The position numbers and the translations under genes are program-made. Below, piece by piece: positions 1 to 64,000 of a stretch of DNA of 64,000 nucleotides. The notes below the pieces were generated by a model, which saw only the letters and a list, made by a program, of their open reading frames with translations, did no database searches and was not told the origin of the DNA. The stretch's first letter is position 1; every line of letters begins with the position of its first letter. This stretch comes from an uncultured Verrucomicrobiae bacterium (GTDB taxonomy: Bacteria; Verrucomicrobiota; Verrucomicrobiia; Limisphaerales; UBA8199): NCBI GenBank assembly GCA_963762555.1, contig CAVXLO010000007.1:103640-167639 (forward strand). The letters are read 5' to 3'.

Positions 1-1228
1 GCGGGGCCGGGATTCGGGTCGGCCACGAGGGCCAGGATTCGCGCCGCGGGGGCCTGGCCGCGGAATTGGAGGGGGACGGCGGGCATGATTGAGCCGCGGG
101 CATTGGTGACCGTGGTGGACTCGAGGCCGCTGCCGGCGATGATGCCGGCGATGTGGGTGCCGTGGCCGTTGGCATCCACGCCGCCGCCCGGCGCATCGAA
201 CAGGACCCGGCCTTGCAGGTCAGGATGGTTCGCGTCCACACCGGAATCATTGACGTTGACGATGATATTGGTGCCGGTCAGGCCGAGGTAGTTCAGGGGC
301 GTGACGGTATCGGCGGCAACGGCGATGCGAGCGCGGCTCAAGTCATTGGCCAGCACGCGACGGTGGGTAAGCTCGATTTCCTGAACGCCGGGAAGGCCGG
401 CGAGCGCCGAGAGCATGGCACCGGCAGGCACCGCCGAAGATTGTCCTGGCCGCACTGTGAGCACCGGGCCAAAGGCAGACCTTTCTTCGCCGACCACCCG
501 CAGCCCGAGGCCGGTCAACTCCTTGCGCGCCGCGGTGCCGGCATCCGGGAAGAGCAACACGCTGAGCGCCTGGTCGTTCGGCAGGGGCTGTTGCTCGACC
601 GCCAGGGCCAGCAGCGGCCCCTTAAGCTTGAAGTACAGGCTCGTAGGGCACGACCGCCTGTGTCCCCGGTTCCGCCCCCAACCGTTCGGCGGCATCCTTC
701 GAAGCGCGGACCAGATAGGCCTGGTTGGGAATGTAGGCCACCACAACGGCCCCGGCGGCGCGCAGGCTGGCGCGAAACGCGTCATCGAGCGGCGCACGAG
801 ACTGAACGACGTAGGCGCCGGCATCGCCTTGAGCGCGCAGATGATCGGGGATCGCCAGGGCCACCGAGCGGCGTGGTGTCGAGCAGGGCGTTTTCGAGCA
901 GAAGGGCGGTAGGGCTATGGGCTAATTGGGCGAGAGGGGTGGTGGTATTGCTGAGGCGAAGAGCGAGGTCGGGCGTGACACTTGATGCGTGATGCGTAAT
1001 TGAAGCGGTGGCGGGCGCCGGGTTGGGGGTCGTGCCTTGACTCGGAAGCGGAACGGGCGACGGCAGACCGGCGCGTGATGACGGAGAGACACGGGACCAC
1101 GAATGAGGTTGCAGCAACGTGACGGTGCTCCGCTCGCCTGCCCACCTCTCCCCCATCCGCCAAACAAAGACGCCCGTGACCAAAAGCATCACGCTCATCA
1201 GTCGCCAGATCCAAGGCCGCGAGCGCAT
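1..1228 (-). CDS. S8 (subtilisin-like) serine peptidase, N-terminal part; runs off the window; paralog of the giant subtilase at 3235-13428
   Basis: N-terminus MRSRPWIWRLMSVMLLVTGVFVWRMGERW and segment LRLSNTTTPLAQLAHSPTALLLENALLDT match the 13428 protein; reverse strand of ~140-270 reads NIIVNVNDSGVDANHPDL (Asp motif) and DANGHGTHIAGIIAG (His motif); frameshifted. Confidence 0.88.
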
Positions 1229-1336
1229 AGCGCAATACAGGATAAAGCACCAACCCCATCAGTTGCCAGACAAAAGAATGCAATAATCCCGCGGCGTGCG
1301 CATCGCGACAATACCCCCAAGCGCCAGGCCCCAAAA

Positions 1337-1550
1337 GCCGAAACCCGAAGCCCGAAACCCGAAGGCCGAAAGAAGGCCGAAGTCCGAAACCCGAAGTCCG
1401 AAAAGCCGGCTCTCGCCCCTCTGCTAGCGCTGATTGAGCCGCTGCCGGCTGGCTCGCAGGCCCAGGCGCGGGGATGGAGCAGGTTCGCCTTTCGGATTTC
1501 GGACTTCGGCCTTCTTTCGGCCTTCGGGTTTCGGGCTTCGGGTTTCCGGC
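1337..1550. repeat. Inverted repeat built from CCGAARN-type heptamers around CCGAAGGCCGAAAGAAGGCCGAA; copy 1
   Basis: Left arm ~1337-1403 is the near reverse complement of right arm ~1490-1550; same family at 36831-37046. Confidence 0.85.
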
Positions 1551-1717
1551 CTGTGGCTGTCCGAAATGGTGGTACTAACAAGACGCGCCCCTCCGGAGCA
1601 GGATAGTTCTAACTGTGCCGGGAAATACCTCCGTAGCCGGACGCCTTCACGGAGCAGCTACTCTGGCTATTAGCGACCTGGCCGACAGCGCCCCGCGTGC
1701 TTCAACCGGAGGGGGGC

Positions 1718-2338
1718 TCAGCGGCGCTGATTACCCCGGCGGGCCGCCAGCAAGAAGCCGCCGAGACCCAGCAGCAGCCAGGAGGAGGGCTCGGGTACAC
1801 CGCCCGCGTCCTCGAAATTCGGGCCGACATACATCGAGCCGAACGTGCCGGACACTTCGGTGGGAAAGGTGAATCCGGCTGCGGAAACGGCCGTCGCACG
1901 CAAGGCAATGTCCGGCGACGCCGTAATGGTGCCTCCGGCGGCGACACCGGCCACGTTCACGCCCAGGGTGCCACTGGCGGAATAGACCCCCAGATGATAG
2001 ATCTGCGTCGGGTCCAGTGAAACCGGCGTGATGGATTCGTAGCGGCTCAGGTTAACCTGCGGACTGGTGGGGGTAATCACCTGAGAAGCCAGCAACACGC
2101 CGGTGTCATTCCATAAACCAACTTGGAGACTGGTCACGGTCGGGTTGTTGTCGAAGAGATTGGCAAAGCAACCCAGCTCGGTCGCCGTCAGGGTTGTAAC
2201 CGGCTGGAAGGTCCAGCCGGCGGTGGCGTTGACGAAGCTGCTGATGGAATTACCGTAGCCCAGGATGGCCTCGGTGGTGCCCTGAGCAAAAGTGGTCCAG
2301 GCCGCCCCGAGCGTCGCTAAAGCGAGCAGAATCTTCAT
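1718..2338 (-). CDS. PEP-CTERM sorting-domain protein with a small beta-rich (DUF4082-like) domain
   Basis: Signal peptide MKILLALATLGAAWTTFA; C-terminus VPEPSSWLLLGLGGFLLAARR (PEP motif, hydrophobic helix, basic tail). Confidence 0.9.
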   Translation of the reverse strand: MKILLALATLGAAWTTFAQGTTEAILGYGNSISSFVNATAGWTFQPVTTLTATELGCFANLFDNNPTVTSLQVGLWNDTGVLLASQVITPTSPQVNLSRYESITPVSLDPTQIYHLGVYSASGTLGVNVAGVAAGGTITASPDIALRATAVSAAGFTFPTEVSGTFGSMYVGPNFEDAGGVPEPSSWLLLGLGGFLLAARRGNQRR

Positions 2339-2408
2339 AGTTCCTTTCTGTTATTATTAACCCGCCCCAATTATGGCTTGGCACCCGCAGGTCTGCAAGT
2401 AAAAAACT

Positions 2409-3159
2409 CTACTGCACCAGGCGGTAATACTTCGGGCCGGACCCGATCGAGCCCAACGCTACGAACTCATCGCCCACGGTGCTCACCGAGAGGCCCGCAT
2501 CGGTCCATGTGCCGGTGAGCCCGACCTCCGATTGCAGGGTGTAGCCAGGATACGCGCGTGGGCCACGAGAGGCGGACCTGGTTGCCCGTGACAGAGCTCG
2601 ATGCTGAGCCTGGGCCGGGACTCGAACTGAAAGTTTGGGCCGGCATAAAACGAGCCGGACGTGCCAGATAATTCCGCAGGGGAGGCGAACCCGCCGCTGG
2701 CCAAGCGGCCATCGCGCGCAACTGCACCTCCGGCGCGCGTCCCGACCGTCCCTCCCGCCGCCAGCACCGGCCACACCGACACCGATGATGCCACCCGGGT
2801 AATAGACCCCGAGATGATAGATTTGGCCGGGGACCAGGCTGAGCCGGGTGATGGGTTCATAGCGGGTCTGGTCGAACAGAGCTGCTGGCCGGGGTGACGG
2901 ACGTGGAGGCCAGCAGCGCGCCGGTGTCATCCCACAACCCAACCTGGACGTGCCGTTACGCGCCGGGTTGTCGTCGAAGACTTTGGCGAAGCAGCCCAGT
3001 TCGGTCACGGTGAGGGCCCGGGTGGTCTGGAAAGTCCAGCCGGCCGTTGCGTCCACGAATCCGCTGATGTTGTTGGTGTAACCCAGGATGGCTTCCGAAG
3101 CCCCCTGGGCCAAGGCGTGCAGGTGCCGCCAGCACGGCTATCGAAAACAAGCACTTCAT
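2409..3159 (-). CDS. Secreted protein paralogous to 1718-2338 but ending in a ~65-aa YYRL domain instead of PEP-CTERM
   Basis: MKCLFSIAVLAA signal; AQGASEAILGYTNNISGFVDATAGWTFQ matches AQGTTEAILGYGNSISSFVNATAGWTFQ; tail QVRLSW..YPGYTLQSEVGLTGTWTDAG...GPKYYRLVQ; frameshifted. Confidence 0.85.
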
Positions 3160-3234
3160 AGTTTCTTCGGTGTTACTACACGCCGCGCATCGCAGTCCCA
3201 TGTTCCCGGGCGCGAGGCGCACGGGCGAAAAGTC

Positions 3235-6200
3235 TTACTTGATCAGCCGGTAGTATTTCGGTTCGGGGCCGATGGTGTCGAAGGCAACGTATTCATTGCC
3301 GACGAGGTTCACCGGGAGGCCGGCATCGGCCCACGTGCCAGTCAAGCCGATCTCGGATTGCAGGGTATAGCCGGGGTAAACGGTGGACCAGGAGAGCCGG
3401 ACCTGGTTGGTGGACCACAGCTCGATATGGAGCATGGGCCGGTCCGAGAACACCTGGACAACCTGGTAGAAGGCGGGGAGGTTGGGAACCGGCAGGACCT
3501 CAAAGGTTGTCAACGGCGTGGTGGCGACCACAAAACCGATGTTGGTCCAGACAATCGGAGTCGCGAGGCTGGCGGTGTATTGCACGAGGTAGCTCTCGCC
3601 CGCGACTGAGTTCCAACTCAGCAACAGCCCATGCGGCGCGCTGAGCGGGGTCTGCCTCATCGCCTGCGGTTGAGCGCTCAGGAGCAGACGGTCGCGGTTG
3701 GGCAGCACGGCCCGGATGGTGTAGGTGACGTTCGACAGCTCATTATTATAGACTCCCAGATACCAGTGACCGCGCAGGTCGGGCGTATCCCCGTTGGTCC
3801 GCACGACTATTTGCTCGGGCGTAGTGCCAACGGCGAAGCTGCCGTCGAAGTAAGGCGCCATGGTCGGGGGCACAGATTGCTGGAGCACAAGGTCGGCGTC
3901 CCCTGACAGGTTGTAGAGTTCAAACAGCACCCCGGGCACGGAATAGGGGACGAGGAAGTCGTAGAACAGCCGCCGCGGCGGGCCGGGCGGGGCGGCGAAC
4001 GGGCTGGTGAGCGAGGACACAGTGAAGGGGATCCCATTGGTTAGCGGGATGATCAATGGATAGGCCGTGTCCAAACAGGCTTGCACCGCGAATGGGACGT
4101 TGGTGGCAGTGCTGTTGAAGATCCCGATGTACCACCGGTTGGTCTGGATCGGGAACGGCGTCGAATTGGTCACCAGCATGACGATTTCATCATTCGTGCA
4201 GGGCTGCTGGCTGATGTAGTCGTAGTGGTTAAGGTCCGGCAGCGGCAGGTGCTGGCTCACCACCAGGGTCAGGTTGCTCCGGGCCCGTGAGAGCCAAAGC
4301 GAAACAGCCTGGGCCGGCAGGTCGGCCGGCTGCCCGTTGGTCGGGACATCGAACTGGAAGTAGCGCGGAATGCCGGCCGGTCCGACAAAGTTAGTAGTCA
4401 CCTGGCAGTTGGCCAGCGTCTGGATGTCAAACCAGACCCCCAGCGCAAAGGTCACACCCACCGGGTTGGGATTGGTCACCGCCAGATAATAAGGCTGGCC
4501 GTTAGTCAGCGCCGGCACGCCGTTGGTCGTGAGAATATTCGTGCCGCTCGGCACCAGCGGACCGATAAGCGCCTGGTCAGCCGGCCCGGGATAGTTGGTC
4601 TGGTTAAAGAGCACGGTGATGGGCAGAGGCGTGGTCGTGTGCCCCCGGTCGGCGAATTGCAGGACGTTGGTAGCCCGCGCAGCCCATTGCGGCACCGGCA
4701 CGACGAAGTACTGCACGCCGTAAGCCGCCAGCGAATTGGTGTAGGTAATGCCGTGGCTCAGGGTGATAACCGGCGGCGGGTTGCTGGGGGCGAGTTCGAA
4801 GTTCAGCTCCCAATCCAGCAGCGCCGCGTTGTTGGTGTCCAGTCCCACACGGTTGTCCCAGATTTCGAGCGTCCAGATGCCGTAGGTATCCTCGCCGTAG
4901 AGATCGGATAGCGGCACTTCCGGCAGATAGTACAGCTCGGGCGCCACCTCGGTCAGGGTGATGCCGTCCACGAGTGTGCCGGGCAAGAGACTCTGGAGCG
5001 TCACGACGGCGTTGGTGTCGAGAGCGGTGAACTCGACGGTGTGGAGGGTCCATTGCGAGTTATCCCCATACACATCGCCCAGCGATGCGCCGTCCACGTT
5101 GACATTCAGTTTGGCCAGGCTTTGGGCCGGCGGGGCGGCAAAGTCGGCCTTCCCGCTGCGGCCGGCGGCGGCGATAGCCGCGATCTCGGGGCCGGTCAGG
5201 GCGCGGGCGTAAGCGGTGACCTCGTCCATGAACCCGGCGAACGGCTGGGTCCAGTCAAAGCGGCTCCGGTCGCCGATGGCGACGCCCGGGCTGAGCGCCG
5301 GGTCGAGGTCCTGGTAAGGCGAGAGCCGGGTGTAATTGCTGGCGACGCACACGCCGTCCAGGTAAAGCCGCATGGCATTGGTGGTAAACGTAATAACGTT
5401 CGTCCCGTTGGTGCCGACCACAATGTTAGTGAACGGCTTGTCGAAAACCGCCGCGATGTGCCACCACCCGCCGTTGGAGCCTCCGCCGAGCTGGACGGGG
5501 GCGTTGGTCGTGAGGACGTCCGCCCCCAAGGTGCCCACGTGGGCATCGGCGATATGGAAGTGCAGGTCGTAGCGAGTCCGGACAGCCGACGGCTCCAGCG
5601 CCAGCCAATAAGGATCACCTGTGCCATTGCAGTTGAGCGGTTCCGGGTAGCCGCGGAAGAAGATTTGCTCTGTGCCCGCACACGGTTTCCTCGTTGGTGT
5701 TGAGGATCGGCTTGATCCAGCCTTCGATGGTAAAGGCATTGGTGAATTGGAGCTGCGGCGGGTCGCCGAGCTCGATCTTGCTGGAGGGATCGTCAATGTC
5801 CTCCGGGAAGATGTCCGGGTCCTGGTCCGGCGGAGGCTCGAACTGCCCGCTGAAGAAGAATCCCTGGTCGCCAACAAAGCCGGGCGCCGACGTATTGGTG
5901 GCGCCGTTGAGGAAGGCGCCGTTGTTGCCGCTGATGAGGTCCTGGGCGCGCTGGCTCAGCGGTTCGACGCGGCCATCCCACCAACCGACCGCGCACGGGC
6001 CGCGGAGGTTGTAGCTGAGTTGGTAGCGGTGGCCGGGAGCGGTGGGCAGGAGGCACTGCACGGCGCCCGTGGCCATCGCCAGGTAGTTCGTGGCGACCGC
6101 ATCGAAGAAGGCGTTGCTCACGACGGTGACCTGCCCCTGGCTGACGGTCCAGTCGCGGGTGCCGATACCCGGGCTGTTGGGCATGCCCGGGATCGTGCCG

Positions 6201-9200
6201 CCGACACTATAAAGCGCGGCAAAGCGGCGCCGAAGCCGTTCGAGAAGACGAGAACCGGCGGGAAGTTCGTGGCGGTGTAAGGCGTGGGCGCAAACTTGAT
6301 CGGCAGGGTCGCCAGGTTGGTGTCCTCCGTGAAATGCAGCAGGCCGTTGATGGAATTGGTCACCAGCGTCGAGAGCACGAAGTCATCCACCATCGCATTC
6401 AGGTTGTTGGGCGCGTTGGTATCGCCGCGCTGTATGGATCCAGTCCGCGGACGATAATGGGAGTCGCGTTGGTGGAGCTGGTGAACGAGATCGTGTTGGT
6501 TTCCCACTGCGGCCCGTTGTTGGTCCAGGTGAGGCCGTTGGTGAAGGTGAAGATCTGGGTCCCGGCAGTGGGATCGGAGAGGGTGACCTCGGTGGCCACC
6601 GGGCAGATCAGCACGTTGGTGCCGTATTTGCCCCGGCTGCCGGCATTGTAGATGGCATTGACCTCGCAGGGAGAGAGGGCGCGCTGATACACGCTGAACT
6701 CATCCAGGCCGCCGGTAAAAGAGGTGCCGAGCGTGGGGCCGCCGAAGGTCCAACTCAGGATATCCTGGTCTCGCAGTGCATTCGCCACTATACGAGCCCG
6801 AACCCAACCCAGCCGTAGCCGTTGCTGTCAGTGGCCATCTTGAGGCCCGGCAGCCAGACATTGGTAATCACTTGGATGCCGTCCAGCCATACGTTGAAGG
6901 CATCGCCGTCGTAGATGGCTCGGACGGTGTGGATGTTTCCATCCTTGAGTATAATCCCCTTGGAAGTCAAGTCCGTTTGCGGTCCCACATTAACGTTATT
7001 CGTCACGATGACGATGGAATTGCTTTTGTCGCCGGGCGGTGGGTTGCCCCTGCAATCGAGGAAGATGCTGACGTAGTTGACCCCGCCGGAGTAATTGCCA
7101 TAAGTGGTATCGGAAGTCGGTGAATCATTCTGCACAGTGAACCAGATTTCATCTCCACTACAGCCCGACGGCGACCCTCCCCAGGTTGGTCCACCGGCAC
7201 TGGTAGGTCGTAGTGAATCCAGAGGCGCAGTGTTGTTTAGCCTGGTACCACGCGTTCCCCCATACCTGGTAGGCCGCCGGCGCAAGCCGCAAAACGTTGC
7301 CGACCTGGGTAGCGGTCCCGATAAGATTCAGCCCGGCGACGGAACTGAAAGTCGGGGTAGTTAATCGGCGGCGGGCTGACGGTCGGGTCAAACCCAAGAT
7401 AGAAATCGCTGGAGGTGCGCGGAATGAAGTTGGTGGCGAACCGCATCGTGGCGGCCGCCTGGCCGTTAGTGTAGAGGACAGCCGTATTGTTATTGGTCGC
7501 GTAAGTCAGGGCGACGTGCTGCCAGCCGTCGTTGGTGATGACCATCGGCGGTGTCGCGATCACATGGGCCTGGCCATTGGTGTCCCAGAGGATTGCGCTG
7601 AGCGAGGCGAGGCCGTTGGTCAGGCCGACCCACAACTGGACACCCTTCGGGGAAACGTTGGTCGGGGCGGCAGAATCATACCATTCGGCCACCGGCTCGG
7701 CGGTGTTGGTGTCCGCGGGGTTGATCCACCCTTCGATGCTGAACCCGCGCCCTTGGCCCACATCCAGCGCGGGACAGCGCGGGCACGATCATGCGCGTGG
7801 CCACGCCGTCGCCGTAGAAGGCCTGGTTGACTTCGCCGGATTGGCCGGTCGTCAGTTTGGCATAGTCCACCGCCACATCCACCGGGGTCGCTCCCGCGCC
7901 CGCCGGAGCGAATTGGGCCAGAACAATCCGGAAACCCGAACTGAATGTCGCAGCCCCATGGCCGAAGGACGCACGCAGCCAACTCTGCTGCCATCATCGC
8001 TCAACAGCGATGCGCGCACCCCCTGGTTGGCCGGGGCGCTGAGCACCAGCCGATACCAGGTGTTGGTCTGGAAGGTGAACGGCAGCGAATAGTAGGCATT
8101 GTCAATGCTGCTCCCCGCCAACAGCGCCTGGGAAGCGCCGGTAGCGCTCACGAAGGGCGACACCATGTAGTAGCGATTGGTGTTGGCCGCGTCCAGAATC
8201 CAGAGTTCAAGGAAGCCGCCCGTGCTGACGCCGGCCCCCTGGTTCAGCGTGTTGAAGCGCACCTCGTAACGGAAGTCCTTGGCATGGAAGACGGTGGCCG
8301 AACTCCAGCCCTTGCGTGTGCCCCCATTGAGGGTGTTGGACAGACGCAAGATGGTGTTCGTGCCCAGCGCACCGAAGCTGTAACCGGGAGTGCCGGCGTA
8401 GGTCTCAAGCGGTGTCGCGGCGCCCCCGGTTCCAGCATTCGGCAACCCGGCCTGCCACATTGGATCCAGGGGTCCATCAAACCCGTCGGTGAACAGATTG
8501 GTGGCACCGGTCGAGAACGTCACATCCCCCAGCAGCAGCCCGTTCAGGCCGCCGAAGATGTCCGAACCGTCCACATCGAGCGGCCACCAGGTAACCATGC
8601 CCTCCAGCCACGGCAGATGATTGACCCGGTAGGTCAGCGTGTAGGGATTCGGGTTGGGGTACGAGAGCAGGTTGGTCGTTGGCAGCGAGTTGGAAACCGC
8701 GCCGCCCAGCAGACCCAGCACGTGGTTGCTCAAGCACAGGCAAGTGTAGTCGTCCAGCACATCCACGAAGTTGCTGAGCACCTCCAGCCCTGGAACGTCG
8801 TGCCGGGCGAGTAAAGCCCCACCGGGGCGTTATTGAAGTTGTTCGTATAAACCGGCGCCATGTTCGTCACCACCGCGAGATTAAACGTGCCGATGCCCAG
8901 GCCGTTGGTCGTCGCCGCCCCGCGGTTCTCGAACAGCAGAACGCGCGTCCCGTTCGGGCTGATGAGCGTGATCGCCAGGTCGGAAACGCGCGGGTCGTTG
9001 AGCAGCAGCCCCACATCCAGCGAGGAGATGATCGCATGAAGGTTGTTGGTCAGGTAGATATCGGTAACCGAGTCATCGAGCGATCGGCACGGGCGCCGGA
9101 ATGGCCTCGGACACCACCGGCCGGAGGGTGTTCCAAGGAGTAGCCGAAGATTGCCCGGATATTCACTTTGATTGCGTTGACCGGGTCCAGATTGCATGTA

Positions 9201-12200
9201 TGGACCCGGTACGTGCCAACCTGCAAGGGCGGCACATCGGTCAGGTCAATCGTCACCGCCCCGCCAATCTCGTTGGACACGACCGTGCTCTTGCACGGAC
9301 CTCCGCTGAGGGGGCACACGTCTATCGAGAAGTTAACGGGAGCCGAGGCGAACACCACCGTGGTGGTGATTGTCAAACTGGTCGCGTTCGGCGGCACGTC
9401 AAGGTAATCGTTGCGGCAGGCGCCGCCCAGGATGGTCGCCGTGACACCATTGCCCGTCAGGTCGGGTTGGCGTTCGAGGAAAATCCCCAGGCTGATGTTG
9501 GTGCCGACGTGATTGGTGGCATTATCCACCATACTCAGAAAATACGGACCGATCCCGTCCTTGCCGGCGAAACTCAGCAGACTGCCGGGGCCATCCACGT
9601 GCTGGACGTGCGGGTTGATCAGATTTGGCCCTGGCCCCACGTTTTTCTCGTCGCTGTCATCGTACACATAGCTCGTGTAGGTCTGACACGCCAGCGTGAT
9701 GGGATCGCTAATGCAGGTGTGGTTATTGAGCACGGCGAAATCCGACCCATGACTGAAGTTGCCCAGCAAGTCGCTGATCAACTCATGGTTGATGATGTTG
9801 GTCACGATGACCCGCCGCACCTTGATGTCTGGACACATTGATGCCAATGATGGTCGCAACCCCCGGCATCTGCGGCGACCCGTCCGGGATCGGCGCCATG
9901 GTCGGGATGCCGATCAGGTGAGACGCCCTGTTCGTCCATGTCCCCAAACGGGTTCCGGCTGAATACGCCCAGGATTGCGTACTCGGCGGCCTGCTGGTCT
10001 TCGGATTTCACGCCGACGTAATACACTCCCGCCGGCATGGCGTTGGAATAGACGATCGTCTCAGTGCCGCCGCGGCAGCAGCGACTTGCCGGCGGCGTTC
10101 ACCACTGCCGGATCGAGGTTCGTCAGCGCGGAATTGTTGGGGATGGTCGGCGGCGCGACATACAGGTCTATGTCCGCTTCCGGACGCGTCGCCAGGTCCG
10201 CGCTCGGCTCGAACACCCCCATGCGCGGCACCGACAGGTTCGTGGGCAGGAAGGTCAGGAACGCGGCATTCGTGTAGTCCGTGTCGTTGGTAATGACGTA
10301 GAAATGCCATTGGTTGGTCACGCCCAGGGTGACCACGCCGTTGGCGTCATTGGCCAGTGTGAGGGTATTGGTGCCCAGCAATTGCGGGTTGGCGCCCGAC
10401 TCGCTGGTTGAACAGTATGCCGCCGGAGTAGCCCGGGGAATTGACAAAGCTGTTGGTGATGACCGTGACCAACGTCACATTGCTGGAAACGATCGGCGCG
10501 CTGCTGTCCAACGATAATGGCATTGGTCACCAGCCCATCGCCGCTGGAGATCACCAGCGCGTAATCCTGGCAGATGTTGTTGGTTTGCGCCGTGACCGCG
10601 TTGACGTTCACCCGCCGGGCCACAACGGTCACCGAATAATTGGTGCTCAGCCGGGAATTGATGCCCAGCGTCGGCGAGAGGAAGACGTTCTCGACGTTGT
10701 TCACCACATCCTCGTTGGGCACCGTGTTGGTATCCCAGGGCCTGGTTGAAGTCGTTGCCGGCCGCGATGTCGTTGCCGAAATAGACCAGGTTCGTGTTGT
10801 CGAGGTTGGTGACCACCAAATCCAGGTCGTTGACCAGCTTGACGCTGGCGATGGGATTGCCGGGCGGGTCGGTCCAGACCAGCGTGAAGCGCAGCGGCTG
10901 GCTCGGCGCGCCCGCGGACGAGGGATACCTTGTAGGTGCGGCTTTGGCCCGGTGGCCAGCGCATTGGTCGGGCTCTGGTCCACCATGACCATCGAATTGG
11001 TCGCTCGCTGTTGTTGGTCAGCGAACCCGGCAGCGTCGCGGGCAGATTGATCACACCCCAGCCCTGGGAAATAACGTCGGCGGTTGTGTGAAAATCATAG
11101 AGGTTGCCCACCGAGCGGGCGCCGTTGATCAACAGCGCCTTCATGAGCGCGGGGCTGTTGGTGCGGCCCAGGCGCTGCTCGAAGAACTCCTGCATCAGGG
11201 CGAGCGTGCCCGAGACATCGGCGGCCGCCATGCTCGTGCCCGATTCATAGCGATAATACGGCCCGAGCGAGTCGTTGATCACCGCCCAGCACCTGGAGGT
11301 AGTTGCCCAGGTCGTTGGTGACCACAATATCGGTCAATAGATCGCATACCACATCCCGGTTGGTAGGGTTGCCGATGCCGTAATACCAGTATGCGTTAAC
11401 CGGGTCGAGGGTGCTGTAATCGCCATCCGGCGGCACAAAAACCTCGTTGGTGCCAACAATGGGATCGGTATTGGTCGGGTAGCCCGTTGGCTGCACATAG
11501 ATTGGGCACTTGGGGAACGGGACCGGCGAATTCGTGTTCGGCAGCAGTTGCAGGTGAAGCTGGACAGCGTTGGCCGGCACGAAGATCGAGTCCAGGTACA
11601 GCATGTTCGTGGGAATGATGATGTCCCGATACAGGAAGTAGTGGTGGCTGGTGGGGTTGTAATAGGCGTTGGTATCCCACTGCCCCGAACGCGTGGAGAT
11701 GACGAAAGTGCCGGGCGCCACCACGTCGGGCTTGAACCGGCCATGGTCGCCCTCGATGCCGACCCCCACTGGACCGCGGCTGGAGAAGCTGGCGACCTGG
11801 TCGTTGGCGTCCGTCATGGCCAGCCACGGCTGGTTGGTGCTGCAGTTGGTCGTCGCACCCAGAGTCGGGCACTTCCACACCTGGTTGGTGATGTTGCGCA
11901 GCAGTTCAATCGCCCCCACCGTAATGACATTCTTGGCCGTGCCCGGTGACTCGATCGAGTCCGGGTTGCCCGCGGTGCCGTTATCGGTTCCCCCGCCCGC
12001 ATTGCCCGCCGACACCACCACCAGCAGCGGCTGCGAGCCGGGCACCGTCGGCAGCGCGTCGCGCACCGCGGCATCATAGCTGGCGGCATGAATATCGTAC
12101 GTCTGGGAATCCGGGCCGACGTAGTTCCAGCTATTGTTGGAAATGAAGGCGTTGGTCCGGGCCGCCGCCTGCTGCAGATCGCCGTCGGAGGGCCAACTCA

Positions 12201-13428
12201 GAGTCTGCCCCACCGAGAACGGCCCGGTCAACATCCCGATCGGCACGGAAAAGAGTGTCGCGGCGGGAGCCATGCCGCGAAATTCGGTGTTGGTCCCGGC
12301 ATACGGACCCGAGGGACCCGAGGCATTAGTCACCGTCAAGGATTCACCCCCGCTGCTGGCAATGATGCCGGCGACGTGCGTGCCGTGGCCGTTGGTATCT
12401 GTCAGGGCATTGGTCGAATCGCCAATGACCCGCGGGCTCAGGTCCGGGTGCGTCGCATCCACCCCCGAGTCGTTGATGTTCACCAGCACATTGGTGCCGG
12501 TCAAGCCGAGGTAGTTCGTCGTGGTGACCGTGTCGAGCGAAACCCCCACCCGCACGCGGCTGAAATCGTTCGCCGGCACCCTCATCAGGGTCCATTCCAC
12601 TTCCTGCACTCCGGGCAACCCCGCGACCGCCGCCAAACCATCCGCCGGCGGAACCACCCGCAGCACCGAGCCGAACGGGGAGCTTTGTTCATCCCCGAGG
12701 ATGCGCGCGCCCTGCTTTTCCAAAGCCGCGCGCGTCGCCGCGCTCGCATCGGCAAAGAGCAGCACGTTGAGCGCGCTGTTGTCCGGGAAGGGCGTTTGCG
12801 CCATCGCCAGTTTCAGCAAAGAAGGCTTCAGCTTGTAATAGGGTTCATACGGCAAAACCGCCTGCACGCGCGGCCCGGCCGCCAATCCTTGCGCCACCGC
12901 CGCCGAAGCGCGCACCAAATAGGCGTTGTTGGGGATATAGGAAACGATCGTCGCCCCGGCGGCTTGCAGCACCGAGCGGAAGGCATTGTCAATCGGCCCG
13001 CGCGCTTGGACCAGGTAACTGCCGGGATCGCCGTGGGCGCGCAGGTTCTCGGGGATGGCCGGCGCCGGCTGCGTGGTGTCGAGCAACGCGTTCTCGAGCA
13101 AAAGGGCGCTATCGCTATGCTCCAACTGGCGGAGCGGGGCAGCCGTGTTACTCAGGCGCAGGGCGAACCGGTTGGTGACGCTCGAGGTGTGATTCGTGAC
13201 GGAATAGGTGGTCGGCGATGAATTGAGGTTGCCCGCCTGGGTCAGAAGTCGGAAGGGTGACGGCGGGACGGACTGTGCTGCATCAGGCGCGGAGTGTGGA
13301 GCGTGGCCCGGAGGGGAGGAGGCAGCGTGTTCCCGGGCCGCCCATCGGTCCCCCAACCGCCAGAAATAGAAGGCGCCCACAAAGCACAATACGCTTACAA
13401 AAAGCCAGATCAGAGATCGGAGACGCAT
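3235..13428 (-). CDS. Giant (~3,400 aa) multidomain S8 subtilase with PPC-like, P (proprotein convertase)-like, LamG, legume-lectin-like domains and C-terminal YYRL domain
   Basis: Catalytic motifs NINDSGVDATHPDL, TNGHGTHVAGIIAS, YESGTSMAAADVSG; oxyanion region VVSAGNAG; KPDVVAPGT; LamG motifs FSIEGWINP, WQHVALTY, LDEFSVYQRALS, MDEVTAYARALT; a chain of overlapping minus-strand ORF fragments joined by frameshifts. Confidence 0.85.
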
Positions 13429-13570
13429 AAACAGGAATAGTTAAACTGGGTGACAGAACTATAGCAACAGGGGACAGAGCAACGACCGCGCGCTGGGCGG
13501 GCTGCGTGCCGCTTGGAGCACTGGGGAATGCTAGAACAGGCGCACTTCGGCCGCCGCTGGCGGCTCGTAG

Positions 13571-13968
13571 CGCGAAGCGTTTGGAGTGCGCCGTATCCCG
13601 ACTGCACCTTGCACGCAATTCCGCGCTCGGCGGCATGTTGTTCCGCAACCCCGCTAGGGGTGACCTGTTTGTAGGAACCGGCGCCCGTGATGATGCTCCC
13701 AAACCCCGTCAGGGGTGACCTGCTCCTGGGTTGCGTTGCGCATGGCCCGCCAGCCCGCTGACAGGTCACCCCTGACGGGGTTTGGGAAGCCTTGGGCGTT
13801 CGGAGCTCTATAAACAGGTCACCCCTAGCGGGGTTTACCAGCGACGCCCGCAGAAGCTGGTATATGGCAGAAACTCGTGTAAGGTGCTGGTACCCCGGCG
13901 CTTTGGCACTCGCAACACCCCTGGCCATCCAAAAGCGCCAGGATACGGCGCACTCCAAATGCTTCGCG
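13571..13968. repeat. Composite nested palindromic element (REP/BIME- or MITE-like)
   Basis: Outer 28-nt inverted repeat CGCGAAGCGTTTGGAGTGCGCCGTATCC / GGATACGGCGCACTCCAAATGCTTCGCG; inner pairs ACCCCGCTAGGGGTGACCTGTTT with its reverse complement, and AAACCCCGTCAGGGGTGACCTG with its reverse complement. Confidence 0.85.
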
Positions 13969-14456
13969 CCTTCGGGTGCGGCTGTGCCGCGCGGCTCTGA
14001 CCGCAACTGGATGCCCGATGGCCGATGGCCAACCGCCGTCCCGGCATTACCCTGGTTTTGGTCTGTTGCTGCTTTCATGTGGGTTTCGGGGCTGCCCGGC
14101 TTGACGATGTTAGGGTGGCGGGCCGCAGGCGATCGGCTTTCGCCCCGGCACCCATGAATGGCTCGGAAACAAGGCAGGCCAAAGCACACCACATATAGGG
14201 GCAAGGACACCTGGAGAACCACCAGGGGTAGTTCTCTGGGGGACGCTTTTGGCATCCCGGGCCTCAGATCGCAACGGTTGGGCTCGCCGCTGGGTTTGCG
14301 TCCAACGATGCGAATGGCACCGACGAAGAGCCGCCCCCCGCGGACGCCTCGGTCCACCCTCCGCAGTGCTGCTACGGAGGACGGGCGACGCGTCGCCACC
14401 AACCATTGGCGAATGCGCTCGTTACACGAGCGGCCCCCGCCGTCGGCGTTTGCAAC

Positions 14457-14525
14457 GATGTAACCCATGTAACCCATTTAACTCATGTAACTCATGTAAC
14501 CGAAGTAACCCATGTAACCCATGTA
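14457..14525. repeat. 9-nt tandem repeat (TAACCCATG)n, degenerate
   Basis: About 7 copies directly downstream of the stop of the PilX/GspK-like gene. Confidence 0.85.
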
Positions 14526-14538
14526 GCTTCTCTGAACC

Positions 14539-17500
14539 CTAATCCGGCGGCAGCACCGTGAAACTCTCAACCACAGGATAGAGGTTGGTGATCGCCGGCG
14601 GTGGGCCGAAAGCTGAATAGGGCCGGACCCCATCGAGGCGAACCACGGTGCGGGTGGCCGATTCGGCCACGATCTGATAGTTCGTGCAAAGCCGGTAATC
14701 CGCTCGAAACAATCGAGTGGGGCGCGGGCTTGAGGGTCTGGCCAAAGGCGTAAATCACGAATCGTGGCGTATGGTCGCACTTCAATAGCCCCAGAATCTG
14801 CTGCGGCAGCCGTTCGTAGGCCTCGTCGTTCAGGCCGTTGTTGCAAATAGCTCGGCGTGCCGATGCGGTTCAGGAAAGGCGAAGCGGTCGTCAACTCCGG
14901 CACGGCCAGGATGTCACCCAGATGGCTGAATTCATGTCGGATGTTATTGGTGGCGCGAACATCATTGATGCGTTTGACGAGTTGGACCAGCGGCGGCCAG
15001 GTGCTGGGGTCGTATGGGTCATAGATGCCGGCGGGTTGGATCACCTCGGGCTGCAGGACCGGGTTCTCGTTGGGATCATTGGTGAGCGCGATGACGCCGC
15101 TCAGCAGGGCCGACCAAGCGGCGAGATTGGTCTGGTTGATGGACATCTGGCCGCGCGTGGCATTGTCGCTCAGGGCGGTCGTAAACAGGTCCAAAATGCG
15201 CCAGTCATTTGTCGGCTGCGTAAAGCGCGCGTCGGTGTCTATGCCAATGAGTGTTCTTGGGACATAAAGCGGCATCACATTCGTGGTAAACTGGCCCAGA
15301 TTCGTCACGAGTTGACCATCGCCGCTCCACTGCTGCCAATTATGCAGCCAGATAGGGTAATTCGTCCCCGCAAATGACTTCAAATACACGGTCTGCCAGG
15401 GCGTGCCGCGATGGACGCGGCCCAGCCAGCCAATGTTCGGGAACTTGTTCGTTGGGAAATCCCAATTATCAGACAGGAGCATCAACGGGTCTTTGACGGT
15501 GAGGTCATATAAGACCGGGCTGGAGCTATGGGCGCCGCCCCCGCCCCACGGCTCATAACGCAAATTGACCTGGCCAAGATTGTCGGTGGGCTTGGGGTCG
15601 GCGACATCTACTGAAAGGTTGGTATGCACCAGGTCCATCAAGTCTCCGACGGTGTAATGCACCAACGGGTCATTCGCCTGCCACGAGGTGAGCATGTAGA
15701 TGTTTCGGGACGGTTGGAAAGGGGCATTGAAGGTGTTGGAGGTCTGCAGGTAACCCGGCTGGAACTGGCCCTTGAAGAAGGTGATGGCGGCTTATTATGC
15801 TCATGCCCGGCGGGAATTCCTGGGTTGAGGGGTTCCAGTCCGGCGAGGTGTGACCCATACTGGCCTCAATCTGGTTTTGGATGCCGTAGGTTGCGACATT
15901 GTCGGACGTCGAGTTGTTCATGCGGTTGGTGCACCACATACTGCCATTGCTGCCGCTGGATGTGTAGGGATCACCACATTGTCCGCCGTCCATGAGGGCT
16001 GCGTTGACATCCAGATCCTGTTCGGAAGCCAGGTTCACATAGTCAATGATCCGGTTCGCGGCTTTATCAATGATGGCGACCCGGACCCGCGGTTTCAACG
16101 TGACCCGCCAATGCGGCAGGTAAAAATTTGTGACTCCAGCTTTCCGTTCAAAGGTGCCGGTTAACGGGATAAAGTCCTTACCCGCCTGCGAATATGTGCT
16201 GTTTGGGAGAAACACCCAATTGGTCATCATTGGAATCCGAAAAGAGGTACTGCGGGAACGATGGATCGAACCTGGACCACGTATGGGCTGGAATGTCCAT
16301 TGGGACTTGTGAGGGCAGACGGTATCTCTGTATCAGAGGAGGGGGGTTGAGCCACGTGCCGTCGTCAGCATTGGTGATCACGACACTGACGTCGGGCCAG
16401 GCTACTACTTGGACGTCGTTGGAAAATGGAGTGCCGTAAGAATTCCAAGCCTCGGCGCCCAACACATTGGAAATACCAAGGATATACATCTCATCAATCT
16501 CATTCACCGGTGCGGTTGTGGAAGTCCCTGGCCGGTGAAATTGGAGTTTGCGCGTCACCTGCACGGTCGTCTGCATGGCGAACTCGTTGAAATTAGGCAG
16601 GCCCTTCTTGGCGCCGATGATCAGCGGAATGCCATAGACCATGTCGGAAGCTCTGCTGTCAAAGGCAGCGAAATCCCCCGGCTCGGAGAGATCGCGCACA
16701 TTGTCATATTTAGAAACGAGGTTATAGGTTTCCGCAGGGGTGACCTCGTGATAGCCGACGATGAAGATCGGATTGTTGCCGTTCTTGTCGCTGAACTCGG
16801 GGCGGAATACCGTCGGCAGGTAAGCGGTATCATTCCCAACAACATAGTCCAGACGGTTCGTCGTGGCGTCATACATGTTGGCCGCAAGCTGCAAGAGACG
16901 GTTCACGCTTGGGGTATAATAGTTGGTAGGCCAAACCTGGATATGCAGATTGGTCACGAGCACCCCGCCGACGTAATTTGTGACCAGCACGCTTGCGGCA
17001 TAGTTGGCATTCCCAGGCGCGTAGCCGGCGTTCGCCAGCAGCCGGATGGCGGCATTGGTGAAGAACAGGGCCGGCTGCCAGGGAATGAAATTGGTCTCCA
17101 TGTTCGGCACCACGTAGCCATTGTCATCCACATTGCGATAATTGAGATTCATCTTGCCGCCGGGCTCGGGGGCGGAATCGGTGCCGAGTTGGGAGAGGAG
17201 GCGGTAGAAGGTATTGCGGTCGTAAGAATCGAGTTGGTTGCCAGCGGCGACCAGACGATCTGAAAAGCTGGGGATATTGGGGCCAAGCTGTGAGGGGCGG
17301 GTCTTGGACTGGTCGAACAAATCCTGCGTGGTGTAAAAGCGGTTGGGATTAGGTGCCCCGGGCCAGGACAAGTTCACCCGGGAGTTGTAGCTGTCGGGGT
17401 CGCCGAGGCCCGCCGGCCATGCTGTGCCGAGCATCACGGGTCCGCCGGAATAGTCGTCAATAAAGTCCCCCTGGAACGTGCTGGGTCCGTTCGTAAAGAG

Positions 17501-18600
17501 AAGCCCGGCGCTAGCAAGCGAATTCCACCTGCCTCCGTAACGGTAACCCAGCAGCGCAGCCGCATCGTCAAAGGCATGTCCCGTGTTGGGTCCCGGGAAC
17601 GGGTTATCGGCTGCCGTGTAGGGATTGTAATTGTAGTTGTTGCCGACATACCAGAAGTTCGTGTTCAGGTCTGCCAGAAAGGCCGCGAGGTTGATTTCTG
17701 CCGTAAGCGCGCCCTGGTTTCGCAGGAAGCCATCAGAGGGTCTGCTGAGGTCCTGGTGCTTCGCGTCATTGTAAATGTTGTTGATGTCGAGGGTCTGGCC
17801 CACTGGCACAGCGATGTAAGCGTAGCGGGAAATGAACGGGTTGTCGGCGGAGCAGCCAAATTCCGGATAGCGCAGGACACCGATCCATTCCGGGTCGCCC
17901 ACGAAGTAATTGCTCAGCGTGTTGCCCTCCTCGGGTTGTGCTATCTCCTTCCCGGTCAGGTCGTAGTAGCCGCCCAGTGGATTGATCACCGGCTGTAACC
18001 CGCTCGGGTCATCCCGCCCGTTGCGATTCAGGTCGAGGTAGAAGCGGAATTCGTTCGAGTTGGCAAAGAGGGCGTTGGTGATAAACACCGGGGGGCGCGG
18101 GTCGTAGAGGAGGTTGGCAATGTTTTGCTCCCAATCCAACGCGCTGAACCGCAACCTGTTCGCCTTGAAATCAAAATTGACGTTGGTCGGGTTGTTGTCC
18201 CCGCTGACGAATCCATACGGGTTGATATAATTGGTAGAAACGGACAACCCGTAATTGAACTCGTTGGTCCAACCGATCATGGGGCCGATGAACTGGGCGA
18301 TGGCGCGCTCGCGGGCGGTATCCGCTGCCAGCCGGGCGGTGGCTCGGTCGGTTTCAGTGGTGACGGAGCCGTGCGGCTGCGGCTGATCACCAGGAACGCG
18401 ACCGCCATGAAAGTGATGACCGAGAGCAGCAGCAGAGTGATGACGAGGGCGACGGCACGTTCGGAGGGATGCGTGAGGCGTGATGCGTGATCCGTGATGC
18501 GTGATCCGTGATGCGTGATGCGTGAAACGTGGGGCATGGGACGCGATGCTGGCTTCAGCATTCCGCATTCTGCATTCTGCATTCTACATTCTGTCTTCAT
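14539..18600 (-). CDS. Large PilX/GspK-like minor pilin (Verru_Chthon cassette protein A-like), ~1,350 aa
   Basis: Leader then ERA/VALVITLLLLSVITFMAVAFLVISR with no Glu5, typical of PilX/GspK; GKMNLNY and GQMSINQTNLAAWSALLSG motifs; C-terminal RFVIYAFGQTLKP; start overlaps the upstream stop; frameshifted. Confidence 0.8.
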
Positions 18601-19928
18601 TGGTAGCCAAGGGGATCAACATTGCGAATGGCGATGCGCTGGCGGAACAGGTGGACGCGGCTGGCAACCTCCGGGCGCTGGAGATAAGCCAGCCGGGCGG
18701 GGCCGCTGTCAATCGAGTTGTACCTTTCCCACGCATGTTGTTCGAGGATGCCGAACTCCATCTCGACATTGGCTGGCAGCGCGTTGCTGTAGAAATACAG
18801 GCCGGTCAGGTTGTCCGGGTAGGCCGTGTTCGGCACCGTGAAGGCCTGCCGGAGCGGGGTCTCGATCAGGTAAGTCGCACCGCCGATGTTGGTCCGGATG
18901 TTGAACCAGGCGAACGTCGAGGACCCGGTGCTGAAAATGGGGTAGCCGTTGGTCGCGAAGGCGCGGAAGCGGAAGTCTATCACACCGTCGCAGATTCGGT
19001 TCGACAGACTCACTGAGGCGGGTGAGCCGGGGAAGCACGCCGCCCGGAACGCCCGATAGAGTTGGGTCGGGTCCGAAGGGAGGCCGTCGGACTGGACGAC
19101 GTTGGTCGAGGCGTAAAAGCGATAGAGGCTGCCCACACCCATCTGGTTCGGGGCGCAGTCGGGTAGCCAGGTGAGCCCGTCCGCACTGTTCGTGCGCACG
19201 GCGTAGCCGATCCCGACCCAGGTCTGGTTCTGCCGCAGCAGCATGAAGCAGTCTTCCAGCACATTGGTCCGGAAAACCGTCGTGCCAGGCAACGCCTGGG
19301 TCAAGGGGATCGAAGAGGGCACTTGGACGCAGAAGTTGAACCCGTAGGTATATTGAGGATACGGGTAGCCCGCAGGCACCATCTGTTCGAGTTCGCGCGG
19401 GAGCATCTCGGTGACCGCTCGCCCGGCCTCCAGCCGGTCCACCTGGTTCATGCTGCTGCGGAAGGCGCGCTGCACCTGGTTAAACATGGCGAACAAGCCC
19501 AAAACGATGAAGCTGAGCAGGGCAATGGTGACGAGAATTTCGACCAGGGTGAACCCGGCGCGGCGCGACGCCGGTTGCCCGGCCGGCCTGCCTGTACCGC
19601 AGAGCGGCAAAGCCGCAACCGAATTGCGCGGAGCTCGCTCCCGCTCTAGCAGGGCAGCCCGGACCGTTTCAAAGCGCCAGCAGGCTCCACGCCTCATGCG
19701 GATCTCCATCGGCCCGGTGTGCTGCCCGGACCCGCGAGCCTGTTCCCCCTCACCCCAGCCCTCTCCTCGGGGAGAGGGAGAACACTCGCCAGCCTGGCGG
19801 CGAATCCGGCGCGCCTGGACGTTTCGGGAGCAAGACTCCGCGGCACCCTCTCCCCGGGGAGAGGGCCGGGGTGAGGGGGAACCGGGCGCTTGTTGCCTGC
19901 ACGCTTGAACTGGAAATGCCGTATTCAC
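18597..19928 (-). CDS. PilW/GspJ-like minor pilin (Verru_Chthon C-like); true start may be further downstream (~19700)
   Basis: Prepilin motif RRAG/FTLVEILVTIALLSFIVLGLFAMFNQVQRAFR; C-terminal LPANVEMEFGIL. Confidence 0.85.
   Translation of the reverse strand: MNTAFPVQACRQQAPGSPSPRPSPRGEGAAESCSRNVQARRIRRQAGECSPSPRGEGWGEGEQARGSGQHTGPMEIRMRRGACWRFETVRAALLERERAPRNSVAALPLCGTGRPAGQPASRRAGFTLVEILVTIALLSFIVLGLFAMFNQVQRAFRSSMNQVDRLEAGRAVTEMLPRELEQMVPAGYPYPQYTYGFNFCVQVPSSIPLTQALPGTTVFRTNVLEDCFMLLRQNQTWVGIGYAVRTNSADGLTWLPDCAPNQMGVGSLYRFYASTNVVQSDGLPSDPTQLYRAFRAACFPGSPASVSLSNRICDGVIDFRFRAFATNGYPIFSTGSSTFAWFNIRTNIGGATYLIETPLRQAFTVPNTAYPDNLTGLYFYSNALPANVEMEFGILEQHAWERYNSIDSGPARLAYLQRPEVASRVHLFRQRIAIRNVDPLGYQ
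19742..19881. repeat. REP-like palindrome family CCCTCACCCCRGCCCTCTCC..GGGAGAGGG, copy 1
   Basis: Two inverted units; further copies at 45365-45504, 47732-47873, 58510-58650. Confidence 0.88.
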
Positions 19929-19988
19929 GAGGCTTTCATTTCATCTGGCTTTGAGGTTTGAAGTAATAGGGCGCATTCAAGGGCGCGG

Positions 19989-20888
19989 TCAGAAGCCTGT
20001 AGGTGAGTTGGTGAACGTTCCGGGTTGGAAGAAATAGAGGTTGTAGCCCAAGTCATCCCTCACCTGGAGCGAACCGCCAACCAGGGTGCGAAAGGACTGG
20101 CCGCCCTGTCCAAGCATTCCCCGGGATCTCAGGGGCCACCGGAAGGTGAGGCGCAAATCGTGCAGGTTGGCCGCCATGTTTCTGGCCGCGATCCACTGGT
20201 TCAAGCCGGTTGCGTACTCCACCGTGTTGGTCGCATAAAAGGTGTAGTTGGTCCAGCTCGGGTCGTAATAGTTCGTCCCACAGGGAACGACCTCCGAGGT
20301 CATGCGATAGCTGAAGGCGAAGTCCTGCACGTCCGGGCTGTTTTGCGGGAACTTTTCGCTGGCCGGGCCGCTCATCGAGCGGACGTAGGCCGCGACGTGG
20401 TTGCGAACGACATCGCCGTTCTCTAAAGTAACGTACTTGGGAGTGGACAGGAGCCCCACGATGCGAAAACCGTTGACCAACGGAAACGAATTGGGCCCAG
20501 AAGGAGCCGTCGGCGTGTACCAATTCGTCCAAGTCTGAACCACGCTCGTCATGTCAGATTTGTACTCGGTCACATAATTGGTGATCGCCATGACATAGTT
20601 CGTGAGGTCATCCAGGCCCTCGGCGCCGTTGCGGAGGGCGTTCATCCAAACCGTGGCGTCCTGGTTGATGACGGTCTGCTCGCGGTTGTCCTTCTGCACG
20701 TTCATGCCGATGGGCAGGACGCCGATGATCGCAACCAGCGCAAAGCCGATGATGGCCAGGCTGATGGCGATTTCGATCATGGTGAAAGCCGAGGTGAAAC
20801 GTGATGCGTGATGCGTGACGCGTGATGCGTGATCCGTGATGCGTGATTCCGCATTCTGCATTCTGCATTCTACATTCTGCATTCTCAT
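19989..20888 (-). CDS. PilV/GspI-like minor pilin (Verru_Chthon B-like)
   Basis: SA/FTMIEIAISLAIIGFALVAIIGVLPIGMNVQKDNREQTVINQ; intact ORF. Confidence 0.88.
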   Translation of the reverse strand: MRMQNVECRMQNAESRITDHASRVTHHASRFTSAFTMIEIAISLAIIGFALVAIIGVLPIGMNVQKDNREQTVINQDATVWMNALRNGAEGLDDLTNYVMAITNYVTEYKSDMTSVVQTWTNWYTPTAPSGPNSFPLVNGFRIVGLLSTPKYVTLENGDVVRNHVAAYVRSMSGPASEKFPQNSPDVQDFAFSYRMTSEVVPCGTNYYDPSWTNYTFYATNTVEYATGLNQWIAARNMAANLHDLRLTFRWPLRSRGMLGQGGQSFRTLVGGSLQVRDDLGYNLYFFQPGTFTNSPTGF

Positions 20889-21870
20889 TGCACGCTCCTG
20901 TGCTCGACACGGGCACGGCCTGTCAGGCGGTCAATCTAGACCAGGCTGTAGTTGTCGGTGGTGTTGCCGGGCGGCCGCTCGATGACCTGGGCCGTCTGCC
21001 GGGGGTCTGATTTGCCGTAGCTGACGCTGCCCTCGGTGACCGGGATCAGCTCCGGCTGGCCGCTGACGCCGGATACCAGCGAGCCCATACCATCAAAGGC
21101 GATGTAAGGCAGGGCGACATAAGGCCGCGTTGGGGAAGCCGGCAGGGTTGTCTCGGAAGGGAACGGCACATTGGTGGTGTAATTGAAGCCGAAAACCTGG
21201 TAGGCGAGCACCCCGTTGGTGTAGATGTTGAGCACCGGCGTCGGGTTGGCAGGATTAAAAGGGGTGAACTTTTGCAGCGAGATATAGGCGCCTTGGGGAA
21301 AGGTCCGCCAGGAGGACAAATAGCGGGGCGTGTGGACAGCCGGTTGGTCGCCCACGCTCCGCAGGCAGACATAGGCGTATGCCATCAGTTGCTTGGTGTA
21401 CAGGTTGTCGCCACGCTCTTATCGTCGGCGGTCCAGGCACTAAAGTTGTAAGCAGGATCGTTCCAAAAGTTGGTGGGCAGGAAAACCATATAGACGGTCG
21501 TGCGCTGGCTGAGGGCGAGTTGGCGGGCGCGCCCCACCGCATCGAGCAACTCCCGCGTGGTGGCCACCTTGGCGTTGGGCTTAAGCCCCCGCAGCGTCGG
21601 CAACGCAAGGGCGGCCAGAATCCCCATGATGGCGATGACCATCAGCAACTCGAGGAGGGTGAAGGCCACCAGCCCGGGGCGAACGAGGAAATTCGAGGCG
21701 CGATGTGGAACATCGGCCATTGGATGTTGGATGTTGGATGTTGGATGTTGGATGTTGATCTCTGAACACTGGATGCGGCCTCTCACCTCCGGGCGGGCTG
21801 CTGCCGGGACCCAGGCGGCGGCTGGGCCGGCAAAAGATTCCGGCTTCGCTATTAATCGGTGGGTCTTCAC
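20885..21870 (-). CDS. FimU/GspH-like minor pilin (Verru_Chthon D-like)
   Basis: VA/FTLLELLMVIAIMGILAALALP...LLDAVGRARQLALSQRTTVYMVF; tail IDRLTGRARV; one frameshift near 21390 and an in-frame TAG at 20936-20938; stop overlaps next ATG. Confidence 0.82.
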
Positions 21871-21875
21871 AGGCG

Positions 21876-22760
21876 CTACTTCCAGCTCACGATATTATCC
21901 TTGTTGGCTCCCTGGTTGGCCGGGGCGCTCGGGTCAATCAGCTTGTCCGGGCCGGGGGACCAGACCATCACCGGGGCATTGGCTTCATAAATGGTGTTGC
22001 CGGCAACCACCTTCGGGATCAGGCCGTTGAGCCCCCGCTTGACTGTTGCGGGATCGCTCTTATCCGCTGAGACATCGATGTTACGGTAAAAGAAATCGCG
22101 CGCCTTATCATCGTAGTTGAGGTCAATCGTGATGATGTAAGGGTTGCCCCAGGGATCGCGGTAGGTGCCGTCCTGGCCCACTCCCGGCGACTTGTTGTCG
22201 CTGGCCATAGTGGCATTCAGGTAGTGGGTCTTTTGGGGATTCTTGACGTGGTCCTTGTTGACGGTCGGCACGGTGGGCGAATTGGGCCAATATTCCACGT
22301 CCATGAGAATGGCCATCACCTCGGCGTTGTTCGTCTGGTATGGCTTGCTAACATCGGGCTCGTTGCTGGTAATAGACACGTAGCCGCCCGGCGTGCTGAA
22401 ACCGGCCTCGTAGGCATTGGGCCCACCCGGGCCAACGCAAATGAGGCCCGCTGTGCCATAGGTGAAGTCCTCCGGACCGCCCGACCCCGGCGGGACTCCC
22501 GACGCCGCGTCCCTCGCGCCGTTGGAGACGGGGAACTTGCTGTAATCGGCCTCGTACGTATGGATGGCGTTGGCGATCTGGCTCGCTTCCAATTGCGCCT
22601 TTTTCACCTGCGCCTTGACCTTGACCCGGGCCAGGACCGGCAGGAGCAGGGCGGCCAGGATCGCGATGATGCTGATCACGACGAGCAATTCGATCAGGGT
22701 GAAGCCCCTGGTGGCACGGGGAGAGGTTCTGTGCTGGTACTTCATAAGAGTGGAGGGCAT
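21876..22760 (-). CDS. Type IV pilin / GspG-like pilin
   Basis: RG/FTLIELLVVISIIAILAALLLPVL; YRDPWGNPYII; VWSPGPDK; DNIVSW. Confidence 0.92.
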   Translation of the reverse strand: MPSTLMKYQHRTSPRATRGFTLIELLVVISIIAILAALLLPVLARVKVKAQVKKAQLEASQIANAIHTYEADYSKFPVSNGARDAASGVPPGSGGPEDFTYGTAGLICVGPGGPNAYEAGFSTPGGYVSITSNEPDVSKPYQTNNAEVMAILMDVEYWPNSPTVPTVNKDHVKNPQKTHYLNATMASDNKSPGVGQDGTYRDPWGNPYIITIDLNYDDKARDFFYRNIDVSADKSDPATVKRGLNGLIPKVVAGNTIYEANAPVMVWSPGPDKLIDPSAPANQGANKDNIVSWK

Positions 22761-23007
22761 GACGGGTGAGACGTGAAACGTGATGCGTGATGCGTGATGC
22801 GTGAAATGCGGGAGGTGCGGTGCAGGCGGCGGGCAAGGGGGCCGAACTGGACTGGGGGTGCCAGGGTTACGGAACGGCGCCGGGCGCCGGGATGGCCGCT
22901 AAGGACAGTGATTCGCGGAAGCCAGCCGTAATCCTGCCAGAGCACAGGAACCTGCCTGGCGGAGGCGGCCAGTGTGCCGATCGGGCCTTTAAAAAGAATT
23001 GGCATGG

Positions 23008-23810
23008 TCATCCTTCTGGATAATTGGTGGAAGTCAGGACGATGGGCTTGTCGCTCCAGTTGCAAATGCGGTTGATCTTGTCGCCGGCGCTGATATCCAG
23101 CCACAAGTCGTACGACTTGGTGTTGAAGACGGGGTTGGACGAGTTATAGCGCCACGGGTTGATGCGGGTGAGGGCGTTATTCTGGTACATCAGGGGCCCT
23201 TCGAGGCCGGAGCCAAGCACCGTAGGGGTGATCGGGGCTCCCACGATGCTCACCGCCAGGAATTGACTGGGCTTTAGGTCGGTCAAAAAGGAAACCGCGC
23301 TCGGGGCCTCGTCGCTGTGGCGACCCGGTCGAGCGCAGTTCATGAAGCTCCTGACGGGTGTGGCGGCGCCGAAAACGCCCGTGAAGGTGGCGGCGTTATC
23401 GGGGAACTGGGCGCTGCCATCCAGCGTGTCATAAACGCCATTGGTCGATGTGGTGGTTCCCAGCAGCTCGTAATAGAGCTGGTTCACGGCCCAGTTGCCG
23501 GGGTTGTCGGGCGGGTAATAGCCGAGTTTCTCTTGTAGCGCTCGATGGCGGTTTCGAGCTGCGTCATCTCGTTGCGCGCCCGGGTGCGGATGGCCGCCCG
23601 CTTGCCGCCCGAACGGCCGGGAACGTCAGCGCGGCCAGGAGGGCGATGACGGCTATGACGACCAGCAGCTCGATGAGGGTGAAGGCGCTGGGAATGCGGG
23701 AGGCGTGAAACGTGAAAGTGAAACGTGATGCCGCTGACCCGTGCGGAGCGGATCCGTCATCCGATCTCCCGTCTTCCGTCTTCTGTCTTCTGCGTTTGCT
23801 TCGTTTTCAT
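23008..23810 (-). CDS. Type IV pilin / GspG-like pilin (start 23810 or 23760)
   Basis: Reverse strand ~23690-23620 reads SA/FTLIELLVVIAVIALLAALTFPAV; later AIERYK..LGYYPPDNP and NPWRYNSSNP..N.KSYDLW; frameshifted. Confidence 0.82.
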
Positions 23811-24082
23811 CGTTCGCGCAGTTCGTGTTCCAGCCGTTCACTGAGCCATTGCTTGATCATGCTTTGGTAATTCAAATAGCGGGATTGGGCCAGTCTTTTG
23901 ATGCGGGCCAACATCCGCGGGTCAATCCGCAGGGAAATGGCGACCGACCCGGAGGATCGGCGGGCGCCGGCTACCGCGGCCTCCATGAGGCGCAGGTCGG
24001 GCTTGTTCTCCGCCCAAAAATCCGCCTCGGCCTCTTCGCTGTCGAAGATCGGCACTTCTTCCCATCTGGCAATCGCGCGCAT
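23807..24082 (-). CDS. BrnA/CopG-like antitoxin (ribbon-helix-helix)
   Basis: VPIFDSEEAEADFWAEN N-terminus and AISLRIDPRMLARIKRLA...YQSMIKQWLSERL C-terminus; directly downstream of a BrnT-like gene. Confidence 0.8.
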   Translation of the reverse strand: MRAIARWEEVPIFDSEEAEADFWAENKPDLRLMEAAVAGARRSSGSVAISLRIDPRMLARIKRLAQSRYLNYQSMIKQWLSERLEHELRER

Positions 24083-24159
24083 GTTTCACTGTTCAGCGAC
24101 TGGACTACTTCACCGATCACTGATTACTGAGTACTGATTACCGGTTACTAACCCCCGAC

Positions 24160-24446
24160 TCACTGCGCCAGGCTCTGATCCATTTTCCGCTGGTAGAAGA
24201 ACCGTTCTTCGGGCTCGAACGGGCGGGCGTACAGGACGCGCGCCTGCTTGCCGTTCGTCCGATACACACTGAAGATGCCCGCCCCACCGCCGACACACCC
24301 AGGTTAAAGAACCGGGCCTGCACCGAGAACCGGGGCGAATCCGGCAATAGCCGAATCGCAAATGGGTCCTCGAACGATTCTTCGATTTCCTGCAGCGTCA
24401 AAGAACTATCCAGATTGAAGGGCGGATTATTCCAATCAAACTCCAT
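24160..24446 (-). CDS. BrnT (DUF497)-like toxin homolog
   Basis: MEFDW...EIEESFEDP...RFFNLG; after one frameshift GIFSVYRTNGKQARVLYARPFEPEERFFY, matching the BrnT pattern. Confidence 0.72.
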
Positions 24447-24473
24447 AGCAGCTTAATTGTCAATCTAATGCCC

Positions 24474-24521
24474 ATGCAATGTATTTACATTGTATTTACG
24501 CATGAGCACCCAGGTTGTCAA
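24474..24521 (-). promoter_or_regulatory. Candidate promoter/operator upstream of the brnT-like gene
   Basis: AT-rich patch; minus-strand TTGACA at 24521-24516; CAATGTA-TT-TACATTG inverted repeat overlapping a TGTATTTAC direct repeat; -10 element imperfect. Confidence 0.5.
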
Positions 24522-24695
24522 GTGGGTTCGCAAAGCATTTATGCAAATGTTTCGGCGTGGACGAAGGGCAGATCCTTGCAGCCTCAGAGAAGCCCCGGGC
24601 ACCCGTGAGACCCACACCTGGGCGCTCACGTCCGGCAGATGACATCTAAGTGCTGCGCAGAAGCCACCATCATAGCCTCTCAGCGAGAACTGAAC

Positions 24696-24799
24696 AAGCG
24701 GCAGACGCGGCAGCCGCACTCCAAGACGACCTCTGCGATCCTCCGGCGTACTGCCGGGCGACCCCAGCGATCTTGGAGTGCGGCTGTCCTCATGCCGCT
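24696..24799. repeat. REP-like hairpin of the CGTCTTGGASTGCGGCTGTCCTC family
   Basis: CAGCCGCACTCCAAGA and TCTTGGAGTGCGGCTG in inverted orientation; related to 32066-32165. Confidence 0.7.
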
Positions 24800-24907
24800 A
24801 TGCCCCGCAAATCGTGTGACGGCAATGCTGAGACAGGCTTACCCTGAGCTCCCGGGGACGCCAGGCAGCTCTCCGCCGAGACGTCATCTAGTACTGGCTA
24901 AGGCTCG

Positions 24908-26279
24908 TCATCCGGCTGGCCGGCGACGGTTGCCAAGCGATTGCGGATCGTCGGGCCACCTCTTGCCGCCGGAGGTATCGCCGCCGACGTTGTTCATCAG
25001 CTCGATCAGGGGCAGGAACATGGCGATGACGATGCTGCCGACGATGACGGCCAGAAAGACAATCATGATCGGCTCGAGCAGGGAGGTCATGGCCGCGACG
25101 GCGTTATCCACCTCGTCGTCGTAGTTGTCGGCGATTTTGAGGAGCATTTCGGGCAGGGCGCCGGTTTGTTCGCCGACGTCCACCATGCTGATGACCATGG
25201 GCGGGAAGACGCCGGAGGCTTCGAGCGGGGCGGTAATGGTTTCGCCTTCTTTGACGCTCTCGTGGACGGCGCCGACGGCGTTGCCGACGATGACATTGCC
25301 GGCGGTTTCTTTGACGATGGTCAGGGCCTGGAGGATGGGGACGCCGCTGCTGACGAGGGTGCCCAGGGTGCGCGTGAAGCGGGAGATGGAGACCTTGCTG
25401 ACGACCGGGCCGACGACGGGCACCTTGAGCTTGAACTTGTCCCAGGCGTGGCGGCCGAACTTGGTGCGGACTTGAACAGCATGAAGAGCACCACGAACAC
25501 GGCCACGCCGCAGGATCGGTATAAACGAAGTGGTCCTTGATCATGTCGCTGATGCCGAGGACGAAGCGGGTGAAGGCGGGCAGCTGGGCGTTGTCCAACA
25601 TGCCGGCGAAGACATCCTTGAACTTCGGGAATGACATACACCATCAGGATGGTCAGGATGCCGGTGGCCACGATCAGCACGGCGACGGGGTAGAACATGG
25701 CCGCGATGACCTTGCCTTTGATCTTCTGGGCCTTCTCCATGAACTCGGACAGGCGGTTCAGCACGACTTCGAGCACGCCGCCCAGCTCGCCGGCCTTGAC
25801 CATGTTGACGAAGAGCCGGTTGAAGACTTTGGGGTGCTGGGCCAGGCCCTCGGAGAAGGTGCTGCCGCCTTCGATCGCCAGCGCCAGCTCGCCGATGATC
25901 GACTTGAGGGTGGGGTTGCGCTCCTGCTTCTCCAGCACGCGCAAGCCGCGCAGCAGGGGCAAGCCGGCATCCACCAGCGTCGCCAATTGGCGGGTGAAGG
26001 TGGTCAACACCTTGGATTTCACCCGGCCGCTGAGGCCGGGGATCTTGATGTTGAGGTTCATGTTGAGCCCCTTGCCCTTCTTCTTGCCGCCGGCTTTGGC
26101 GGGCGGCGCCGGCCTTTCTTGCCGGGCTTCTCCTTGACCTTGTCGGTCTCGACGATCTTGGTCGGGAACAACCCCATTTCCTTGACCCGGCCGATGGCCT
26201 CGTTCTGGCTGGCGACTTCGAGCGTGCCCTTGCTCTCCTTGCCATGGGCGTCCATGGCCACGTAATTGTATTTTGGCAT
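24908..26279 (-). CDS. pilC: PilC/GspF inner-membrane platform protein
   Basis: MPKYNYVAMDAHGKESKGTLE; FTRQLATLVDAGLPLLRGL; VNMVKAGELGGVLEVVLNRL; VGEQTGALPEMLLKIADNY; LLEPIMIVFL; frameshifted, exact stop uncertain. Confidence 0.93.
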
Positions 26280-26296
26280 AAGGGTGGGAGTTAAAC

Positions 26297-26400
26297 GGAG
26301 TGCGGGAGTGCGGGAGTGCGGGAGTGCGGGTGGGGGAAAGCCGGACTGGCGGAGGATCGCGGTCTAGCAAGACTCCAACTCTCCAACACTCCATCGCTCC
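26297..26400. repeat. Short tandem repeats (GCGGGAGT)n and (ACTCCAAC)-like in partly inverted arrangement
   Basis: GGAGTGCGGGAGTGCGGGAGTGCGGGAGTGCGGG followed by ACTCCAACTCTCCAACACTCCATCGCTCC. Confidence 0.7.
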
Positions 26401-26406
26401 ACTTCT

Positions 26407-28121
26407 TCATGTGTATTTAACGATTTCTTCGATAGTAGTATCACCCTCAAAGATGCTGCGCAAGCCGTCTTCCCGCAGGGGGATCATGCCCAGCTCGACG
26501 GCCTTCTGGCGCATCACCACCGTCGGCGCGCGCTCGTTGATCAAGGCCCGGATGGCGTCGCTCGATGGTCAGCAGCTCGAAGATGCCTTTGCGCCCCTTG
26601 TAGCCGGTGTCGTTGCAGGCCGAGCAGCCGCGCCCGTAGTAGAAGGTCTTGTCGCCCAGGTCGTGCGGCGAGAGGTTGAGCAGGGCCAACTGCGTCTCGG
26701 TCGGCTCGAAGGGCGTGCGGCAGTTCTTGCAGATCGTGCGCACCAGCCGCTGGCCGACCACCGCCACCAGCGTGGAGGAAATCAGGAACGGCTCGACGCC
26801 CATGTCCACCAGACGCGTGACGGCGCCCGGGGCATCGTTGGTGTGCAGGGTGCTGAGCACCAGGTGGCCCGGTCAGGGAGGCCTGGATGGAAATCTGCGC
26901 GGTCTCCAGGTCGCGCATTTCGCCCACCATGATGACGTCCGGGTCCTGGCGGAGGAACGAGCGCAGGGCCTTGCTGAAGGTCAGCCCGACCGCCTCGTTG
27001 ATGGCCACCTGCATGATCCCTTCGATGTCGTATTCGACCGGGTCCTCCGCCGTGAGCAGCTTCGAGTCAATGGTGTTGACCCGGCGCAGGCAGGAGTAAA
27101 GGGTGGTGGTCTTGCCGCAGCCGGTCGGGCCGGTGACGACGATGATGCCATTGGGCCGCTGGATGGCTTCGACGATGTAATCGTAAAGGTATTTGGGGAA
27201 GCCCAGCGACTCGATCTCCAGGTTGACCGCCGCCGGTCCAGCACGCGGAGCACGACCGATTCGCCGAACTGGGTGGGCAGCGTCGAGACGCGCAGGTCAA
27301 TCGTGCGGTTGCCCATGGTTGTAACTGATGCGCCCGTCCTGCGGCAGGCGGCGCTCGGAGATGTTCAGGTTGGCCATGACCTTGAGGCGCGAGACGACCG
27401 GCAGCGCCAGGTGCTTGGGCGGCGGCGACATCTCGTAGAGGGCGCCGTCCACGCGGTAGCGGATCTTGAATTCGCTCTCGAAGGGCTCGAAATGAATGTC
27501 GCTGGCCCGGTCCTGCACGGCCTGGATAGAGCACCAGGTTGACGAAGCGGACGATCGGCGCCTGGTCGGCCAGGCGCGCCATCATGGTCGCGTCATCCAG
27601 TGACCGCCACCTCGGCTGGCTTCCTTGGCGATTTCCTTGTCCGTCGCCCAGCTCCTTGAGGATGTCGGTGACGCTCTCGCTCTCCTCGGGGTAGAACTTC
27701 TCGATGGCCTTCTGGACTTGCGCCGGGTCGGCGACGACCAACTGGATGTCCTTCTTGACGACGAAGCCCAGCTCGTCAATGCGGCCGAGGTTGAGCGGGT
27801 CCACCAGGGCGACTTGCAGGGTGGAATTCTGCCAGGCCCACCGGCAGGCATTGGTACATGCGCGCCATCTTGGCCGGCACCAGCCGCAACAGCTCGGGCG
27901 TCAGATCGCGCTCGCTCACCGTGACCACCGGCGCGCCCAGATGGCTGGCGATCGCCTGCAGGATCGTGTCCAGGTCCAGCACGCCGAAGTCCTGGAGGAT
28001 CTGGCTGACGGGCTTGCCGGTGCGTTTGAACTCGCCCAGCACTTCCTCGGTACTGCAGATCGTCGATCAGGCCTTGTTCCTTGACCAGGGAGAGCAGCGG
28101 GTTGGAGATGTCGTCGGGCAT
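26407..28121 (-). CDS. PilB/GspE-family assembly ATPase (copy 2)
   Basis: [19 protein letters not shown], Walker A GPTGCGKT (reverse strand ~27110-27135), [28 protein letters not shown]...[13 protein letters not shown]; ends [11 protein letters not shown]; frameshifted. Confidence 0.92.
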
Positions 28122-28127
28122 ACGCGG

Positions 28128-29250
28128 TTAAGCCTTCCCCTCGACGACTGCCTGCGTGTCGGCGCCCACCGCCGCCGCCAGCTCCAGCTCCTGGAGCTTG
28201 GCCTGGATGGTCACCGGGTCCTGCGCCTTGGTGACCACTTCCTCGCGGGCGATCATGCCCGCCAGGTATTTATCAATCAGGAAGCTGTCCAGCGTCACCA
28301 TGCCATACTTGGCGCCGGTCTGGATGTCGGATTGAATGCGGAAGGTCTTGTTGTCGCGGATCAGCGCCGCGATGGAGGGCGTGTTGATCATGATCTCGAA
28401 GATGGCCACGCGCCCGGGCTTGTCAATGCGCGGGATCAGCAACTGCGAGATGACCGCCTGCATGCACCGTCGAAAGCTGGATGCGGATTTGCTCCTGCTG
28501 GTTGGTGGGGAACGCGTTGACGACGCGGTCAATGGTCTTGGCCGCGCCGGTGGTGTGCAGCGTGCCGAACACCAAGTGCCCCGTTTCCGCCGCCGTGATC
28601 GCCGCGTCAATCGTCTCCAGGTCGCGCATTTCGCCGACCAGAATCACGTCCGGGTCCTGGCGCAGCACGCGCCGCAGCGCCTCGGCAAAGTTCGGCACGT
28701 CCACGCCGATCTCGCGCTGGGTGACGATGGCCTTCTTGTGCTTGTGGTAATACTCGATCGGGTCCTCGATGGTGACGATGTGGGCCTCGTCGCGCTCCTC
28801 GTTGATGATGTTGATCATCGAGGCCAGCGTGGTCGTCTTGCCCGAGCCCGTCGGGCCGGTGACCAGCACCAGGCCGCGCGGTTTGTAGAGCAGTTCCTTG
28901 GCCGAGGGCGGCAGGCCGATCTGCTCCATCGTCAGCATCTTGTTGGGAATCTGGCGCAGGACCATGCCGAAGTTGCCCTTCTCCTTGAAGACGCTGACGC
29001 GGAAACGCGCCATGTCGCCGAAGGCGAAGCCGAAGTCGGCGCCGCCGCGCTCGCGCACATGCTGGATGTGGTCCTCCGAGGTGATGCTGCGCATCAGCTC
29101 CTCGGTGTCTTCCGGCGACAGCGACGGCCCTTCCACCCGGTGCAGAATGCCGTGCACGCGGATCACGGGCGCGGTGCCCACGCGGATGTGCAGGTCGGAG
29201 GCGCCTTCCGACACCACCAACTGCAACAGATCGGACATCGAGTAGGACAT
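28128..29250 (-). CDS. pilT: Type IV pilus retraction ATPase PilT
   Basis: [86 protein letters not shown]; one frameshift. Confidence 0.93.
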
Positions 29251-29361
29251 GCTTAATTCCGTTATACGCCCATTTTCTCAGTGCACACATTTCATTAGTC
29301 CGGCGAAGCCTAACACCAGGATCAGACAGCCGAGAAGCCTATTTATCACGCCGGCATCCGC

Positions 29362-31079
29362 TCAATCCACATCTCCCACCGTCGCGCGGATCACTTCGTC
29401 CGGCGTAGTCAATCCAGCCTGCACCTTGCGGATGCCGTCCTCGCGCAGGGTGCGCATCCCCATCTCGCGGGCGCGGGCGCGCAGGACCGACGAGGAGACC
29501 TTCTCGTAAATGAGCTTTCGGGCCTCGTCATCAATGACGAAGATCTCGAAGATGCCGAAGCGCCCGCGGTAGCCGGTGTTGGAGCAATTGGAGCAGCCTT
29601 TGCCTTTGTGGAAGGTGGCGCCCTGGACTGGTCGCCGCATCCAGGCCCAGCGAGCGCATTTCCGCCTCGGTGGGCATGTAGGGGCCCGCGCACTGCTGCA
29701 GACCTTGCGGACCAGCCGCTGGGCCATCAGGGCGCGCGTCGAGGAAGCCACCAGGAACGGCTTGACGCCGATATCAATGAGCCGGGTGACCGCGCTCGGC
29801 GCGTCATTGGTGTGCAGCGTCGAGAAGACCAGGTGCCCGGTGAGCGAGGCATTGATGGCGATGGTCGCCGTCTCCAGGTCGCGGATTTCCCCGATCATGA
29901 TGACGTTCGGCGCCTGGCGCAGGATCGCGCGCAGCGCCGCCGAAAAACGTCAGCCCGACGGCCTCGTTGACCTGCACCTGGTTGATGCCCGACAGCAGGT
30001 ATTCCACCGGGTCCTCGACGGTAATGATCTTGCGGTCCGGCCGGTTGATGAAGTGCAGGCAGGAATAGAGCGTCGTCGTCTTGCCCGAACCGGTGGGCCC
30101 GGTCACCAGCAGGATGCCGTCCGGCAGGCCGATCAGCCGCTCGAACGTCTGCTGGTCATCGGTGAAAAAGCCCAGCTCCGGCAGGCCCAGCCGCAGCCCT
30201 TCCTTGTCCAGGATACGCATGACGATGCTTTCGCCGTGATTGGTCGGCAGGCAGGACACGCGCAAGTCAATGAGCTTGGTGCCCACCGAGGTCTGGATAC
30301 GCCCGTCCTGGGGAATCCGGTGCTCGGAGATGGACATGTTGGACTGGATCTTGAGGCGGCTGATCATCGCCGCCTGCAGCCGTTTGGGCGGGGCCTTGAC
30401 CTCGTGCAGCACGCCGTCAATCCGGTAGCGCATGCGGAAGACCTTCGACCAGCGGCTCCAGGTGAATGTCCGAGGCCCGCATCTTGAAGGCCTCGGTAAT
30501 GATCGAATTGACCAGCTTGATCAGCGGCGCATCGGCTTCCACCACCGCGCCGTCGGTCGCCGCCGCCGCCTCGATCTCGACGTGCTCGCGCGTGAGGTCC
30601 TCGATAACCTCCTGGAGACGCGGATCGGTCGCCGCGCCGCTCCGCTCCGCGTAATACCGGCTCAAGGCCGACTCGATGTCGGCCTCCGAGGCCACCCGCA
30701 GCTCGATGTCCGCGTGCAGCAGATGCGCCAGGCTGTCAATGGTGTCCAAGGTCCGAAGGGTCGGCCAGCGCCACCGTGACGCTGTTGTCGTGCTTGAAGA
30801 CCGGCACGACCCGGTATTTGCGCGCGATGTGCCGCGGGACGGTGGCGATGACATCGTCGGCAATCTTGCAACTCGCTCAGGTTGACGACCTCCGCGCCGA
30901 AATGCGCGGCCTTGGCCTGCGTAACGTCGGCCGGGCGCACGACCTTGTTGGCCACCAGCAGGTCCACCACTCCGACCCCGGTCGGCCTGGGCCTCCTGCC
31001 GCGCCTCGGCTACTGTCTCGGCGGTGACGAATCCCAGGTCAACCAGGATGTCTGCCAGATAATCGTCTTTTTCAGCCAC
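29362..31079 (-). CDS. PilB/GspE-family assembly ATPase (copy 1)
   Basis: [80 protein letters not shown]; frameshifted. Confidence 0.92.
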
Positions 31080-31123
31080 GGTTTATTTTGCACTACACAC
31101 GTTCGTCGTGGATCGTTGGTAAA

Positions 31124-31151
31124 AGCCTAGTGGGGAAACCGCCGTTGTCAA
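31124..31151 (-). promoter_or_regulatory. Candidate sigma70 promoter of the pilus/secretion operon
   Basis: Minus strand TTGACA-N16-TAGGCT about 45 nt upstream of the GTG start at 31079. Confidence 0.55.
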
Positions 31152-31888
31152 TGCGCGCCTGCGGTGAAACGAAAAAAGTTGGCCCTGCCCTGTTCGGCGG
31201 AAACGCCTGTCCCCGCGGACGCCACTGGGGATAAACACCAGCCGGACATGCCACGCCCGGCGATGGAGAGAACTTCCCGAGCCGGTTCGGGCTTTGAACC
31301 CAGCAACGAACCCCTCTGCCGCCTTCGGCGCCCTCTCCCCCTTTGGCAGATTCCCACCACCCCGGGCCAGGGCCATCCGCTGAATTACGTACCCCCTGGT
31401 ACGTAATCCCCGGCGTTGCGGCTCCGCGCCGGGTGGAGGATGTTGCCGTGTTCCCCGAAAGGGATTGGAAGGGCGGCGGCCGCGAACGCGCTACTGCGGC
31501 ACCGTCTTCCCTCTGGCGCAGTCTTCGCTGGCTGCGCCGCTTCTCTTTAGCCCCGGCTCACGCACCGGCCAAAGCCGGGCCGGTCGGGTTATCCCCCATC
31601 CTCTGGGAACTGTTGCGCAATCTTGCCTTGCGCGGCTTCTCCATCTCGCACACGGATCACTTGAGCGATGCCCAGCTTTAGGAGCCAGAGCCGAATGGGG
31701 CTTGCTTAAGGTTCAGCCAGCGCACGGGCTTTTCAACGGTCGCTGAGCACAGGTGCGAGGGCGCCCTCGTAGCTTCCCAGCCACTGAGCCGTTACGCCCC
31801 GATTCCCGAGCCTGAGCCAACTTTGCTCCCGACTCCCTCCAGCCCCCCCTCAAGCCCCCTCCAGGCCTACTACTGGCTAACCAGTAGC

Positions 31889-31951
31889 CAACTGGTAGGC
31901 AACCGGTCCGATGTGGATCCGATCCACATCGGACCGGTTGCCTACCAGTTG
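31889..31951. repeat. Perfect palindrome, 31-bp arms with 1-nt centre
   Basis: CAACTGGTAGGCAACCGGTCCGATGTGGATC-C-GATCCACATCGGACCGGTTGCCTACCAGTTG. Confidence 0.95.
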
Positions 31952-32065
31952 CCTAGCGGTTGGCTACCTCGTGGCCTGCCCCAGACTTGGACCGGGCCTG
32001 GGCGTGGCTGGGCCGGCCATTCGGGGTCCTTCTGCATTCTCCATTCGGCCAACCCGCTTATTGCC

Positions 32066-32165
32066 TCGCGAAGCGTCTTGGACTGCGGCTGTCCTCTGCC
32101 GCTTTCGGGCTTGCGGAGTCATCGAAAAGCGGCAGAGGACAGCCGCAGTCCAAGACGCTTCGCGA
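32066..32165. repeat. REP-like hairpin with ~40-bp arms
   Basis: TCGCGAAGCGTCTTGGACTGCGGCTGTCCTCTGCCGCTTT and its reverse complement AAAGCGGCAGAGGACAGCCGCAGTCCAAGACGCTTCGCGA. Confidence 0.92.
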
Positions 32166-32251
32166 CGTAGCCCACCGGAGTCAGCAGGTTTGCCGAATCT
32201 TTCAAGTCCTGGCGTAAGGCGTAGAAGCTTTGACTGGTAACGGGCTGAACG

Positions 32252-33223
32252 CTAGGGCACCCAGCGCGCGCGGTAGAACCGGCTGGGCAAGCCAGTGGTC
32301 CCATGGTCCACGTAGTCGAAGGAGCCGCCGGTTGCGACATTTGTCGCAAGCGGGCTCCATTGCGCAAGATTGGTGGAGGCCTCAATCGCAAAGACCATGT
32401 CCGGTGTGCCGACCAGGTGCAGGACTGGCGCCCCGTCCAGCATTCCGAGCCAGTTGAGTTGAGGCGGTGGGAGCGAAGCGGTGACCAGGTAATTGTCGAA
32501 GACCATGTAATTGTTTCCCGGGGCATTCGTGTCGTAGATGACCCAGCCGGCGTCAATGTCGCCCAGGTTGAGGGGCGCGCCGATTGTGGTGATCGGCTGG
32601 TTGGTGGCCACCAGCGCGCCGTTGAACATGGCGCTCCAGCGGTTGTTGGCGAAATCAAGGTCCATGCTCAGCGGGTAGGCGCCGCCGTTCGTGAATTGCA
32701 GGTCAGAGTTTACTCGGCCGTTGGTGTTATCGAGGTAATAGTAGAGCGCGAGTTCATAATTATCGAAATCCAGGCTGAACAGCGCGTCGCCCTGCTGGTT
32801 ATACACGCTCCAGTAAAAATCATCCCAGTTGGTATTGCTGGAGTCAAACACGCTCATCGTCACCGAGAACTGAGCGTTGGAGAGGGCTTTATTGAGGGGC
32901 TGATAAACAAACAGATAGTCGTCGCCAGGCGAGGGCGGATTTAAACCAATGTAGGCCTGCTGGCCCTGCCCGGGAAAGACATCAGTGAACAGGCCATTCC
33001 CGCCGGACCCGGCCTGTATCCACCCGTTTTGGCCTGCCAGATCGAGGTTGGTGCTGTAGCCCTCGCTGGCTTCAAAACCCGTGGAGTAAATGACCGCTGC
33101 GGCAGCATGGCCCGTGTCCAAACCCAAACCAAAGCACGCCGAGATCAAGCACGCCAAGCACAGCAAGAATCGTCGCTTCCGAGCTCTGTGTCGGGCAGAG
33201 AAGTTATTGTCAGAGGGGCTCAT
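32252..33223 (-). CDS. Secreted beta-sandwich protein with C-terminal STNL..W...FYRA domain
   Basis: Basic leader [19 protein letters not shown]...AAA, mature start [13 protein letters not shown]; tail [18 protein letters not shown]...[10 protein letters not shown]; 3' part of ORF 32252-34057. Confidence 0.8.
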
Positions 33224-33327
33224 TTCGATGACCGTACGCCTCGCCGGCTGGATGTCAAATTGGACCAGGACTGCCGCCGAGGCGCGGCCAAGGCGAGTGA
33301 CCAGTGGTGAGGCCGGAACTGCTTCTC

Positions 33328-34861
33328 CTACGTCGGGCGGGGGAGACTGGCGTTGCGGGCGCGGCCAATGGCCCAGTTGCGCTGCTCGGCGATCTTCTCG
33401 GCCATTGTCCTGGCCAAGGGCACGGTCTGGCTGAGGGTGGCGAACACATGGGCGGTGGCCAGTTCCTGTTTCGCGTAAAACGCGTCGTAAAGCGCGCTGA
33501 TGATGGCCTCTTCGATCTCGGCGCCGCTGAACTCCTGGCTCGCCGCCGCCAGGGCCGGGAGGTCGAACTCGCCGGGGTTGCGATTGCGCTTGGCCAGGTG
33601 GATGCGAAAGATCTCGGCCCGTTCCTCCGTCCAGCGGCAGGTCAACGTAGAAGATTTCGTCCAGCCGCCCCTTGCGCAGCAGTTCGGGCGGGAGCTGGGA
33701 GACGTCGTTGGCGGTGGCAACCACGAACACCGGCGCGCTCTTCTCGGAAAGCCAGGTTAGGAAGGTGCCGAACACACGGGCGGTCGTGCCGCCATCGGTC
33801 ACACCGGAGCTTTGGGAGCCGCTGAACGCCTTGTCTATCTCATCCACCCACAGCACGGCGGGCGCGATGGATTCCGCGACACGCGATGGCGCGGCGGACG
33901 TTCTCCTCCGACGATCCGACGAGGCTGCCGAACATGCGGCCCATGTCGAAGCGCAGCAGGGGCAGTTGCCAGAGCCGGGACACGGCCTTGGCGCACAGGC
34001 TCTTGCCGCAGCCCTGCACGCCGAGCAGCAGCACTCCCTTCGGCGGAGGCAGGCCAAAGGCGCGTGCCTCAGCCGTGAAGGCTACCGCACGTTTGCTCAC
34101 CCAGTCCTTCAATACGCTCAGGCCGCCCACGCTGGCAAAATCCTCCTCGGCCGCGTAATACTCCAGCAGCCCGCTCTTGCGGATGATTTGCTGCTTCTCG
34201 GCGAAGACCTCGTTGACGTGCTCGGCGCTCAGGCGCTGGTTCTTGACGATGATCTTGGCGAACACATTCTCCGCCTCCCCGAGCGTCAACCCGAGCGCCG
34301 CCTGCAATAGCCGATCCCGCCCCTCTCCATCCAACTCGATTTCGCACGTGCGCGAGTCCCGCAGGTCTTCGATTGCTTTGTCGAGCAGCGCGCCCAGGTC
34401 TTCCTTGGCCGGCGGGGGAAGGTTGATGACCGTGATCTCTTTGTCGAGCTCCGCCGGGAATCTCCATTACCGGCGAGATGAGCACGATGGTCTTCCGGCT
34501 GTTCTTCAGGTGCAGCGCGATGTCTTTCAGCCGGCGGATGACGGCGAAGTTGCTCCGGGTGAGGAACGGATGGAAGTCCTTGAACAGGAAGATGGCCGGC
34601 TCGACCTGGTCAATCACCAGGTCCAGCGCCGCCAGCGGTTCTTTGGTGGCCGGGTTGCGGCCTTTCTGGGACTGGATGGACGCGCCCGCGGGCACGATGC
34701 CCGGAGCTGTAGGTCCACTCGAAGACCTTCTTCTGCCGCCTGGCGGCGATCTCCACGAGGATCTGCTGCACGCGCATTTCCTCGCTCGTGATCACGTAGA
34801 GGATCGGGTAGCGGGCGCGGATGAGGATCTCGATTTCAGTCTGGAAGTTCATAGGCTGCAT
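33328..34861 (-). CDS. Ycf46-like AAA+ ATPase
   Basis: [19 protein letters not shown]; [10 protein letters not shown]; [15 protein letters not shown]; [10 protein letters not shown]; [20 protein letters not shown]; [10 protein letters not shown]; [20 protein letters not shown]; FSGAEIE; frameshifted. Confidence 0.9.
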
Positions 34862-35011
34862 GTCATCCGCGAATGACGCGAATTGCCGCGAATGTATTTC
34901 TCCTTTGAGCCCGACTGAGCTTGTCGTTAGTTAAGGAGGTCATTTCCCAAATCGCGTCAATGGGCGTCACATTTGCGGATAGGTCTCATCAAGGCAACTC
35001 ATTTATGGCTC

Positions 35012-35245
35012 TCACCCTCCGAAGAAGCGCCGCCACCAGGCGCGGGCGGAGGGGGGGGGCAATTGCTTGATCGGATTCCGCCAGCCGGTGGCCGATGGTG
35101 GGCGGCACCGGGTGTGTGCAGCGCATCGTGCCGCAGCATTTCCTCCACGCTGGCGAACTCCTGCGGGGACGAGGACTGCGTTTGCTGTTGCTGCGGCGGC
35201 GAGTTGTTCCTGCTCCTGCTGGGTAAGTTTGGTCTGACGTTTCAT
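35012..35245 (-). CDS. Small protein translationally coupled to the ECF sigma gene (possible anti-sigma or accessory factor)
   Basis: ATG overlaps the sigma stop; rebuilt as MKRQTKLTQQEQEQLAA...EFASVEEMLRHDALHTPVPPTIGHRLAES..ARAWWRRFFGG. Confidence 0.55.
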   Translation of the reverse strand: MKRQTKLTQQEQEQLAAAATANAVLVPAGVRQRGGNAAARCAAHTRCRPPSATGWRNPIKQLPPPSARAWWRRFFGG

Positions 35246-35830
35246 ATCTGCACCTCAAGCGGTTTGCTAGGAAACAGGGCGGCGAAAGCCTTGCGGGCGC
35301 GGTGCAGCTTGCCGCGCACCGCGTCGGCGGTTTGTTCGGTCAGCGCGCCGACCTGTTCATAGCTCAATTGGTCATCGGCCACCAGCAGCAGCAGCAGCCG
35401 ATATTCCGGGGGAAGCCCGTCGAGCGTCTTCTGAATGCGCTGGCCCAGTTCCTTGGTCTCCAGCACCCGCAGCGGGCGAATCCGTCTGGGCCGGCGTCGT
35501 TTCCCAGACCGCCTCGTCCGCGTTGCTCAGCATGTGCCGCTCGTGCCACGCGGCTTGCAGGTTGCGGCAATGGTTGATCGCAATGCGATACAGCCAGGTG
35601 CGCCAGGAGGATTCCCCGCGGAACTGGTGCATCTTGCGGAAGGCCTTCAGGAACACGTCGTGGGTTGCGTCCTCCGCCTTGTCCGGATCGCTGAGCAGGC
35701 GCAGGCACAAGTAATAGATGGCGCGGCTGTGCTCCGTGTACAGCTCCCCGAATTCGGACGACCCCAGCCCGGCCTGCGGCTCGTCCGGACACTCACGTTC
35801 TGTCCGCGGCTCGCTCACGATAGTGTTCAC
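35242..35830 (-). CDS. ECF sigma-70 factor
   Basis: AEDATHDVFLKAFR...FRGESSWRTWLYRIAINHC; region 4 LSYEQVGALTEQTADAVRGKLHRARK; one frameshift. Confidence 0.9.
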
Positions 35831-35885
35831 TGGCGATTAGACAGCAGCCCGCGGCGGGATGTCACGGGGAATTGACCGCGGCAGT

Positions 35886-35999
35886 TATCCGCGAATTGCG
35901 CTAATTGACGCGAATTGTTTTGTGGTGGACTTCGCCCTGTCTCCCGCTGCCTGACGACCTCGTCCCCTAATTCGCGTCAATTAGCGCAATTCGCGGATA
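35886..35999. repeat. Inverted repeat TATCCGCGAATTGCGCTAATTGACGCGAATT; degenerate relative at ~34865-34981
   Basis: Arm ~35887-35916 is the reverse complement of ~35969-35999. Confidence 0.85.
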
Positions 36000-36009
36000 G
36001 TTCCTCGGC

Positions 36010-37113
36010 TCACTCCTGGCCGAAGTTCAGCTTGATCACCGTCCGGGACCCGGTCTGCCGGTTGCGCATCTGCATCTCGTCCACCCGGTATTCGCCGTTC
36101 ACCTTTTCGAGGTCTTTGGGATCGAACTGCTTGAGGAGCTTGCCCTGGGCATCGTAAGCGTCCGCGTGAACAATCCCGTGCGGGCTTTCGATCATAATCC
36201 AGGAAACGACCCGCGCATAGCCGCCGGGGACGGGGGCGGGGTTGATGCTCTCGAGCACGTCGCAGGATTTGCTGTGCCGCATCTCCTTCTTCAACAACCG
36301 CTGCGCGGGCCAGTGCAGGAACTCCAGGCCCAGGTCGCCAATCCAGAAATCGGAGCCGGCGAAGGGCGCCATCGTTTGCTCCGGCGTCAGCTCCCTGGTG
36401 ACGGTGTTGGTGGGCCGGGCGCGGCAGGCTGGGTCAGTTCATAACGATTGGGCCGCTCGCCCGAGTGAATGACGGCCAACTTCACTCCCGCCGGGCCCGC
36501 CGGCGGAGGACAGGGTTTCATAGACGCTCACCCAGTTGGTCGGCGTGGAAGTGGTCTCGAAGCGCATCGGGATCTGGCGTTCGTTGCCCTCGCCGTCGCG
36601 GATTCTCACCCAGCCCGGTGTTGGTGGTGTTCTGCTCCGGCGTTTGGGCCAGCATATCGGCCACCAGCGCGCGCGCCTGCTCTTTGGCCTCGACCGGATT
36701 GAGCGGCGCGGGCCGAGGCTCGTTCTGGCGCTGGGCCGAGACCAGCCGGGGAAGAAGCAAGGAGCAGCAGGAGGGATCGGCAAAAGAACCCGGCTCCTGC
36801 ACGTTCCCGGCTTGCGCGTGCGGAGCGCGGGAAATCCGAAGGCCGAAACCCGAAGGCCGAAAGAAGGCCGAATTCCGAAATCCGAAGAGGCGAACCGCCA
36901 AAGGTGGCACGCGCCACTTCCGCCAGCGGGCGTTGGCTGGCCTCGGCGCCTGGGGTCATTTCGTCTGCGCCGTAATGAACAGGCGGTTGGTTTCGGGTTT
37001 CGGGTTTCGGCCTTCTTTCGGCCTTCGGGTTTCGGCCTTCGGGTTTGACCGCCTGCCTTTCGCTGAGGCGTGGAGAGAACAAGAAGCCTGATCTGGTCGC
37101 TGTTCTCCTTCAT
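36010..37113 (-). CDS. LolA-like outer-membrane lipoprotein-sorting family protein (start uncertain: 37113 or ~36800)
   Basis: [37 protein letters not shown]...[12 protein letters not shown]; hydrophobic signal near 36780-36730; frameshifted. Confidence 0.7.
36831..37046. repeat. CCGAARN-heptamer inverted repeat, copy 2
   Basis: Same core GGCCGAAACCCGAAGGCCGAAAGAAGGCCGAA and inverted arm as at 1337-1550. Confidence 0.85.
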
Positions 37114-39512
37114 TTTTCCCGCAGTGCCAGCGGCAGAAGTTCCGAGATGTGCCGGATGAAATGGACTTGCAGCTTGTGCCGGACCTCTTCCGGCACTTCG
37201 CTCCAGTCCGCCACGGTTCTGCTCCGGCAGAATGAGATGCTTGATGCCGAACCGCGCGGCGGCCAGCACTTTCTCCTTAATGCCCCCTACCCGCATCACC
37301 CGCCCGCGCAGGCTGATTTCCCCGGTCATCGCCACGTCCGACCGCACCCGCCGCCGGGTCAGCAGGGACGCCAGTGCCGCCACGATGGTTACGCCAGCGC
37401 TGGGCCCGTCCTTCGGCGTCGCGCCCGCCGGCACGTGAATATGGAGGTCGTACTTGGCGTAATCGGCGAGGTCAATGCCGAGCGGTCTCGGCCTGGCTGC
37501 GCAAATAGCTCACCGCGGTCTGCGCGCTCTCTTTCATCACCTCGCCCAGTGAACCGGTCAGCAGCAAACTGCCTTTGCCCGGCATCCGCGTCGCTTCGAT
37601 AAAGAGGATTTCGCCCCCCACCGGCGTCCAGGCCAGCCCAGTGGCGATGCCGCACTCTTTGATGGTCTCCGCGGTTTCGTTGACGAACCTCGCCGCGCCC
37701 AGGTAATCCCGCAGGGACGTCGGGCGCGAGGACCAGCGGTTTGCCGATGTGCCCGTTGCTCACGATGCGGCGCGTCGCTTTGCGCGACAGGGCGGCAATC
37801 TCCCGCTCCAACTGCCGCACCCCGGCCTCGCGCGTGTAATCGTGGATCACCCGCCGCAAGGTGGCGTCGGGAATCCTCACTTCCTTTTTGGTCAGGCCGT
37901 GCTCCTCCAACTGGCGCGGCAACAGGTAACGCTTGGCGATCTGCAGCTTCTCGGACTCCGTGTAGCTGGGCAGTTCGATCACCTCGAGCCGGTCCCGCAG
38001 CGCCGGATGCACCGGCTCCAGCCAATTGGCGGTGGTGATGAACAACACCCGCGAAAGGTCGAACGGCAAATCCAGGTAGTGATCGGTGAACGAGTTGTTC
38101 TGCGCGGGGTCCAGCACTTCCAGCAACGCCGACGCCGGGTCGCCCCGAAAATCCGCGCCCACTTTGTCCAGCTTCGTCCAGCATGATGACGGGGTTCCGG
38201 CTTTCGACGCGCCGCAGGGTCTGGATGATGCGCCCGGGGAGGGCACCCACGTACGTGCGGCGATGCCCGCGAATCTCCGCCTCATCCCGCATACCGCCCA
38301 GGGAGATGCGCGCGAACTTCCGGCCCAGCGCGTCGGCGACGCTGTGGCCCAGGGAGGTCTTGCCCACGCCGGGCGGGCCGACCAGGCAGAGGATCGGTCC
38401 TTTGATCTGCTTTCGGCGTTTGATGACCGCCAGGAACTCCAGCAACCGATCCTTCACCTTCGTCAGCCCGAAATGCTGCTCGTTGAGAATCCGTTCGGCT
38501 TCGGCCAGGTCAATCTTGTCCTCCGTCTCCTTCATCCACGGCAGGCTCAGAATCCAATCCAGGTAATGCCGGCTCACGCCGTATTCGGCCGCCGCCGGGG
38601 GCATCTGCTGCAGCCGTTCCAGTTCCTGCGTCGCCACCTGTCTTGGCCTCGGCCGGCAGCGGCTGTTTGCTCGATCTTCTCGCGCAGCATCCGGATTTCG
38701 CTGGCGTTGGGGTCTGTCTCGCCCAGCTCGCGCTGGATGGCCCGCATCTGCTCGCGCAGGAAGAAGTCGCGCTGGGTCTTGGAGATGGAGGTGGCCACCT
38801 CGCTTTGAATCTTGGAGCTGAGCGTCAGGACCTCGTGCTCGCGGTTGAGCATCGGCAACAGCCGCGTGAGCCGTTCCTTGGCGGAGTTGGTTTCCAGCAG
38901 CTTCTGCCGCTCCTCCAGGTTCAGGTTGAGGTTCACCGCGATGAGGTCCGCGAATTGCCCCGGATCCTCGGTGTTGAGCGCCGCGATCTTGATCTGTTCG
39001 GACAGCGCGGGCGAGAGCTTGATGATCTCCTGGAACTGGCCCTGCGCGTTGCGCATCATCGCCGTCAGCTCCACCGAGTCCTCCTTCAGGTCTTTGAGCA
39101 GCTCGAACTTCGCGCACAAGTAGGGTGTGGTGGTGGGATATTCCTTGATCTGAATGCGCCACAGCCCCTCGACCAGCACGCGCACGGTATTGTCGGGGAA
39201 CTTGAGCATTTTCAGCACCCGCGCCGCGCAGCCCACTTCGTACATCTCGGCCGGCAGCGGGTTCTCCGCCTCCGGGTTGCGCTGCAAGACCACGCCCAGC
39301 AAACGATCCCCGCCCACCACGTCGTCAATGAGTTTCGTGCTCTGCGCCGTCTCGACCAGCAGCGGCGCCACCATCCCGGGGAAGATCACAATGTCGGACA
39401 AACCCAGGATGGGCAGGGTCTCGGGCAGGGAGCGCGTGGAGACTCTGGGAGAGGCCTCAGGACCGCCGGCAGCTCCCAGGATGCTAATAAACTCGGTTTC
39501 GGGCGAGGTCAT
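37110..39512 (-). CDS. lon: ATP-dependent protease La (Lon)
   Basis: [14 protein letters not shown]; [16 protein letters not shown]; [29 protein letters not shown]; [13 protein letters not shown]; PKDGPSAG; [19 protein letters not shown]; frameshifted. Confidence 0.96.
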
Positions 39513-39569
39513 GGTCGTGCCATTCAGCAGTTCAGATGCCGCCGCCCTGATAACAGTTCAGGAATGAGA

Positions 39570-39986
39570 TTAGTTCCCCTCGGCAACCGGCACCTTGGTG
39601 TTCTTCACGTGCCGCTGAGCCAGAGGCACGTCAATCCGCAAGAACCCGTTGAGGTACGCCGCCTTGGCCTGGCTTAAATCGTAGCCCTGTGGCAGCTCCA
39701 GCAAGCTCTCGAACGGACCGTAGTTGATTTCCATCACCAGGAAGCTGCACTTGGCCGCCCGGCACCCATCCGGCCGGTTGCCTGAGATTCGCATCCGGTT
39801 TCCCTCCACCGTGATCTCCAGGTGCTCGCTTCGCATCCCCGCCAGTTCCACCTTGACGACCAGTCCATTGTCCGTCGCATAGACGTCTGTATTGGGCACC
39901 CAATGCGCCCTGGCCGAAACCTCCTGCGCTCCCGCGGCAGACCGCGTCACGAAATGCACCGACGAACTAACTTTGCACATGGCCAT
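39570..39986 (-). CDS. Hsp20/alpha-crystallin small heat-shock protein
   Basis: WVPNTDVY...VKVELAGM...EINYGPFE...AKAAYLNGFLRIDVP; upstream of lon. Confidence 0.92.
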   Translation of the reverse strand: MAMCKVSSSVHFVTRSAAGAQEVSARAHWVPNTDVYATDNGLVVKVELAGMRSEHLEITVEGNRMRISGNRPDGCRAAKCSFLVMEINYGPFESLLELPQGYDLSQAKAAYLNGFLRIDVPLAQRHVKNTKVPVAEGN

Positions 39987-40037
39987 CTTCAGCAGAAAAA
40001 CAACTAACTTAGCCGGGGCGGCGGCACAAGCTCTCTT

Positions 40038-40244
40038 TCATCGCATTTTCACCAACACTTCGGGCCGCTCACCTTTGCGCGCACGAAACACTATCGAACT
40101 TTGTGGGGATGACTCGTGAACCCCAGCACATCCGCAGTGCGTGTTCCGCTCGAAGCTGAATCCGCGCCGCCGAAGCTTGCCCCGCACCAACAGAACCCCT
40201 GCGGAGGCAACAATCAATAACGACACCATCTGTTGCCAATCCAT
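40038..40244 (-). CDS. Small membrane protein with CGC motif (resembles FeoB-associated Cys-rich peptides)
   Basis: MDWQQMVSLLIVASAGVLLVRGKLRRR...HCGCAG; 68 aa. Confidence 0.5.
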   Translation of the reverse strand: MDWQQMVSLLIVASAGVLLVRGKLRRRGFSFERNTHCGCAGVHESSPQSSIVFRARKGERPEVLVKMR

Positions 40245-40418
40245 GTTGGCAACATAACCCCAAACGAGGGCGGTGCAACAAATGATTAAAGGTAATAGTC
40301 GTGTGTTTATTGCCCTGCGCTTGACAAAATCTGCGAAAGCCGGTTTGCGGCAGTTGGCTCTGTGCATCCAAACGCACAGTTGGCGACCAGCCGTCCGCGA
40401 TTATGGTTGGTTCAGACT

Positions 40419-41107
40419 ATGGCCACTAAAGACCATAAGCGGCTGGCGCGAGGCATGATCGAAGCCCTGGAGTCGAGGATTCACCTCGGGCCGCCGGTTG
40501 ACCTACGGAACTCCATTCCGCCCATGAGTTCCTCCGCCAAAATTCCTTCTCTCCCGCCAGCGATTACTTCCAGCGGCTGGACCGTATCCGCAACCGCCTG
40601 GAAACGAGGCCCGCGCCCGCCCGCTTGCCGTCGGCCAAGCGCAATTACGGCGGCCAGGCTGGCGGCTACTGGATACAGGTGCAGTCCGCCTACGATCACG
40701 TGATCTTTTCCACGTGCTTCAATGGCGAGTTCGACCTGAAGCGGGGCCGGGTGAAAATCTCGCATCGCTTCAACCAGGCGGGCCGGATTGATTTCGTCGA
40801 GCTGAAGTTCCTGCGCTCCTTGCAGCCCTGTCTCGACGGAGAGATTCGCACCCTGTTGCGAGTAAAGGATTACCGGCTCATCCGGCAAGACTGGCACGCG
40901 GCTGTCGCTTTTGTCCTCCCCGTTCTGCCGCGGGAGCTGGTCTTCCTTTATCAAGATATCTTCAGATGCCCCAGGAACGAGGTCCTGGCCTGGCTCGTGA
41001 ACATCGGGCACCGGCTGGTGGCGGACATGCTGGAGGCTTTGCAAATCCGCCCTCCAAATGGTTCCGCTGCTCCCCAGCGCGATCAACGGGCACCAACTCG
41101 GGCTTGA
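40419..41107 (+). CDS. Hypothetical protein
   Basis: ATG 40419 (MATKDHKRLARGMIEALE) joined by one frameshift to ORF 40625-41107 with globular-looking sequence; no family recognised. Confidence 0.55.
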
Positions 41108-41231
41108 ATCAGTGCCGGACGACCAGGTCGCCATGCCGATCCTGGAACAGGCTGCCTGCCTGGAATCGGCCGTGGAAATCAATGACCCGAAAACGGTGGT
41201 GGTGAGATATACCAGGCAGTTTTGAGTGGCC

Positions 41232-42788
41232 TCATTGCGACACCGGTGAGTCTTTCAGCGTCGGGCCGGGCGTGCTGCGGCCTGCCGCTTTGTACTTCTC
41301 CAGCAGGGCTTTGAGACGGCGGACCACTTCGGGCTTCTCGCCGTAGAGGTTGCGGCGCTGGATAAGGTCGTCGTGCAGGTTGTAGAGTTCGCCGGGGAAC
41401 TCGTTCTTCGTGTAGCCGCGCTCCTGCTTGAACCATTCGGGTTCGCCGGGGCGGTTCTCTGCCGCCGTTGCCGTCGCCGGTGGGGGCGTCAATCAGGACC
41501 CAGTCACCCTGCCGGATGGCGAACTTGCCGTTGCCGCCGTGCAGCACCGTGGCTTCGCGTATGGGGTGCTTGAGTTTCCTGCCCAGCAACGCGGGCAGGA
41601 TGTTATAGCTGTCCTCGCCCGCTGTGGGCGGCAGCTTCGCGCCGAGGATCGCCGCGCACGTCGGCCATCAGGTCCACGTGGCAGATGGTCTCGGCGCTCG
41701 TCGCGCCCGTCGGGATATGGCCCGGCCAACGCGCCAGGAACGGCTACGCGATGGCCGCCTTCCCAGGTGTCGCGCTTGACGCCGCGCAAGTCGTCCATGC
41801 TCCAGTGGCCGTAGCGGCGGATGCGGGCGTAAGCGCCGGGGTCAACCTCAACGCACTCCGGCCCGTTGTCGCTGGTGAAGATGACGAGCGTGTTGGTCGC
41901 CAGACCGGTGCGGGCCAGCGCGCCGATCACGTCGCCCACAGTCGAATCCACCTGCGCGACGAAATCGCCATAGTCGCCCGCCTGGCTGCGGCCTTTGAAC
42001 TCCCCCGCGGGCACGACGGGGTAATGCGGCGCGGTGAGCGGGAAATAGAGGAAGAATGGTTTGGTGCTTTGGGCGGCCTCCTCGACATACCGCACCGCCC
42101 GGCGTGTGATTTCGGGCAGGATGTTGGTCAGGCTCCAGCCGGGCAGCATCGGGCCGGGCCGATTGATGGCGCCCTTTTGCAACGGCGCCGGCACCGAGGG
42201 CAAACCCACGGTGCGGTCGTTCTCAATGAAGCAATAGGGCGGGTAGTTGGGCAGGTCCACGCCGAAGTAGTAGTCGAAGCCTCGCGTTGTCGGACCGTTG
42301 GGGATGGGCTTCGTGAAGTCCACGTTGCCCAGGCCGTCCTTGCTGGAGGGGGGCTGGCCGTCTTTGGTTGGCCAATCCCAGCCCAGGTGCCATTTGCCGA
42401 TGCAGGCGGTGGCGTAGCCGTGCTGGCGCAGCAGACCGGGAAGCGTGAGCCGGCCCTCTTCGATCAGCGGCGCGCCCCACGGCGGCAGCACGCCGGCCTT
42501 GAGCCGCGAGCGGAAGCAGTAGCGGCCCGTCAGCACCCCATAACGCGTCGGCGTGCAGACGGAATCCGGCGCGTGCGCATCGGTGAAGCGCATCCCTTCA
42601 GCCGCGAGGCGGTCCAGGTTCGGCGTGGGGATCTTCGATTCCGCGTTATAGCAATGCACGTCGCCGTAGCCGAGGTCGTCGGCGAGGATGACGATAATGT
42701 TAGGCGGTGGCGAATGCTGGGGAGCGGCCACGGCGGGGCCCGCGGCCAGCAGGCAAACCAAGCAAGCCTTGAGGTTCGCGAGCATCAT
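41232..42788 (-). CDS. Arylsulfatase (Cys-type FGly sulfatase)
   Basis: PNIIVILADDLGYGD; CTPTRYGVLTGRY; GKWHLG; FTSDNG; KRDTWEGGHRV; ELYNLHDD. Confidence 0.95.
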
Positions 42789-42851
42789 GCCACAGTAAGC
42801 AGCAGGTTGGGTTACAGCAAGTCAATTTAAGCTGTCACTCAGCCCTGCCAC

Positions 42852-43007
42852 GGGCTGCATCAAGCTCCCATGCGGACCGCGAGCCGTCCCGGCTCGCAGC
42901 GCGCGGGAACGCGAGCAATGCCCATAAAACCAGGGAATCCGGGAGCGCCGGTGGTTGCTGCGAGCCAGGGACGGCTCGCGCTCCGGGCGAGCTTGATGCA
43001 GCCCTGC
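42852..43007. mobile_element. ~155-bp MITE-like palindromic element, copy 1
   Basis: Terminal inverted repeat GGGCTGCATCAAGCTC / GAGCTTGATGCAGCCC; near-identical inverted copy at 52078-52232. Confidence 0.75.
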
Positions 43008-43033
43008 AGCCCGGCAGGGCGGTAGAGCAAAGC

Positions 43034-43155
43034 CCACCGATTTATCGGTGGGTATGAAGCGGCGGGGGCGATAAGTCCCTTCAGGGACGGCAGAATTCTT
43101 TCGTCCCTGACGGGACTTGCGCTCCCCCCAGCCTACGTACCACCGATAAATCGGT
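43034..43155. repeat. Nested REP-like palindromes (CACCGATTTATCGGTG; GTCCCTNNNGGGAC)
   Basis: CCACCGATTTATCGGTGG ... GTCCCTTCAGGGACG ... CGTCCCTGACGGGAC ... CACCGATAAATCGGT. Confidence 0.75.
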
Positions 43156-43190
43156 CGGCTGTATTACCGCCCTGCCCGGCTGAGCCTGGG

Positions 43191-45217
43191 TTACCGGGCC
43201 GGCGCTTTGCCACTGTAGATGCGCACCGATTCGATCAGGCCGCGGAAGTCGGGCGGGTTGGCTCCCCCAGCACCGCGGTGCCGAGGTCCGTCGCCGATTT
43301 GCAGCGCGTCATTGGGCTGGTGCGATCAGGCTGCTGGAGGGGGCTTCGCGAACGGGCGGCGCGCCATCCACGGCCAGCGACACGGCTTGGGGCGTGATGT
43401 CGGCGCGAACGGTAGTCCATACGCCCACGGTCTCTACTTCGGCGGCGGCGACGCGGGTCTGCCGACGCTGCCCGACAACGGTGAACACCGGTTTGCCTCC
43501 TTCCAGCGCGAGGCAGTAGCCCAATCGCGCGCCGCCTTGCGCGAGCAGCACGCCGTCGGGGGCATCGGCCTTGAAGGCTACCTCGACCGTCCAACTGCTC
43601 ACCGCCGGATTGAGGCTGGGCGACTTCGGCACGGCGATGCAGCCCCTGGCCTTCGAAGCGCCGGGCCTTTCGCCCCTTGCGCCCTTCCGTCAAGCGGCGC
43701 GTTGTGGGCGTGGCCGTCGTTGCCTTTGCCGGACGCGTCCACCACTTTGTCGCCATCATCCTGGTCGAAGCGGTAATCGAGCACCCACGCCTCGAGGCGG
43801 TTTCCGGGCGGCAGCCTCGACGGCGTCCGAGTCATAGGGGGGCAAGACGAAGGCGGCCGCCTGCTTTTGGCGCTCGTATTCGGCATCCAGCGCTGCCTGT
43901 AACTCGGCCGAGGCCGGCTCACGGCAGAGATTCTTCATCTCGTAAGGGTCCTTTGCGAGGTCAAACATCTCGGTCCAGTCATCGTGGCCCGGGTATTTGA
44001 TCAGCTTGGCACTCCGGGTGCGGACGGCGAACAGCGTGGGCACGGCGTAGCGGACGCTCGAAGAAGTATTCGTAGAAGAACGCATTCCGCCAGGCGGCCG
44101 GTTTTTCGTAGGCTTTCCGTTCGAGCAAGGGCCGCCAACTGCGGCCTTGCATCTGCGCGGGCACGGGCAGCCCGGCGTACTGGATGAGCGTGGGCGCCAG
44201 GTCAATGTTGAGCACCGGCTCGTCAATCACGATTCCTTTGACGCCCAGCTTCGGATAGCGCAGCAAGCAGCGGAATGCGCATGCTCTCGTCATAGGCGGA
44301 GCGTTTGTCGCCCAGGCCGTGGTCGCCGAGATAGTAGCCGTTATCACTGGTGTAAATCACCATGGTGTTCTCCGCCAACCCCAACTCGTCGAGCGCCGCC
44401 AGCAGGCGGCCCAGGTTCTGGTCCGCGCCGGCAATGCACCGGAAGTAATCGAGCGGCCCGGCAGAACGTTCGGCGGCCTTCTGCTCACTGCCGGCCTGGC
44501 CCGCTGGCCCCAGATAGGGCGGCCGGGCATCCCGGTTGACCGCCGGGCGGGACACCTCGCCTTCAAACGCGTCTTTCAGCCGGTCCGGCGGTGTCCGCGG
44601 GCCATGCGGGCGACTTGAACCCGACGACCAGCAGGAACGGCCCGGCCCGGTTGGTCCGCAGGAACTCAATCGCGAAGTCCGTGGCGACGTCATCCACCCA
44701 GCCCTTGGTGCGGCGCGTCACCCCGTTGACCTCGAACGGGCAATCCTCGTAGCGGCCCTGGCCCACGAAGCTGGCTGAGAAGTCAAACCCGGGCCGCTGG
44801 CCGCGCTGGCTGCCCATGTGCCATTTGCCGATGTAGCCCGTGGTGTAGCCGGCGGCGCGCAGCACGGTGGCGTGGGTGACGCTGTTGGTCGGGAAGGGCG
44901 TGTGGTTGTTGACGACGCCGTTCAGGTGATTGTAGCGACCGGTGAGAAACGCCGCGCGGCTCGGGCGAACAGAGCGAACAGGTCACAAACGCATTGCGGA
45001 ACCGGACGCCCTCGGCCGCCAACCGGTCCATGTTCGGCGTCTTGAACCACGGAAAGCGGGCCTTCTTCCCTTCCTCGCGCTGCGCCACACCCATCGCGTC
45101 CCAGCGCTGGTCGTCGGTGTAGATGAACAGGAAGTTGGGCCGCGCCGGCTCGGCCGCGCGCAGCGCGGGGGCCAGGCCGAACCCGGCAAGGAGAACGGTG
45201 ATGAGCAGCTTTTTCAT
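43191..45217 (-). CDS. Sulfatase with C-terminal LamG-like domain
   Basis: [14 protein letters not shown]; CSLCSP(SRA)..LTGRY across a frameshift; IGKWHMG; [24 protein letters not shown]; tail [12 protein letters not shown]...[12 protein letters not shown]. Confidence 0.9.
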
Positions 45218-45273
45218 GCCAAGTATGTTCGAACGTAAGCACCGTGCCCTACGAGGGGACGCAGATTCCTATA

Positions 45274-45626
45274 GCGCGAAGTGTCTGGGGTGCGGGGTAT
45301 TCCCCTGCTCTTTACCCAGATCTCAACCCCCGCTGGGGTACGCTGTCTGGATTCGGGAGGTCCGTTTCCCCTCACCCCTGCCCTCTCCCTCAGGGAGAGG
45401 GAGCCGCAGAGCCAAGCTTTGGGAAACCCCAAGCGCTTGGGCTTCAGTCCCTGCCTGACGATGGTTCTCCCTCTCCCTGAGGGAGAGGGCAGGGGTGAGG
45501 GGAAACAGGACATCCGCAGTGCTCGATGCTCCACCATTACCAGATATGTGTATCGAGCACGTATCCCCCCGCTTTCGAGCAGGACCCAAAGGCGGGGGAA
45601 TACCTCGCACTCCAAACGCTTCGCGC
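45274..45626. repeat. Composite element: CCCTCACCCC-family palindrome (45365-45504) nested inside a CGCGAAG..TGCG-family inverted repeat
   Basis: Outer arms GCGCGAAGTGTCTGGGGTGCGGGGTATTCCCC and GGGGAATACCTCGCACTCCAAACGCTTCGCGC. Confidence 0.8.
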
Positions 45627-45680
45627 CAAAACGCATCCGTGCCCTGTGAGAATACGTCATCGCACTCATGACCTGAAGCG

Positions 45681-47351
45681 CTAAGCAGCGGGGGCTGATT
45701 GTCTCTTCTTCCCTCTCTTGCCCTTCTTCTTGTTGGCGCCTGGCGGGGGATAAGGTTTGACGTTTGCCCGGCTCGGCCCAGGCTTCCCATTTGGCGGTCA
45801 GGTCTGCCGCGCGAGCGGGTTCGGCGGCGGCCAGGTCGTGCAGCTCGGTGCGGTCGGTCTTGAGGTTGTAGAGCTCCCAAGGGCCGTTTCGGCCCAGCCG
45901 CACCAGCTTCCAATCGCCCACGCGGATGGCCGCGTTGCCTTCGTGCTCCCAGTAGAGCGCGTCGCGCTGGATCGGCTGGTTGCCGAACGCCGGCGCCAGG
46001 CTGCGGCCTTCCATCGGCTGGATCGCCTGGCCGTGGAACTCCGCCGGGTATTTGGCGCCCGCCAGGTCCACGCAGGTGGCCATGATGTCCACGAGGTGGC
46101 CCGGTTGCTGGCGAAATTCGCCCCGCCCCGCGATGCCGGCCGGCCAGTGCGCGATCAGCGGCGTCGAAATGCCGCCCTCGTGGTTGTAATGCTTGTAGCG
46201 GCGGAAGGGGGTGTTCTCCAGCGTGGCCCACGATTGCCCGCAGAAGACCGTGGAGCCGACGCCACCCGGGCTAGCGCCTTCGAGCCGGCCGCGCGGACCG
46301 CTCTCGGCGTTGCCGCCGTTGTCGGACAGGAACAGGATGAGCGTGTTGTCGAGCACGCTGCGTTGCTTGAGCGCCGCGACCAGCCGGCCTACCGCCGTGT
46401 CCATGTGGGCGACGCAGGCCGCGTAGATGGCCATGATGTGATCGAAACGGTCCTTCTCCGCGTCGCTCAAGTGTCCCACGCGGCCACTGCGTCAGGCCGC
46501 GGCGAGAGCGGCCAGGCCTTGTCCACGACCCCCAGTTCGATCTGCCGGGCGTGGCGTTGCTCGCGGAGCTTGTCCCAGCCGATCTTGTACTTGCCGCGGA
46601 ACCGCGCGATCTCGTCCGCCGGGCGCCTGCAACGGGAAGTGCGGCGCGTTGTAGGCCAGGTAGAGGAAGAAGGGCTTCTTCGCCGCGAGCGCCTCGTCAA
46701 TGAACTTGATGCCGAAGTCGGTATAGAGGTCCGTGGTGTACCAGTTCTTGGGCAGCTCCGGCGCATCGTCCGCGAGCGCCTTGCCGTTGAGGAACAGCCG
46801 ATCCTGCTTGCCTTGGGCGTAGTAGAAGCCGCCCGCCGGGGAGTTGAGGCTGCGCTGGAAACCCCGTTCCCAGGGGACGATGCCGTGGTTCTGCCCCACG
46901 TGCCATTTGCCGCTCATGGCCGTGAAGTAGCCCGCCCCGTCCAGCACTTCGGCGATGGTGACGCAGCGGTCGTTGAGCCGTCCCGCGATAGCCCGGTTCG
47001 CCGCCGTCTTCGATCATGTGCCCTACGCCCGCCTGGTGCGGGTAGAGCCCGGTGAGCACCGAGGCCCGGGTCGGGCAGCACCGGCCCGTGTTGTAGAACT
47101 GGGTGAAGCGCAGCCCGCCTGCGGCCAGCTTGTCGAGGTTGGGCGTCGGGATCTCGCTGCCGTAGCAGCCCGATGTCGGAAAAGCCCATGTCATCCACGA
47201 GGATGACCACGATGTTCGGTCGGCCCGGCACGGCGGCCACCACCCGGAGCGCTTGCCCGAGGGCAAGGGCGACGGCGAGCAAGAGCGCGGCCCGGATTGC
47301 GGGGGCAAGCTTCAGTTTGGGCGGCAGGATAATAGCGGGGAGGTTATTCAT
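45681..47351 (-). CDS. Arylsulfatase (Cys-type)
   Basis: RPNIVVILVDDMGFSDIG; CCPTRASVLTGLY; GKWHVG; LAYNAPHFPLQA; FLSDNGG; HEGGISTPLIAHWP; WEHEGNAAIR; frameshifted. Confidence 0.94.
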
Positions 47352-47522
47352 GTGGGTTGAATCAATCGTCGCACGGGCCTGGATTCAGGTTCCGCTTCAT
47401 TCGAATGGCTCAGATGGTAAATGACCCCCTGAGGTTACTCAATCTTTCATTAAACAGCCATTCTCGCTGCCCGGCCCACCCCCCCTCCTGCCATACTCCA
47501 GCCCTCCGCAGGCTATCATGCA

Positions 47523-47612
47523 GCAGGGGGAGAGCAGGGGGAGAGCAGGAGGAGAGCAGGGGGAGACCTCTCCCCCTGCTCTCCCCCTGCTCTCCCCCTG
47601 CTTTCCCCCTGC
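47523..47612. repeat. Palindrome made of 11-nt tandem units (GCAGGGGGAGA)n / (TCTCCCCCTGC)n
   Basis: About 4 forward units followed by about 4 reverse-complement units. Confidence 0.88.
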
Positions 47613-47731
47613 TTGTGGGTGGCCGGCGAGTCTAGTGATTGCCTGCACTGATAACTGATTTGAAAGCGGCAGAGGGCGCTGCTCCTTACACGGATCTTGG
47701 GAATCTGTGGACTCCGGCTTGGTGTGCGCCT

Positions 47732-47873
47732 GTTCCCCCTCACCCCGGCCCTCTCCCTTGGGGAGAGGGAGCCTCGCAGTCCGTCGCCCGAGCGTACCTG
47801 GCGCTTTCGGTTCGCGGCCGCCCTGGCGAGCATTCTCCCTCTCCGCAAGGGAGAGGGCCGGGGTGAGGGGGAA
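47732..47873. repeat. CCCTCACCCC-family REP-like palindrome, copy 3
   Basis: TTCCCCCTCACCCCGGCCCTCTCCC ... GGGAGAGGGCCGGGGTGAGGGGGAA. Confidence 0.88.
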
Positions 47874-48041
47874 CGGACCAACCGCCAAACCAACCAACTC
47901 CCGAGGGGGGAAGAGAAGCGTGTAAGGTGCAGAGAGGGCTGCCGCTTTTCCGCGTATCGCGAACTTCTGCAAGCAGAAACTGGCCTGGGTGTAGCGGTTC
48001 TGATTGCCTGGGAGGTGCGTTTCAGTCAGGCTGGTTGGCGA

Positions 48042-50341
48042 TTGAAGCTGCTATCACAATGCGGTCTATGTAGGCTGAAGGGTGTTGTTCTGGGCGTTTT
48101 ACTGCTGACGTGCGTAAGCGCGGGGGCGGCCACGGACAGGGTCGAGGTGTCGAATGGGCGATTGGAGGTCGGGGTGGGGCGGGAACGGGGGGATCTGGTG
48201 AGGCTGGTGGATAGGCACTCGCGGCAGAACTTTGCGGGCGCGTCGTCGGGGACGGGGCTGTGGGAGCTGGCGCTGGGGGCTTCGAACCAGGTGGTTGTTC
48301 CGGCGGATGCGAAGTCTGTCGAATGCCGGGTGATGCGGGGCAAGGAGCGGGGCTTGCGGGTGACGTGGCAGGGATTTGGGGTGAAGGCTGCGCCGGAATT
48401 GCGGGTGGAGGCGGTGGTGCGGTTGGACCGGCGGCAGCCGATGAGCCGGTGGGGATTGAGCGTGAGCGGGCTGGGAGGGCTCGGGCTCGGGCAGGTGCGG
48501 TTTCCGCGCATCGTGAATATCCCGCGCCAGGAGAACGAGCGGCTGGCGGTGCCGCTCTGGATGGGGGAAGACCTGGCTGAGCCACGGGAGCACTTTGCGG
48601 GCGCGGACAAGCGCGGGCGGCGCGAGCAGTGGGCCTATCCGGGCATTCTATCTATGCAATGCCTGGCGTTCTACCGGCAGGATGGGCCGGGGCTGTATGT
48701 GGCCTGCGATGACACCGCCGCGCTGAACAAAACGTTTGCATTCTTCGGCGACGGGCAGGGCGATGTCGGCTGCGAAGTGGTGCATCTGCCCGAGCGGTTG
48801 GCATCGTCGGCGGATGCGTGGCGTCTGCCTTACTCGGTTCGGGTGGGCACCTTCGAGGGCGATTGGTTTACGGCGGCGGAGCGTTACCGGGCCTGGGCGA
48901 CCAACCAGGTTTGGGCGAAGGAAAGCCGGCTGGCGCGCGGTCTGGTGCCGGAGTGGGCGCGCGACACGGCGCTGTGGGTGTGGAACCGGGGCCGGTCGCC
49001 GGGGGTTTTGGGGCCGGCGGTGGCCTTGCAGGAGAAGCTGGGGTTGCCGGTGAGCGTGTTCTGGCATTGGTGGCATGGGTGCGCTTACGACACCGGTTTC
49101 CCGGAATACTTCCCGCCGCGCGAGGGCACCGAGAGTTTCACCAACGCGCTGGCCGCCGCGCAGGCCAAGGGCATCCACGCGCTTGTCTATATGAACCAGC
49201 GGCTGTGGGGCATGACCACCCGCAGTTGGACGCGAGGAGGGCGCCGAGCGGTTCGCGGTCAAAGGCGCGGACGGCAAGGTCCATCCCGAGGTCTATAACA
49301 CCTACACTCAAGCGCCTTGCGCGCCGATGTGCATGGGCACGGAGTTCTGGCGGCAGAAATATGCCGGGCTGGCGGTTCGCGCCGTGCACGAACTGGGCGT
49401 GGATGGGATTTACATGGACCAGGCCTGCACGAGCCTGCCGTGCTACGACCCCACCACGGCCACCCGCTGGGCGGCGGGGTTTATTGGATGCAGGGTTTCC
49501 GCACGCTGGAGTCGGACATCCGCCGCCCTGTGCCGGTCGACGGGGAGCCGGTGGTGCTGGCGGGGGAAGGCTGCAGCGAGCCGTGGCTGCCGTACCTGGA
49601 CCTGATGCTGAGTTTGCAGGTCAGCCGCGAGCGCTTTATGGCGCGCCGAGCGGGTGGGAGACTATCCCGTTCTTCCATGCGGTGTATCATCCCTATGCCG
49701 TCTTCTACGGGAATTACTCCTCACTGACCATGCCGCCCTATGACGACTTGTGGCCGGCGGAGTTTGCGCCCAAGGAACCGCTCAAGCTGCTGGACCCGAA
49801 GTTCAACCGCCAGTTCTGCCTGGAACAGGCGCGGTCCTTCGTCTGGGGCCAGCAGCCGGCCATTGCCAATTTCCTGCCGGTCGAGTTGACCGAGCGCGCC
49901 GGAGAAGTTGGACTTCGTGATGCGGATAGCGCGGGTGCGCAGCCGGGCGGCGAAGTATCTTCTCCATGGGACATTCCTGCGGCCCGCCGGAGCTACGCGG
50001 GCCGTCCGCCACGCTGGACATTTCGCGTCTCTGGGTCTATGGCGGGCGGCAGGGTGGCTTGACGGAATACCAGAAGACGAGCCCGCTTGCGCTGGCGGCC
50101 GCCTGGGGCGCGCCGGATGGGAATGTGGGCATCGCCGTGGCCAGCATCGCGGAGGAGCCGATCCAGTGTTACCCTTGGACCTGCCGAAGGGCGCCTACGG
50201 CCTGCCGCGGAGGACGGTCGTGTATCAGATGGACGAAAGCGGTCCGCCGGAGGCTCGGCACGCTGCGGCAAAACAGCGGGCTCGATCAAACTTGATCTTC
50301 CCGCCCGCGCTGCGTGCATGGTGGAATTGGTTCCGCAGTAG
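48042..50341 (+). CDS. Secreted glycoside-hydrolase-like protein (DUF6259-like); start approximate
   Basis: Signal GVVLGVLLLTCVSAGA; YPGILSMQCLAFY; GDWFTAAERYRAWA; WHWWHGCAYDTGFPEYFP; MCMGTEFWRQ...LGVDGIYMDQ; frameshifted. Confidence 0.7.
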
Positions 50342-50388
50342 CTCGGCGTTCCCAAGCCCGAGTCTTCGCCGTAACGATGGAGAAGCGG

Positions 50389-50541
50389 TTTAACGCAAAG
50401 ACGCAGAGACGCAAAGAGGACGCAGCCATGTCTGGAGGGTGCTGCCCGCCGGGTACATTAACCGCACGATGAGGCCCCGATAGCAAAAACCACCCCTTCC
50501 AAAGTCTTTGCGTCTCTGCGTCTTTGCGCCTTTGCGTTGAA
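50389..50541. repeat. Inverted repeat of 8-nt units (ACGCARAG)n / (CTTTGCGT)n
   Basis: TTTAACGCAAAGACGCAGAGACGCAAAG ... CTTTGCGTCTCTGCGTCTTTGCGCCTTTGCGTTGAA between convergent genes. Confidence 0.8.
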
Positions 50542-50680
50542 TCTGACTGGATCGTTATTGGACACGGCCACCCCGGCCCTCTTCCCTGGGGAGAGCATTC
50601 CCCGAGCCGTGCTCGTGGTTTGAAATCATGAACTTGCGCCCCTCTCCGGCCTTCGGCCTCAAGGGTGTGAATTATCGGGG

Positions 50681-51984
50681 CTAGGCAATCTGCAACTCCC
50701 GCACGACGAAGGGGGCGAACTCCTCGTGCAGGTGCGGGGGGATGCGGGCCTTGAAGCGGGCGGTTTCGCCGTTGTAATCCCGCTCCACTACCTGGCCGAC
50801 CTCATGCAGCCGCGCGATGACGCCAGCCCGGTCGTGCGGCACGGAAAGCTCCATGAACTCACGGATAGGGCGCAACTGGGTGCCCAATTCCGCCAGCAGC
50901 GCCGGGATGCCCTCGCCGGTTGTGGCGGAGATGGCGACGCCGTGCGGATGCCGCTCCAGGAACCGGGAGAGCACTTCCCGGCTGCCGTTCAACTGGTCAA
51001 TCTTGTTGAACACCATCACCGTCGGCTTGCCTTCGGCGCCGATGTCCCTGAGCACGGCGTCCACGGATTGAATCTGTTCCTCGGCCTCCGGATGGCTGGC
51101 ATCCACCACGTGCAGCAGCAAGTCGGCCTGGACCACTTCCTCCAAGCGTCGCCTTGAACGCCTCGACCAGGCCGTGCGGCAGCTTGCGGATGAAACCGAC
51201 CGTGTCGGTCAGCAGCACGTTCTGGTTGGTCGGCAGGCGCAGGCGGCGCGTGGTCGGGTCGAGCGTGGCGAACAGTTTGTCCTCCGCCAGCACCTCCGCG
51301 CCGGTCAGGGCGTTGAGCAAGGTGGACTTGCCGGCGTTGGTATAGCCGACAATCGAGGCCAGCGCCCAATGGTTGCGCTGGCGCTGGTTGCGCTGCATGG
51401 CGCGCTGGCGGCGCACGACCTCCAGTTCGCGCGAAATGCGGGCGATGCGGTCCTGCACCCGGCGGCGGTCCGTTTCCAACTGCGTTTCACCCTCGCCGCC
51501 TCTCATGCCGATGCCGCCCTTTTGCCGCGACAAGTGGCCCCAGAACCGCGTCAGCCGCGGCAGCAGGTGCTGCAGTTGCGCGAGCTCGATCTGGAGTTTG
51601 CCTTCGCGCGTGCGGGCGCGCTGGGCGAAGATGTCGAGGATGAGCGACGTGCGGTCGAGGACCTTGCAGTTAAAGGCCTGTTCCAGGTTGCGGCTCTGGG
51701 CGGGGGAAAGCTCGTCGTCGAAGATCACCGTATCCACATCCGCCTGGCTGGCAGCGCTTGGCGAACTCCTCGGCCTTGCCTTTGCCGATGTAGGTCGCGG
51801 CGCACGGCGTGGCCATCTTCTGCATGCCATCGCCCACGACCTCGCCGCCCGCCGTGGTGGCCAGCTCGGAAAGCTCCTCCAGCGAATCATCGCAAGTCTA
51901 CCGCCCTGCCGTGGACTTGAGTTCTACCCCCACGAGGAAGACTCGCTCCGTCCGGCGGTTCCTGGTCTCGATCAGTGCTTTCAA
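50681..51984 (-). CDS. hflX: GTPase HflX
   Basis: [87 protein letters not shown]; TTG start; frameshifted. Confidence 0.96.
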
Positions 51985-52077
51985 TTCAGCGCGTCTATCG
52001 CGTTCGCTCTCTTTCTAATTATCTCTAAGGCAAGCATAGCACGTTTCGGGCCGGAGAAAAGGGATTTCCGCATCCCC

Positions 52078-52232
52078 AGGGCTGCATCAAGCTCGCCCGG
52101 AGCGCGAGCCGTCCCGGCTCGCAGCAACCACCGGCGCTCCCGGATTCCCTGGTTTTATGGGCATTGCTCGCGTTCCCGCGCGCTGCGAGCCGGGACGGCT
52201 CGCGGTCCGCATGGGAGCTTGATGCAGCCCTG
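52078..52232. mobile_element. ~155-bp MITE-like element, copy 2 (inverted relative to copy 1)
   Basis: Near-exact reverse complement of 42852-43007, including the non-palindromic middle. Confidence 0.75.
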
Positions 52233-52310
52233 CCGCATCCCCCGCCGGCCTTATTTGTGCTGGACTTTCGGCGCAAATCGCACAGACTCCAATTACTGAA
52301 AAGGTTAGGA

Positions 52311-53423
52311 ATGTGGGAGACCACCGTGAAGTCAGAGCGATCGCCAATTGCGTCAGGTTACGGGTTTTTGCTCCGCCAGATCAAACAGCGAATCCGTGTT
52401 GCCCAAAGCAAGGCTGTCCTCGCAGCCAATCAGGAAATGATCCTGTTGTACTGGGACATTGGACGGGCGATCTTCCTGCGTCAGCGCCGGGAGGGCTGGG
52501 GCTCTCGCGTAATAGACCGGCTGGCTGCTGATTTGCGCCAAGCGTTCCCGGCCATGCAGGGTTTCTCGCCGCGCAATCTAAAGTACATGCGTGCCTTTGC
52601 CGAGGCTTGGCCCAGCCGCGAGATAGTGCAACAACTTGTTGCACAAATCCCTTGGGGACACAATGTGCGCATACTCGATCAAGTCCCGGACCGCCCTGCC
52701 CGTGAGTGGTATGTCCGGCAGACGATTGCGCACGGTTGGTCGCGCAGTGTGCTCGCCATCCAAATCGAAACCCGTCTGCGGGAACGCCAGGGCCACGCTG
52801 TGACCAACTTCGCTGCCACGCTCCCCGCGCCCCAGTCTGACCTCGCGCAGCAGACACTCAAGGATCCCTACATCTTTAACTTCCTCACGCTCGACGGCGC
52901 CGCCCGGGAGCGTGACCTGGAATTGGGCCTGCTCGGGCATATCCAGAGGTTCCTCGTCGAACTGGGCGTCGGCTTCGCCTTCGTCGGGCGGCAATACCGG
53001 CTGGAGGTCTCCGATCAGGAATTCTCGCTCGACCTGCTCTTTTATCACCTGCGCTTGCGCTGCTTTGTGGTGGTGGACCTCAAGATGCAGGCCTTCAAAC
53101 CGGAGTTCGCCGGCAAGATGAACTTCTACCTCTCTGCCGTGGACGACCAATTGCGTCACCGCGACAACCAGCCGACGATTGGCCTCCTGCTTTGCAAGGA
53201 ACAGGACCGCCTTATCGTCGAATACGCTCTCCGCGACGTCGCGAAGCCCATCGGCGTGGCAGAATGGCGCACCCGCCTGGTTGAATCCCTGCCCAGGGAG
53301 CTACAGTCTAGCTTGCCTACCGTCGCACAGATCGAAGCCGAGTTGACAGGTGGGCTTCCGGGTGCCGGAGGGCCGCACCGGACCAGGCCCAGAAGAAGGA
53401 GAGGCAAGAAATGTTCGGGCTAA
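52311..53423 (+). CDS. yhcG: YhcG / DUF1016 family PDDEXK nuclease-like protein
   Basis: LLYWDIGR, GFSPRNLKYMRAFA, IPWGHN, LKDPYIFNFL, LGVGFAFVGRQY, DLLFYHLRLRCFVVVDLK, GKMNFYL, TIGLLLCK. Confidence 0.93.
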   Translation: MWETTVKSERSPIASGYGFLLRQIKQRIRVAQSKAVLAANQEMILLYWDIGRAIFLRQRREGWGSRVIDRLAADLRQAFPAMQGFSPRNLKYMRAFAEAWPSREIVQQLVAQIPWGHNVRILDQVPDRPAREWYVRQTIAHGWSRSVLAIQIETRLRERQGHAVTNFAATLPAPQSDLAQQTLKDPYIFNFLTLDGAARERDLELGLLGHIQRFLVELGVGFAFVGRQYRLEVSDQEFSLDLLFYHLRLRCFVVVDLKMQAFKPEFAGKMNFYLSAVDDQLRHRDNQPTIGLLLCKEQDRLIVEYALRDVAKPIGVAEWRTRLVESLPRELQSSLPTVAQIEAELTGGLPGAGGPHRTRPRRRRGKKCSG

Positions 53424-55185
53424 AGACGTCCCGGCTGCCGCCAGACCCAGTCACCATGGTCCAATCGCGGCAAGTGCACCGGTGAATCATACCAATCTCC
53501 CCACGGCGGGCTGGCTTCGGCGGGTTTGCCCTGGTCGTCCACCCGGTTCAGGCCGACGGAATAGAGAGTGAAACCGCCGTCGGATTCACGCCGATACTGG
53601 AGCGGCGCGGCATTCGGGGCGAGCAGATCGGTTGGAATGTGGGTGAGAGAGGCGGGAACCAGGTCTTCCAGGGCGGCGGGATATTGGCCGTGAGCCAGTC
53701 GGTAGCGTTCCAGGACGCAGGCGACTGAGGCTTCCTGACAGGCCGTCTGCCGGTAAGCGGATTGGCGAGCGAGTTCGTGGAATGTCTCCATGAGCCTGGG
53801 AATGATCAAGAACAACATAGCCGGGTCGGTCGCGCTAAGCACTTCGGCTCGCCACCGATGCTGGCGGTCCAAGTCCAATGCCTTGGTCACGTTGTCACGC
53901 CGTTCATAGAAGTCGTAGGTCCAAGCCTTGTCCTGGTAGAGCCAGCCGACGGGGTAAGCGACACGGAAAAGCCATATCCAGAAGCGGTCGCTGCTGTCGG
54001 TCTCCTGCCGCAGGCGCTTGCCCAGGCTGAGGGATGGCCTTGCAGGAAGGCATGGAACTGGTCGGCGAGGTTCATCAGCATAATGGTCTCGCCACGCGCA
54101 GCCACATGAAAGTCGGCAAGCAAGTCCATGGCGGCGAAGCGTTCTTGCAGCGTCGCAAGCTGCTGCTCATTCCAGCGCTGACGGGCCAGACCTTCCCAGA
54201 CGGTTTGGAGACAGAGCATGAGCATCTGCCCCCGGATTTCGTGCGCGACGGCATAGGGTACCTGGCGCAGCGAATCGGTGAGGCGCAAAGCGAGCAGGGT
54301 GTCATCAAACGCAGCGTTGGTCTGATCCTGCGCCAGTTCAGCCACCGCCCGCAGGCACAGGATATGAGTCGCTGAACGAAGGCTCCCCGCGGGCAGCAGG
54401 GAGGGCCACTGCACCGCGAACCAGCCCTCGTCGTAAGGGATGGGGTACCGGACTTGCGGGCGGCGGTCGGCCGCGCGCAACACGGCCAGGGCGGAGTCGT
54501 AACGGCTCAGCGCCAGCAGGACATCGGCGGCGGCCGTTTGCGGGTCGGGCGCGACGGGGAAATCGAGCGAGGGCGAATCGGTGGTATTGGTTTGAGCGGA
54601 GAAATGATAGTGGCGGAAGAACTTCTGCCACGCCGCGAGGTCCGTGGCCTGCCCAAAGGCCCAACTCGCCCTCGGCCAGTCCCGAGGGTCGCCGAGATAA
54701 AAGGGGAGGCTGGCCCGGTCTGGGATTTCGCGAGGCTCACCCGGCTTCCAATCCGCGTAGCCAAGCAGTTTGGGCACTCCCGGCGCCAGGGCGAAGTTCT
54801 CGCCATCCGGCACCGGGGGCGGAATCACCGAGGACAATTCCAGCGATTCGCCCCGTGCGGTCGCCCGACTTTCCAGGGCGGCCCAGACGCGCTTGCCACG
54901 CCAGCGTTCCTCGGCGTAGAAGAGCACGATGACTGACACAATCCCAACTCCCAGCCACCCGTAAAAGCGCAGGGCGCGCCGGCTGACAAACCACCGAAAG
55001 CCATGCCTCCACGCAGCCACCGAAAGCACCAGCAGCAGCACGAGGAGGAATGCCGCCAGGATGAAAATGATCTGGAAGAACGGATTGTTGGCCACCCAGA
55101 TCCCGATCAGAGCTATCAAGCCGGCGTCGAGCACGCCGAGAATGCAGCGCCCGAGGCGCGAGGGAGTATTCTTCAAATAGTCCAT
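53420..55185 (-). CDS. Membrane-anchored helical protein with a GspG-like C-terminal motif
   Basis: Three N-terminal hydrophobic segments, FYAEERWRGKRVW, PPPVPDGENFA; tail ACVLERYRLAHGQYPAALEDLVP...FTLYSVGLNRVDDQG...GDWVW; one frameshift. Confidence 0.7.
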
Positions 55186-55764
55186 ACAGTCGGTTCGTCA
55201 TCGGATTGAACCGTTGGCCAGGGAGGAAGTCCCTCGCTCCGAGGCTGAGCAGGGTGGCGGCCTCGTCGAGGGGCACGGGTGGGCTGCTCGTGTCCGAGTC
55301 GGGTCGCCAGCAGTCGTTCGCGCGTCTCCAGAGCCCGGTAGATCTCGATTGGCGAGCGGGCCATGGGTGTTTGGGCTGAGAGCGAAACGCCGGGCGCGCT
55401 GAGCCTGAAGAATAACACCAGCACCCACACGGATGCGACGGCCAGCGCAGGCCGGAGGTTCCGCCGCAACAGCCCGCGCCACCAACCGAGCAACGCCGCG
55501 CCTGTTTGCCGGCTATCGTAAGGCCGGGCGGCCTCTTCGACTGCCCGGGTCCAGCGCGCCCGAAAGCCGGGGCTCGGTTCCACCCGGCCGAGTGGCCAGC
55601 CAGCGCAAGCCGCCGGTGGCGGCATGCAATTGTGCCGCGTATTGGCGGCAGTCCGGACAGACGGCAATATGGCCTTGAATTTGCGCCGACTGCTCAGCCG
55701 CCACGTCGTCAAAGACGGAGGCGCGAATCGCCTCCCGCCATTGGTTGCATTCCTTAGCACGCAT
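55173..55764 (-). CDS. Zinc-binding (zf-HC2/ZAS) anti-sigma factor
   Basis: HIAVCPDC (HxxxCxxC); transmembrane ALAVASVWVLVLFF; downstream of ECF sigma; one frameshift. Confidence 0.82.
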
Positions 55765-55794
55765 CTTTCATACTCCAATGGGAACGTTAACGGC

Positions 55795-55906
55795 GCGCCG
55801 CGTGAGGGCACGCGGCCTGCAACCGCGCACGCTCGCTTGTGTTGGCCGCGTGCCCTCACGCGGCGCCTTTCGGACTTCAGACTTCGGACTTCGGACTTCG
55901 GACTTC
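55795..55906. repeat. Hairpin GCGCCGCGTGAGGGCACGCGGCC followed by heptamer tandem (GGACTTC)n
   Basis: Inverted arms ~55795-55818 and ~55844-55867; five GRACTTC-type units at 55872-55906. Confidence 0.8.
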
Positions 55907-56534
55907 ACACTCCTGTATCCCCCCATAGTTCCGAAAGGTTCATGCCGTGCTGCGAATCGCGCAGTTTTTCCAGCGCGTAATGCAGCCGAGATTTCACTGT
56001 GCCCACCGAGCAACCCAGCAGAGCGGCAATTTCCGGGAGGGAGGCGCCCTCGAAGAAACGCAGCAGGACAACCTGCTGGTGCTTCTCGGGGAGAACCTCC
56101 ACTGCCTGGCGCAGCCTTTCCGCCGCTTCCTTGCGCATCGCTTCCTCGGCGGGCGAAGGGCCCGCGGCCGGAAGGCTTTCCTGGGCTTGCCGGCGTTCGT
56201 CAGCCTCTGTCGGAGGCAACGCCGCGAGGGGGACCGGACGTGAGCGGGCCCGACGCAGGGCCTTTTGGTGGCGGTGGAGAAGGATGGAGAATAGCCAGGT
56301 GCTGAGCCGGCAGGTGCCATCGTAGCGATGGAGGCTGCGCCAGGCTTCGACGAGCGTCTCGGATACCAGGTCCTCGGCGGCGCTCGGATCACGCGTGAGG
56401 CCGCACGCCTGTTGCAGAAGCCTGCTTTCGTACTCCGCGGCCAACTGGCAAAAAGCGGACGCCTCTCCCGCTCGTGCCCGAGCCAGGAGATCAGCAGCGT
56501 CTGCGAATTCCGGGCGGTTGGCCGTAATGCCCAT
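55905..56534 (-). CDS. ECF sigma-70 factor
   Basis: AEDLVSETLVEAW...LSTWLFSI; LPEKHQQVVLLRFFEGASLPEIAALLGCSVGTVKSRLHYA. Confidence 0.93.
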   Translation of the reverse strand: MGITANRPEFADAADLLARARAGEASAFCQLAAEYESRLLQQACGLTRDPSAAEDLVSETLVEAWRSLHRYDGTCRLSTWLFSILLHRHQKALRRARSRPVPLAALPPTEADERRQAQESLPAAGPSPAEEAMRKEAAERLRQAVEVLPEKHQQVVLLRFFEGASLPEIAALLGCSVGTVKSRLHYALEKLRDSQHGMNLSELWGDTGV

Positions 56535-56640
56535 CTATCTATCAATCCCCTGGTGCGGGGAAAAGGTTCAATGCGGAGTACAGAACTCAGAAGGGGCTGC
56601 GGCGCGCTGGGCATGCCCCGCGCACACGGAGTCACGCGCC

Positions 56641-57585
56641 CTACCCCGCCAACTCGCGCAGCGGGACAATCGTGCTGGCGATGGTCTCGGCAGTGCTCTC
56701 CGGTTCGAGGTTGATCCAGTTCAGCCGAAGCTGGCGCCGGAACCAGGTCATCTGGCGTTTGGCGAATTGGCGGGTGCGGATCTTCACCAACTGGATCGTC
56801 TCCGGCAGCGAGCGCTGGCCGCGCAGATGCTCAACGATCTGCCGGTAGCCCAAGGCCTGCATGGCAGTCTGATTCTGCGCCAGGCCGCGTTCGAGGAGTT
56901 GCTCGGTTTCGGCTACCCAGCCTTGGCGGAACATGGCGTCCACGCGGGCCTCAATCCGCCGATGCAGATCGCCGGCGGGGCGCGATAAGCCGATACAGGT
57001 GGCGGCGTGATGCGTGACGCCTGATCCGTGAGCCCAATTGGCGCGCTGGGCGGAGAAAGGTTCGCCGGTCAGGCGGATGACTTCGATGGCGCGGATGATC
57101 CGGCGCGGGTTCTGTCGGTCAATTCGCTCATAGGTCTCCGGGTCACGCTCGGCGAGTTCGCGCAGCAAATCGGGCAACGGTGTGGCTTCCAATGCGCCGC
57201 GCAGGGCGGCGTCTGCCGGGGGCGCCTGGCCCAACCCGTCGAGGAAGGCCTTGAAATACAGGCCCGTGCCGCCGCATAGGATCGGCAGCCGGCCACGGCT
57301 CTGAATGTCGGCGACCGCCTGGCGCGCCAACGCGATAAATTGAGCGGCGTCGAAGGGTTGCGTTACGTCCACCACGTCAATCAAATGATGAGGCACGCGG
57401 GCGCGTTCCTCGGGCGAGGGTTTGGCGGTGCCGATATCCATCCCGCGATAGACCTGCATGGAATCAACCGAAATGATCTCCCCCCCGAGCTCTTCAGCCA
57501 GCAGAAGTGCAATCGCGGATTTGCCGACGGCGGTAGGCCCCGCGAGCAAGAGAGGGAGAGGGGGCGGATCGGGCCGGGCTGCCAT
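56641..57585 (-). CDS. miaA: tRNA dimethylallyltransferase
   Basis: GPTAVGKS, EIISVDSMQVYRGMDIGTAKP, PHHLID, GGTGLY, QALGYRQ, TRQFAKRQMTWFR. Confidence 0.97.
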   Translation of the reverse strand: MAARPDPPPLPLLLAGPTAVGKSAIALLLAEELGGEIISVDSMQVYRGMDIGTAKPSPEERARVPHHLIDVVDVTQPFDAAQFIALARQAVADIQSRGRLPILCGGTGLYFKAFLDGLGQAPPADAALRGALEATPLPDLLRELAERDPETYERIDRQNPRRIIRAIEVIRLTGEPFSAQRANWAHGSGVTHHAATCIGLSRPAGDLHRRIEARVDAMFRQGWVAETEQLLERGLAQNQTAMQALGYRQIVEHLRGQRSLPETIQLVKIRTRQFAKRQMTWFRRQLRLNWINLEPESTAETIASTIVPLRELAG

Positions 57586-57595
57586 GTCGTGCGCG

Positions 57596-58378
57596 CTACG
57601 TCCGTCGCGGTGCCATTCGCCGCAGCAGGACCAGCAGAATGACGCCGACGCCGAGGGTCAGGATGCTGGCCAACTGCCCCGGAGTCGCCCAGCCACCCAG
57701 ATAATGCTGGTGCTCGGGATAATCGCCGCGGAACACCTCGACAAAGGAACGTAGCAGAGCATAGCCCACCAGGTAAGCGCCGAACACCTGCCCATCGAAT
57801 TTCTTATGCCGGTAAAGCCAGGCCAGCCCGGCGTACAGGCAAAGGTTGAGCAGCGAGCCATAGATCTCGGTCGGGTGCACCGGGTAAGTGGGCGGGTGGA
57901 GCGGGTTGTTTGCCGGGAAGCTGATCGCCCAGGGCAAACTGCAGGGGCGACCGTAACAGCAACCGTTGAGGAGGCAGCCGATGCGCCCAAACGCGGACCC
58001 CAACGCAATGCTCGGCGCCAGAATGTCCGAGACTTTCCACAGCCCCAGCTTTTTGAACCGCAGGTAGAGAACGCCCGCCAGTGAGGCGCCCAACAAGCCC
58101 CCGTAATAGACCAGGCCGCCGTTCCAGACCTTGAAGATGTCCACTATCGGCTTGCCTGCAAACGATTCCTGCCAATACGAAACCACATAAAGCGTCCGCG
58201 CGCCGAGAATGGCGCCAATAATAAGCCACGGGCCGAGATCAATGATCTTCTCCGCAGCCACGCCTTCGCGCAGGCCCCGCCGGCTGGCGGTCCACAGGCC
58301 GGCCAGAAATCCCAACGCCACCATCACTCCATAGGAGTGAATGGTGAACGAGCCCAGTTGAAAGGCAATCGGATGCAC
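57596..58378 (-). CDS. lgt: Prolipoprotein diacylglyceryl transferase
   Basis: MHPIAFQLG..IHSYG, ILGARTLYV, GGLVYYGG, GRIGCLLNGCCYG, HPTEIY, RSFVEVFRGD. Confidence 0.95.
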   Translation of the reverse strand: MHPIAFQLGSFTIHSYGVMVALGFLAGLWTASRRGLREGVAAEKIIDLGPWLIIGAILGARTLYVVSYWQESFAGKPIVDIFKVWNGGLVYYGGLLGASLAGVLYLRFKKLGLWKVSDILAPSIALGSAFGRIGCLLNGCCYGRPCSLPWAISFPANNPLHPPTYPVHPTEIYGSLLNLCLYAGLAWLYRHKKFDGQVFGAYLVGYALLRSFVEVFRGDYPEHQHYLGGWATPGQLASILTLGVGVILLVLLRRMAPRRT

Positions 58379-58509
58379 TCCTCAGAGTCTAGGACTGAAA
58401 GGCAGGAGCGGGAAATGAAAATGTGCGGTGCCGCCCTCGCGGGGGAGCATCGCACTTTCTGTAGATCGGAGGCTACTTCGCGACGGTGCCTGTTTCGGCG
58501 TCAGATCCG

Positions 58510-58650
58510 TTCCCCCTCACCCCGGCCCTCTCCCTTAGGGAGAGGGAGAACGGCCGGCAGTGTGTCGGCGAATTCGAGCCGTCCGGTATGTTCGAGCGTT
58601 GGCGCAGGTGGCTCCCTCTCCCTGAGGGAGAGGGCCGGGGTGAGGGGGAA
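58510..58650. repeat. CCCTCACCCC-family REP-like palindrome, copy 4
   Basis: TTCCCCCTCACCCCGGCCCTCTCCCTTAGGGAGAGGGAG ... CTCCCTCTCCCTGAGGGAGAGGGCCGGGGTGAGGGGGAA. Confidence 0.9.
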
Positions 58651-58746
58651 CGGGGCTCACGGTTGGCAGGGGGCTACACAGGGTTTCCCGTTGGCCCTCA
58701 CAAGAGGTGAGATGCTCCCCCCTCGCGGGTCCCGGGGAGCACTTGG

Positions 58747-59784
58747 TTATTGTCCATTGGTAACCATCGCGGGCACCGGCGGGGTTGGGTGTGGCAAAGG
58801 CGGCAGCGGTGGCCGGGGCCGGGGCCGAGGCGGCCGCGGCGGCAACCTCCTGACCAGCTCGCGCCAGGCCTGCTGCTCGTCCGGGGACATCTGCTTCCAG
58901 CGCTCGGCGCTCTTCAAAAACTCCTGGCGCTCCGCCAGGCTTAAACTGGTGTACTTGGCGAAGGAGTCCATGCACTTGGCGCGTTGCTCCGGCGAGAGGC
59001 TCCCGAAGGTTCGCAGCACCGTCTCGACGCGCCGCCGCTCCGCCTCGGGCAACGGCTTGATCGCTCTCTGCTTTTCCTCCGCGGTCAACTCGAAAAACCG
59101 GTTGAAGCGGTCTAATGTGGCCTGGCGCTGGTCGTCGGACATTGCGGCCCAGCGGTTAATGCCCTGTTCCAGCATTTGGCGGCGTGCCGCGGAAAGGTTG
59201 GCGAGGATATCCCTTCGTTGCTCGTCGCTCTGGCCCCTGATCTCCGAGAAGTAACTGAGGGTAGCCTCGTTTTCCAGGAATACCTTTTGCACCGCTGAGG
59301 GCAGCTTGTCCCATTCCTTGAGCCGGTCTTCGACCAGCTTGCGCTGCTTCTCGGGAATCCGGGCCAGTTCGTCCGGGCGGTTGGTCGCTGACGCGGTCAG
59401 GAGCGGCCGCAGATACCAGCGCAACTCGGTCACGCTCAGGCGCAACTCCCGCTCGTCGGGGTCGAGCGCTTCGTATTCGCGCACCTTGGATAGGATTATC
59501 TGGCGGAGTCGCGGCGGGCGATTAGTGAGGGCGCGTTCCCGCTCGGGTGCGGACATCGCCAGCAAATCCCGGAAGAAGCTGATCGGGGGTTGGGGTACCG
59601 GCGGCAGCGGAGCAGCCTTGGGTGTTTCCGACGGGTTGGCCTCAAGTGGGCGTGCGGCGGCCAGGTTGGGCTGGGCCGCGGCGGGCGGATTGGTCGCCGC
59701 CTGGGATGACACAGCGGCGGAGAACAGGCAGCCAACGACTAAGCACAGTGCCGCCGGGAAAGCCGCAGGGTGGGCGAAATTCAT
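58747..59784 (-). CDS. DUF3106-like periplasmic helical-repeat protein
   Basis: Signal MNFAHP...VSSQA; repeated W/F..L/M.P.E.. units (WDKLPSAVQ, WAAMSDDQRQ, FGSLSPEQR, WKQMSPDEQ); Pro-rich tail; coupled to the anti-sigma gene. Confidence 0.75.
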   Translation of the reverse strand: MNFAHPAAFPAALCLVVGCLFSAAVSSQAATNPPAAAQPNLAAARPLEANPSETPKAAPLPPVPQPPISFFRDLLAMSAPERERALTNRPPRLRQIILSKVREYEALDPDERELRLSVTELRWYLRPLLTASATNRPDELARIPEKQRKLVEDRLKEWDKLPSAVQKVFLENEATLSYFSEIRGQSDEQRRDILANLSAARRQMLEQGINRWAAMSDDQRQATLDRFNRFFELTAEEKQRAIKPLPEAERRRVETVLRTFGSLSPEQRAKCMDSFAKYTSLSLAERQEFLKSAERWKQMSPDEQQAWRELVRRLPPRPPRPRPRPPLPPLPHPTPPVPAMVTNGQ

Positions 59785-60281
59785 TGCAGCACCGCCAGCA
59801 GTTTTTCGTCGGGAAGCGGGCTCGGATTGGAAGCGCGAATGGCGTCGAAATCTTTGAGAATGTCCGGGCTGGGCAGGGAGGACACCGCCGAAACGGCAGC
59901 CACGCTCTCGACCAGCTTTCGACGCTGCCCGTCCTGGATGACGAGGCACGAAACGATCCCCGCACTGAGCAGGGTGGCGGTCAAAGCCGCTTTGGGCAGC
60001 CAGCGCAGCCGCAGCCAAGCGCCCCATGTCCGATCCGGCCGGCGCGAGCCTGCCGCGGCTTCGCGCTCAGCGGCTTGCACGACCCGCGCGGTGAAGTTGC
60101 TGGCCACCGGCACGTCCGGCAGCCGACCCAGGGCGGCATTCAACTCGGCCTCGGCTTCCCAGCCGGCCTCTGCCTCAGGGTGAGCCGTCAGCCAGGCCCG
60201 CAACTGGGCTTCCTCGGCAGCGGTGAGGTCCCGCTGCCAGCTTAGCTCGCGCAAGTGGTTGTAGATCGGGTCGTTTGTCAT
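59781..60281 (-). CDS. Putative membrane anti-sigma factor
   Basis: Follows ECF sigma; LTAAEEAQLRAWL, PVASNFTARV, one transmembrane helix. Confidence 0.75.
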   Translation of the reverse strand: MTNDPIYNHLRELSWQRDLTAAEEAQLRAWLTAHPEAEAGWEAEAELNAALGRLPDVPVASNFTARVVQAAEREAAAGSRRPDRTWGAWLRLRWLPKAALTATLLSAGIVSCLVIQDGQRRKLVESVAAVSAVSSLPSPDILKDFDAIRASNPSPLPDEKLLAVLQ

Positions 60282-60327
60282 ATAACTTGCTAAGAGGATT
60301 AAAACCGCCGCGTCAACAAAGTTGCAT

Positions 60328-60972
60328 TCATTTTGGTTTGTGCCACGCGCCGCTCCGCAGGTAGGGCTTTAGCTTCTGCTTGAGGGTCTCCCGCCCGCGA
60401 TGGATCACTGATTTGGTCGCTGACACCGAACAGCCCAGCACCCGGGCGATTTCCTCGTAGCTCAGTTCCTCCTGGCGGCAAAGCAGTATGGCGAGGCGCT
60501 GGTTCTCCGGCAGCTCGGCCAGGGCCTGTTCGATCTTTTCCTCCAGTTCGCCGTGCAGCAGGCGCTCGGGCGGGGAGACTGGTCTGCTTGTCCTCGAACT
60601 GGTGCAGCGGCTGGTCCTCCTGTTCCGGGTGCGGGGACATCCATGGACTCCGTTGGCCGGCGCCCAGCGGCGGCGGATTTCGTTCAGGCACAGGTTCCGG
60701 GTGATGGTAAAGAGCCAGGTCGAGAACTTGGAGGAGACCTTGTAACGGGCCGCTGATTTGAACACCTGCACGAAGACCATTTGCGCCAGGTCCTCCGCCT
60801 CGGTCGCGTCGCGCAGCATCCGGTAGGCGAGATTCATCACCGGCTGCTTATACTTGTCCACCAGCTCGGCGAAAGCCCGTGTGTCGCCCTGTTTCACGCG
60901 GAGCATCAGGGCGGCATCCGGATCAGGCGCGACGACCATATTCGCCAATCTAGCAAACACCGCCTCGGCCAC
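60328..60972 (-). CDS. ECF sigma-70 factor
   Basis: DAALMLRVKQGD..AFAELVDKY, AEDLAQMVF, FSTWLFTITRNLCLN, LSYEEIARVLGCSVSATKSVIHRGR; internal compensating frameshifts. Confidence 0.93.
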   Translation of the reverse strand: MAEAVFARLANMVVAPDPDAALMLRVKQGDTRAFAELVDKYKQPVMNLAYRMLRDATEAEDLAQMVFVQVFKSAARYKVSSKFSTWLFTITRNLCLNEIRRRWAPANGVHGCPRTRNRRTSRCTSSRTSRPVSPPERLLHGELEEKIEQALAELPENQRLAILLCRQEELSYEEIARVLGCSVSATKSVIHRGRETLKQKLKPYLRSGAWHKPK

Positions 60973-61034
60973 AAGGTTTCGCCGGAGCGCCGATGCTTGC
61001 CTTGCGGGGTATTTGCACCCAAAGTGATTTGCGA

Positions 61035-63836
61035 ATGCAGGAATTGCTGGACAAGATCAAAGCGAGTGCCGCGGCCCGCCTGGCCCTGCCGCCAGGACGG
61101 GAGGCTGCCCAGGAGCTGGCCCGTTACAAGGCTTTCCTCAAGGTCGAGACGCACCGGCTCAAGCTGCGGCATCGCGCTGGCGCCGGGGGGCTCGATATCT
61201 GCCACGCGCGCGCGGCGATCCTCGATGCGCTGCTTGCGCCATTTGTGGGACGCTGCCAAGGCCAGCCTGTCCGAGCAGGCCCGCAAGGAGTTTCCGCAAT
61301 TGGCGCTGGTGGCCCTGGGCGGTTACGGCCGGGCGGAACTCAACCCACACAGCGACATTGACCTCATGTTCCTGCACAGCCGGCAGGTCGCCGCCGGGAC
61401 CCGTCCGCTGCCGCACCTTTCGCGCATCATTGACGGCACTGCTCTACCCGCTGTGGGACATTGGCTTAAAGGTTGGCCACTCGGTGCGCAGCATCGAGGA
61501 CTGCGTGAAGATCGCCAACAGCGACATGCAGTCCAAGACCTCGCTGATTGAAGCCCGGCTCATTGCGGGCGGCGAGGAGTTGTTCGCGCGATTCCAGAAG
61601 ATCCTCGTCAGCAAGTGCGTGGTCGGCTACGAGCAGGAGTACATCGCGATGCGGCTGGCCGACCAGGCCGCCCGGCGCGCCAAGTTCGGCAACTCGGCCT
61701 GCATGCAGGAACCCAATCTCAAGAGCGGTTGCGGCGGCCTGCGCGACTTCCAGAACCTGCTCTGGATGGCGTTCTTCAAATATCGCATCCGTTCCCTCAA
61801 AGAACTGCAGGCCCACGCCCTCATCGGCGAAAGCGAGCGCAAGCAACTGGAGGCCGCCTACGATTTCCTGTTGCGCGTGCGCAACGAAATGCACTACCAC
61901 ATCAATCGTGCGATGGATGTGCTGGGCAAGAACCTGCAGCCGAGCCGTCGCCTACAATCTCGATTACCGCGAGCGCTCGCCCAGCAAACGCATCGAGAAG
62001 TTTATGCGCGATGTCTACACCCACTCGCGCAGCATCTTCCTGATCACGCGCACGGTGGAGCAGCGGCTGGCACTCCTGCCGCAGCCGCGCCGCCTGCCGG
62101 CATTCTCGCTGCCCAGCCGGCTCTCGGGCCTCTTTCCAGGCGGACGCAAGCGGGCCAGCGAGCCCGTGGACGGCTTCAAGTTCATTGACGGAGAGATCCA
62201 TGCCCTCTCCAATCGCATCTTCCGCGATCACCCGCGCCGCCTGATGCGGGTGTTCCTGTACGCGCAACAGCGCGGGCTGCGTTTGCACCCGGACCTGGCC
62301 CAGCTCATCCGCAACCACCTGGGCCTGGTGGACCGCGCATTCCTGTCCGACGAACACGTGCGCGAGAGCTTCCTGGCCATACTCGATCAGCGCGGCAGCG
62401 TCGCCCCGATCCTGCGCGCGATGCACGAGGTGGACCTGCTGGGCAAGTACCTGCCCGAATTCGGCAAGCTCACCTGCCTGGTGCAGCACGAGTTCTACCA
62501 TCAATACACCGCCGACGAGCACACGCTGATGTGCCTCGAGCAGTTGGACCGCATTTGGGAGGCTGACGCCCCGCCCTACTCGACCTATACACCCCTTTTC
62601 CAGAAGCTGGAGCGGCCTTCCGTGCTCTACCTGGCGCTGCTCCTCCACGATGTGGGCAAGGCCGACGGCCACGGACAACCACTCCGAGGTAAGCTGCGAC
62701 CTGGCGATGCGCGTCGCCAAACGCCTGCGCCTCGACGAGGCCGCCACCCAGACCTTGCGGCTCGTGATCGAGCACCACCTGCTGATGGCCAGCGTCTCCC
62801 AGCGCCGCGATCTGGACGACCCGGCGGTCATCCGGCAGTTCGCTGAGAAAGTGCAGACTCCCGAGACACTGGCGATGCTTACGCTGCACACCTTTGTGGA
62901 TTCCGAGGCCACGAGCGATAAGCTCTGGAACGGCTTCAAAGACCTCTTGCTGGGCTCGCTCCATCACAAGGCCCTCGCCCTGATGACCGGCGGCGCCGAA
63001 TTCGCCCGCGCCGAGGAAAAACAACGCGAACACCTCATGCGGGAGGTCCGCCGCCTGGCTCCGGAGTCCCTGAGCGAGGAGGAGCTCGACGCCCACTTCG
63101 CCGCGCTGCCCGCGCGCTATTTCCAGGTCCATCCGGCAAAGGAAGTCCTGGCCGACCTGATCCTCGCGCACCGGTTCATGCGCCTCCAGATCTCCGACGA
63201 AGAGAATCCTCTGGCGCCGGTCGTCAACTGGCATAACGAGCCTGATCGCGTGCTACAATGCCGTGAAGGTCTGCACCTGGGACCGCGCCGGGCTCTTCCG
63301 CAAGATCGCCGGGTCCTTTAGCGCCGCCGGCTTGAACATCCTCAGCGCGCAGATCTTCACCCGCAGCGACGACATCGTGCTGGATACCTTCTTCGTCGCC
63401 GACGCCGTCACGGGCAACCTGGCCGGACGCCGACCAGCGGGAGCGCTTCGAGACAGTCCTCCACAAGGCGCTGACCGGCGAGGAGGTGGATTTCCACTCC
63501 TTGATAGGCCGGCAGCGGATCACGCGCCCGCTTTACCAGGCCTATACGGGCGAACGCATCCCAACGCAAATCAGCCTCGACAACGAGGCTTCCGAAGACC
63601 GCACGGTCATCGAGATCGAGACCGAAGACCGTATCGGCCTGCTCTACACCATCTCGCAGACGCTGACCGAGCTGGCTCTGGACATCTCCGCCGCCAAGAT
63701 TTGCACCGAACGCGGGGCGGCCATTGACACCTTTTATGTCCGCGAGTTGATGGGCGGCAAGGTCGTCGCCCCGGAACGGCAGCACACCATCGAAACCAAA
63801 CTCCGCCGGGCTATTCACGCCCTGGACGGCCAATAG
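61035..63836 (+). CDS. glnD: [Protein-PII] uridylyltransferase / uridylyl-removing enzyme
   Basis: [23 protein letters not shown]; [14 protein letters not shown]; [10 protein letters not shown]; LLHDVGK; two ACT domains ([18 protein letters not shown]...AIDTFYV); frameshifted. Confidence 0.96.
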
Positions 63837-63846
63837 GAACAGGACC

Positions 63847-64000
63847 ATGAACAAACTGACCTTAGCCATTACGTTCTGCCTGACGTTTCTCTCCGTGGGC
63901 TTCTCGGCCGAGGAAAAAGTGCCGCCGCGCGAGGGCTGGAAACTCACCTGGCATGACGAGTTCAACAGCAGGAAGCTCGACTCCAAAAAGTGGAACGTCC
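63847..64000 (+). CDS. Probable GH16 glycoside hydrolase, N-terminus only (truncated by the window)
   Basis: MNKLTLAITFCLTFLSVGFSA signal then GWKLTWHDEFNSRKLDSKKW, a typical GH16 opening motif. Confidence 0.65.
   Translation, partial: MNKLTLAITFCLTFLSVGFSAEEKVPPREGWKLTWHDEFNSRKLDSKKWNV

Follow-up and report, generated by a model that had tools for sequence, protein, structure and literature searches.

A retraction ATPase is absent from classical type II secretion systems (T2SS), and the proteases of Dichelobacter nodosus are of ordinary size and are encoded elsewhere than in the pilin operon. Protein-secreting type IV pilus machines have been described in Vibrio cholerae and D. nodosus (PMC4471445), and in the latter a PilT-bearing machine is tied to the export of S8 proteases (PMC4471445, PMC3480457). 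For the type IVa pilus (T4aP), the position right after the K-position pilin has been noted for the very large genes pilY1 and mshQ (PMC13533445). In the Omnitrophota, T2SS-like loci lie ahead of giant genes, some of which carry N-terminal S8 domains (bioRxiv 10.1101/2023.11.21.568195). Verrucomicrobial prepilin-type proteins are also found in the Verru_Chthon cassettes, which include a giant member.

The window, a stretch of 64,000 nucleotides from an uncultured Verrucomicrobiae bacterium, contains one badly assembled copy of a type IV filament locus that is conserved across the Limisphaerales (Verrucomicrobia subdivision 3), an order that lives in soil and water. As in D. nodosus, a PilT-bearing type IV machine is associated with an S8 protease, but in the Limisphaerales the protease has 2,400-3,400 aa and its gene is part of the pilin operon, and the link is experimental in D. 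nodosus whereas in the Limisphaerales it is known from genes alone. With the Omnitrophota the locus shares the PVC-group lineage and the placement of a multi-gene type II/IV-like locus, with class III signal-peptide genes, ahead of a very large gene. It differs from them in phylum, and the Omnitrophota proteins are described as much larger, with gspD and rcpC-type genes in the loci; the available text of that account makes no mention of a K-like tip pilin, of PilT or of a strict K-to-S8 adjacency (bioRxiv 10.1101/2023.11.21.568195).

From position 31082 to position 1 every named gene lies on the minus strand (Table 1). Scanned against Pfam and NCBIfam, the frame fragments yielded the gene set given in the preliminary description, from the ATPase-pilT-ATPase-pilC series through the pilins to the giant S8 subtilase, the small paralogs and the second S8 subtilase, and the identification of a PilT-containing type IV filament locus with a T2SS-like pseudopilin order is supported. 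In intact relatives the order is pilB–pilT–pilB–pilC, a BrnT/BrnA-like pair, five pilins, a GspK-like tip pilin and an S8 subtilase, and intact collinear loci occur in five relatives, which represent four families of the order. The genes of the window are fragmented, and the intact proteins of a congener (G001) map to them collinearly by tblastn with at least 25 frame changes across 31 kb. The junctions are not placed at long homopolymers, given that a run of five or more was found in only 1 of 19 junction windows. Because the essential rpoB of the same genome is also split, over at least three frames, and the completeness of the genome is low (66.8% versus 93% in two congeners), the frame breaks are assembly errors, as was implied by the earlier advice to classify the system after polishing.

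Table 1. Features of the filament locus, in window coordinates
Feature	Coordinates	Strand	Evidence and remarks
pilB/gspE-type assembly ATPase 1	29365..31082	-	MshEN + T2SSE; 3 frame fragments
pilT retraction ATPase	28134..29256	-	TIGR01420 359 bits on one fragment; 2 fragments
pilB/gspE-type assembly ATPase 2	26410..28121	-	MshEN + T2SSE, mapping to G001; at least 6 fragments
pilC/gspF platform protein	about 24983..26280	-	two T2SSF domains; 2-3 fragments
BrnT-like small protein	24141..24452	-	frame-shifted 3' half
CopG/BrnA-like ribbon-helix-helix protein	23810..24085	-	CopG_antitoxin 1.9e-10
pilin 1	23011..23806	-	N_methyl motif; fragments; collinear with G001 pilin 1
pilin 2, GspG-like	21876..22760	-	N_methyl; TIGR01710 GspG 52.7 bits, below cut-off 88.85; weak T2SSG
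pilin 3, GspH position	20888..21870	-	maps to G001 pilin 3; 2 fragments
pilin 4, GspI position	19989..20888	-	53% identical to G001 pilin 4; assigned by gene order alone
pilin 5, GspJ position	18597..19556	-	N_methyl motif
giant GspK-like tip pilin	14542..18600	-	maps to G001 1,423-aa protein; about 1,350 aa; at least 5 fragments
repeat-rich non-coding spacer, K-like to S8	13429..14541	.	no family match
giant S8 subtilase	3235..13428	-	Peptidase_S8, P_proprotein, Laminin_G_3, SO2946-like_C; about 3,400 aa; at least 10 fragments
small paralog 1	2409..3137	-	frame-shifted; FYR-type domain end; maps to G001 small protein + S8 tail
small paralog 2	1718..2338	-	206 aa; PEP-CTERM 25.7 bits (cut-off 20.7); DUF4082 17.7 bits, below cut-off
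second S8 subtilase	1..1228	-	S8 domain; about 2,000-aa class; runs off window start

The motor genes set the locus apart from a T2SS in two ways, namely by the PilT placed between two ATPases and by the full PilB-type N-terminus of both of these ATPases. The intact orthologues of ATPase 1 (570 aa) and ATPase 2 (568 aa) are 45% identical, and both ATPases keep the Walker A motif, the His box and both CxxC pairs. For ATPase 1 the best solved matches are the PilB proteins of Geobacter and Myxococcus, over the full length. The intact G001 orthologues reach 616 and 613 bits with the PilB model TIGR02538 (cut-off 675.65) and 604 and 607 bits with the GspE model TIGR02533 (cut-off 630.25), so that neither model is passed, and the scores of the motors lean slightly towards PilB. 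In the intact relative G019, none of its seven ATPases passes the PilB or the GspE cut-off. PilT is genuine, with an intact orthologue that passes TIGR01420 (440.8 bits versus a cut-off of 319.1) and orthologues of 63-96% identity in all 40 relatives. The intact orthologue of the platform protein obtained 410 bits against the GspF cut-off of 424, and 402 (Myxococcus-type) and 381 bits with the PilC models, against a cut-off of 700. With the ATPases and the platform protein below the cut-offs of both T2SS and T4aP, these components group cleanly with neither; a clean grouping with ordinary T4aP or competence pili was the outcome that the preliminary description had set against its own proposal.

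The scans found no secretin, PilM, GspL, GspM or prepilin peptidase in the window, in agreement with the earlier statement that secretin, PilMNO and prepilin peptidase are absent from it; secretin, PilM and the peptidase were located elsewhere in the genome, which encodes six secretin genes and a single prepilin peptidase, all outside the window. On contig C24, PilM is found with genes of 226 aa, 203 aa (a weak T2SSM match) and 213 aa and with a secretin, while the Pfam models of PilN and PilO gave zero matches in this genome. In contrast with a T2SS, genes for GspC, GspL and GspM are absent from the locus, and this PilM-to-secretin operon on another contig holds the nearest parts. The likeness to T4aP lies in the full-length PilB matches, the genuine PilT and the multi-locus layout, whereas the two PilB paralogs, and PilB and PilC scores below the equivalog cut-offs, are points of difference. 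Given that the motors are slightly PilB-like, that PilT is genuine, that the PilM-to-secretin operon and the prepilin peptidase are encoded elsewhere and that the tip is GspK-like, the system is a T4aP/T2SS hybrid, confined to the Limisphaerales and not PVC-wide.

Between the motors and the pilins lies a pair of small genes, single-copy and fixed to the pilin operon. The intact 95-aa BrnT-like orthologue has a weak match to BrnT_toxin (E 0.005, 17.6 bits versus a cut-off of 34.5), and its gene, which occurs once in this genome, is found just ahead of pilin 1 in the five relatives' loci examined. The CopG/BrnA-like protein is 56-90% identical in G001, G011, G019, G039 and G033, in each of which its gene immediately precedes pilin 1; it does not pass the BrnA model (19.5 versus 26.1), and CopG_antitoxin alone is passed (42 versus 28). 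This protein is a candidate regulator of the operon. A canonical BrnT/BrnA toxin-antitoxin pair was considered and rejected, both domains being below the Pfam cut-offs.

The pilins follow the T2SS pseudopilus in that a GspG-like pilin precedes genes in the H, I, J and K positions. No pilin passes a Gsp equivalog cut-off, whether as window fragments or as intact orthologues, and the labels H, I and J rest on gene order together with N-terminal matches below the cut-offs. The N-terminus of pilin 3 matches GspH, GspG and Verru_Chthon D, each below its cut-off, G001 pilin 4 has a weak N_methyl match only, and pilin 5 obtained 33.3 bits with the GspJ model TIGR01711, for the N-terminus only (cut-off 64.85), while its profile search of solved structures returned the pilin helix only. 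The link to the Verru_Chthon cassettes made in the preliminary description does not hold. With the cassette models TIGR02596, TIGR02598, TIGR02599 and TIGR02600, only the N-terminal helices of the pilins match, at 20-35 bits versus cut-offs of 70 and 256.5 (TIGR02596 32-35 versus 70, TIGR02599 27-30 versus 256.5), and the pilins are therefore not cassette members. For the K-like protein there is no NCBIfam match whatever, the Verru_Chthon models included.

The K-like protein has 1,180–1,420 aa in intact relatives, which makes it four to five times the size of GspK, and its family is without a Pfam domain except for PilX_N in 4 of 34 members. An AF2 model of a 1,182-aa orthologue aligns with GspK (3ci0_K) with a Z of 13.4 and an rmsd of 5.9 over 256 of 280 residues (model range 52..1181), and with XcpX with a Z of 11.3; the third structural match is the Thermus competence pilin ComZ (Z 8.4). 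The N- and C-terminal parts are those that match GspK and XcpX of the T2SS tips of ETEC (3CI0) and Pseudomonas aeruginosa (XcpVWX, 5VTM), and on this model the protein is a GspK homologue with an insertion of about 900 residues that is predicted to interrupt the pilin fold. As in type II secretion, the fold appears to be closed by the C-terminus of the K-like protein itself, a closure that is read from alignment ranges and not from coordinates. The C-terminal motif is conserved across the order, and position +5 after the G/A-V-A-L start holds a residue other than Glu; Glu5 is not known from GspK either. The family has at least 548 confirmed relatives and was found in none of 200 other Verrucomicrobiota genomes at E <= 1e-20. 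By the taxon labels, among the matches listed, the system is order-level (Limisphaerales, subdivision 3), narrower than the PVC-specific scope first proposed.

The S8 gene that follows has intact orthologous ORFs of 2,447-3,436 aa. The S8 domain (PF00082) obtained 107 bits in a window fragment and 132 bits in G001, its Asp, His and Ser triad motifs (DSGVD, GHGTH and GTSMA) are readable in the window translations, and among solved enzymes SubHal and KP-43 are the closest. Laminin_G_3 was seen on three fragments of the giant protein, which bears two tandem FYR-type C-terminal domains, and the G001 protein carries an NHL propeller. The N-terminus has a hydrophobic segment (mean identity 0.52 over residues 1-25), which by eye looks like an uncleaved membrane anchor and not a classical T2SS-substrate signal peptide, and conservation is poor beyond about residue 1,600. 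The preliminary description had suggested that export may proceed via a shared YYRL/FYRA tail, but this tail is not special to the locus: its profile matches 253 six-frame ORFs in this genome, with 234 of 262 matches at most 8 residues from the stop, and 69 of 200 other Verrucomicrobiota also carry it, with the K-like family found in 0 of 200. It is a genome-wide C-terminal domain typical of large, probably extracytoplasmic proteins.

Of 40 relatives of the order, 30 have the S8 gene as the next gene after the K-like one on the same strand, and so do 74 of the best 80 public loci (from at least 548 relatives), which disposes of the objection that it neighbors the pilins in this genome only. 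Four of the ten misses among the 40 relatives were inspected, and in all four the contig stops just past the K-like gene; each of the six public misses has less than 500 nt of contig past it. Since the misses that were checked are contig ends, there is no confirmed exception, and no confirmed break of the adjacency was seen in the 40 relatives and the best 80 public loci. All 74 public loci with enough downstream sequence keep S8 next, at a K-like identity of 36-48% (best 80 loci). The motor module is less tightly linked: 18 of 40 relatives carry the orthologous PilT on the same contig, at a distance of 9-16 kb upstream. In G039 the motors are elsewhere, yet S8 and tip genes remain together; it is therefore the tip genes that the S8 gene tracks.

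Four relatives have a spacer of 10-84 nt between the two genes, and that of G001 is about 370 nt long. In the window no gene was detected in 13430-14540, which is occupied by short dispersed repeats and inverted repeats, the latter nested at 13570-13969, by a 9-bp tandem array at 14458-14525 and by a 39-bp element that recurs on many other contigs. With 1.1 kb of hairpin-rich repeats between them, co-transcription of the K-like and S8 genes is doubtful in this genome.

Because the S8 gene consistently follows the tip genes, the filament probably exports or presents the giant protease. The reading that we favor, with a probability of roughly 0.55 on the genomic evidence, is that of a type IV filament locus with a conserved K-like/S8 pairing, in which the H-I-J-K tip would deliver the giant protease through a secretin.

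The alternative that survives best, although with a clearly lower probability, is that the S8 protein is itself a structural tip subunit in the place of PilY1 or MshQ, forming an adhesin-protease head on a retractile pilus that is not released. Its gene immediately follows the I-J-K series, the position noted for pilY1 and mshQ (PMC13533445), PilT is present, the protein bears lectin-like LamG domains and, in G001, the NHL propeller, and poor conservation beyond about residue 1,600 is expected of a binding head. However, the large gene here encodes an S8 protease with no PilY1 match in Pfam or NCBIfam, and its C-terminus is the generic domain common to 253 frames. Furthermore, the alignment of the K-like model with GspK extends to the last residue of the model and the C-terminal motif is conserved across the order, so the strand that PilY1 would donate in trans appears to be supplied in cis, unlike in T4aP. 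A last strand supplied in cis is described as the state of systems without PilC/PilY1 (PMC13533445).

It is unlikely that the S8 protein is instead an inner-membrane-anchored protease for maturation or quality control of the K-like pilin or of other filament parts, comparable to the mycosin of type VII secretion. The hydrophobic and moderately conserved N-terminus and the strict pairing with the K-like gene are consistent with this role, as is the best NCBIfam match of the catalytic domain, a T7SS mycosin, though its 44-49 bits are far below the cut-off of 278.75. A protein of 2,400-3,400 aa with a P-domain, LamG, NHL and an FYR-type end is oversized for such a task, and homologues occur in another class, in which a search at E <= 1e-20 found no member of the K-like family. 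Least probable of all would be a type IVa or competence pilus of the ordinary kind, with the S8 gene as a conserved neighbor without functional tie, which would fit the pilB-pilT-pilC order, the ComZ match and the PilM-to-secretin genes at a separate locus, T4aP being multi-locus according to Denise et al. (PMC6668835), but not the retention of S8 in 74 of 74 informative loci despite the low K-like identity, its staying with the tip genes in G039, or the fact that among the T4aP equivalog cut-offs only that of the PilT subfamily is passed.

If the tip does deliver the protease through a secretin, the pilins would be cut by the single prepilin peptidase encoded elsewhere and, powered by the two PilB proteins, would be built into a filament on PilC that passes through a secretin, perhaps that of the PilM-to-secretin operon. 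The newly made protease would carry propeptide-like domains and, at its N-terminus, a membrane anchor, and the H-I-J-K tip, enlarged by the K insertion, would engage it in the periplasm and drive or carry it through the secretin, after which PilT would reset or retract the filament. More tentatively, this retractile hybrid may serve specifically to deliver a membrane-born protease of ~300 kDa, with the 900-residue K head as cargo adaptor and PilT-driven cycling by which one filament would load and expel the protease time after time, or extend it and reel it in. If true, such tip-coupled secretion of a single giant cognate cargo would stand apart, as a mode, from both general T2SS export and PilY1-type tip adhesins.

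The adjacent second S8 protein and the small beta-sandwich proteins are lineage-specific additions. The second S8 gene continues at C7:103134-104879, a frame at C7:98686-102027 carries two FYR domains, and the tandem S8 arrangement is also found in G002, G003, G004, G018 and G023. Both small secreted paralogs proposed as candidate cargo are present as genes, but they are lineage-limited, with relatives in 12 of 40 genomes, all of one family and mostly beside an S8 gene.

Outside the order, the homologous S8 gene is not beside pilus genes in six of the seven other-class genomes examined. In the remaining one, G228, a homologous S8 gene of 3,527 aa is immediately preceded by a run of a pilin gene, four small genes and a secretin gene, an independent association of an S8 homologue with secretin machinery. 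This neighborhood hints that the coupling of the protease family to secretin machines may be older than the order.

The genes of the locus all lie on the minus strand of the window and read from 31082 down to 1. They were called by scanning the frame fragments against Pfam and NCBIfam, and these scans recover the same order as the gene list of the preliminary description and confirm that it was correct.

Features of the locus and its surroundings, with coordinates in the window
Feature	Strand	Position	Content
Gene 1	minus		MshEN and T2SSE ATPase (Pfam/NCBIfam)
Gene 2	minus		PilT-family ATPase
Gene 3	minus		second MshEN and T2SSE ATPase
Gene 4	minus		platform protein with two T2SSF domains
Small pair	minus	23810-24452	weak BrnT-like protein and CopG/BrnA-like protein
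Five pilin genes	minus		prepilin N_methyl-motif proteins; GspG-like features in the second
K-like gene	minus	14542-18600	protein of ~1,350 aa without known family
Spacer		13429-14541	non-coding stretch, 1.1 kb
Nested inverted repeats in the spacer		13570-13969	26-29 nt
S8 gene	minus	3235-13428	subtilase of ~3,400 aa, P-domain and LamG-type domains
Two small genes	minus		paralogs
Second S8 gene	minus		last gene, exits the window
FYR domain examples	minus	3238-3492, 2412-2621, 32255-32509
Tandem heptanucleotide repeats		18468-18593, 20800-20889, 21720-21757, 22766-22804, 23753-23790, 24115-24149	in almost all spacers preceding pilin genes
Frame just upstream of pilB1	minus	32255-34081	AAA-ATPase fragment joined to an FYR-type tail

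The whole gene series is uninterrupted in five relatives, which represent four of the order's families. The intact sizes are ~570 aa for pilB1, 375 for pilT, 568 for pilB2 and 438 for pilC, followed by the small pair and five pilins. The K-like protein, a giant GspK-like tip pilin, has 1,349-1,423 aa in the five intact loci and 1,182-1,210 aa in three further genomes, and the S8 protein, a giant subtilase, has 2,447-3,436 aa in the five intact loci. With window fragments as queries, both genes were found on one contig and strand, with S8 directly downstream, in 30 of 40 relatives. Four of the ten misses were fetched (G026, G027, G028 and G035), and in all four the contig ends just past the K-like gene; for several others, the coordinates show that the K-like match sits where a contig ends or that a weak paralog alone was matched. 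In species-representative genomes, at least 548 K-like relatives were confirmed, and the matches listed (at least 548) are labelled in their records as Limisphaerales, Pedosphaera and Verrucomicrobia subdivision 3 MAGs, together with a few evidently mislabelled bins. The S8 N-terminus lies directly downstream of the K-like gene in 74 of the best 80 of these loci, and the remaining six have less than 500 nt of contig after the K-like gene. No complete contig that parts the two genes was seen among the loci checked (the 40 relatives and the best 80 of at least 548). The case that was put forward as refuting the proposal, namely that S8 genes neighbour the pilin operon only in this genome, is therefore not what is found. 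A search at E <= 1e-20 of 200 genomes of the phylum, taken from families other than the 17 present among the relatives, found no member of the K-like family.

Orthologous PilT (63-96% identity) is encoded on the same contig, 9-16 kb upstream, in 18 of the 40 relatives; the remaining relatives, among them G039 and others with long flanks, carry it on a different contig. Given that PilT is often on other contigs, the link of the S8 gene to the tip genes is closer than that of the motors. What sets this locus apart is the invariant S8 partner together with the PilB-PilT-PilB motor set, and a literature search found no paper that describes this locus.

This gene-order evidence makes a functional tie of the tip module to the protease very likely. 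We infer that the tie would consist of export or presentation of the S8 protein via a secretin, which is ranked first among the readings considered. There are precedents: proteins are secreted through type IV pilus machines in V. cholerae and D. nodosus (PMC4471445; PMC3480457), and T2SS-like loci are described ahead of giant genes, some with S8 domains, in Omnitrophota (bioRxiv 10.1101/2023.11.21.568195).

A second-ranked reading is that the S8 protein is itself a PilY1-like tip subunit, and the structure of the K-like protein bears on it. A 1,182-aa orthologue was modelled with AlphaFold2 from a 65-sequence alignment (mean pLDDT 74.9, pTM 0.73). Foldseek gave zero matches of this model to the PDB at E <= 0.001, and the top match of an exhaustive structure aligner was ETEC GspK (3ci0_K, Z 13.4, rmsd 5.9, 256 of 280 residues), followed by P. 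aeruginosa XcpX (Z 11.3) and Thermus ComZ (Z 8.4). All three alignments cover model residues ~52 to 1181, which means that the pilin fold is made from both ends of the protein, with ~900 residues inserted between them. The alignment to GspK reaches the last residue of the model, and the C-terminal motif …VIESFN.LPP[DE] is conserved; as read from the alignment ranges and not from coordinates, this motif apparently closes the sheet in cis. According to Ellison et al. (PMC13533445), T2SS-type K proteins supply their last strand themselves, whereas T4aP obtain it from the C-terminus of PilC/PilY1. By their criterion, the tip would be T2SS-like, because the C-terminus of the K-like protein reads as its own last strand, and this apparent cis strand weakens the PilY1-like reading of the S8 protein. 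Within the insertion, residues 507-730 gave weak Ig-like sandwich matches only (Z <= 3.6, via structure comparison), and a profile of the J-position pilin matched the pilin helix alone in solved structures. A ComEA-like helix-hairpin-helix match (Z 4.2, residues 991-1106) raised the idea of DNA uptake, which was discarded, an HhH family being found in 0 of 34 members of the K-like family. The alpha-domain of GspK has the same kind of fold as this match.

The assignment of the motors is less clear-cut. For the intact orthologues in the congener G001, the two ATPases score 616 and 613 with the PilB model and 604 and 607 with the GspE model, below both cut-offs; the PilC/GspF orthologue is likewise ambiguous between these two models, and PilT is the sole model to pass its cut-off. 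In G019, an intact relative, none of seven such ATPases passes the PilB or GspE model. Each ATPase can be aligned from end to end with the solved PilB of Geobacter and Myxococcus; the two share 45% identity, and the nucleotide and zinc motifs are intact in both. The genome from which the window comes (G000) holds six secretin genes and one prepilin peptidase gene, and a PilM gene, three small genes and a secretin gene stand on its contig C24, where neither an ATPase nor a pilin adjoins them. The Pfam models of PilN and PilO have no match in G000, and the same models match only 3 of 14 control genomes. Intermediates between pili and secretion systems are mostly known as unclassified 'generic' hits. 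The machine parts absent from the window are thus found elsewhere in the genome, a likeness to the scattered multi-locus layout described for T4aP by Denise et al. (PMC6668835), and T4aP/T2SS hybrid is the most fitting name for the system.

The motifs of the S8 catalytic triad are readable in the window translations, and among solved enzymes SubHal and KP-43 come closest. A comparison of the G001 protein with 41 orthologues (42 sequences) shows conservation over the first ~1,600 residues and variability beyond them. Within this conserved stretch lie a hydrophobic N-terminus, propeptide-like domains, a split catalytic domain, beta-domains and the P-domain; that the protein is a membrane-bound processing protease is ranked third. 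Homologous S8 genes of 3,500-4,200 aa occur in 11 of the 200 other Verrucomicrobiota genomes. At six of the seven loci inspected in other classes (L124, L125, L126, L128, L129 and L130), a small coiled-coil protein (142-255 aa), in one case with a weak FliJ match, is encoded ahead of the gene, with no pilus genes before it. At the seventh (L127, G228:C11:80500-92754, minus strand), a 3,527-aa S8 gene directly follows a pilin, a set of four small genes of which one matches T2SSM weakly, and a secretin. A small DUF4082-like/PEP-CTERM protein is present in 12 of the 40 relatives, all of one family, and by coordinates lies mostly beside an S8 gene.

For the choice and transport of cargo by type IV filament machines, export or presentation of the S8 protein would offer a concrete cargo-machine pair for testing. 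The locus is a natural case of PilT alongside a T2SS-type tip, and places one invariant arrangement, a tip cap beside a giant protease, in a very common and almost uncultured soil and freshwater group. It may be one route by which Verrucomicrobia bring degradative enzymes of very large size out of the cell.

The YYRL/FYRA ending, earlier proposed as a possible export signal, is part of a C-terminal domain of ~70 residues that closes with (R)FYR(L/V)xx(P). In G000, 214 six-frame ORFs end in the motif, and a profile built from them matches in 253 ORFs, with 234 of 262 matches within 8 residues of the stop. The domain is also present in 69 of the same 200 genomes in which the K-like family was not found. 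Given this spread, the tail cannot serve as an address label specific to this machine, and that part of the preliminary description has to be given up. Pfam and NCBIfam hold no family for the domain, and the protein atlas returns unnamed verrucomicrobial clusters only. The domain may serve generally in sorting or anchoring and, as a separate, phylum-wide and unnamed domain, merits its own study.

Nearly all genes of the locus are broken in the window: mapping the collinear proteins of the intact congener shows 25 or more frame changes. The rpoB gene of G000 (G000:C38:95898-99677) is likewise split, over at least three frames, and the completeness of this genome is 66.8% versus 93% in two congeners. 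Given that the essential rpoB is also split, the breaks are assembly errors and not decay of the locus, and the gene models of the whole assembly are therefore unreliable until polished. Homopolymer errors do not account for them, since a run of at least five lies near 1 of 19 junctions versus 9% of random windows. The frame just upstream of pilB1 is probably a frame-error fusion of two genes; G001 has a HEAT-repeat protein as its counterpart, which places the frame outside the conserved locus. An Rfam gathering scan of window positions 1-34000 gave zero matches.

The spacer between the K-like and S8 genes measures 10-84 nt in four relatives and ~370 nt in G001, versus 1.1 kb in the window, where it is a patchwork of nested inverted and dispersed short repeats. 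A 9-bp array also lies in it, as does a 39-bp element that recurs on many other contigs. Period-7 arrays, of which the 12-kb pilin window holds 7 versus a mean of 1.07, are by far the commonest tandem repeat class of G000, and their translated forms recur in congeners only. They were rejected as a pilin-specific trait, given the 685 merged arrays genome-wide and an array upstream of 10 of 99 pilin-motif frames versus 2% of random positions. In each of the five relatives' loci examined, the BrnT/BrnA-like pair stands after pilC and before the first pilin, even in one whose ATPases lie elsewhere. G000 has a single copy of the pair, which behaves as a component or regulator of the operon would, and not as a mobile toxin-antitoxin module.

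Follow-up and report, generated by a model that had tools for sequence, protein, structure and literature searches.

Two neighbouring genes of an uncultured, soil-type Verrucomicrobiae bacterium carry the same passenger domain and end differently, one in a PEP-CTERM sorting signal and the other in a domain resembling the end of the giant protease encoded just upstream. What does this second ending, the YYRL tail, do for its carriers, and how did one passenger come to have both? Verrucomicrobia are abundant in soil and water and are rich in secreted enzymes. Among the papers listed in our literature search, none gave by title or abstract an account of how these bacteria place proteins on or beyond the outer membrane, and none described the tail. 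The features of the locus are given below by their positions in the window, the whole stretch of 64,000 nucleotides that was analysed.

3-1228, minus strand: start of a second giant S8 protease, which runs off the window (Peptidase_S8 in 3-914).
1718-2338, minus strand: paralog 1, an intact single ORF of 206 aa.
1721-1801, minus strand: sorting signal of paralog 1, a PEP-CTERM segment made up of VPEP, a hydrophobic helix and a basic end, from the translation and Pfam/NCBIfam matches at residues 181-201.
2409-3159, minus strand: paralog 2, with signal peptide, the same passenger as paralog 1 and a YYRL tail, in three frames in the assembly.
2412-2623, minus strand: the YYRL tail with which paralog 2 ends, some 70 aa long; its final 49 aa (2412-2558) share a single frame.
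3235-13440, minus strand: giant secreted S8 subtilase with P-domain and LamG domains, in many ORFs with frameshifts in this assembly.
3238-3453, minus strand: the 72-aa YYRL tail with which the giant protease ends, followed by its stop codon at 3235-3237.
3454-3660, minus strand: divergent penultimate tail-like copy of the giant protease, which ends in FYQVVQ (weak profile matches, i-E 0.3-0.48).
13413-22898, minus strand: upstream context, with pseudopilin genes at 18600-22898 and, in fragments at 13413-18583, a large conserved protein that belongs to no known family.

Paralog 1 has a signal-peptide-like N-terminus followed by a DUF4082-like jelly-roll passenger and the PEP-CTERM segment. This segment scored above both curated cut-offs (PF07589, 25.7 bits with a cut-off of 20.7; TIGR02595, 23.1 with a cut-off of 16), and an exosortase is encoded in the same genome (PF09721, 145.9 bits at G000:C11:56815-57573). 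The passenger matched PF13313 (DUF4082) at 17.8 bits, under the Pfam gathering cut-off of 28.4; many of the 120 homologues of paralog 1 have precomputed PF13313 matches. Its model was a jelly-roll sandwich (pLDDT 88.1), with PHR domains as the nearest structures. When paralog 1 was compared by phmmer with all six-frame ORFs of the genome, only paralog 1 itself and paralog 2 (E 2.4e-29) were found, plus a second frame of paralog 2. At the DNA level the mean column identity of the two was 76%. The two genes are therefore adjacent paralogs with a common passenger, one of which ends in PEP-CTERM, as had been noted.

The final 71 residues of the giant protease were matched by the end of paralog 2 with an E-value of 1.1e-18, and the identity over residues 23-70 was 69%. 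The identity of the two tails was 84% at the DNA level, and the next-best tail of the genome after that of the giant protease was 37% identical to the tail of paralog 2. The original prediction had quoted the shared motifs as parts of one protein; the match to the end of the protease stood, but in this assembly the motifs lie in three different frames. The giant protease itself contains Peptidase_S8 at 11248-13440 and 10704-11333, P_proprotein at 8733-9245 and Laminin_G_3 at 7240-7788, and in the related record L064 it is a single frame of more than 2,733 aa. The profile match on its tail covers residues 841-904 of a 906-aa frame, 2 aa before the stop.

The exchange of one ending for the other is kept in intact genes elsewhere, in line with the choice-of-anchor claim. 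Among the 120 passenger homologues, 103 ended in PEP-CTERM, 12 were forms of about 247 aa that ended in the tail, and 5 were fragments or unclear. L064 has the tail form in the slot that the two giant proteases flank, L065 has the PEP-CTERM form there, and the window has both. This swap at one chromosomal slot is a clean, testable handle, with one passenger and two different ends. On the tree the tail forms nest within the PEP-CTERM family. At least 2 changes are counted there, and the swap may nevertheless have arisen only once in this family. The tails of the paralog-2 type were 56-69% identical to the tail of the giant protease, compared with 19-35% for the other 35 aligned tails. These data would fit an ancestral small DUF4082-like jelly-roll protein that ended in PEP-CTERM and took a copy of the tail from the protease gene just upstream, both forms having been retained since. 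Four of the 28 PEP-CTERM-like ORFs in the genome (paralog 1 and three further) have passenger homologues among the tail proteins, and where C31 and C17 are paired with C52, the common domain directly adjoins the anchor on both sides. None of the 109 tail ORFs carried both anchors, which is near the chance expectation given about 28 PEP-CTERM proteins.

The tail is about 65 to 72 aa long and ends in F/Y-Y-R-L followed by 2-4 residues. A profile of it gave 111 matches in 109 ORFs of its own genome, 102 of which end no more than 10 aa before the stop and 100 no more than 5 aa before it. The spacing after F-Y-R-L was 2-4 residues in 82 of 95 own tails and in 121 of 138 database tails, and Pro is the final residue of 48 and 60 of these 95 and 138 tails, respectively. 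W41 and R69 are near-invariant residues of the surface type. Tails occurred in all 61 sampled genomes of the order, in 44 of the 201 genomes of the phylum sample and in 36,318 protein clusters; matches in the ESM Atlas were confined to Verrucomicrobiota clusters. When 36 tails were searched against Pfam and NCBIfam at E<=1, no family matched, including fn3, PF18962 and the T9SS models. The tail family is thus very large and uncatalogued in these two databases, and a family of this size, present in every sampled genome of the order, represents a large annotation gap.

The tail of the giant protease was modelled by AlphaFold2 with a pLDDT of 93.6, and the tail is predicted with confidence to be a folded beta-sandwich of about 70 residues, probably FN3-like. 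Its best structural matches were the FN3 domains of cytokine receptors, titin and contactins, at a best Foldseek E-value of 0.026 and a best VIA Z of 7.3, a middling score. Like FN3 domains (PF00041), the tail has a core Trp and a late Tyr, at positions that would correspond to those of FN3 domains. Unlike them, none of the 36 tails matched Pfam fn3, and the fn3 match in protein P0063 lies elsewhere than on its tails. FN3 domains are about 85-90 aa long. The tail chain ends 2-4 residues past the FYRL strand, and several single-domain targets keep 14-20 C-terminal residues unaligned; this would fit a tail that lacks the last FN3 strand.

The tail was predicted to be strictly C-terminal and to accompany signal peptides. 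It was C-terminal in 102 of 111 copies in its own genome, in 140 of 150 database proteins (the best 150 of the 36,318 clusters) and in 25 of 30 copies in G247, a complete single-contig related genome. A mostly terminal position was thus confirmed and a mostly internal one was not found, but strictness failed. Database proteins had tandem arrays of 2-12 copies, and of the 30 copies in G247, 3 immediately followed the signal peptide or lay inside the protein. As for signal peptides, an N-terminus-only test of database proteins found signal-peptide-like N-termini in 46 of 106 tail proteins and in 17 of 522 internal-Met controls, in agreement with the predicted co-occurrence; an earlier heuristic applied to own-genome ORFs did not discriminate (49/139 tail ORFs and 186/600 controls). 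The passengers in 42 scanned proteins were of typical surface or exoprotein types, namely S8, cadherin/Big_9, DUF11, LamG, lipases, glycosidases and propellers. The best explanation is that Verrucomicrobia, above all this order, close Sec-exported proteins with the tail, either as one copy or as a tandem array that reaches the C-terminus.

The tail is probably another way to hold proteins at the cell surface, because the same passenger ends either in a known sorting signal or in a tail that closes about 100 exported proteins. It would act as a non-covalent retention module that binds some component of the envelope or matrix, as an alternative to exosortase/PEP-CTERM anchoring, and not as a translocation signal, which would be removed after recognition. 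Since the tail forms tandem arrays and has a few N-terminal or internal copies, a surface-retention module is favoured over a pure translocation signal. The whole explanation, in which a tail of an FN3-like terminal family was captured from the protease neighbour and serves in surface retention, we put forward tentatively, at a little under an even chance. Like PEP-CTERM proteins (PF07589, TIGR02595; EpsH PF09721), tail proteins are marked as Sec-exported, and the two endings alternate on the same passengers. PEP-CTERM is a short motif with a membrane helix and a basic end that is handled by exosortase, whereas the tail, at about 70 aa, folds into a soluble domain and lacks a membrane segment. 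SLH, GW and similar non-covalent surface-anchoring modules are terminal and tandem, are found on many unrelated exoproteins and sit sometimes at the other end of the protein. The tail resembles them in terminal position, tandem copies, varied exoprotein carriers and an occasional place at the other end of the protein, a likeness of arrangement; it differs in belonging to an organism with an envelope of the Gram-negative type. If the tail is an anchor or an address tag, the surface proteome of the whole order would become predictable, and the tail would point to a partner that reads it.

Some observations sit less easily with retention. The tight C-terminal spacing and the frequent terminal Pro would also be in keeping with a C-terminal signal that is recognised. 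The structural matches of the tail are generic, and glycan binding is hinted at in the sequence solely by a partial match of 24.5 bits to CBM32 modules.

A true sorting or secretion signal, analogous to the C-terminal domain of the type IX secretion system (T9SS) and served by a putative dedicated outer-membrane machine with possible cleavage and attachment, is a less probable reading, and we consider it unlikely. The tail has much in common with the type A C-terminal domain of Bacteroidota (Por_Secre_tail, PF18962/TIGR04183). Both are small beta-sandwiches at the extreme C-terminus of many unrelated surface or secreted proteins with signal peptides, with dozens to hundreds per genome, in one bacterial lineage. 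The tail is at the extreme C-terminus in 83-93% of copies, has a fixed spacing of 2-4 residues after the motif with a terminal Pro, closes about 100 cargo-like proteins with signal peptides per genome, is lineage-restricted and universal in the order (61/61 genomes), and stands in for a known sorting signal, PEP-CTERM. The T9SS domain, in contrast, is expected in a single copy at the extreme C-terminus, and T9SS tails are not known to form arrays or to sit N-terminally or mid-protein, while the YYRL tail forms arrays of up to 12 copies and has copies after the signal peptide or mid-protein. None of 36 tails matched PF18962 or any NCBIfam T9SS model, nor did PF18962 match anywhere in the genome. 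PF14349 (SprA_N) and PF11751 (PorP_SprF) gave no matches in this frameshifted, 66.8% complete assembly and were silent in the control genomes too.

The searches brought no candidate machine for such a signal to light either. The original prediction had proposed that the tail be profiled against the pilin cassette of the window, where pseudopilin genes are followed by T2SS F and E genes to about 31082 (N_methyl, T2SSG, T2SSF and T2SSE matches), in a gene order that for the pseudopilin region is the same in G247. The large protein beside the pilins (1,250 aa; family of an 801-aa ORF) occurred in 58 of 61 genomes of the order and in none of the 200 other genomes of the phylum sample, 43 of which bear tails, in a single-protein query that may miss distant relatives. 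A companion protein that is order-wide and was not detected by this query in 43 tail-positive genomes outside the order speaks against the pilin cassette as general tail machinery. The pilin genes are not the Verru_Chthon cassette either, as they fell under the NCBIfam cut-offs (TIGR02596, 26.6 against 256.5; TIGR02598, 17.3 against 51.4; TIGR02599, 32.2 against 70), with matches limited to the prepilin N-termini. The boldest form of this reading would make the tail the address tag of a putative verrucomicrobial outer-membrane export and attachment pathway, of the T9SS kind and independently evolved. The exposed last strand F-Y-R-L-x-x-P would be read by strand pairing, about 100 proteins per cell would be brought to the surface, and PEP-CTERM/exosortase would be an interchangeable route. 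We regard this, too, as an improbable proposal.

Another reading with little probability is that the tail is a passive FN3-like spacer or stability module, whose C-terminal bias came from easy capture at 3' ends and duplication. The generic Ig/FN3 fold, the tandem arrays, which resemble other bacterial Ig-like stalks, the internal copies seen now and then and the tail of paralog 2, plainly copied from the 3' end of its neighbour, would all suit a spacer. Random placing of a 70-aa domain, however, would make it terminal in a few percent of cases, compared with 83-93% observed. A spacer also does not account for the near-invariant W41 and R69 and the constrained trailing length, for the tail forms that stayed intact while diverging (56-96% identity to the L064 form), or for the replacement of a sorting signal by the tail in four passenger families.

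Less probable again is a carbohydrate-binding module for environmental substrates and not for the cell's own surface, which we judge quite unlikely. A local pattern V.L.W ... [FY].[LI]Q.S ... W..V is common to the tail and to CBM32/discoidin-type chitosan-binding modules (PDB 4zy9, 2rv9, 4zxe), CBM56 and GNBP3 glucan-binding domains are among the structural matches of Z 5-6, and some carriers are glycosidases or have CBM96. The profile match (E 2.7e-4) spans only 54 of 137 residues, the tail is predicted to fold as a small FN3/Ig-like sandwich instead of a complete discoidin domain, and the structural matches were no better than those to antibodies. The carriers are mostly proteases, adhesin-like repeats, propellers and lipases, not carbohydrate-active enzymes. 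No Pfam CBM family was consistent across the 36 tails, and no known ligand-binding family matches them.

There remains the broken frame of paralog 2. When it was aligned frameshift-aware to its intact orthologue P0173, 9 frame corrections were needed in about 750 bases, so paralog 2 as assembled is not one ORF; after correction the path was free of stops and 163 of 247 residues (66%) were identical. Lon, HflX, GlnD, three T2SS ATPase genes, T2SS-F, an AAA ATPase and two sulfatases are split likewise in the window, and the assembly (7.76 Mb in 54 contigs) has a marker completeness of just 66.8%. In public reads, only one run contained the stretch (0.07 share of words), with coverage of 2424-2555 and of a further 35 bases that had 5 mismatches; a contig from this run, 99% alike, did not have the extra G at 2556. 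This allowed one of the 9 frame junctions to be compared with independent data. Intact 247-residue orthologues exist in 12 protein clusters and also in L064. Because housekeeping genes are split too, the contig lacks the extra base and intact orthologues exist, the breaks are most likely assembly errors, and the broken frame is at least partly one. That paralog 2 is a decayed pseudogene, with a swap that has no function in this organism, is very improbable on these grounds, even though its corrections are denser than those of most neighbouring genes and a single junction was checked.

The arrangement with a penultimate tail-like copy in the giant protease is likewise present in L064 and L065. 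The N-terminus of the second giant protease is similar to that of the second protease in L064 and in L065; the protease there ends in a different subtype of the tail.

The genes considered here lie on the minus strand of the window, in the following order from high to low coordinates:

3235-13440, minus strand: giant S8 subtilase gene, with Peptidase_S8, P-domain and LamG domains
2409-3159, minus strand: paralog 2, between the giant protease and paralog 1
1718-2338, minus strand: paralog 1, 206 aa in a single frame, N-terminus signal-peptide-like, PEP-CTERM end
3-1228, minus strand: second S8 protease, start only, at the window's low-coordinate edge

The original prediction was that the two paralogs share a passenger domain, with PEP-CTERM on one and a different tail, ending in YYRL, on the other, and this was borne out. 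The passenger is common to both genes at E 2.4e-29 with 76% DNA column identity, and the end of paralog 1 passed both curated PEP-CTERM cut-offs. Its DUF4082 match is weak (17.8 bits, below cut-off). An exosortase gene is found elsewhere in the genome (145.9 bits). The close match claimed between the C-terminal ends of paralog 2 and of the giant protease also stood, with 69% identity (E 1.1e-18) and 84% identity at the DNA level. Given these two matches, the shared passenger with different ends is real, far beyond chance.

The homologous text of paralog 2 is spread over all three frames. When an intact 247-residue orthologue (P0173) was aligned to the window DNA with frame shifts allowed, nine corrections were needed, 163 of 247 residues were identical and there was no stop. 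We read the breaks as assembly error because many conserved genes of the window are split across frames likewise (Lon, HflX, GlnD, three T2SS-E ATPase genes, T2SS-F, an AAA ATPase and two sulfatases), because marker completeness of the assembly (7.76 Mb, 54 contigs) is only 66.8%, and because intact 247-aa tail forms are known from 12 database clusters and the related locus L064. The same reading is supported by a public-run contig, in which a 132-base piece, 99% alike, spans 2424-2555 and then has one G fewer at 2556; this position coincides with one of the nine junctions, the only one covered by independent data, and the frame then continues as in the orthologues. That paralog 2 is a pseudogene in this genome is very improbable. 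Small indels are pervasive in the assembly, so that any finding of a pseudogene or frameshift in it needs independent reads. Between 24900 and 63000, conserved genes are broken up over two to four ORFs that overlap and differ in frame (among them Lon, 36442-39557; HflX, 50684-51923; the sulfatases, 43759-47013; and the T2SS-E genes, 26450-31082).

The tail has the rough consensus P.L......V.LSWP....GF.LQ.S..L....W..V.......G......FYRL. An iterative profile search of all six-frame ORFs of the genome went from 4 to 180 matches, ending within 10 aa of the stop in 91 of 101 cases in round 3 and 159 of 180 in round 5. A profile built from 36 aligned tails gave 111 matches in 109 ORFs, 102 ending within 10 aa and 100 within 5 aa of the stop. 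In this alignment W22 is invariant and W41, F67, R69 and L70 are conserved in at least 90%. Two to four residues follow F-Y-R-L in 82/95 tails of the genome and 121/138 database tails, and the final residue is proline in 48/95 and 60/138, respectively. None of the 36 tails had a consistent Pfam or NCBIfam family match, the ESM Atlas returned only unnamed Verrucomicrobiota clusters, and the titles and abstract openings searched contained no description of the tail. Among 1.84 billion representative proteins, matches to the profile numbered 36,318 at E<=0.001, 11,902 at E<=1e-10 and 93 at E<=1e-30. The tail was present in all 61 genomes sampled from the order, each of a different genus (from 1 to at least 89 matches per genome), and in 44 of the 201 sampled from the phylum as a whole; both samples include the genome studied here. 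The top-scoring tails sit in small proteins of 160-190 aa, with a signal peptide, an N-terminal domain of about 60 aa (motif Y-S-I-D-W..[SL]-[IL]-D-G-G-G, without Pfam match) and then one to six tails; examples are C52:162565-162783, C46:198888-199109, C34:214214-214435 and copies on contigs C49 and C10 of the genome, and database proteins P0001 and P0004. Contig C37 of another genome (G204) has four such matches within 15 kb.

Among 120 homologues of paralog 1, 103 end in PEP-CTERM, 12 in the tail (about 247 aa, ending ...KYYRL plus two residues) and five are fragments or unclear. A passenger tree of 111 sequences (ten rows with fragments or unclear ends left out, one L064 row added) placed 13 tail forms and 13 PEP-CTERM forms, paralog 1 included, in one group of 26 rows. 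At least two changes between the forms are needed on this tree, and a single origin of the swap in this family would still be compatible with the sequences. Synteny shows the swap more directly than the tree. In the slot between two giant proteases, one Verrucomicrobia MAG (L064) has the tail form only, another (L065) has the PEP-CTERM form only, and the window has both; this syntenic either-or-both swap is new. Identity to the giant protease tail is 56-69% for the tails of the small proteins and 19-35% for the other 35 aligned tails of the genome; the simplest history for the former would be that the 3' end of the upstream gene was captured.

The alternation extends beyond the paralog 1 family, and these further swaps within one genome are also new. 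The genome has 28 ORFs with a PEP-CTERM-like end, and for four of them (paralog 1 and one each on contigs C11, C17 and C31) a homologous passenger occurs in ORFs that bear the tail. When C31 and C17 are paired with C52, the shared domain abuts the anchor in both partners, and Pfam confirmed PEP-CTERM on the C17 and C31 proteins. None of the 109 tail-bearing ORFs carries both anchors, about what chance alone gives.

The strict C-terminal position proposed for the tail held for most copies but not for all. In a single-contig genome of the same order (G247), the stop is at most 10 aa beyond the tail in 25 of the best 30 cases. Three of the remaining five (L082, L084, L088) are clearly not terminal: in a 319-aa enzyme-like protein the tail comes directly after the signal peptide, ahead of the enzyme-like domain; in a 571-aa protein it follows a membrane or signal segment; and in an 815-aa protein it is flanked by two other domains. 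The position rule is therefore strong, not absolute; the proof that some copies are non-terminal is new. The 150 top-scoring database proteins carry 2 to 12 copies, mostly in one array reaching the end, and no more than 10 aa follow the final copy in 140 of them; this set is biased to multi-copy proteins because scores of copies add up. The predicted co-occurrence with signal peptides was found: among those of the 150 with a Met start and at least 150 aa, 46 of 106 had a signal-peptide-like N-terminus, against 17 of 522 internal Met positions, and many of the remaining 60 are gene fragments on short contigs. Pfam domains on 42 tail proteins, never on the tails themselves, were S8 proteases, cadherin/Big_9, DUF11, LamG, SBBP and LVIVD propellers, RCC1, FG-GAP and PATR repeats, lipases, an apiosidase-like glycosidase and a caspase domain.

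An AlphaFold2 model of the tail (36-row alignment) had pLDDT 93.6 and six to seven strands. Foldseek gave no match at E<=0.001, the best being FN3 domains (E ~0.03), and a wide VIA search gave Z 7.3 to cytokine-receptor FN3 domains, a score rated middling. Several single-domain VIA targets had 14-20 C-terminal residues left unaligned by the tail, and the Trp and Tyr of the tail presumably correspond to positions in strands B and F of FN3, so that the tail may be an FN3 domain ending short of the last strand. A profile search of PDB sequences gave only a partial match (24.5 bits), to chitosan-binding CBM32 modules. The full-length L064 tail form was modelled as a jelly-roll passenger and a separate tail (pLDDT 88.1), the passenger being nearest to PHR domains and viral jelly rolls, with nothing specific in the match. 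In a MAFFT alignment, free-standing tails were matched to the passenger (GWTFQ / VGLW / YHLG against G[FY]TLQ / W / FYRL), probably a chance likeness of beta-sandwich patterns.

The description of the tail family, its position and its swap is solid. As to function, we tentatively regard the tail as a putative non-covalent surface-retention module, because it alternates with a surface sorting signal, sits on exported proteins, comes in terminal tandem arrays, can putatively work from the other protein end, and has near-invariant residues of exposed type. A true sorting signal with a machine behind it, as originally predicted, would fit the tight C-terminal spacing and the terminal proline, and seems unlikely. 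That the tail is a passive spacer seems equally unlikely, and a substrate-binding module is quite improbable.

A candidate partner of the tail was sought beside the pilin genes:

13413-18583, minus strand: protein of 1,200-1,400 aa, without Pfam or NCBIfam match, between the pseudopilin genes and the giant protease, mostly single copy
16181-18583: ORF forming part of this protein

The idea that the tail would follow the pilin cassette in phylogenetic profile failed for this protein. A single-protein query, which may miss distant relatives, detected it in 58 of the order's 61 sampled genomes, including all 45 high-quality ones, and in none of the 200 other genomes in the phylum sample, of which 43 are tail-positive. 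This negative profile test is new; from it the protein appears linked to the giant protease locus and not to tails in general. The protein is possibly a lineage-specific component of a pilus or T2SS-like machine. The gene order is conserved in G247: pseudopilins, this protein (C1, ~1082194-1085943) and then a protein of 2,570 aa that bears the tail and is similar at its N-terminus to the window proteases. For the window pilin-like genes (18600-22898) a Verru_Chthon cassette was rejected, since only prepilin N-termini match, far below cut-offs. No T9SS markers were found in the genome, and the control genomes were silent as well.

The tails of paralog 2 and the giant protease (2412-2558 and 3238-3384) share the stretch S-E-x-G-L-T-G-T-W-x-D-A-G-L, which is lineage-specific and absent from the orthologous L064 pair, while their C-terminal halves have gene-specific patterns. 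This mosaic, compared by eye, suggests gene conversion between the two tails. A second neighbouring pair lies at C11:77902-82434, where a 282-aa protein with a PEP-CTERM-like end (without Pfam report at E<=0.01) is 1.3 kb upstream of a 799-aa LamG/Ig protein that ends in the tail; the small passenger aligns over its full length with residues 404-620 of the latter (E 2.9e-19). Database proteins P0193 (251-aa tail form) and P0194 (206-aa PEP-CTERM form) have the same source and a longest contig of 4,928 bases each, and the adjacent pair may thus be present in another metagenome also.
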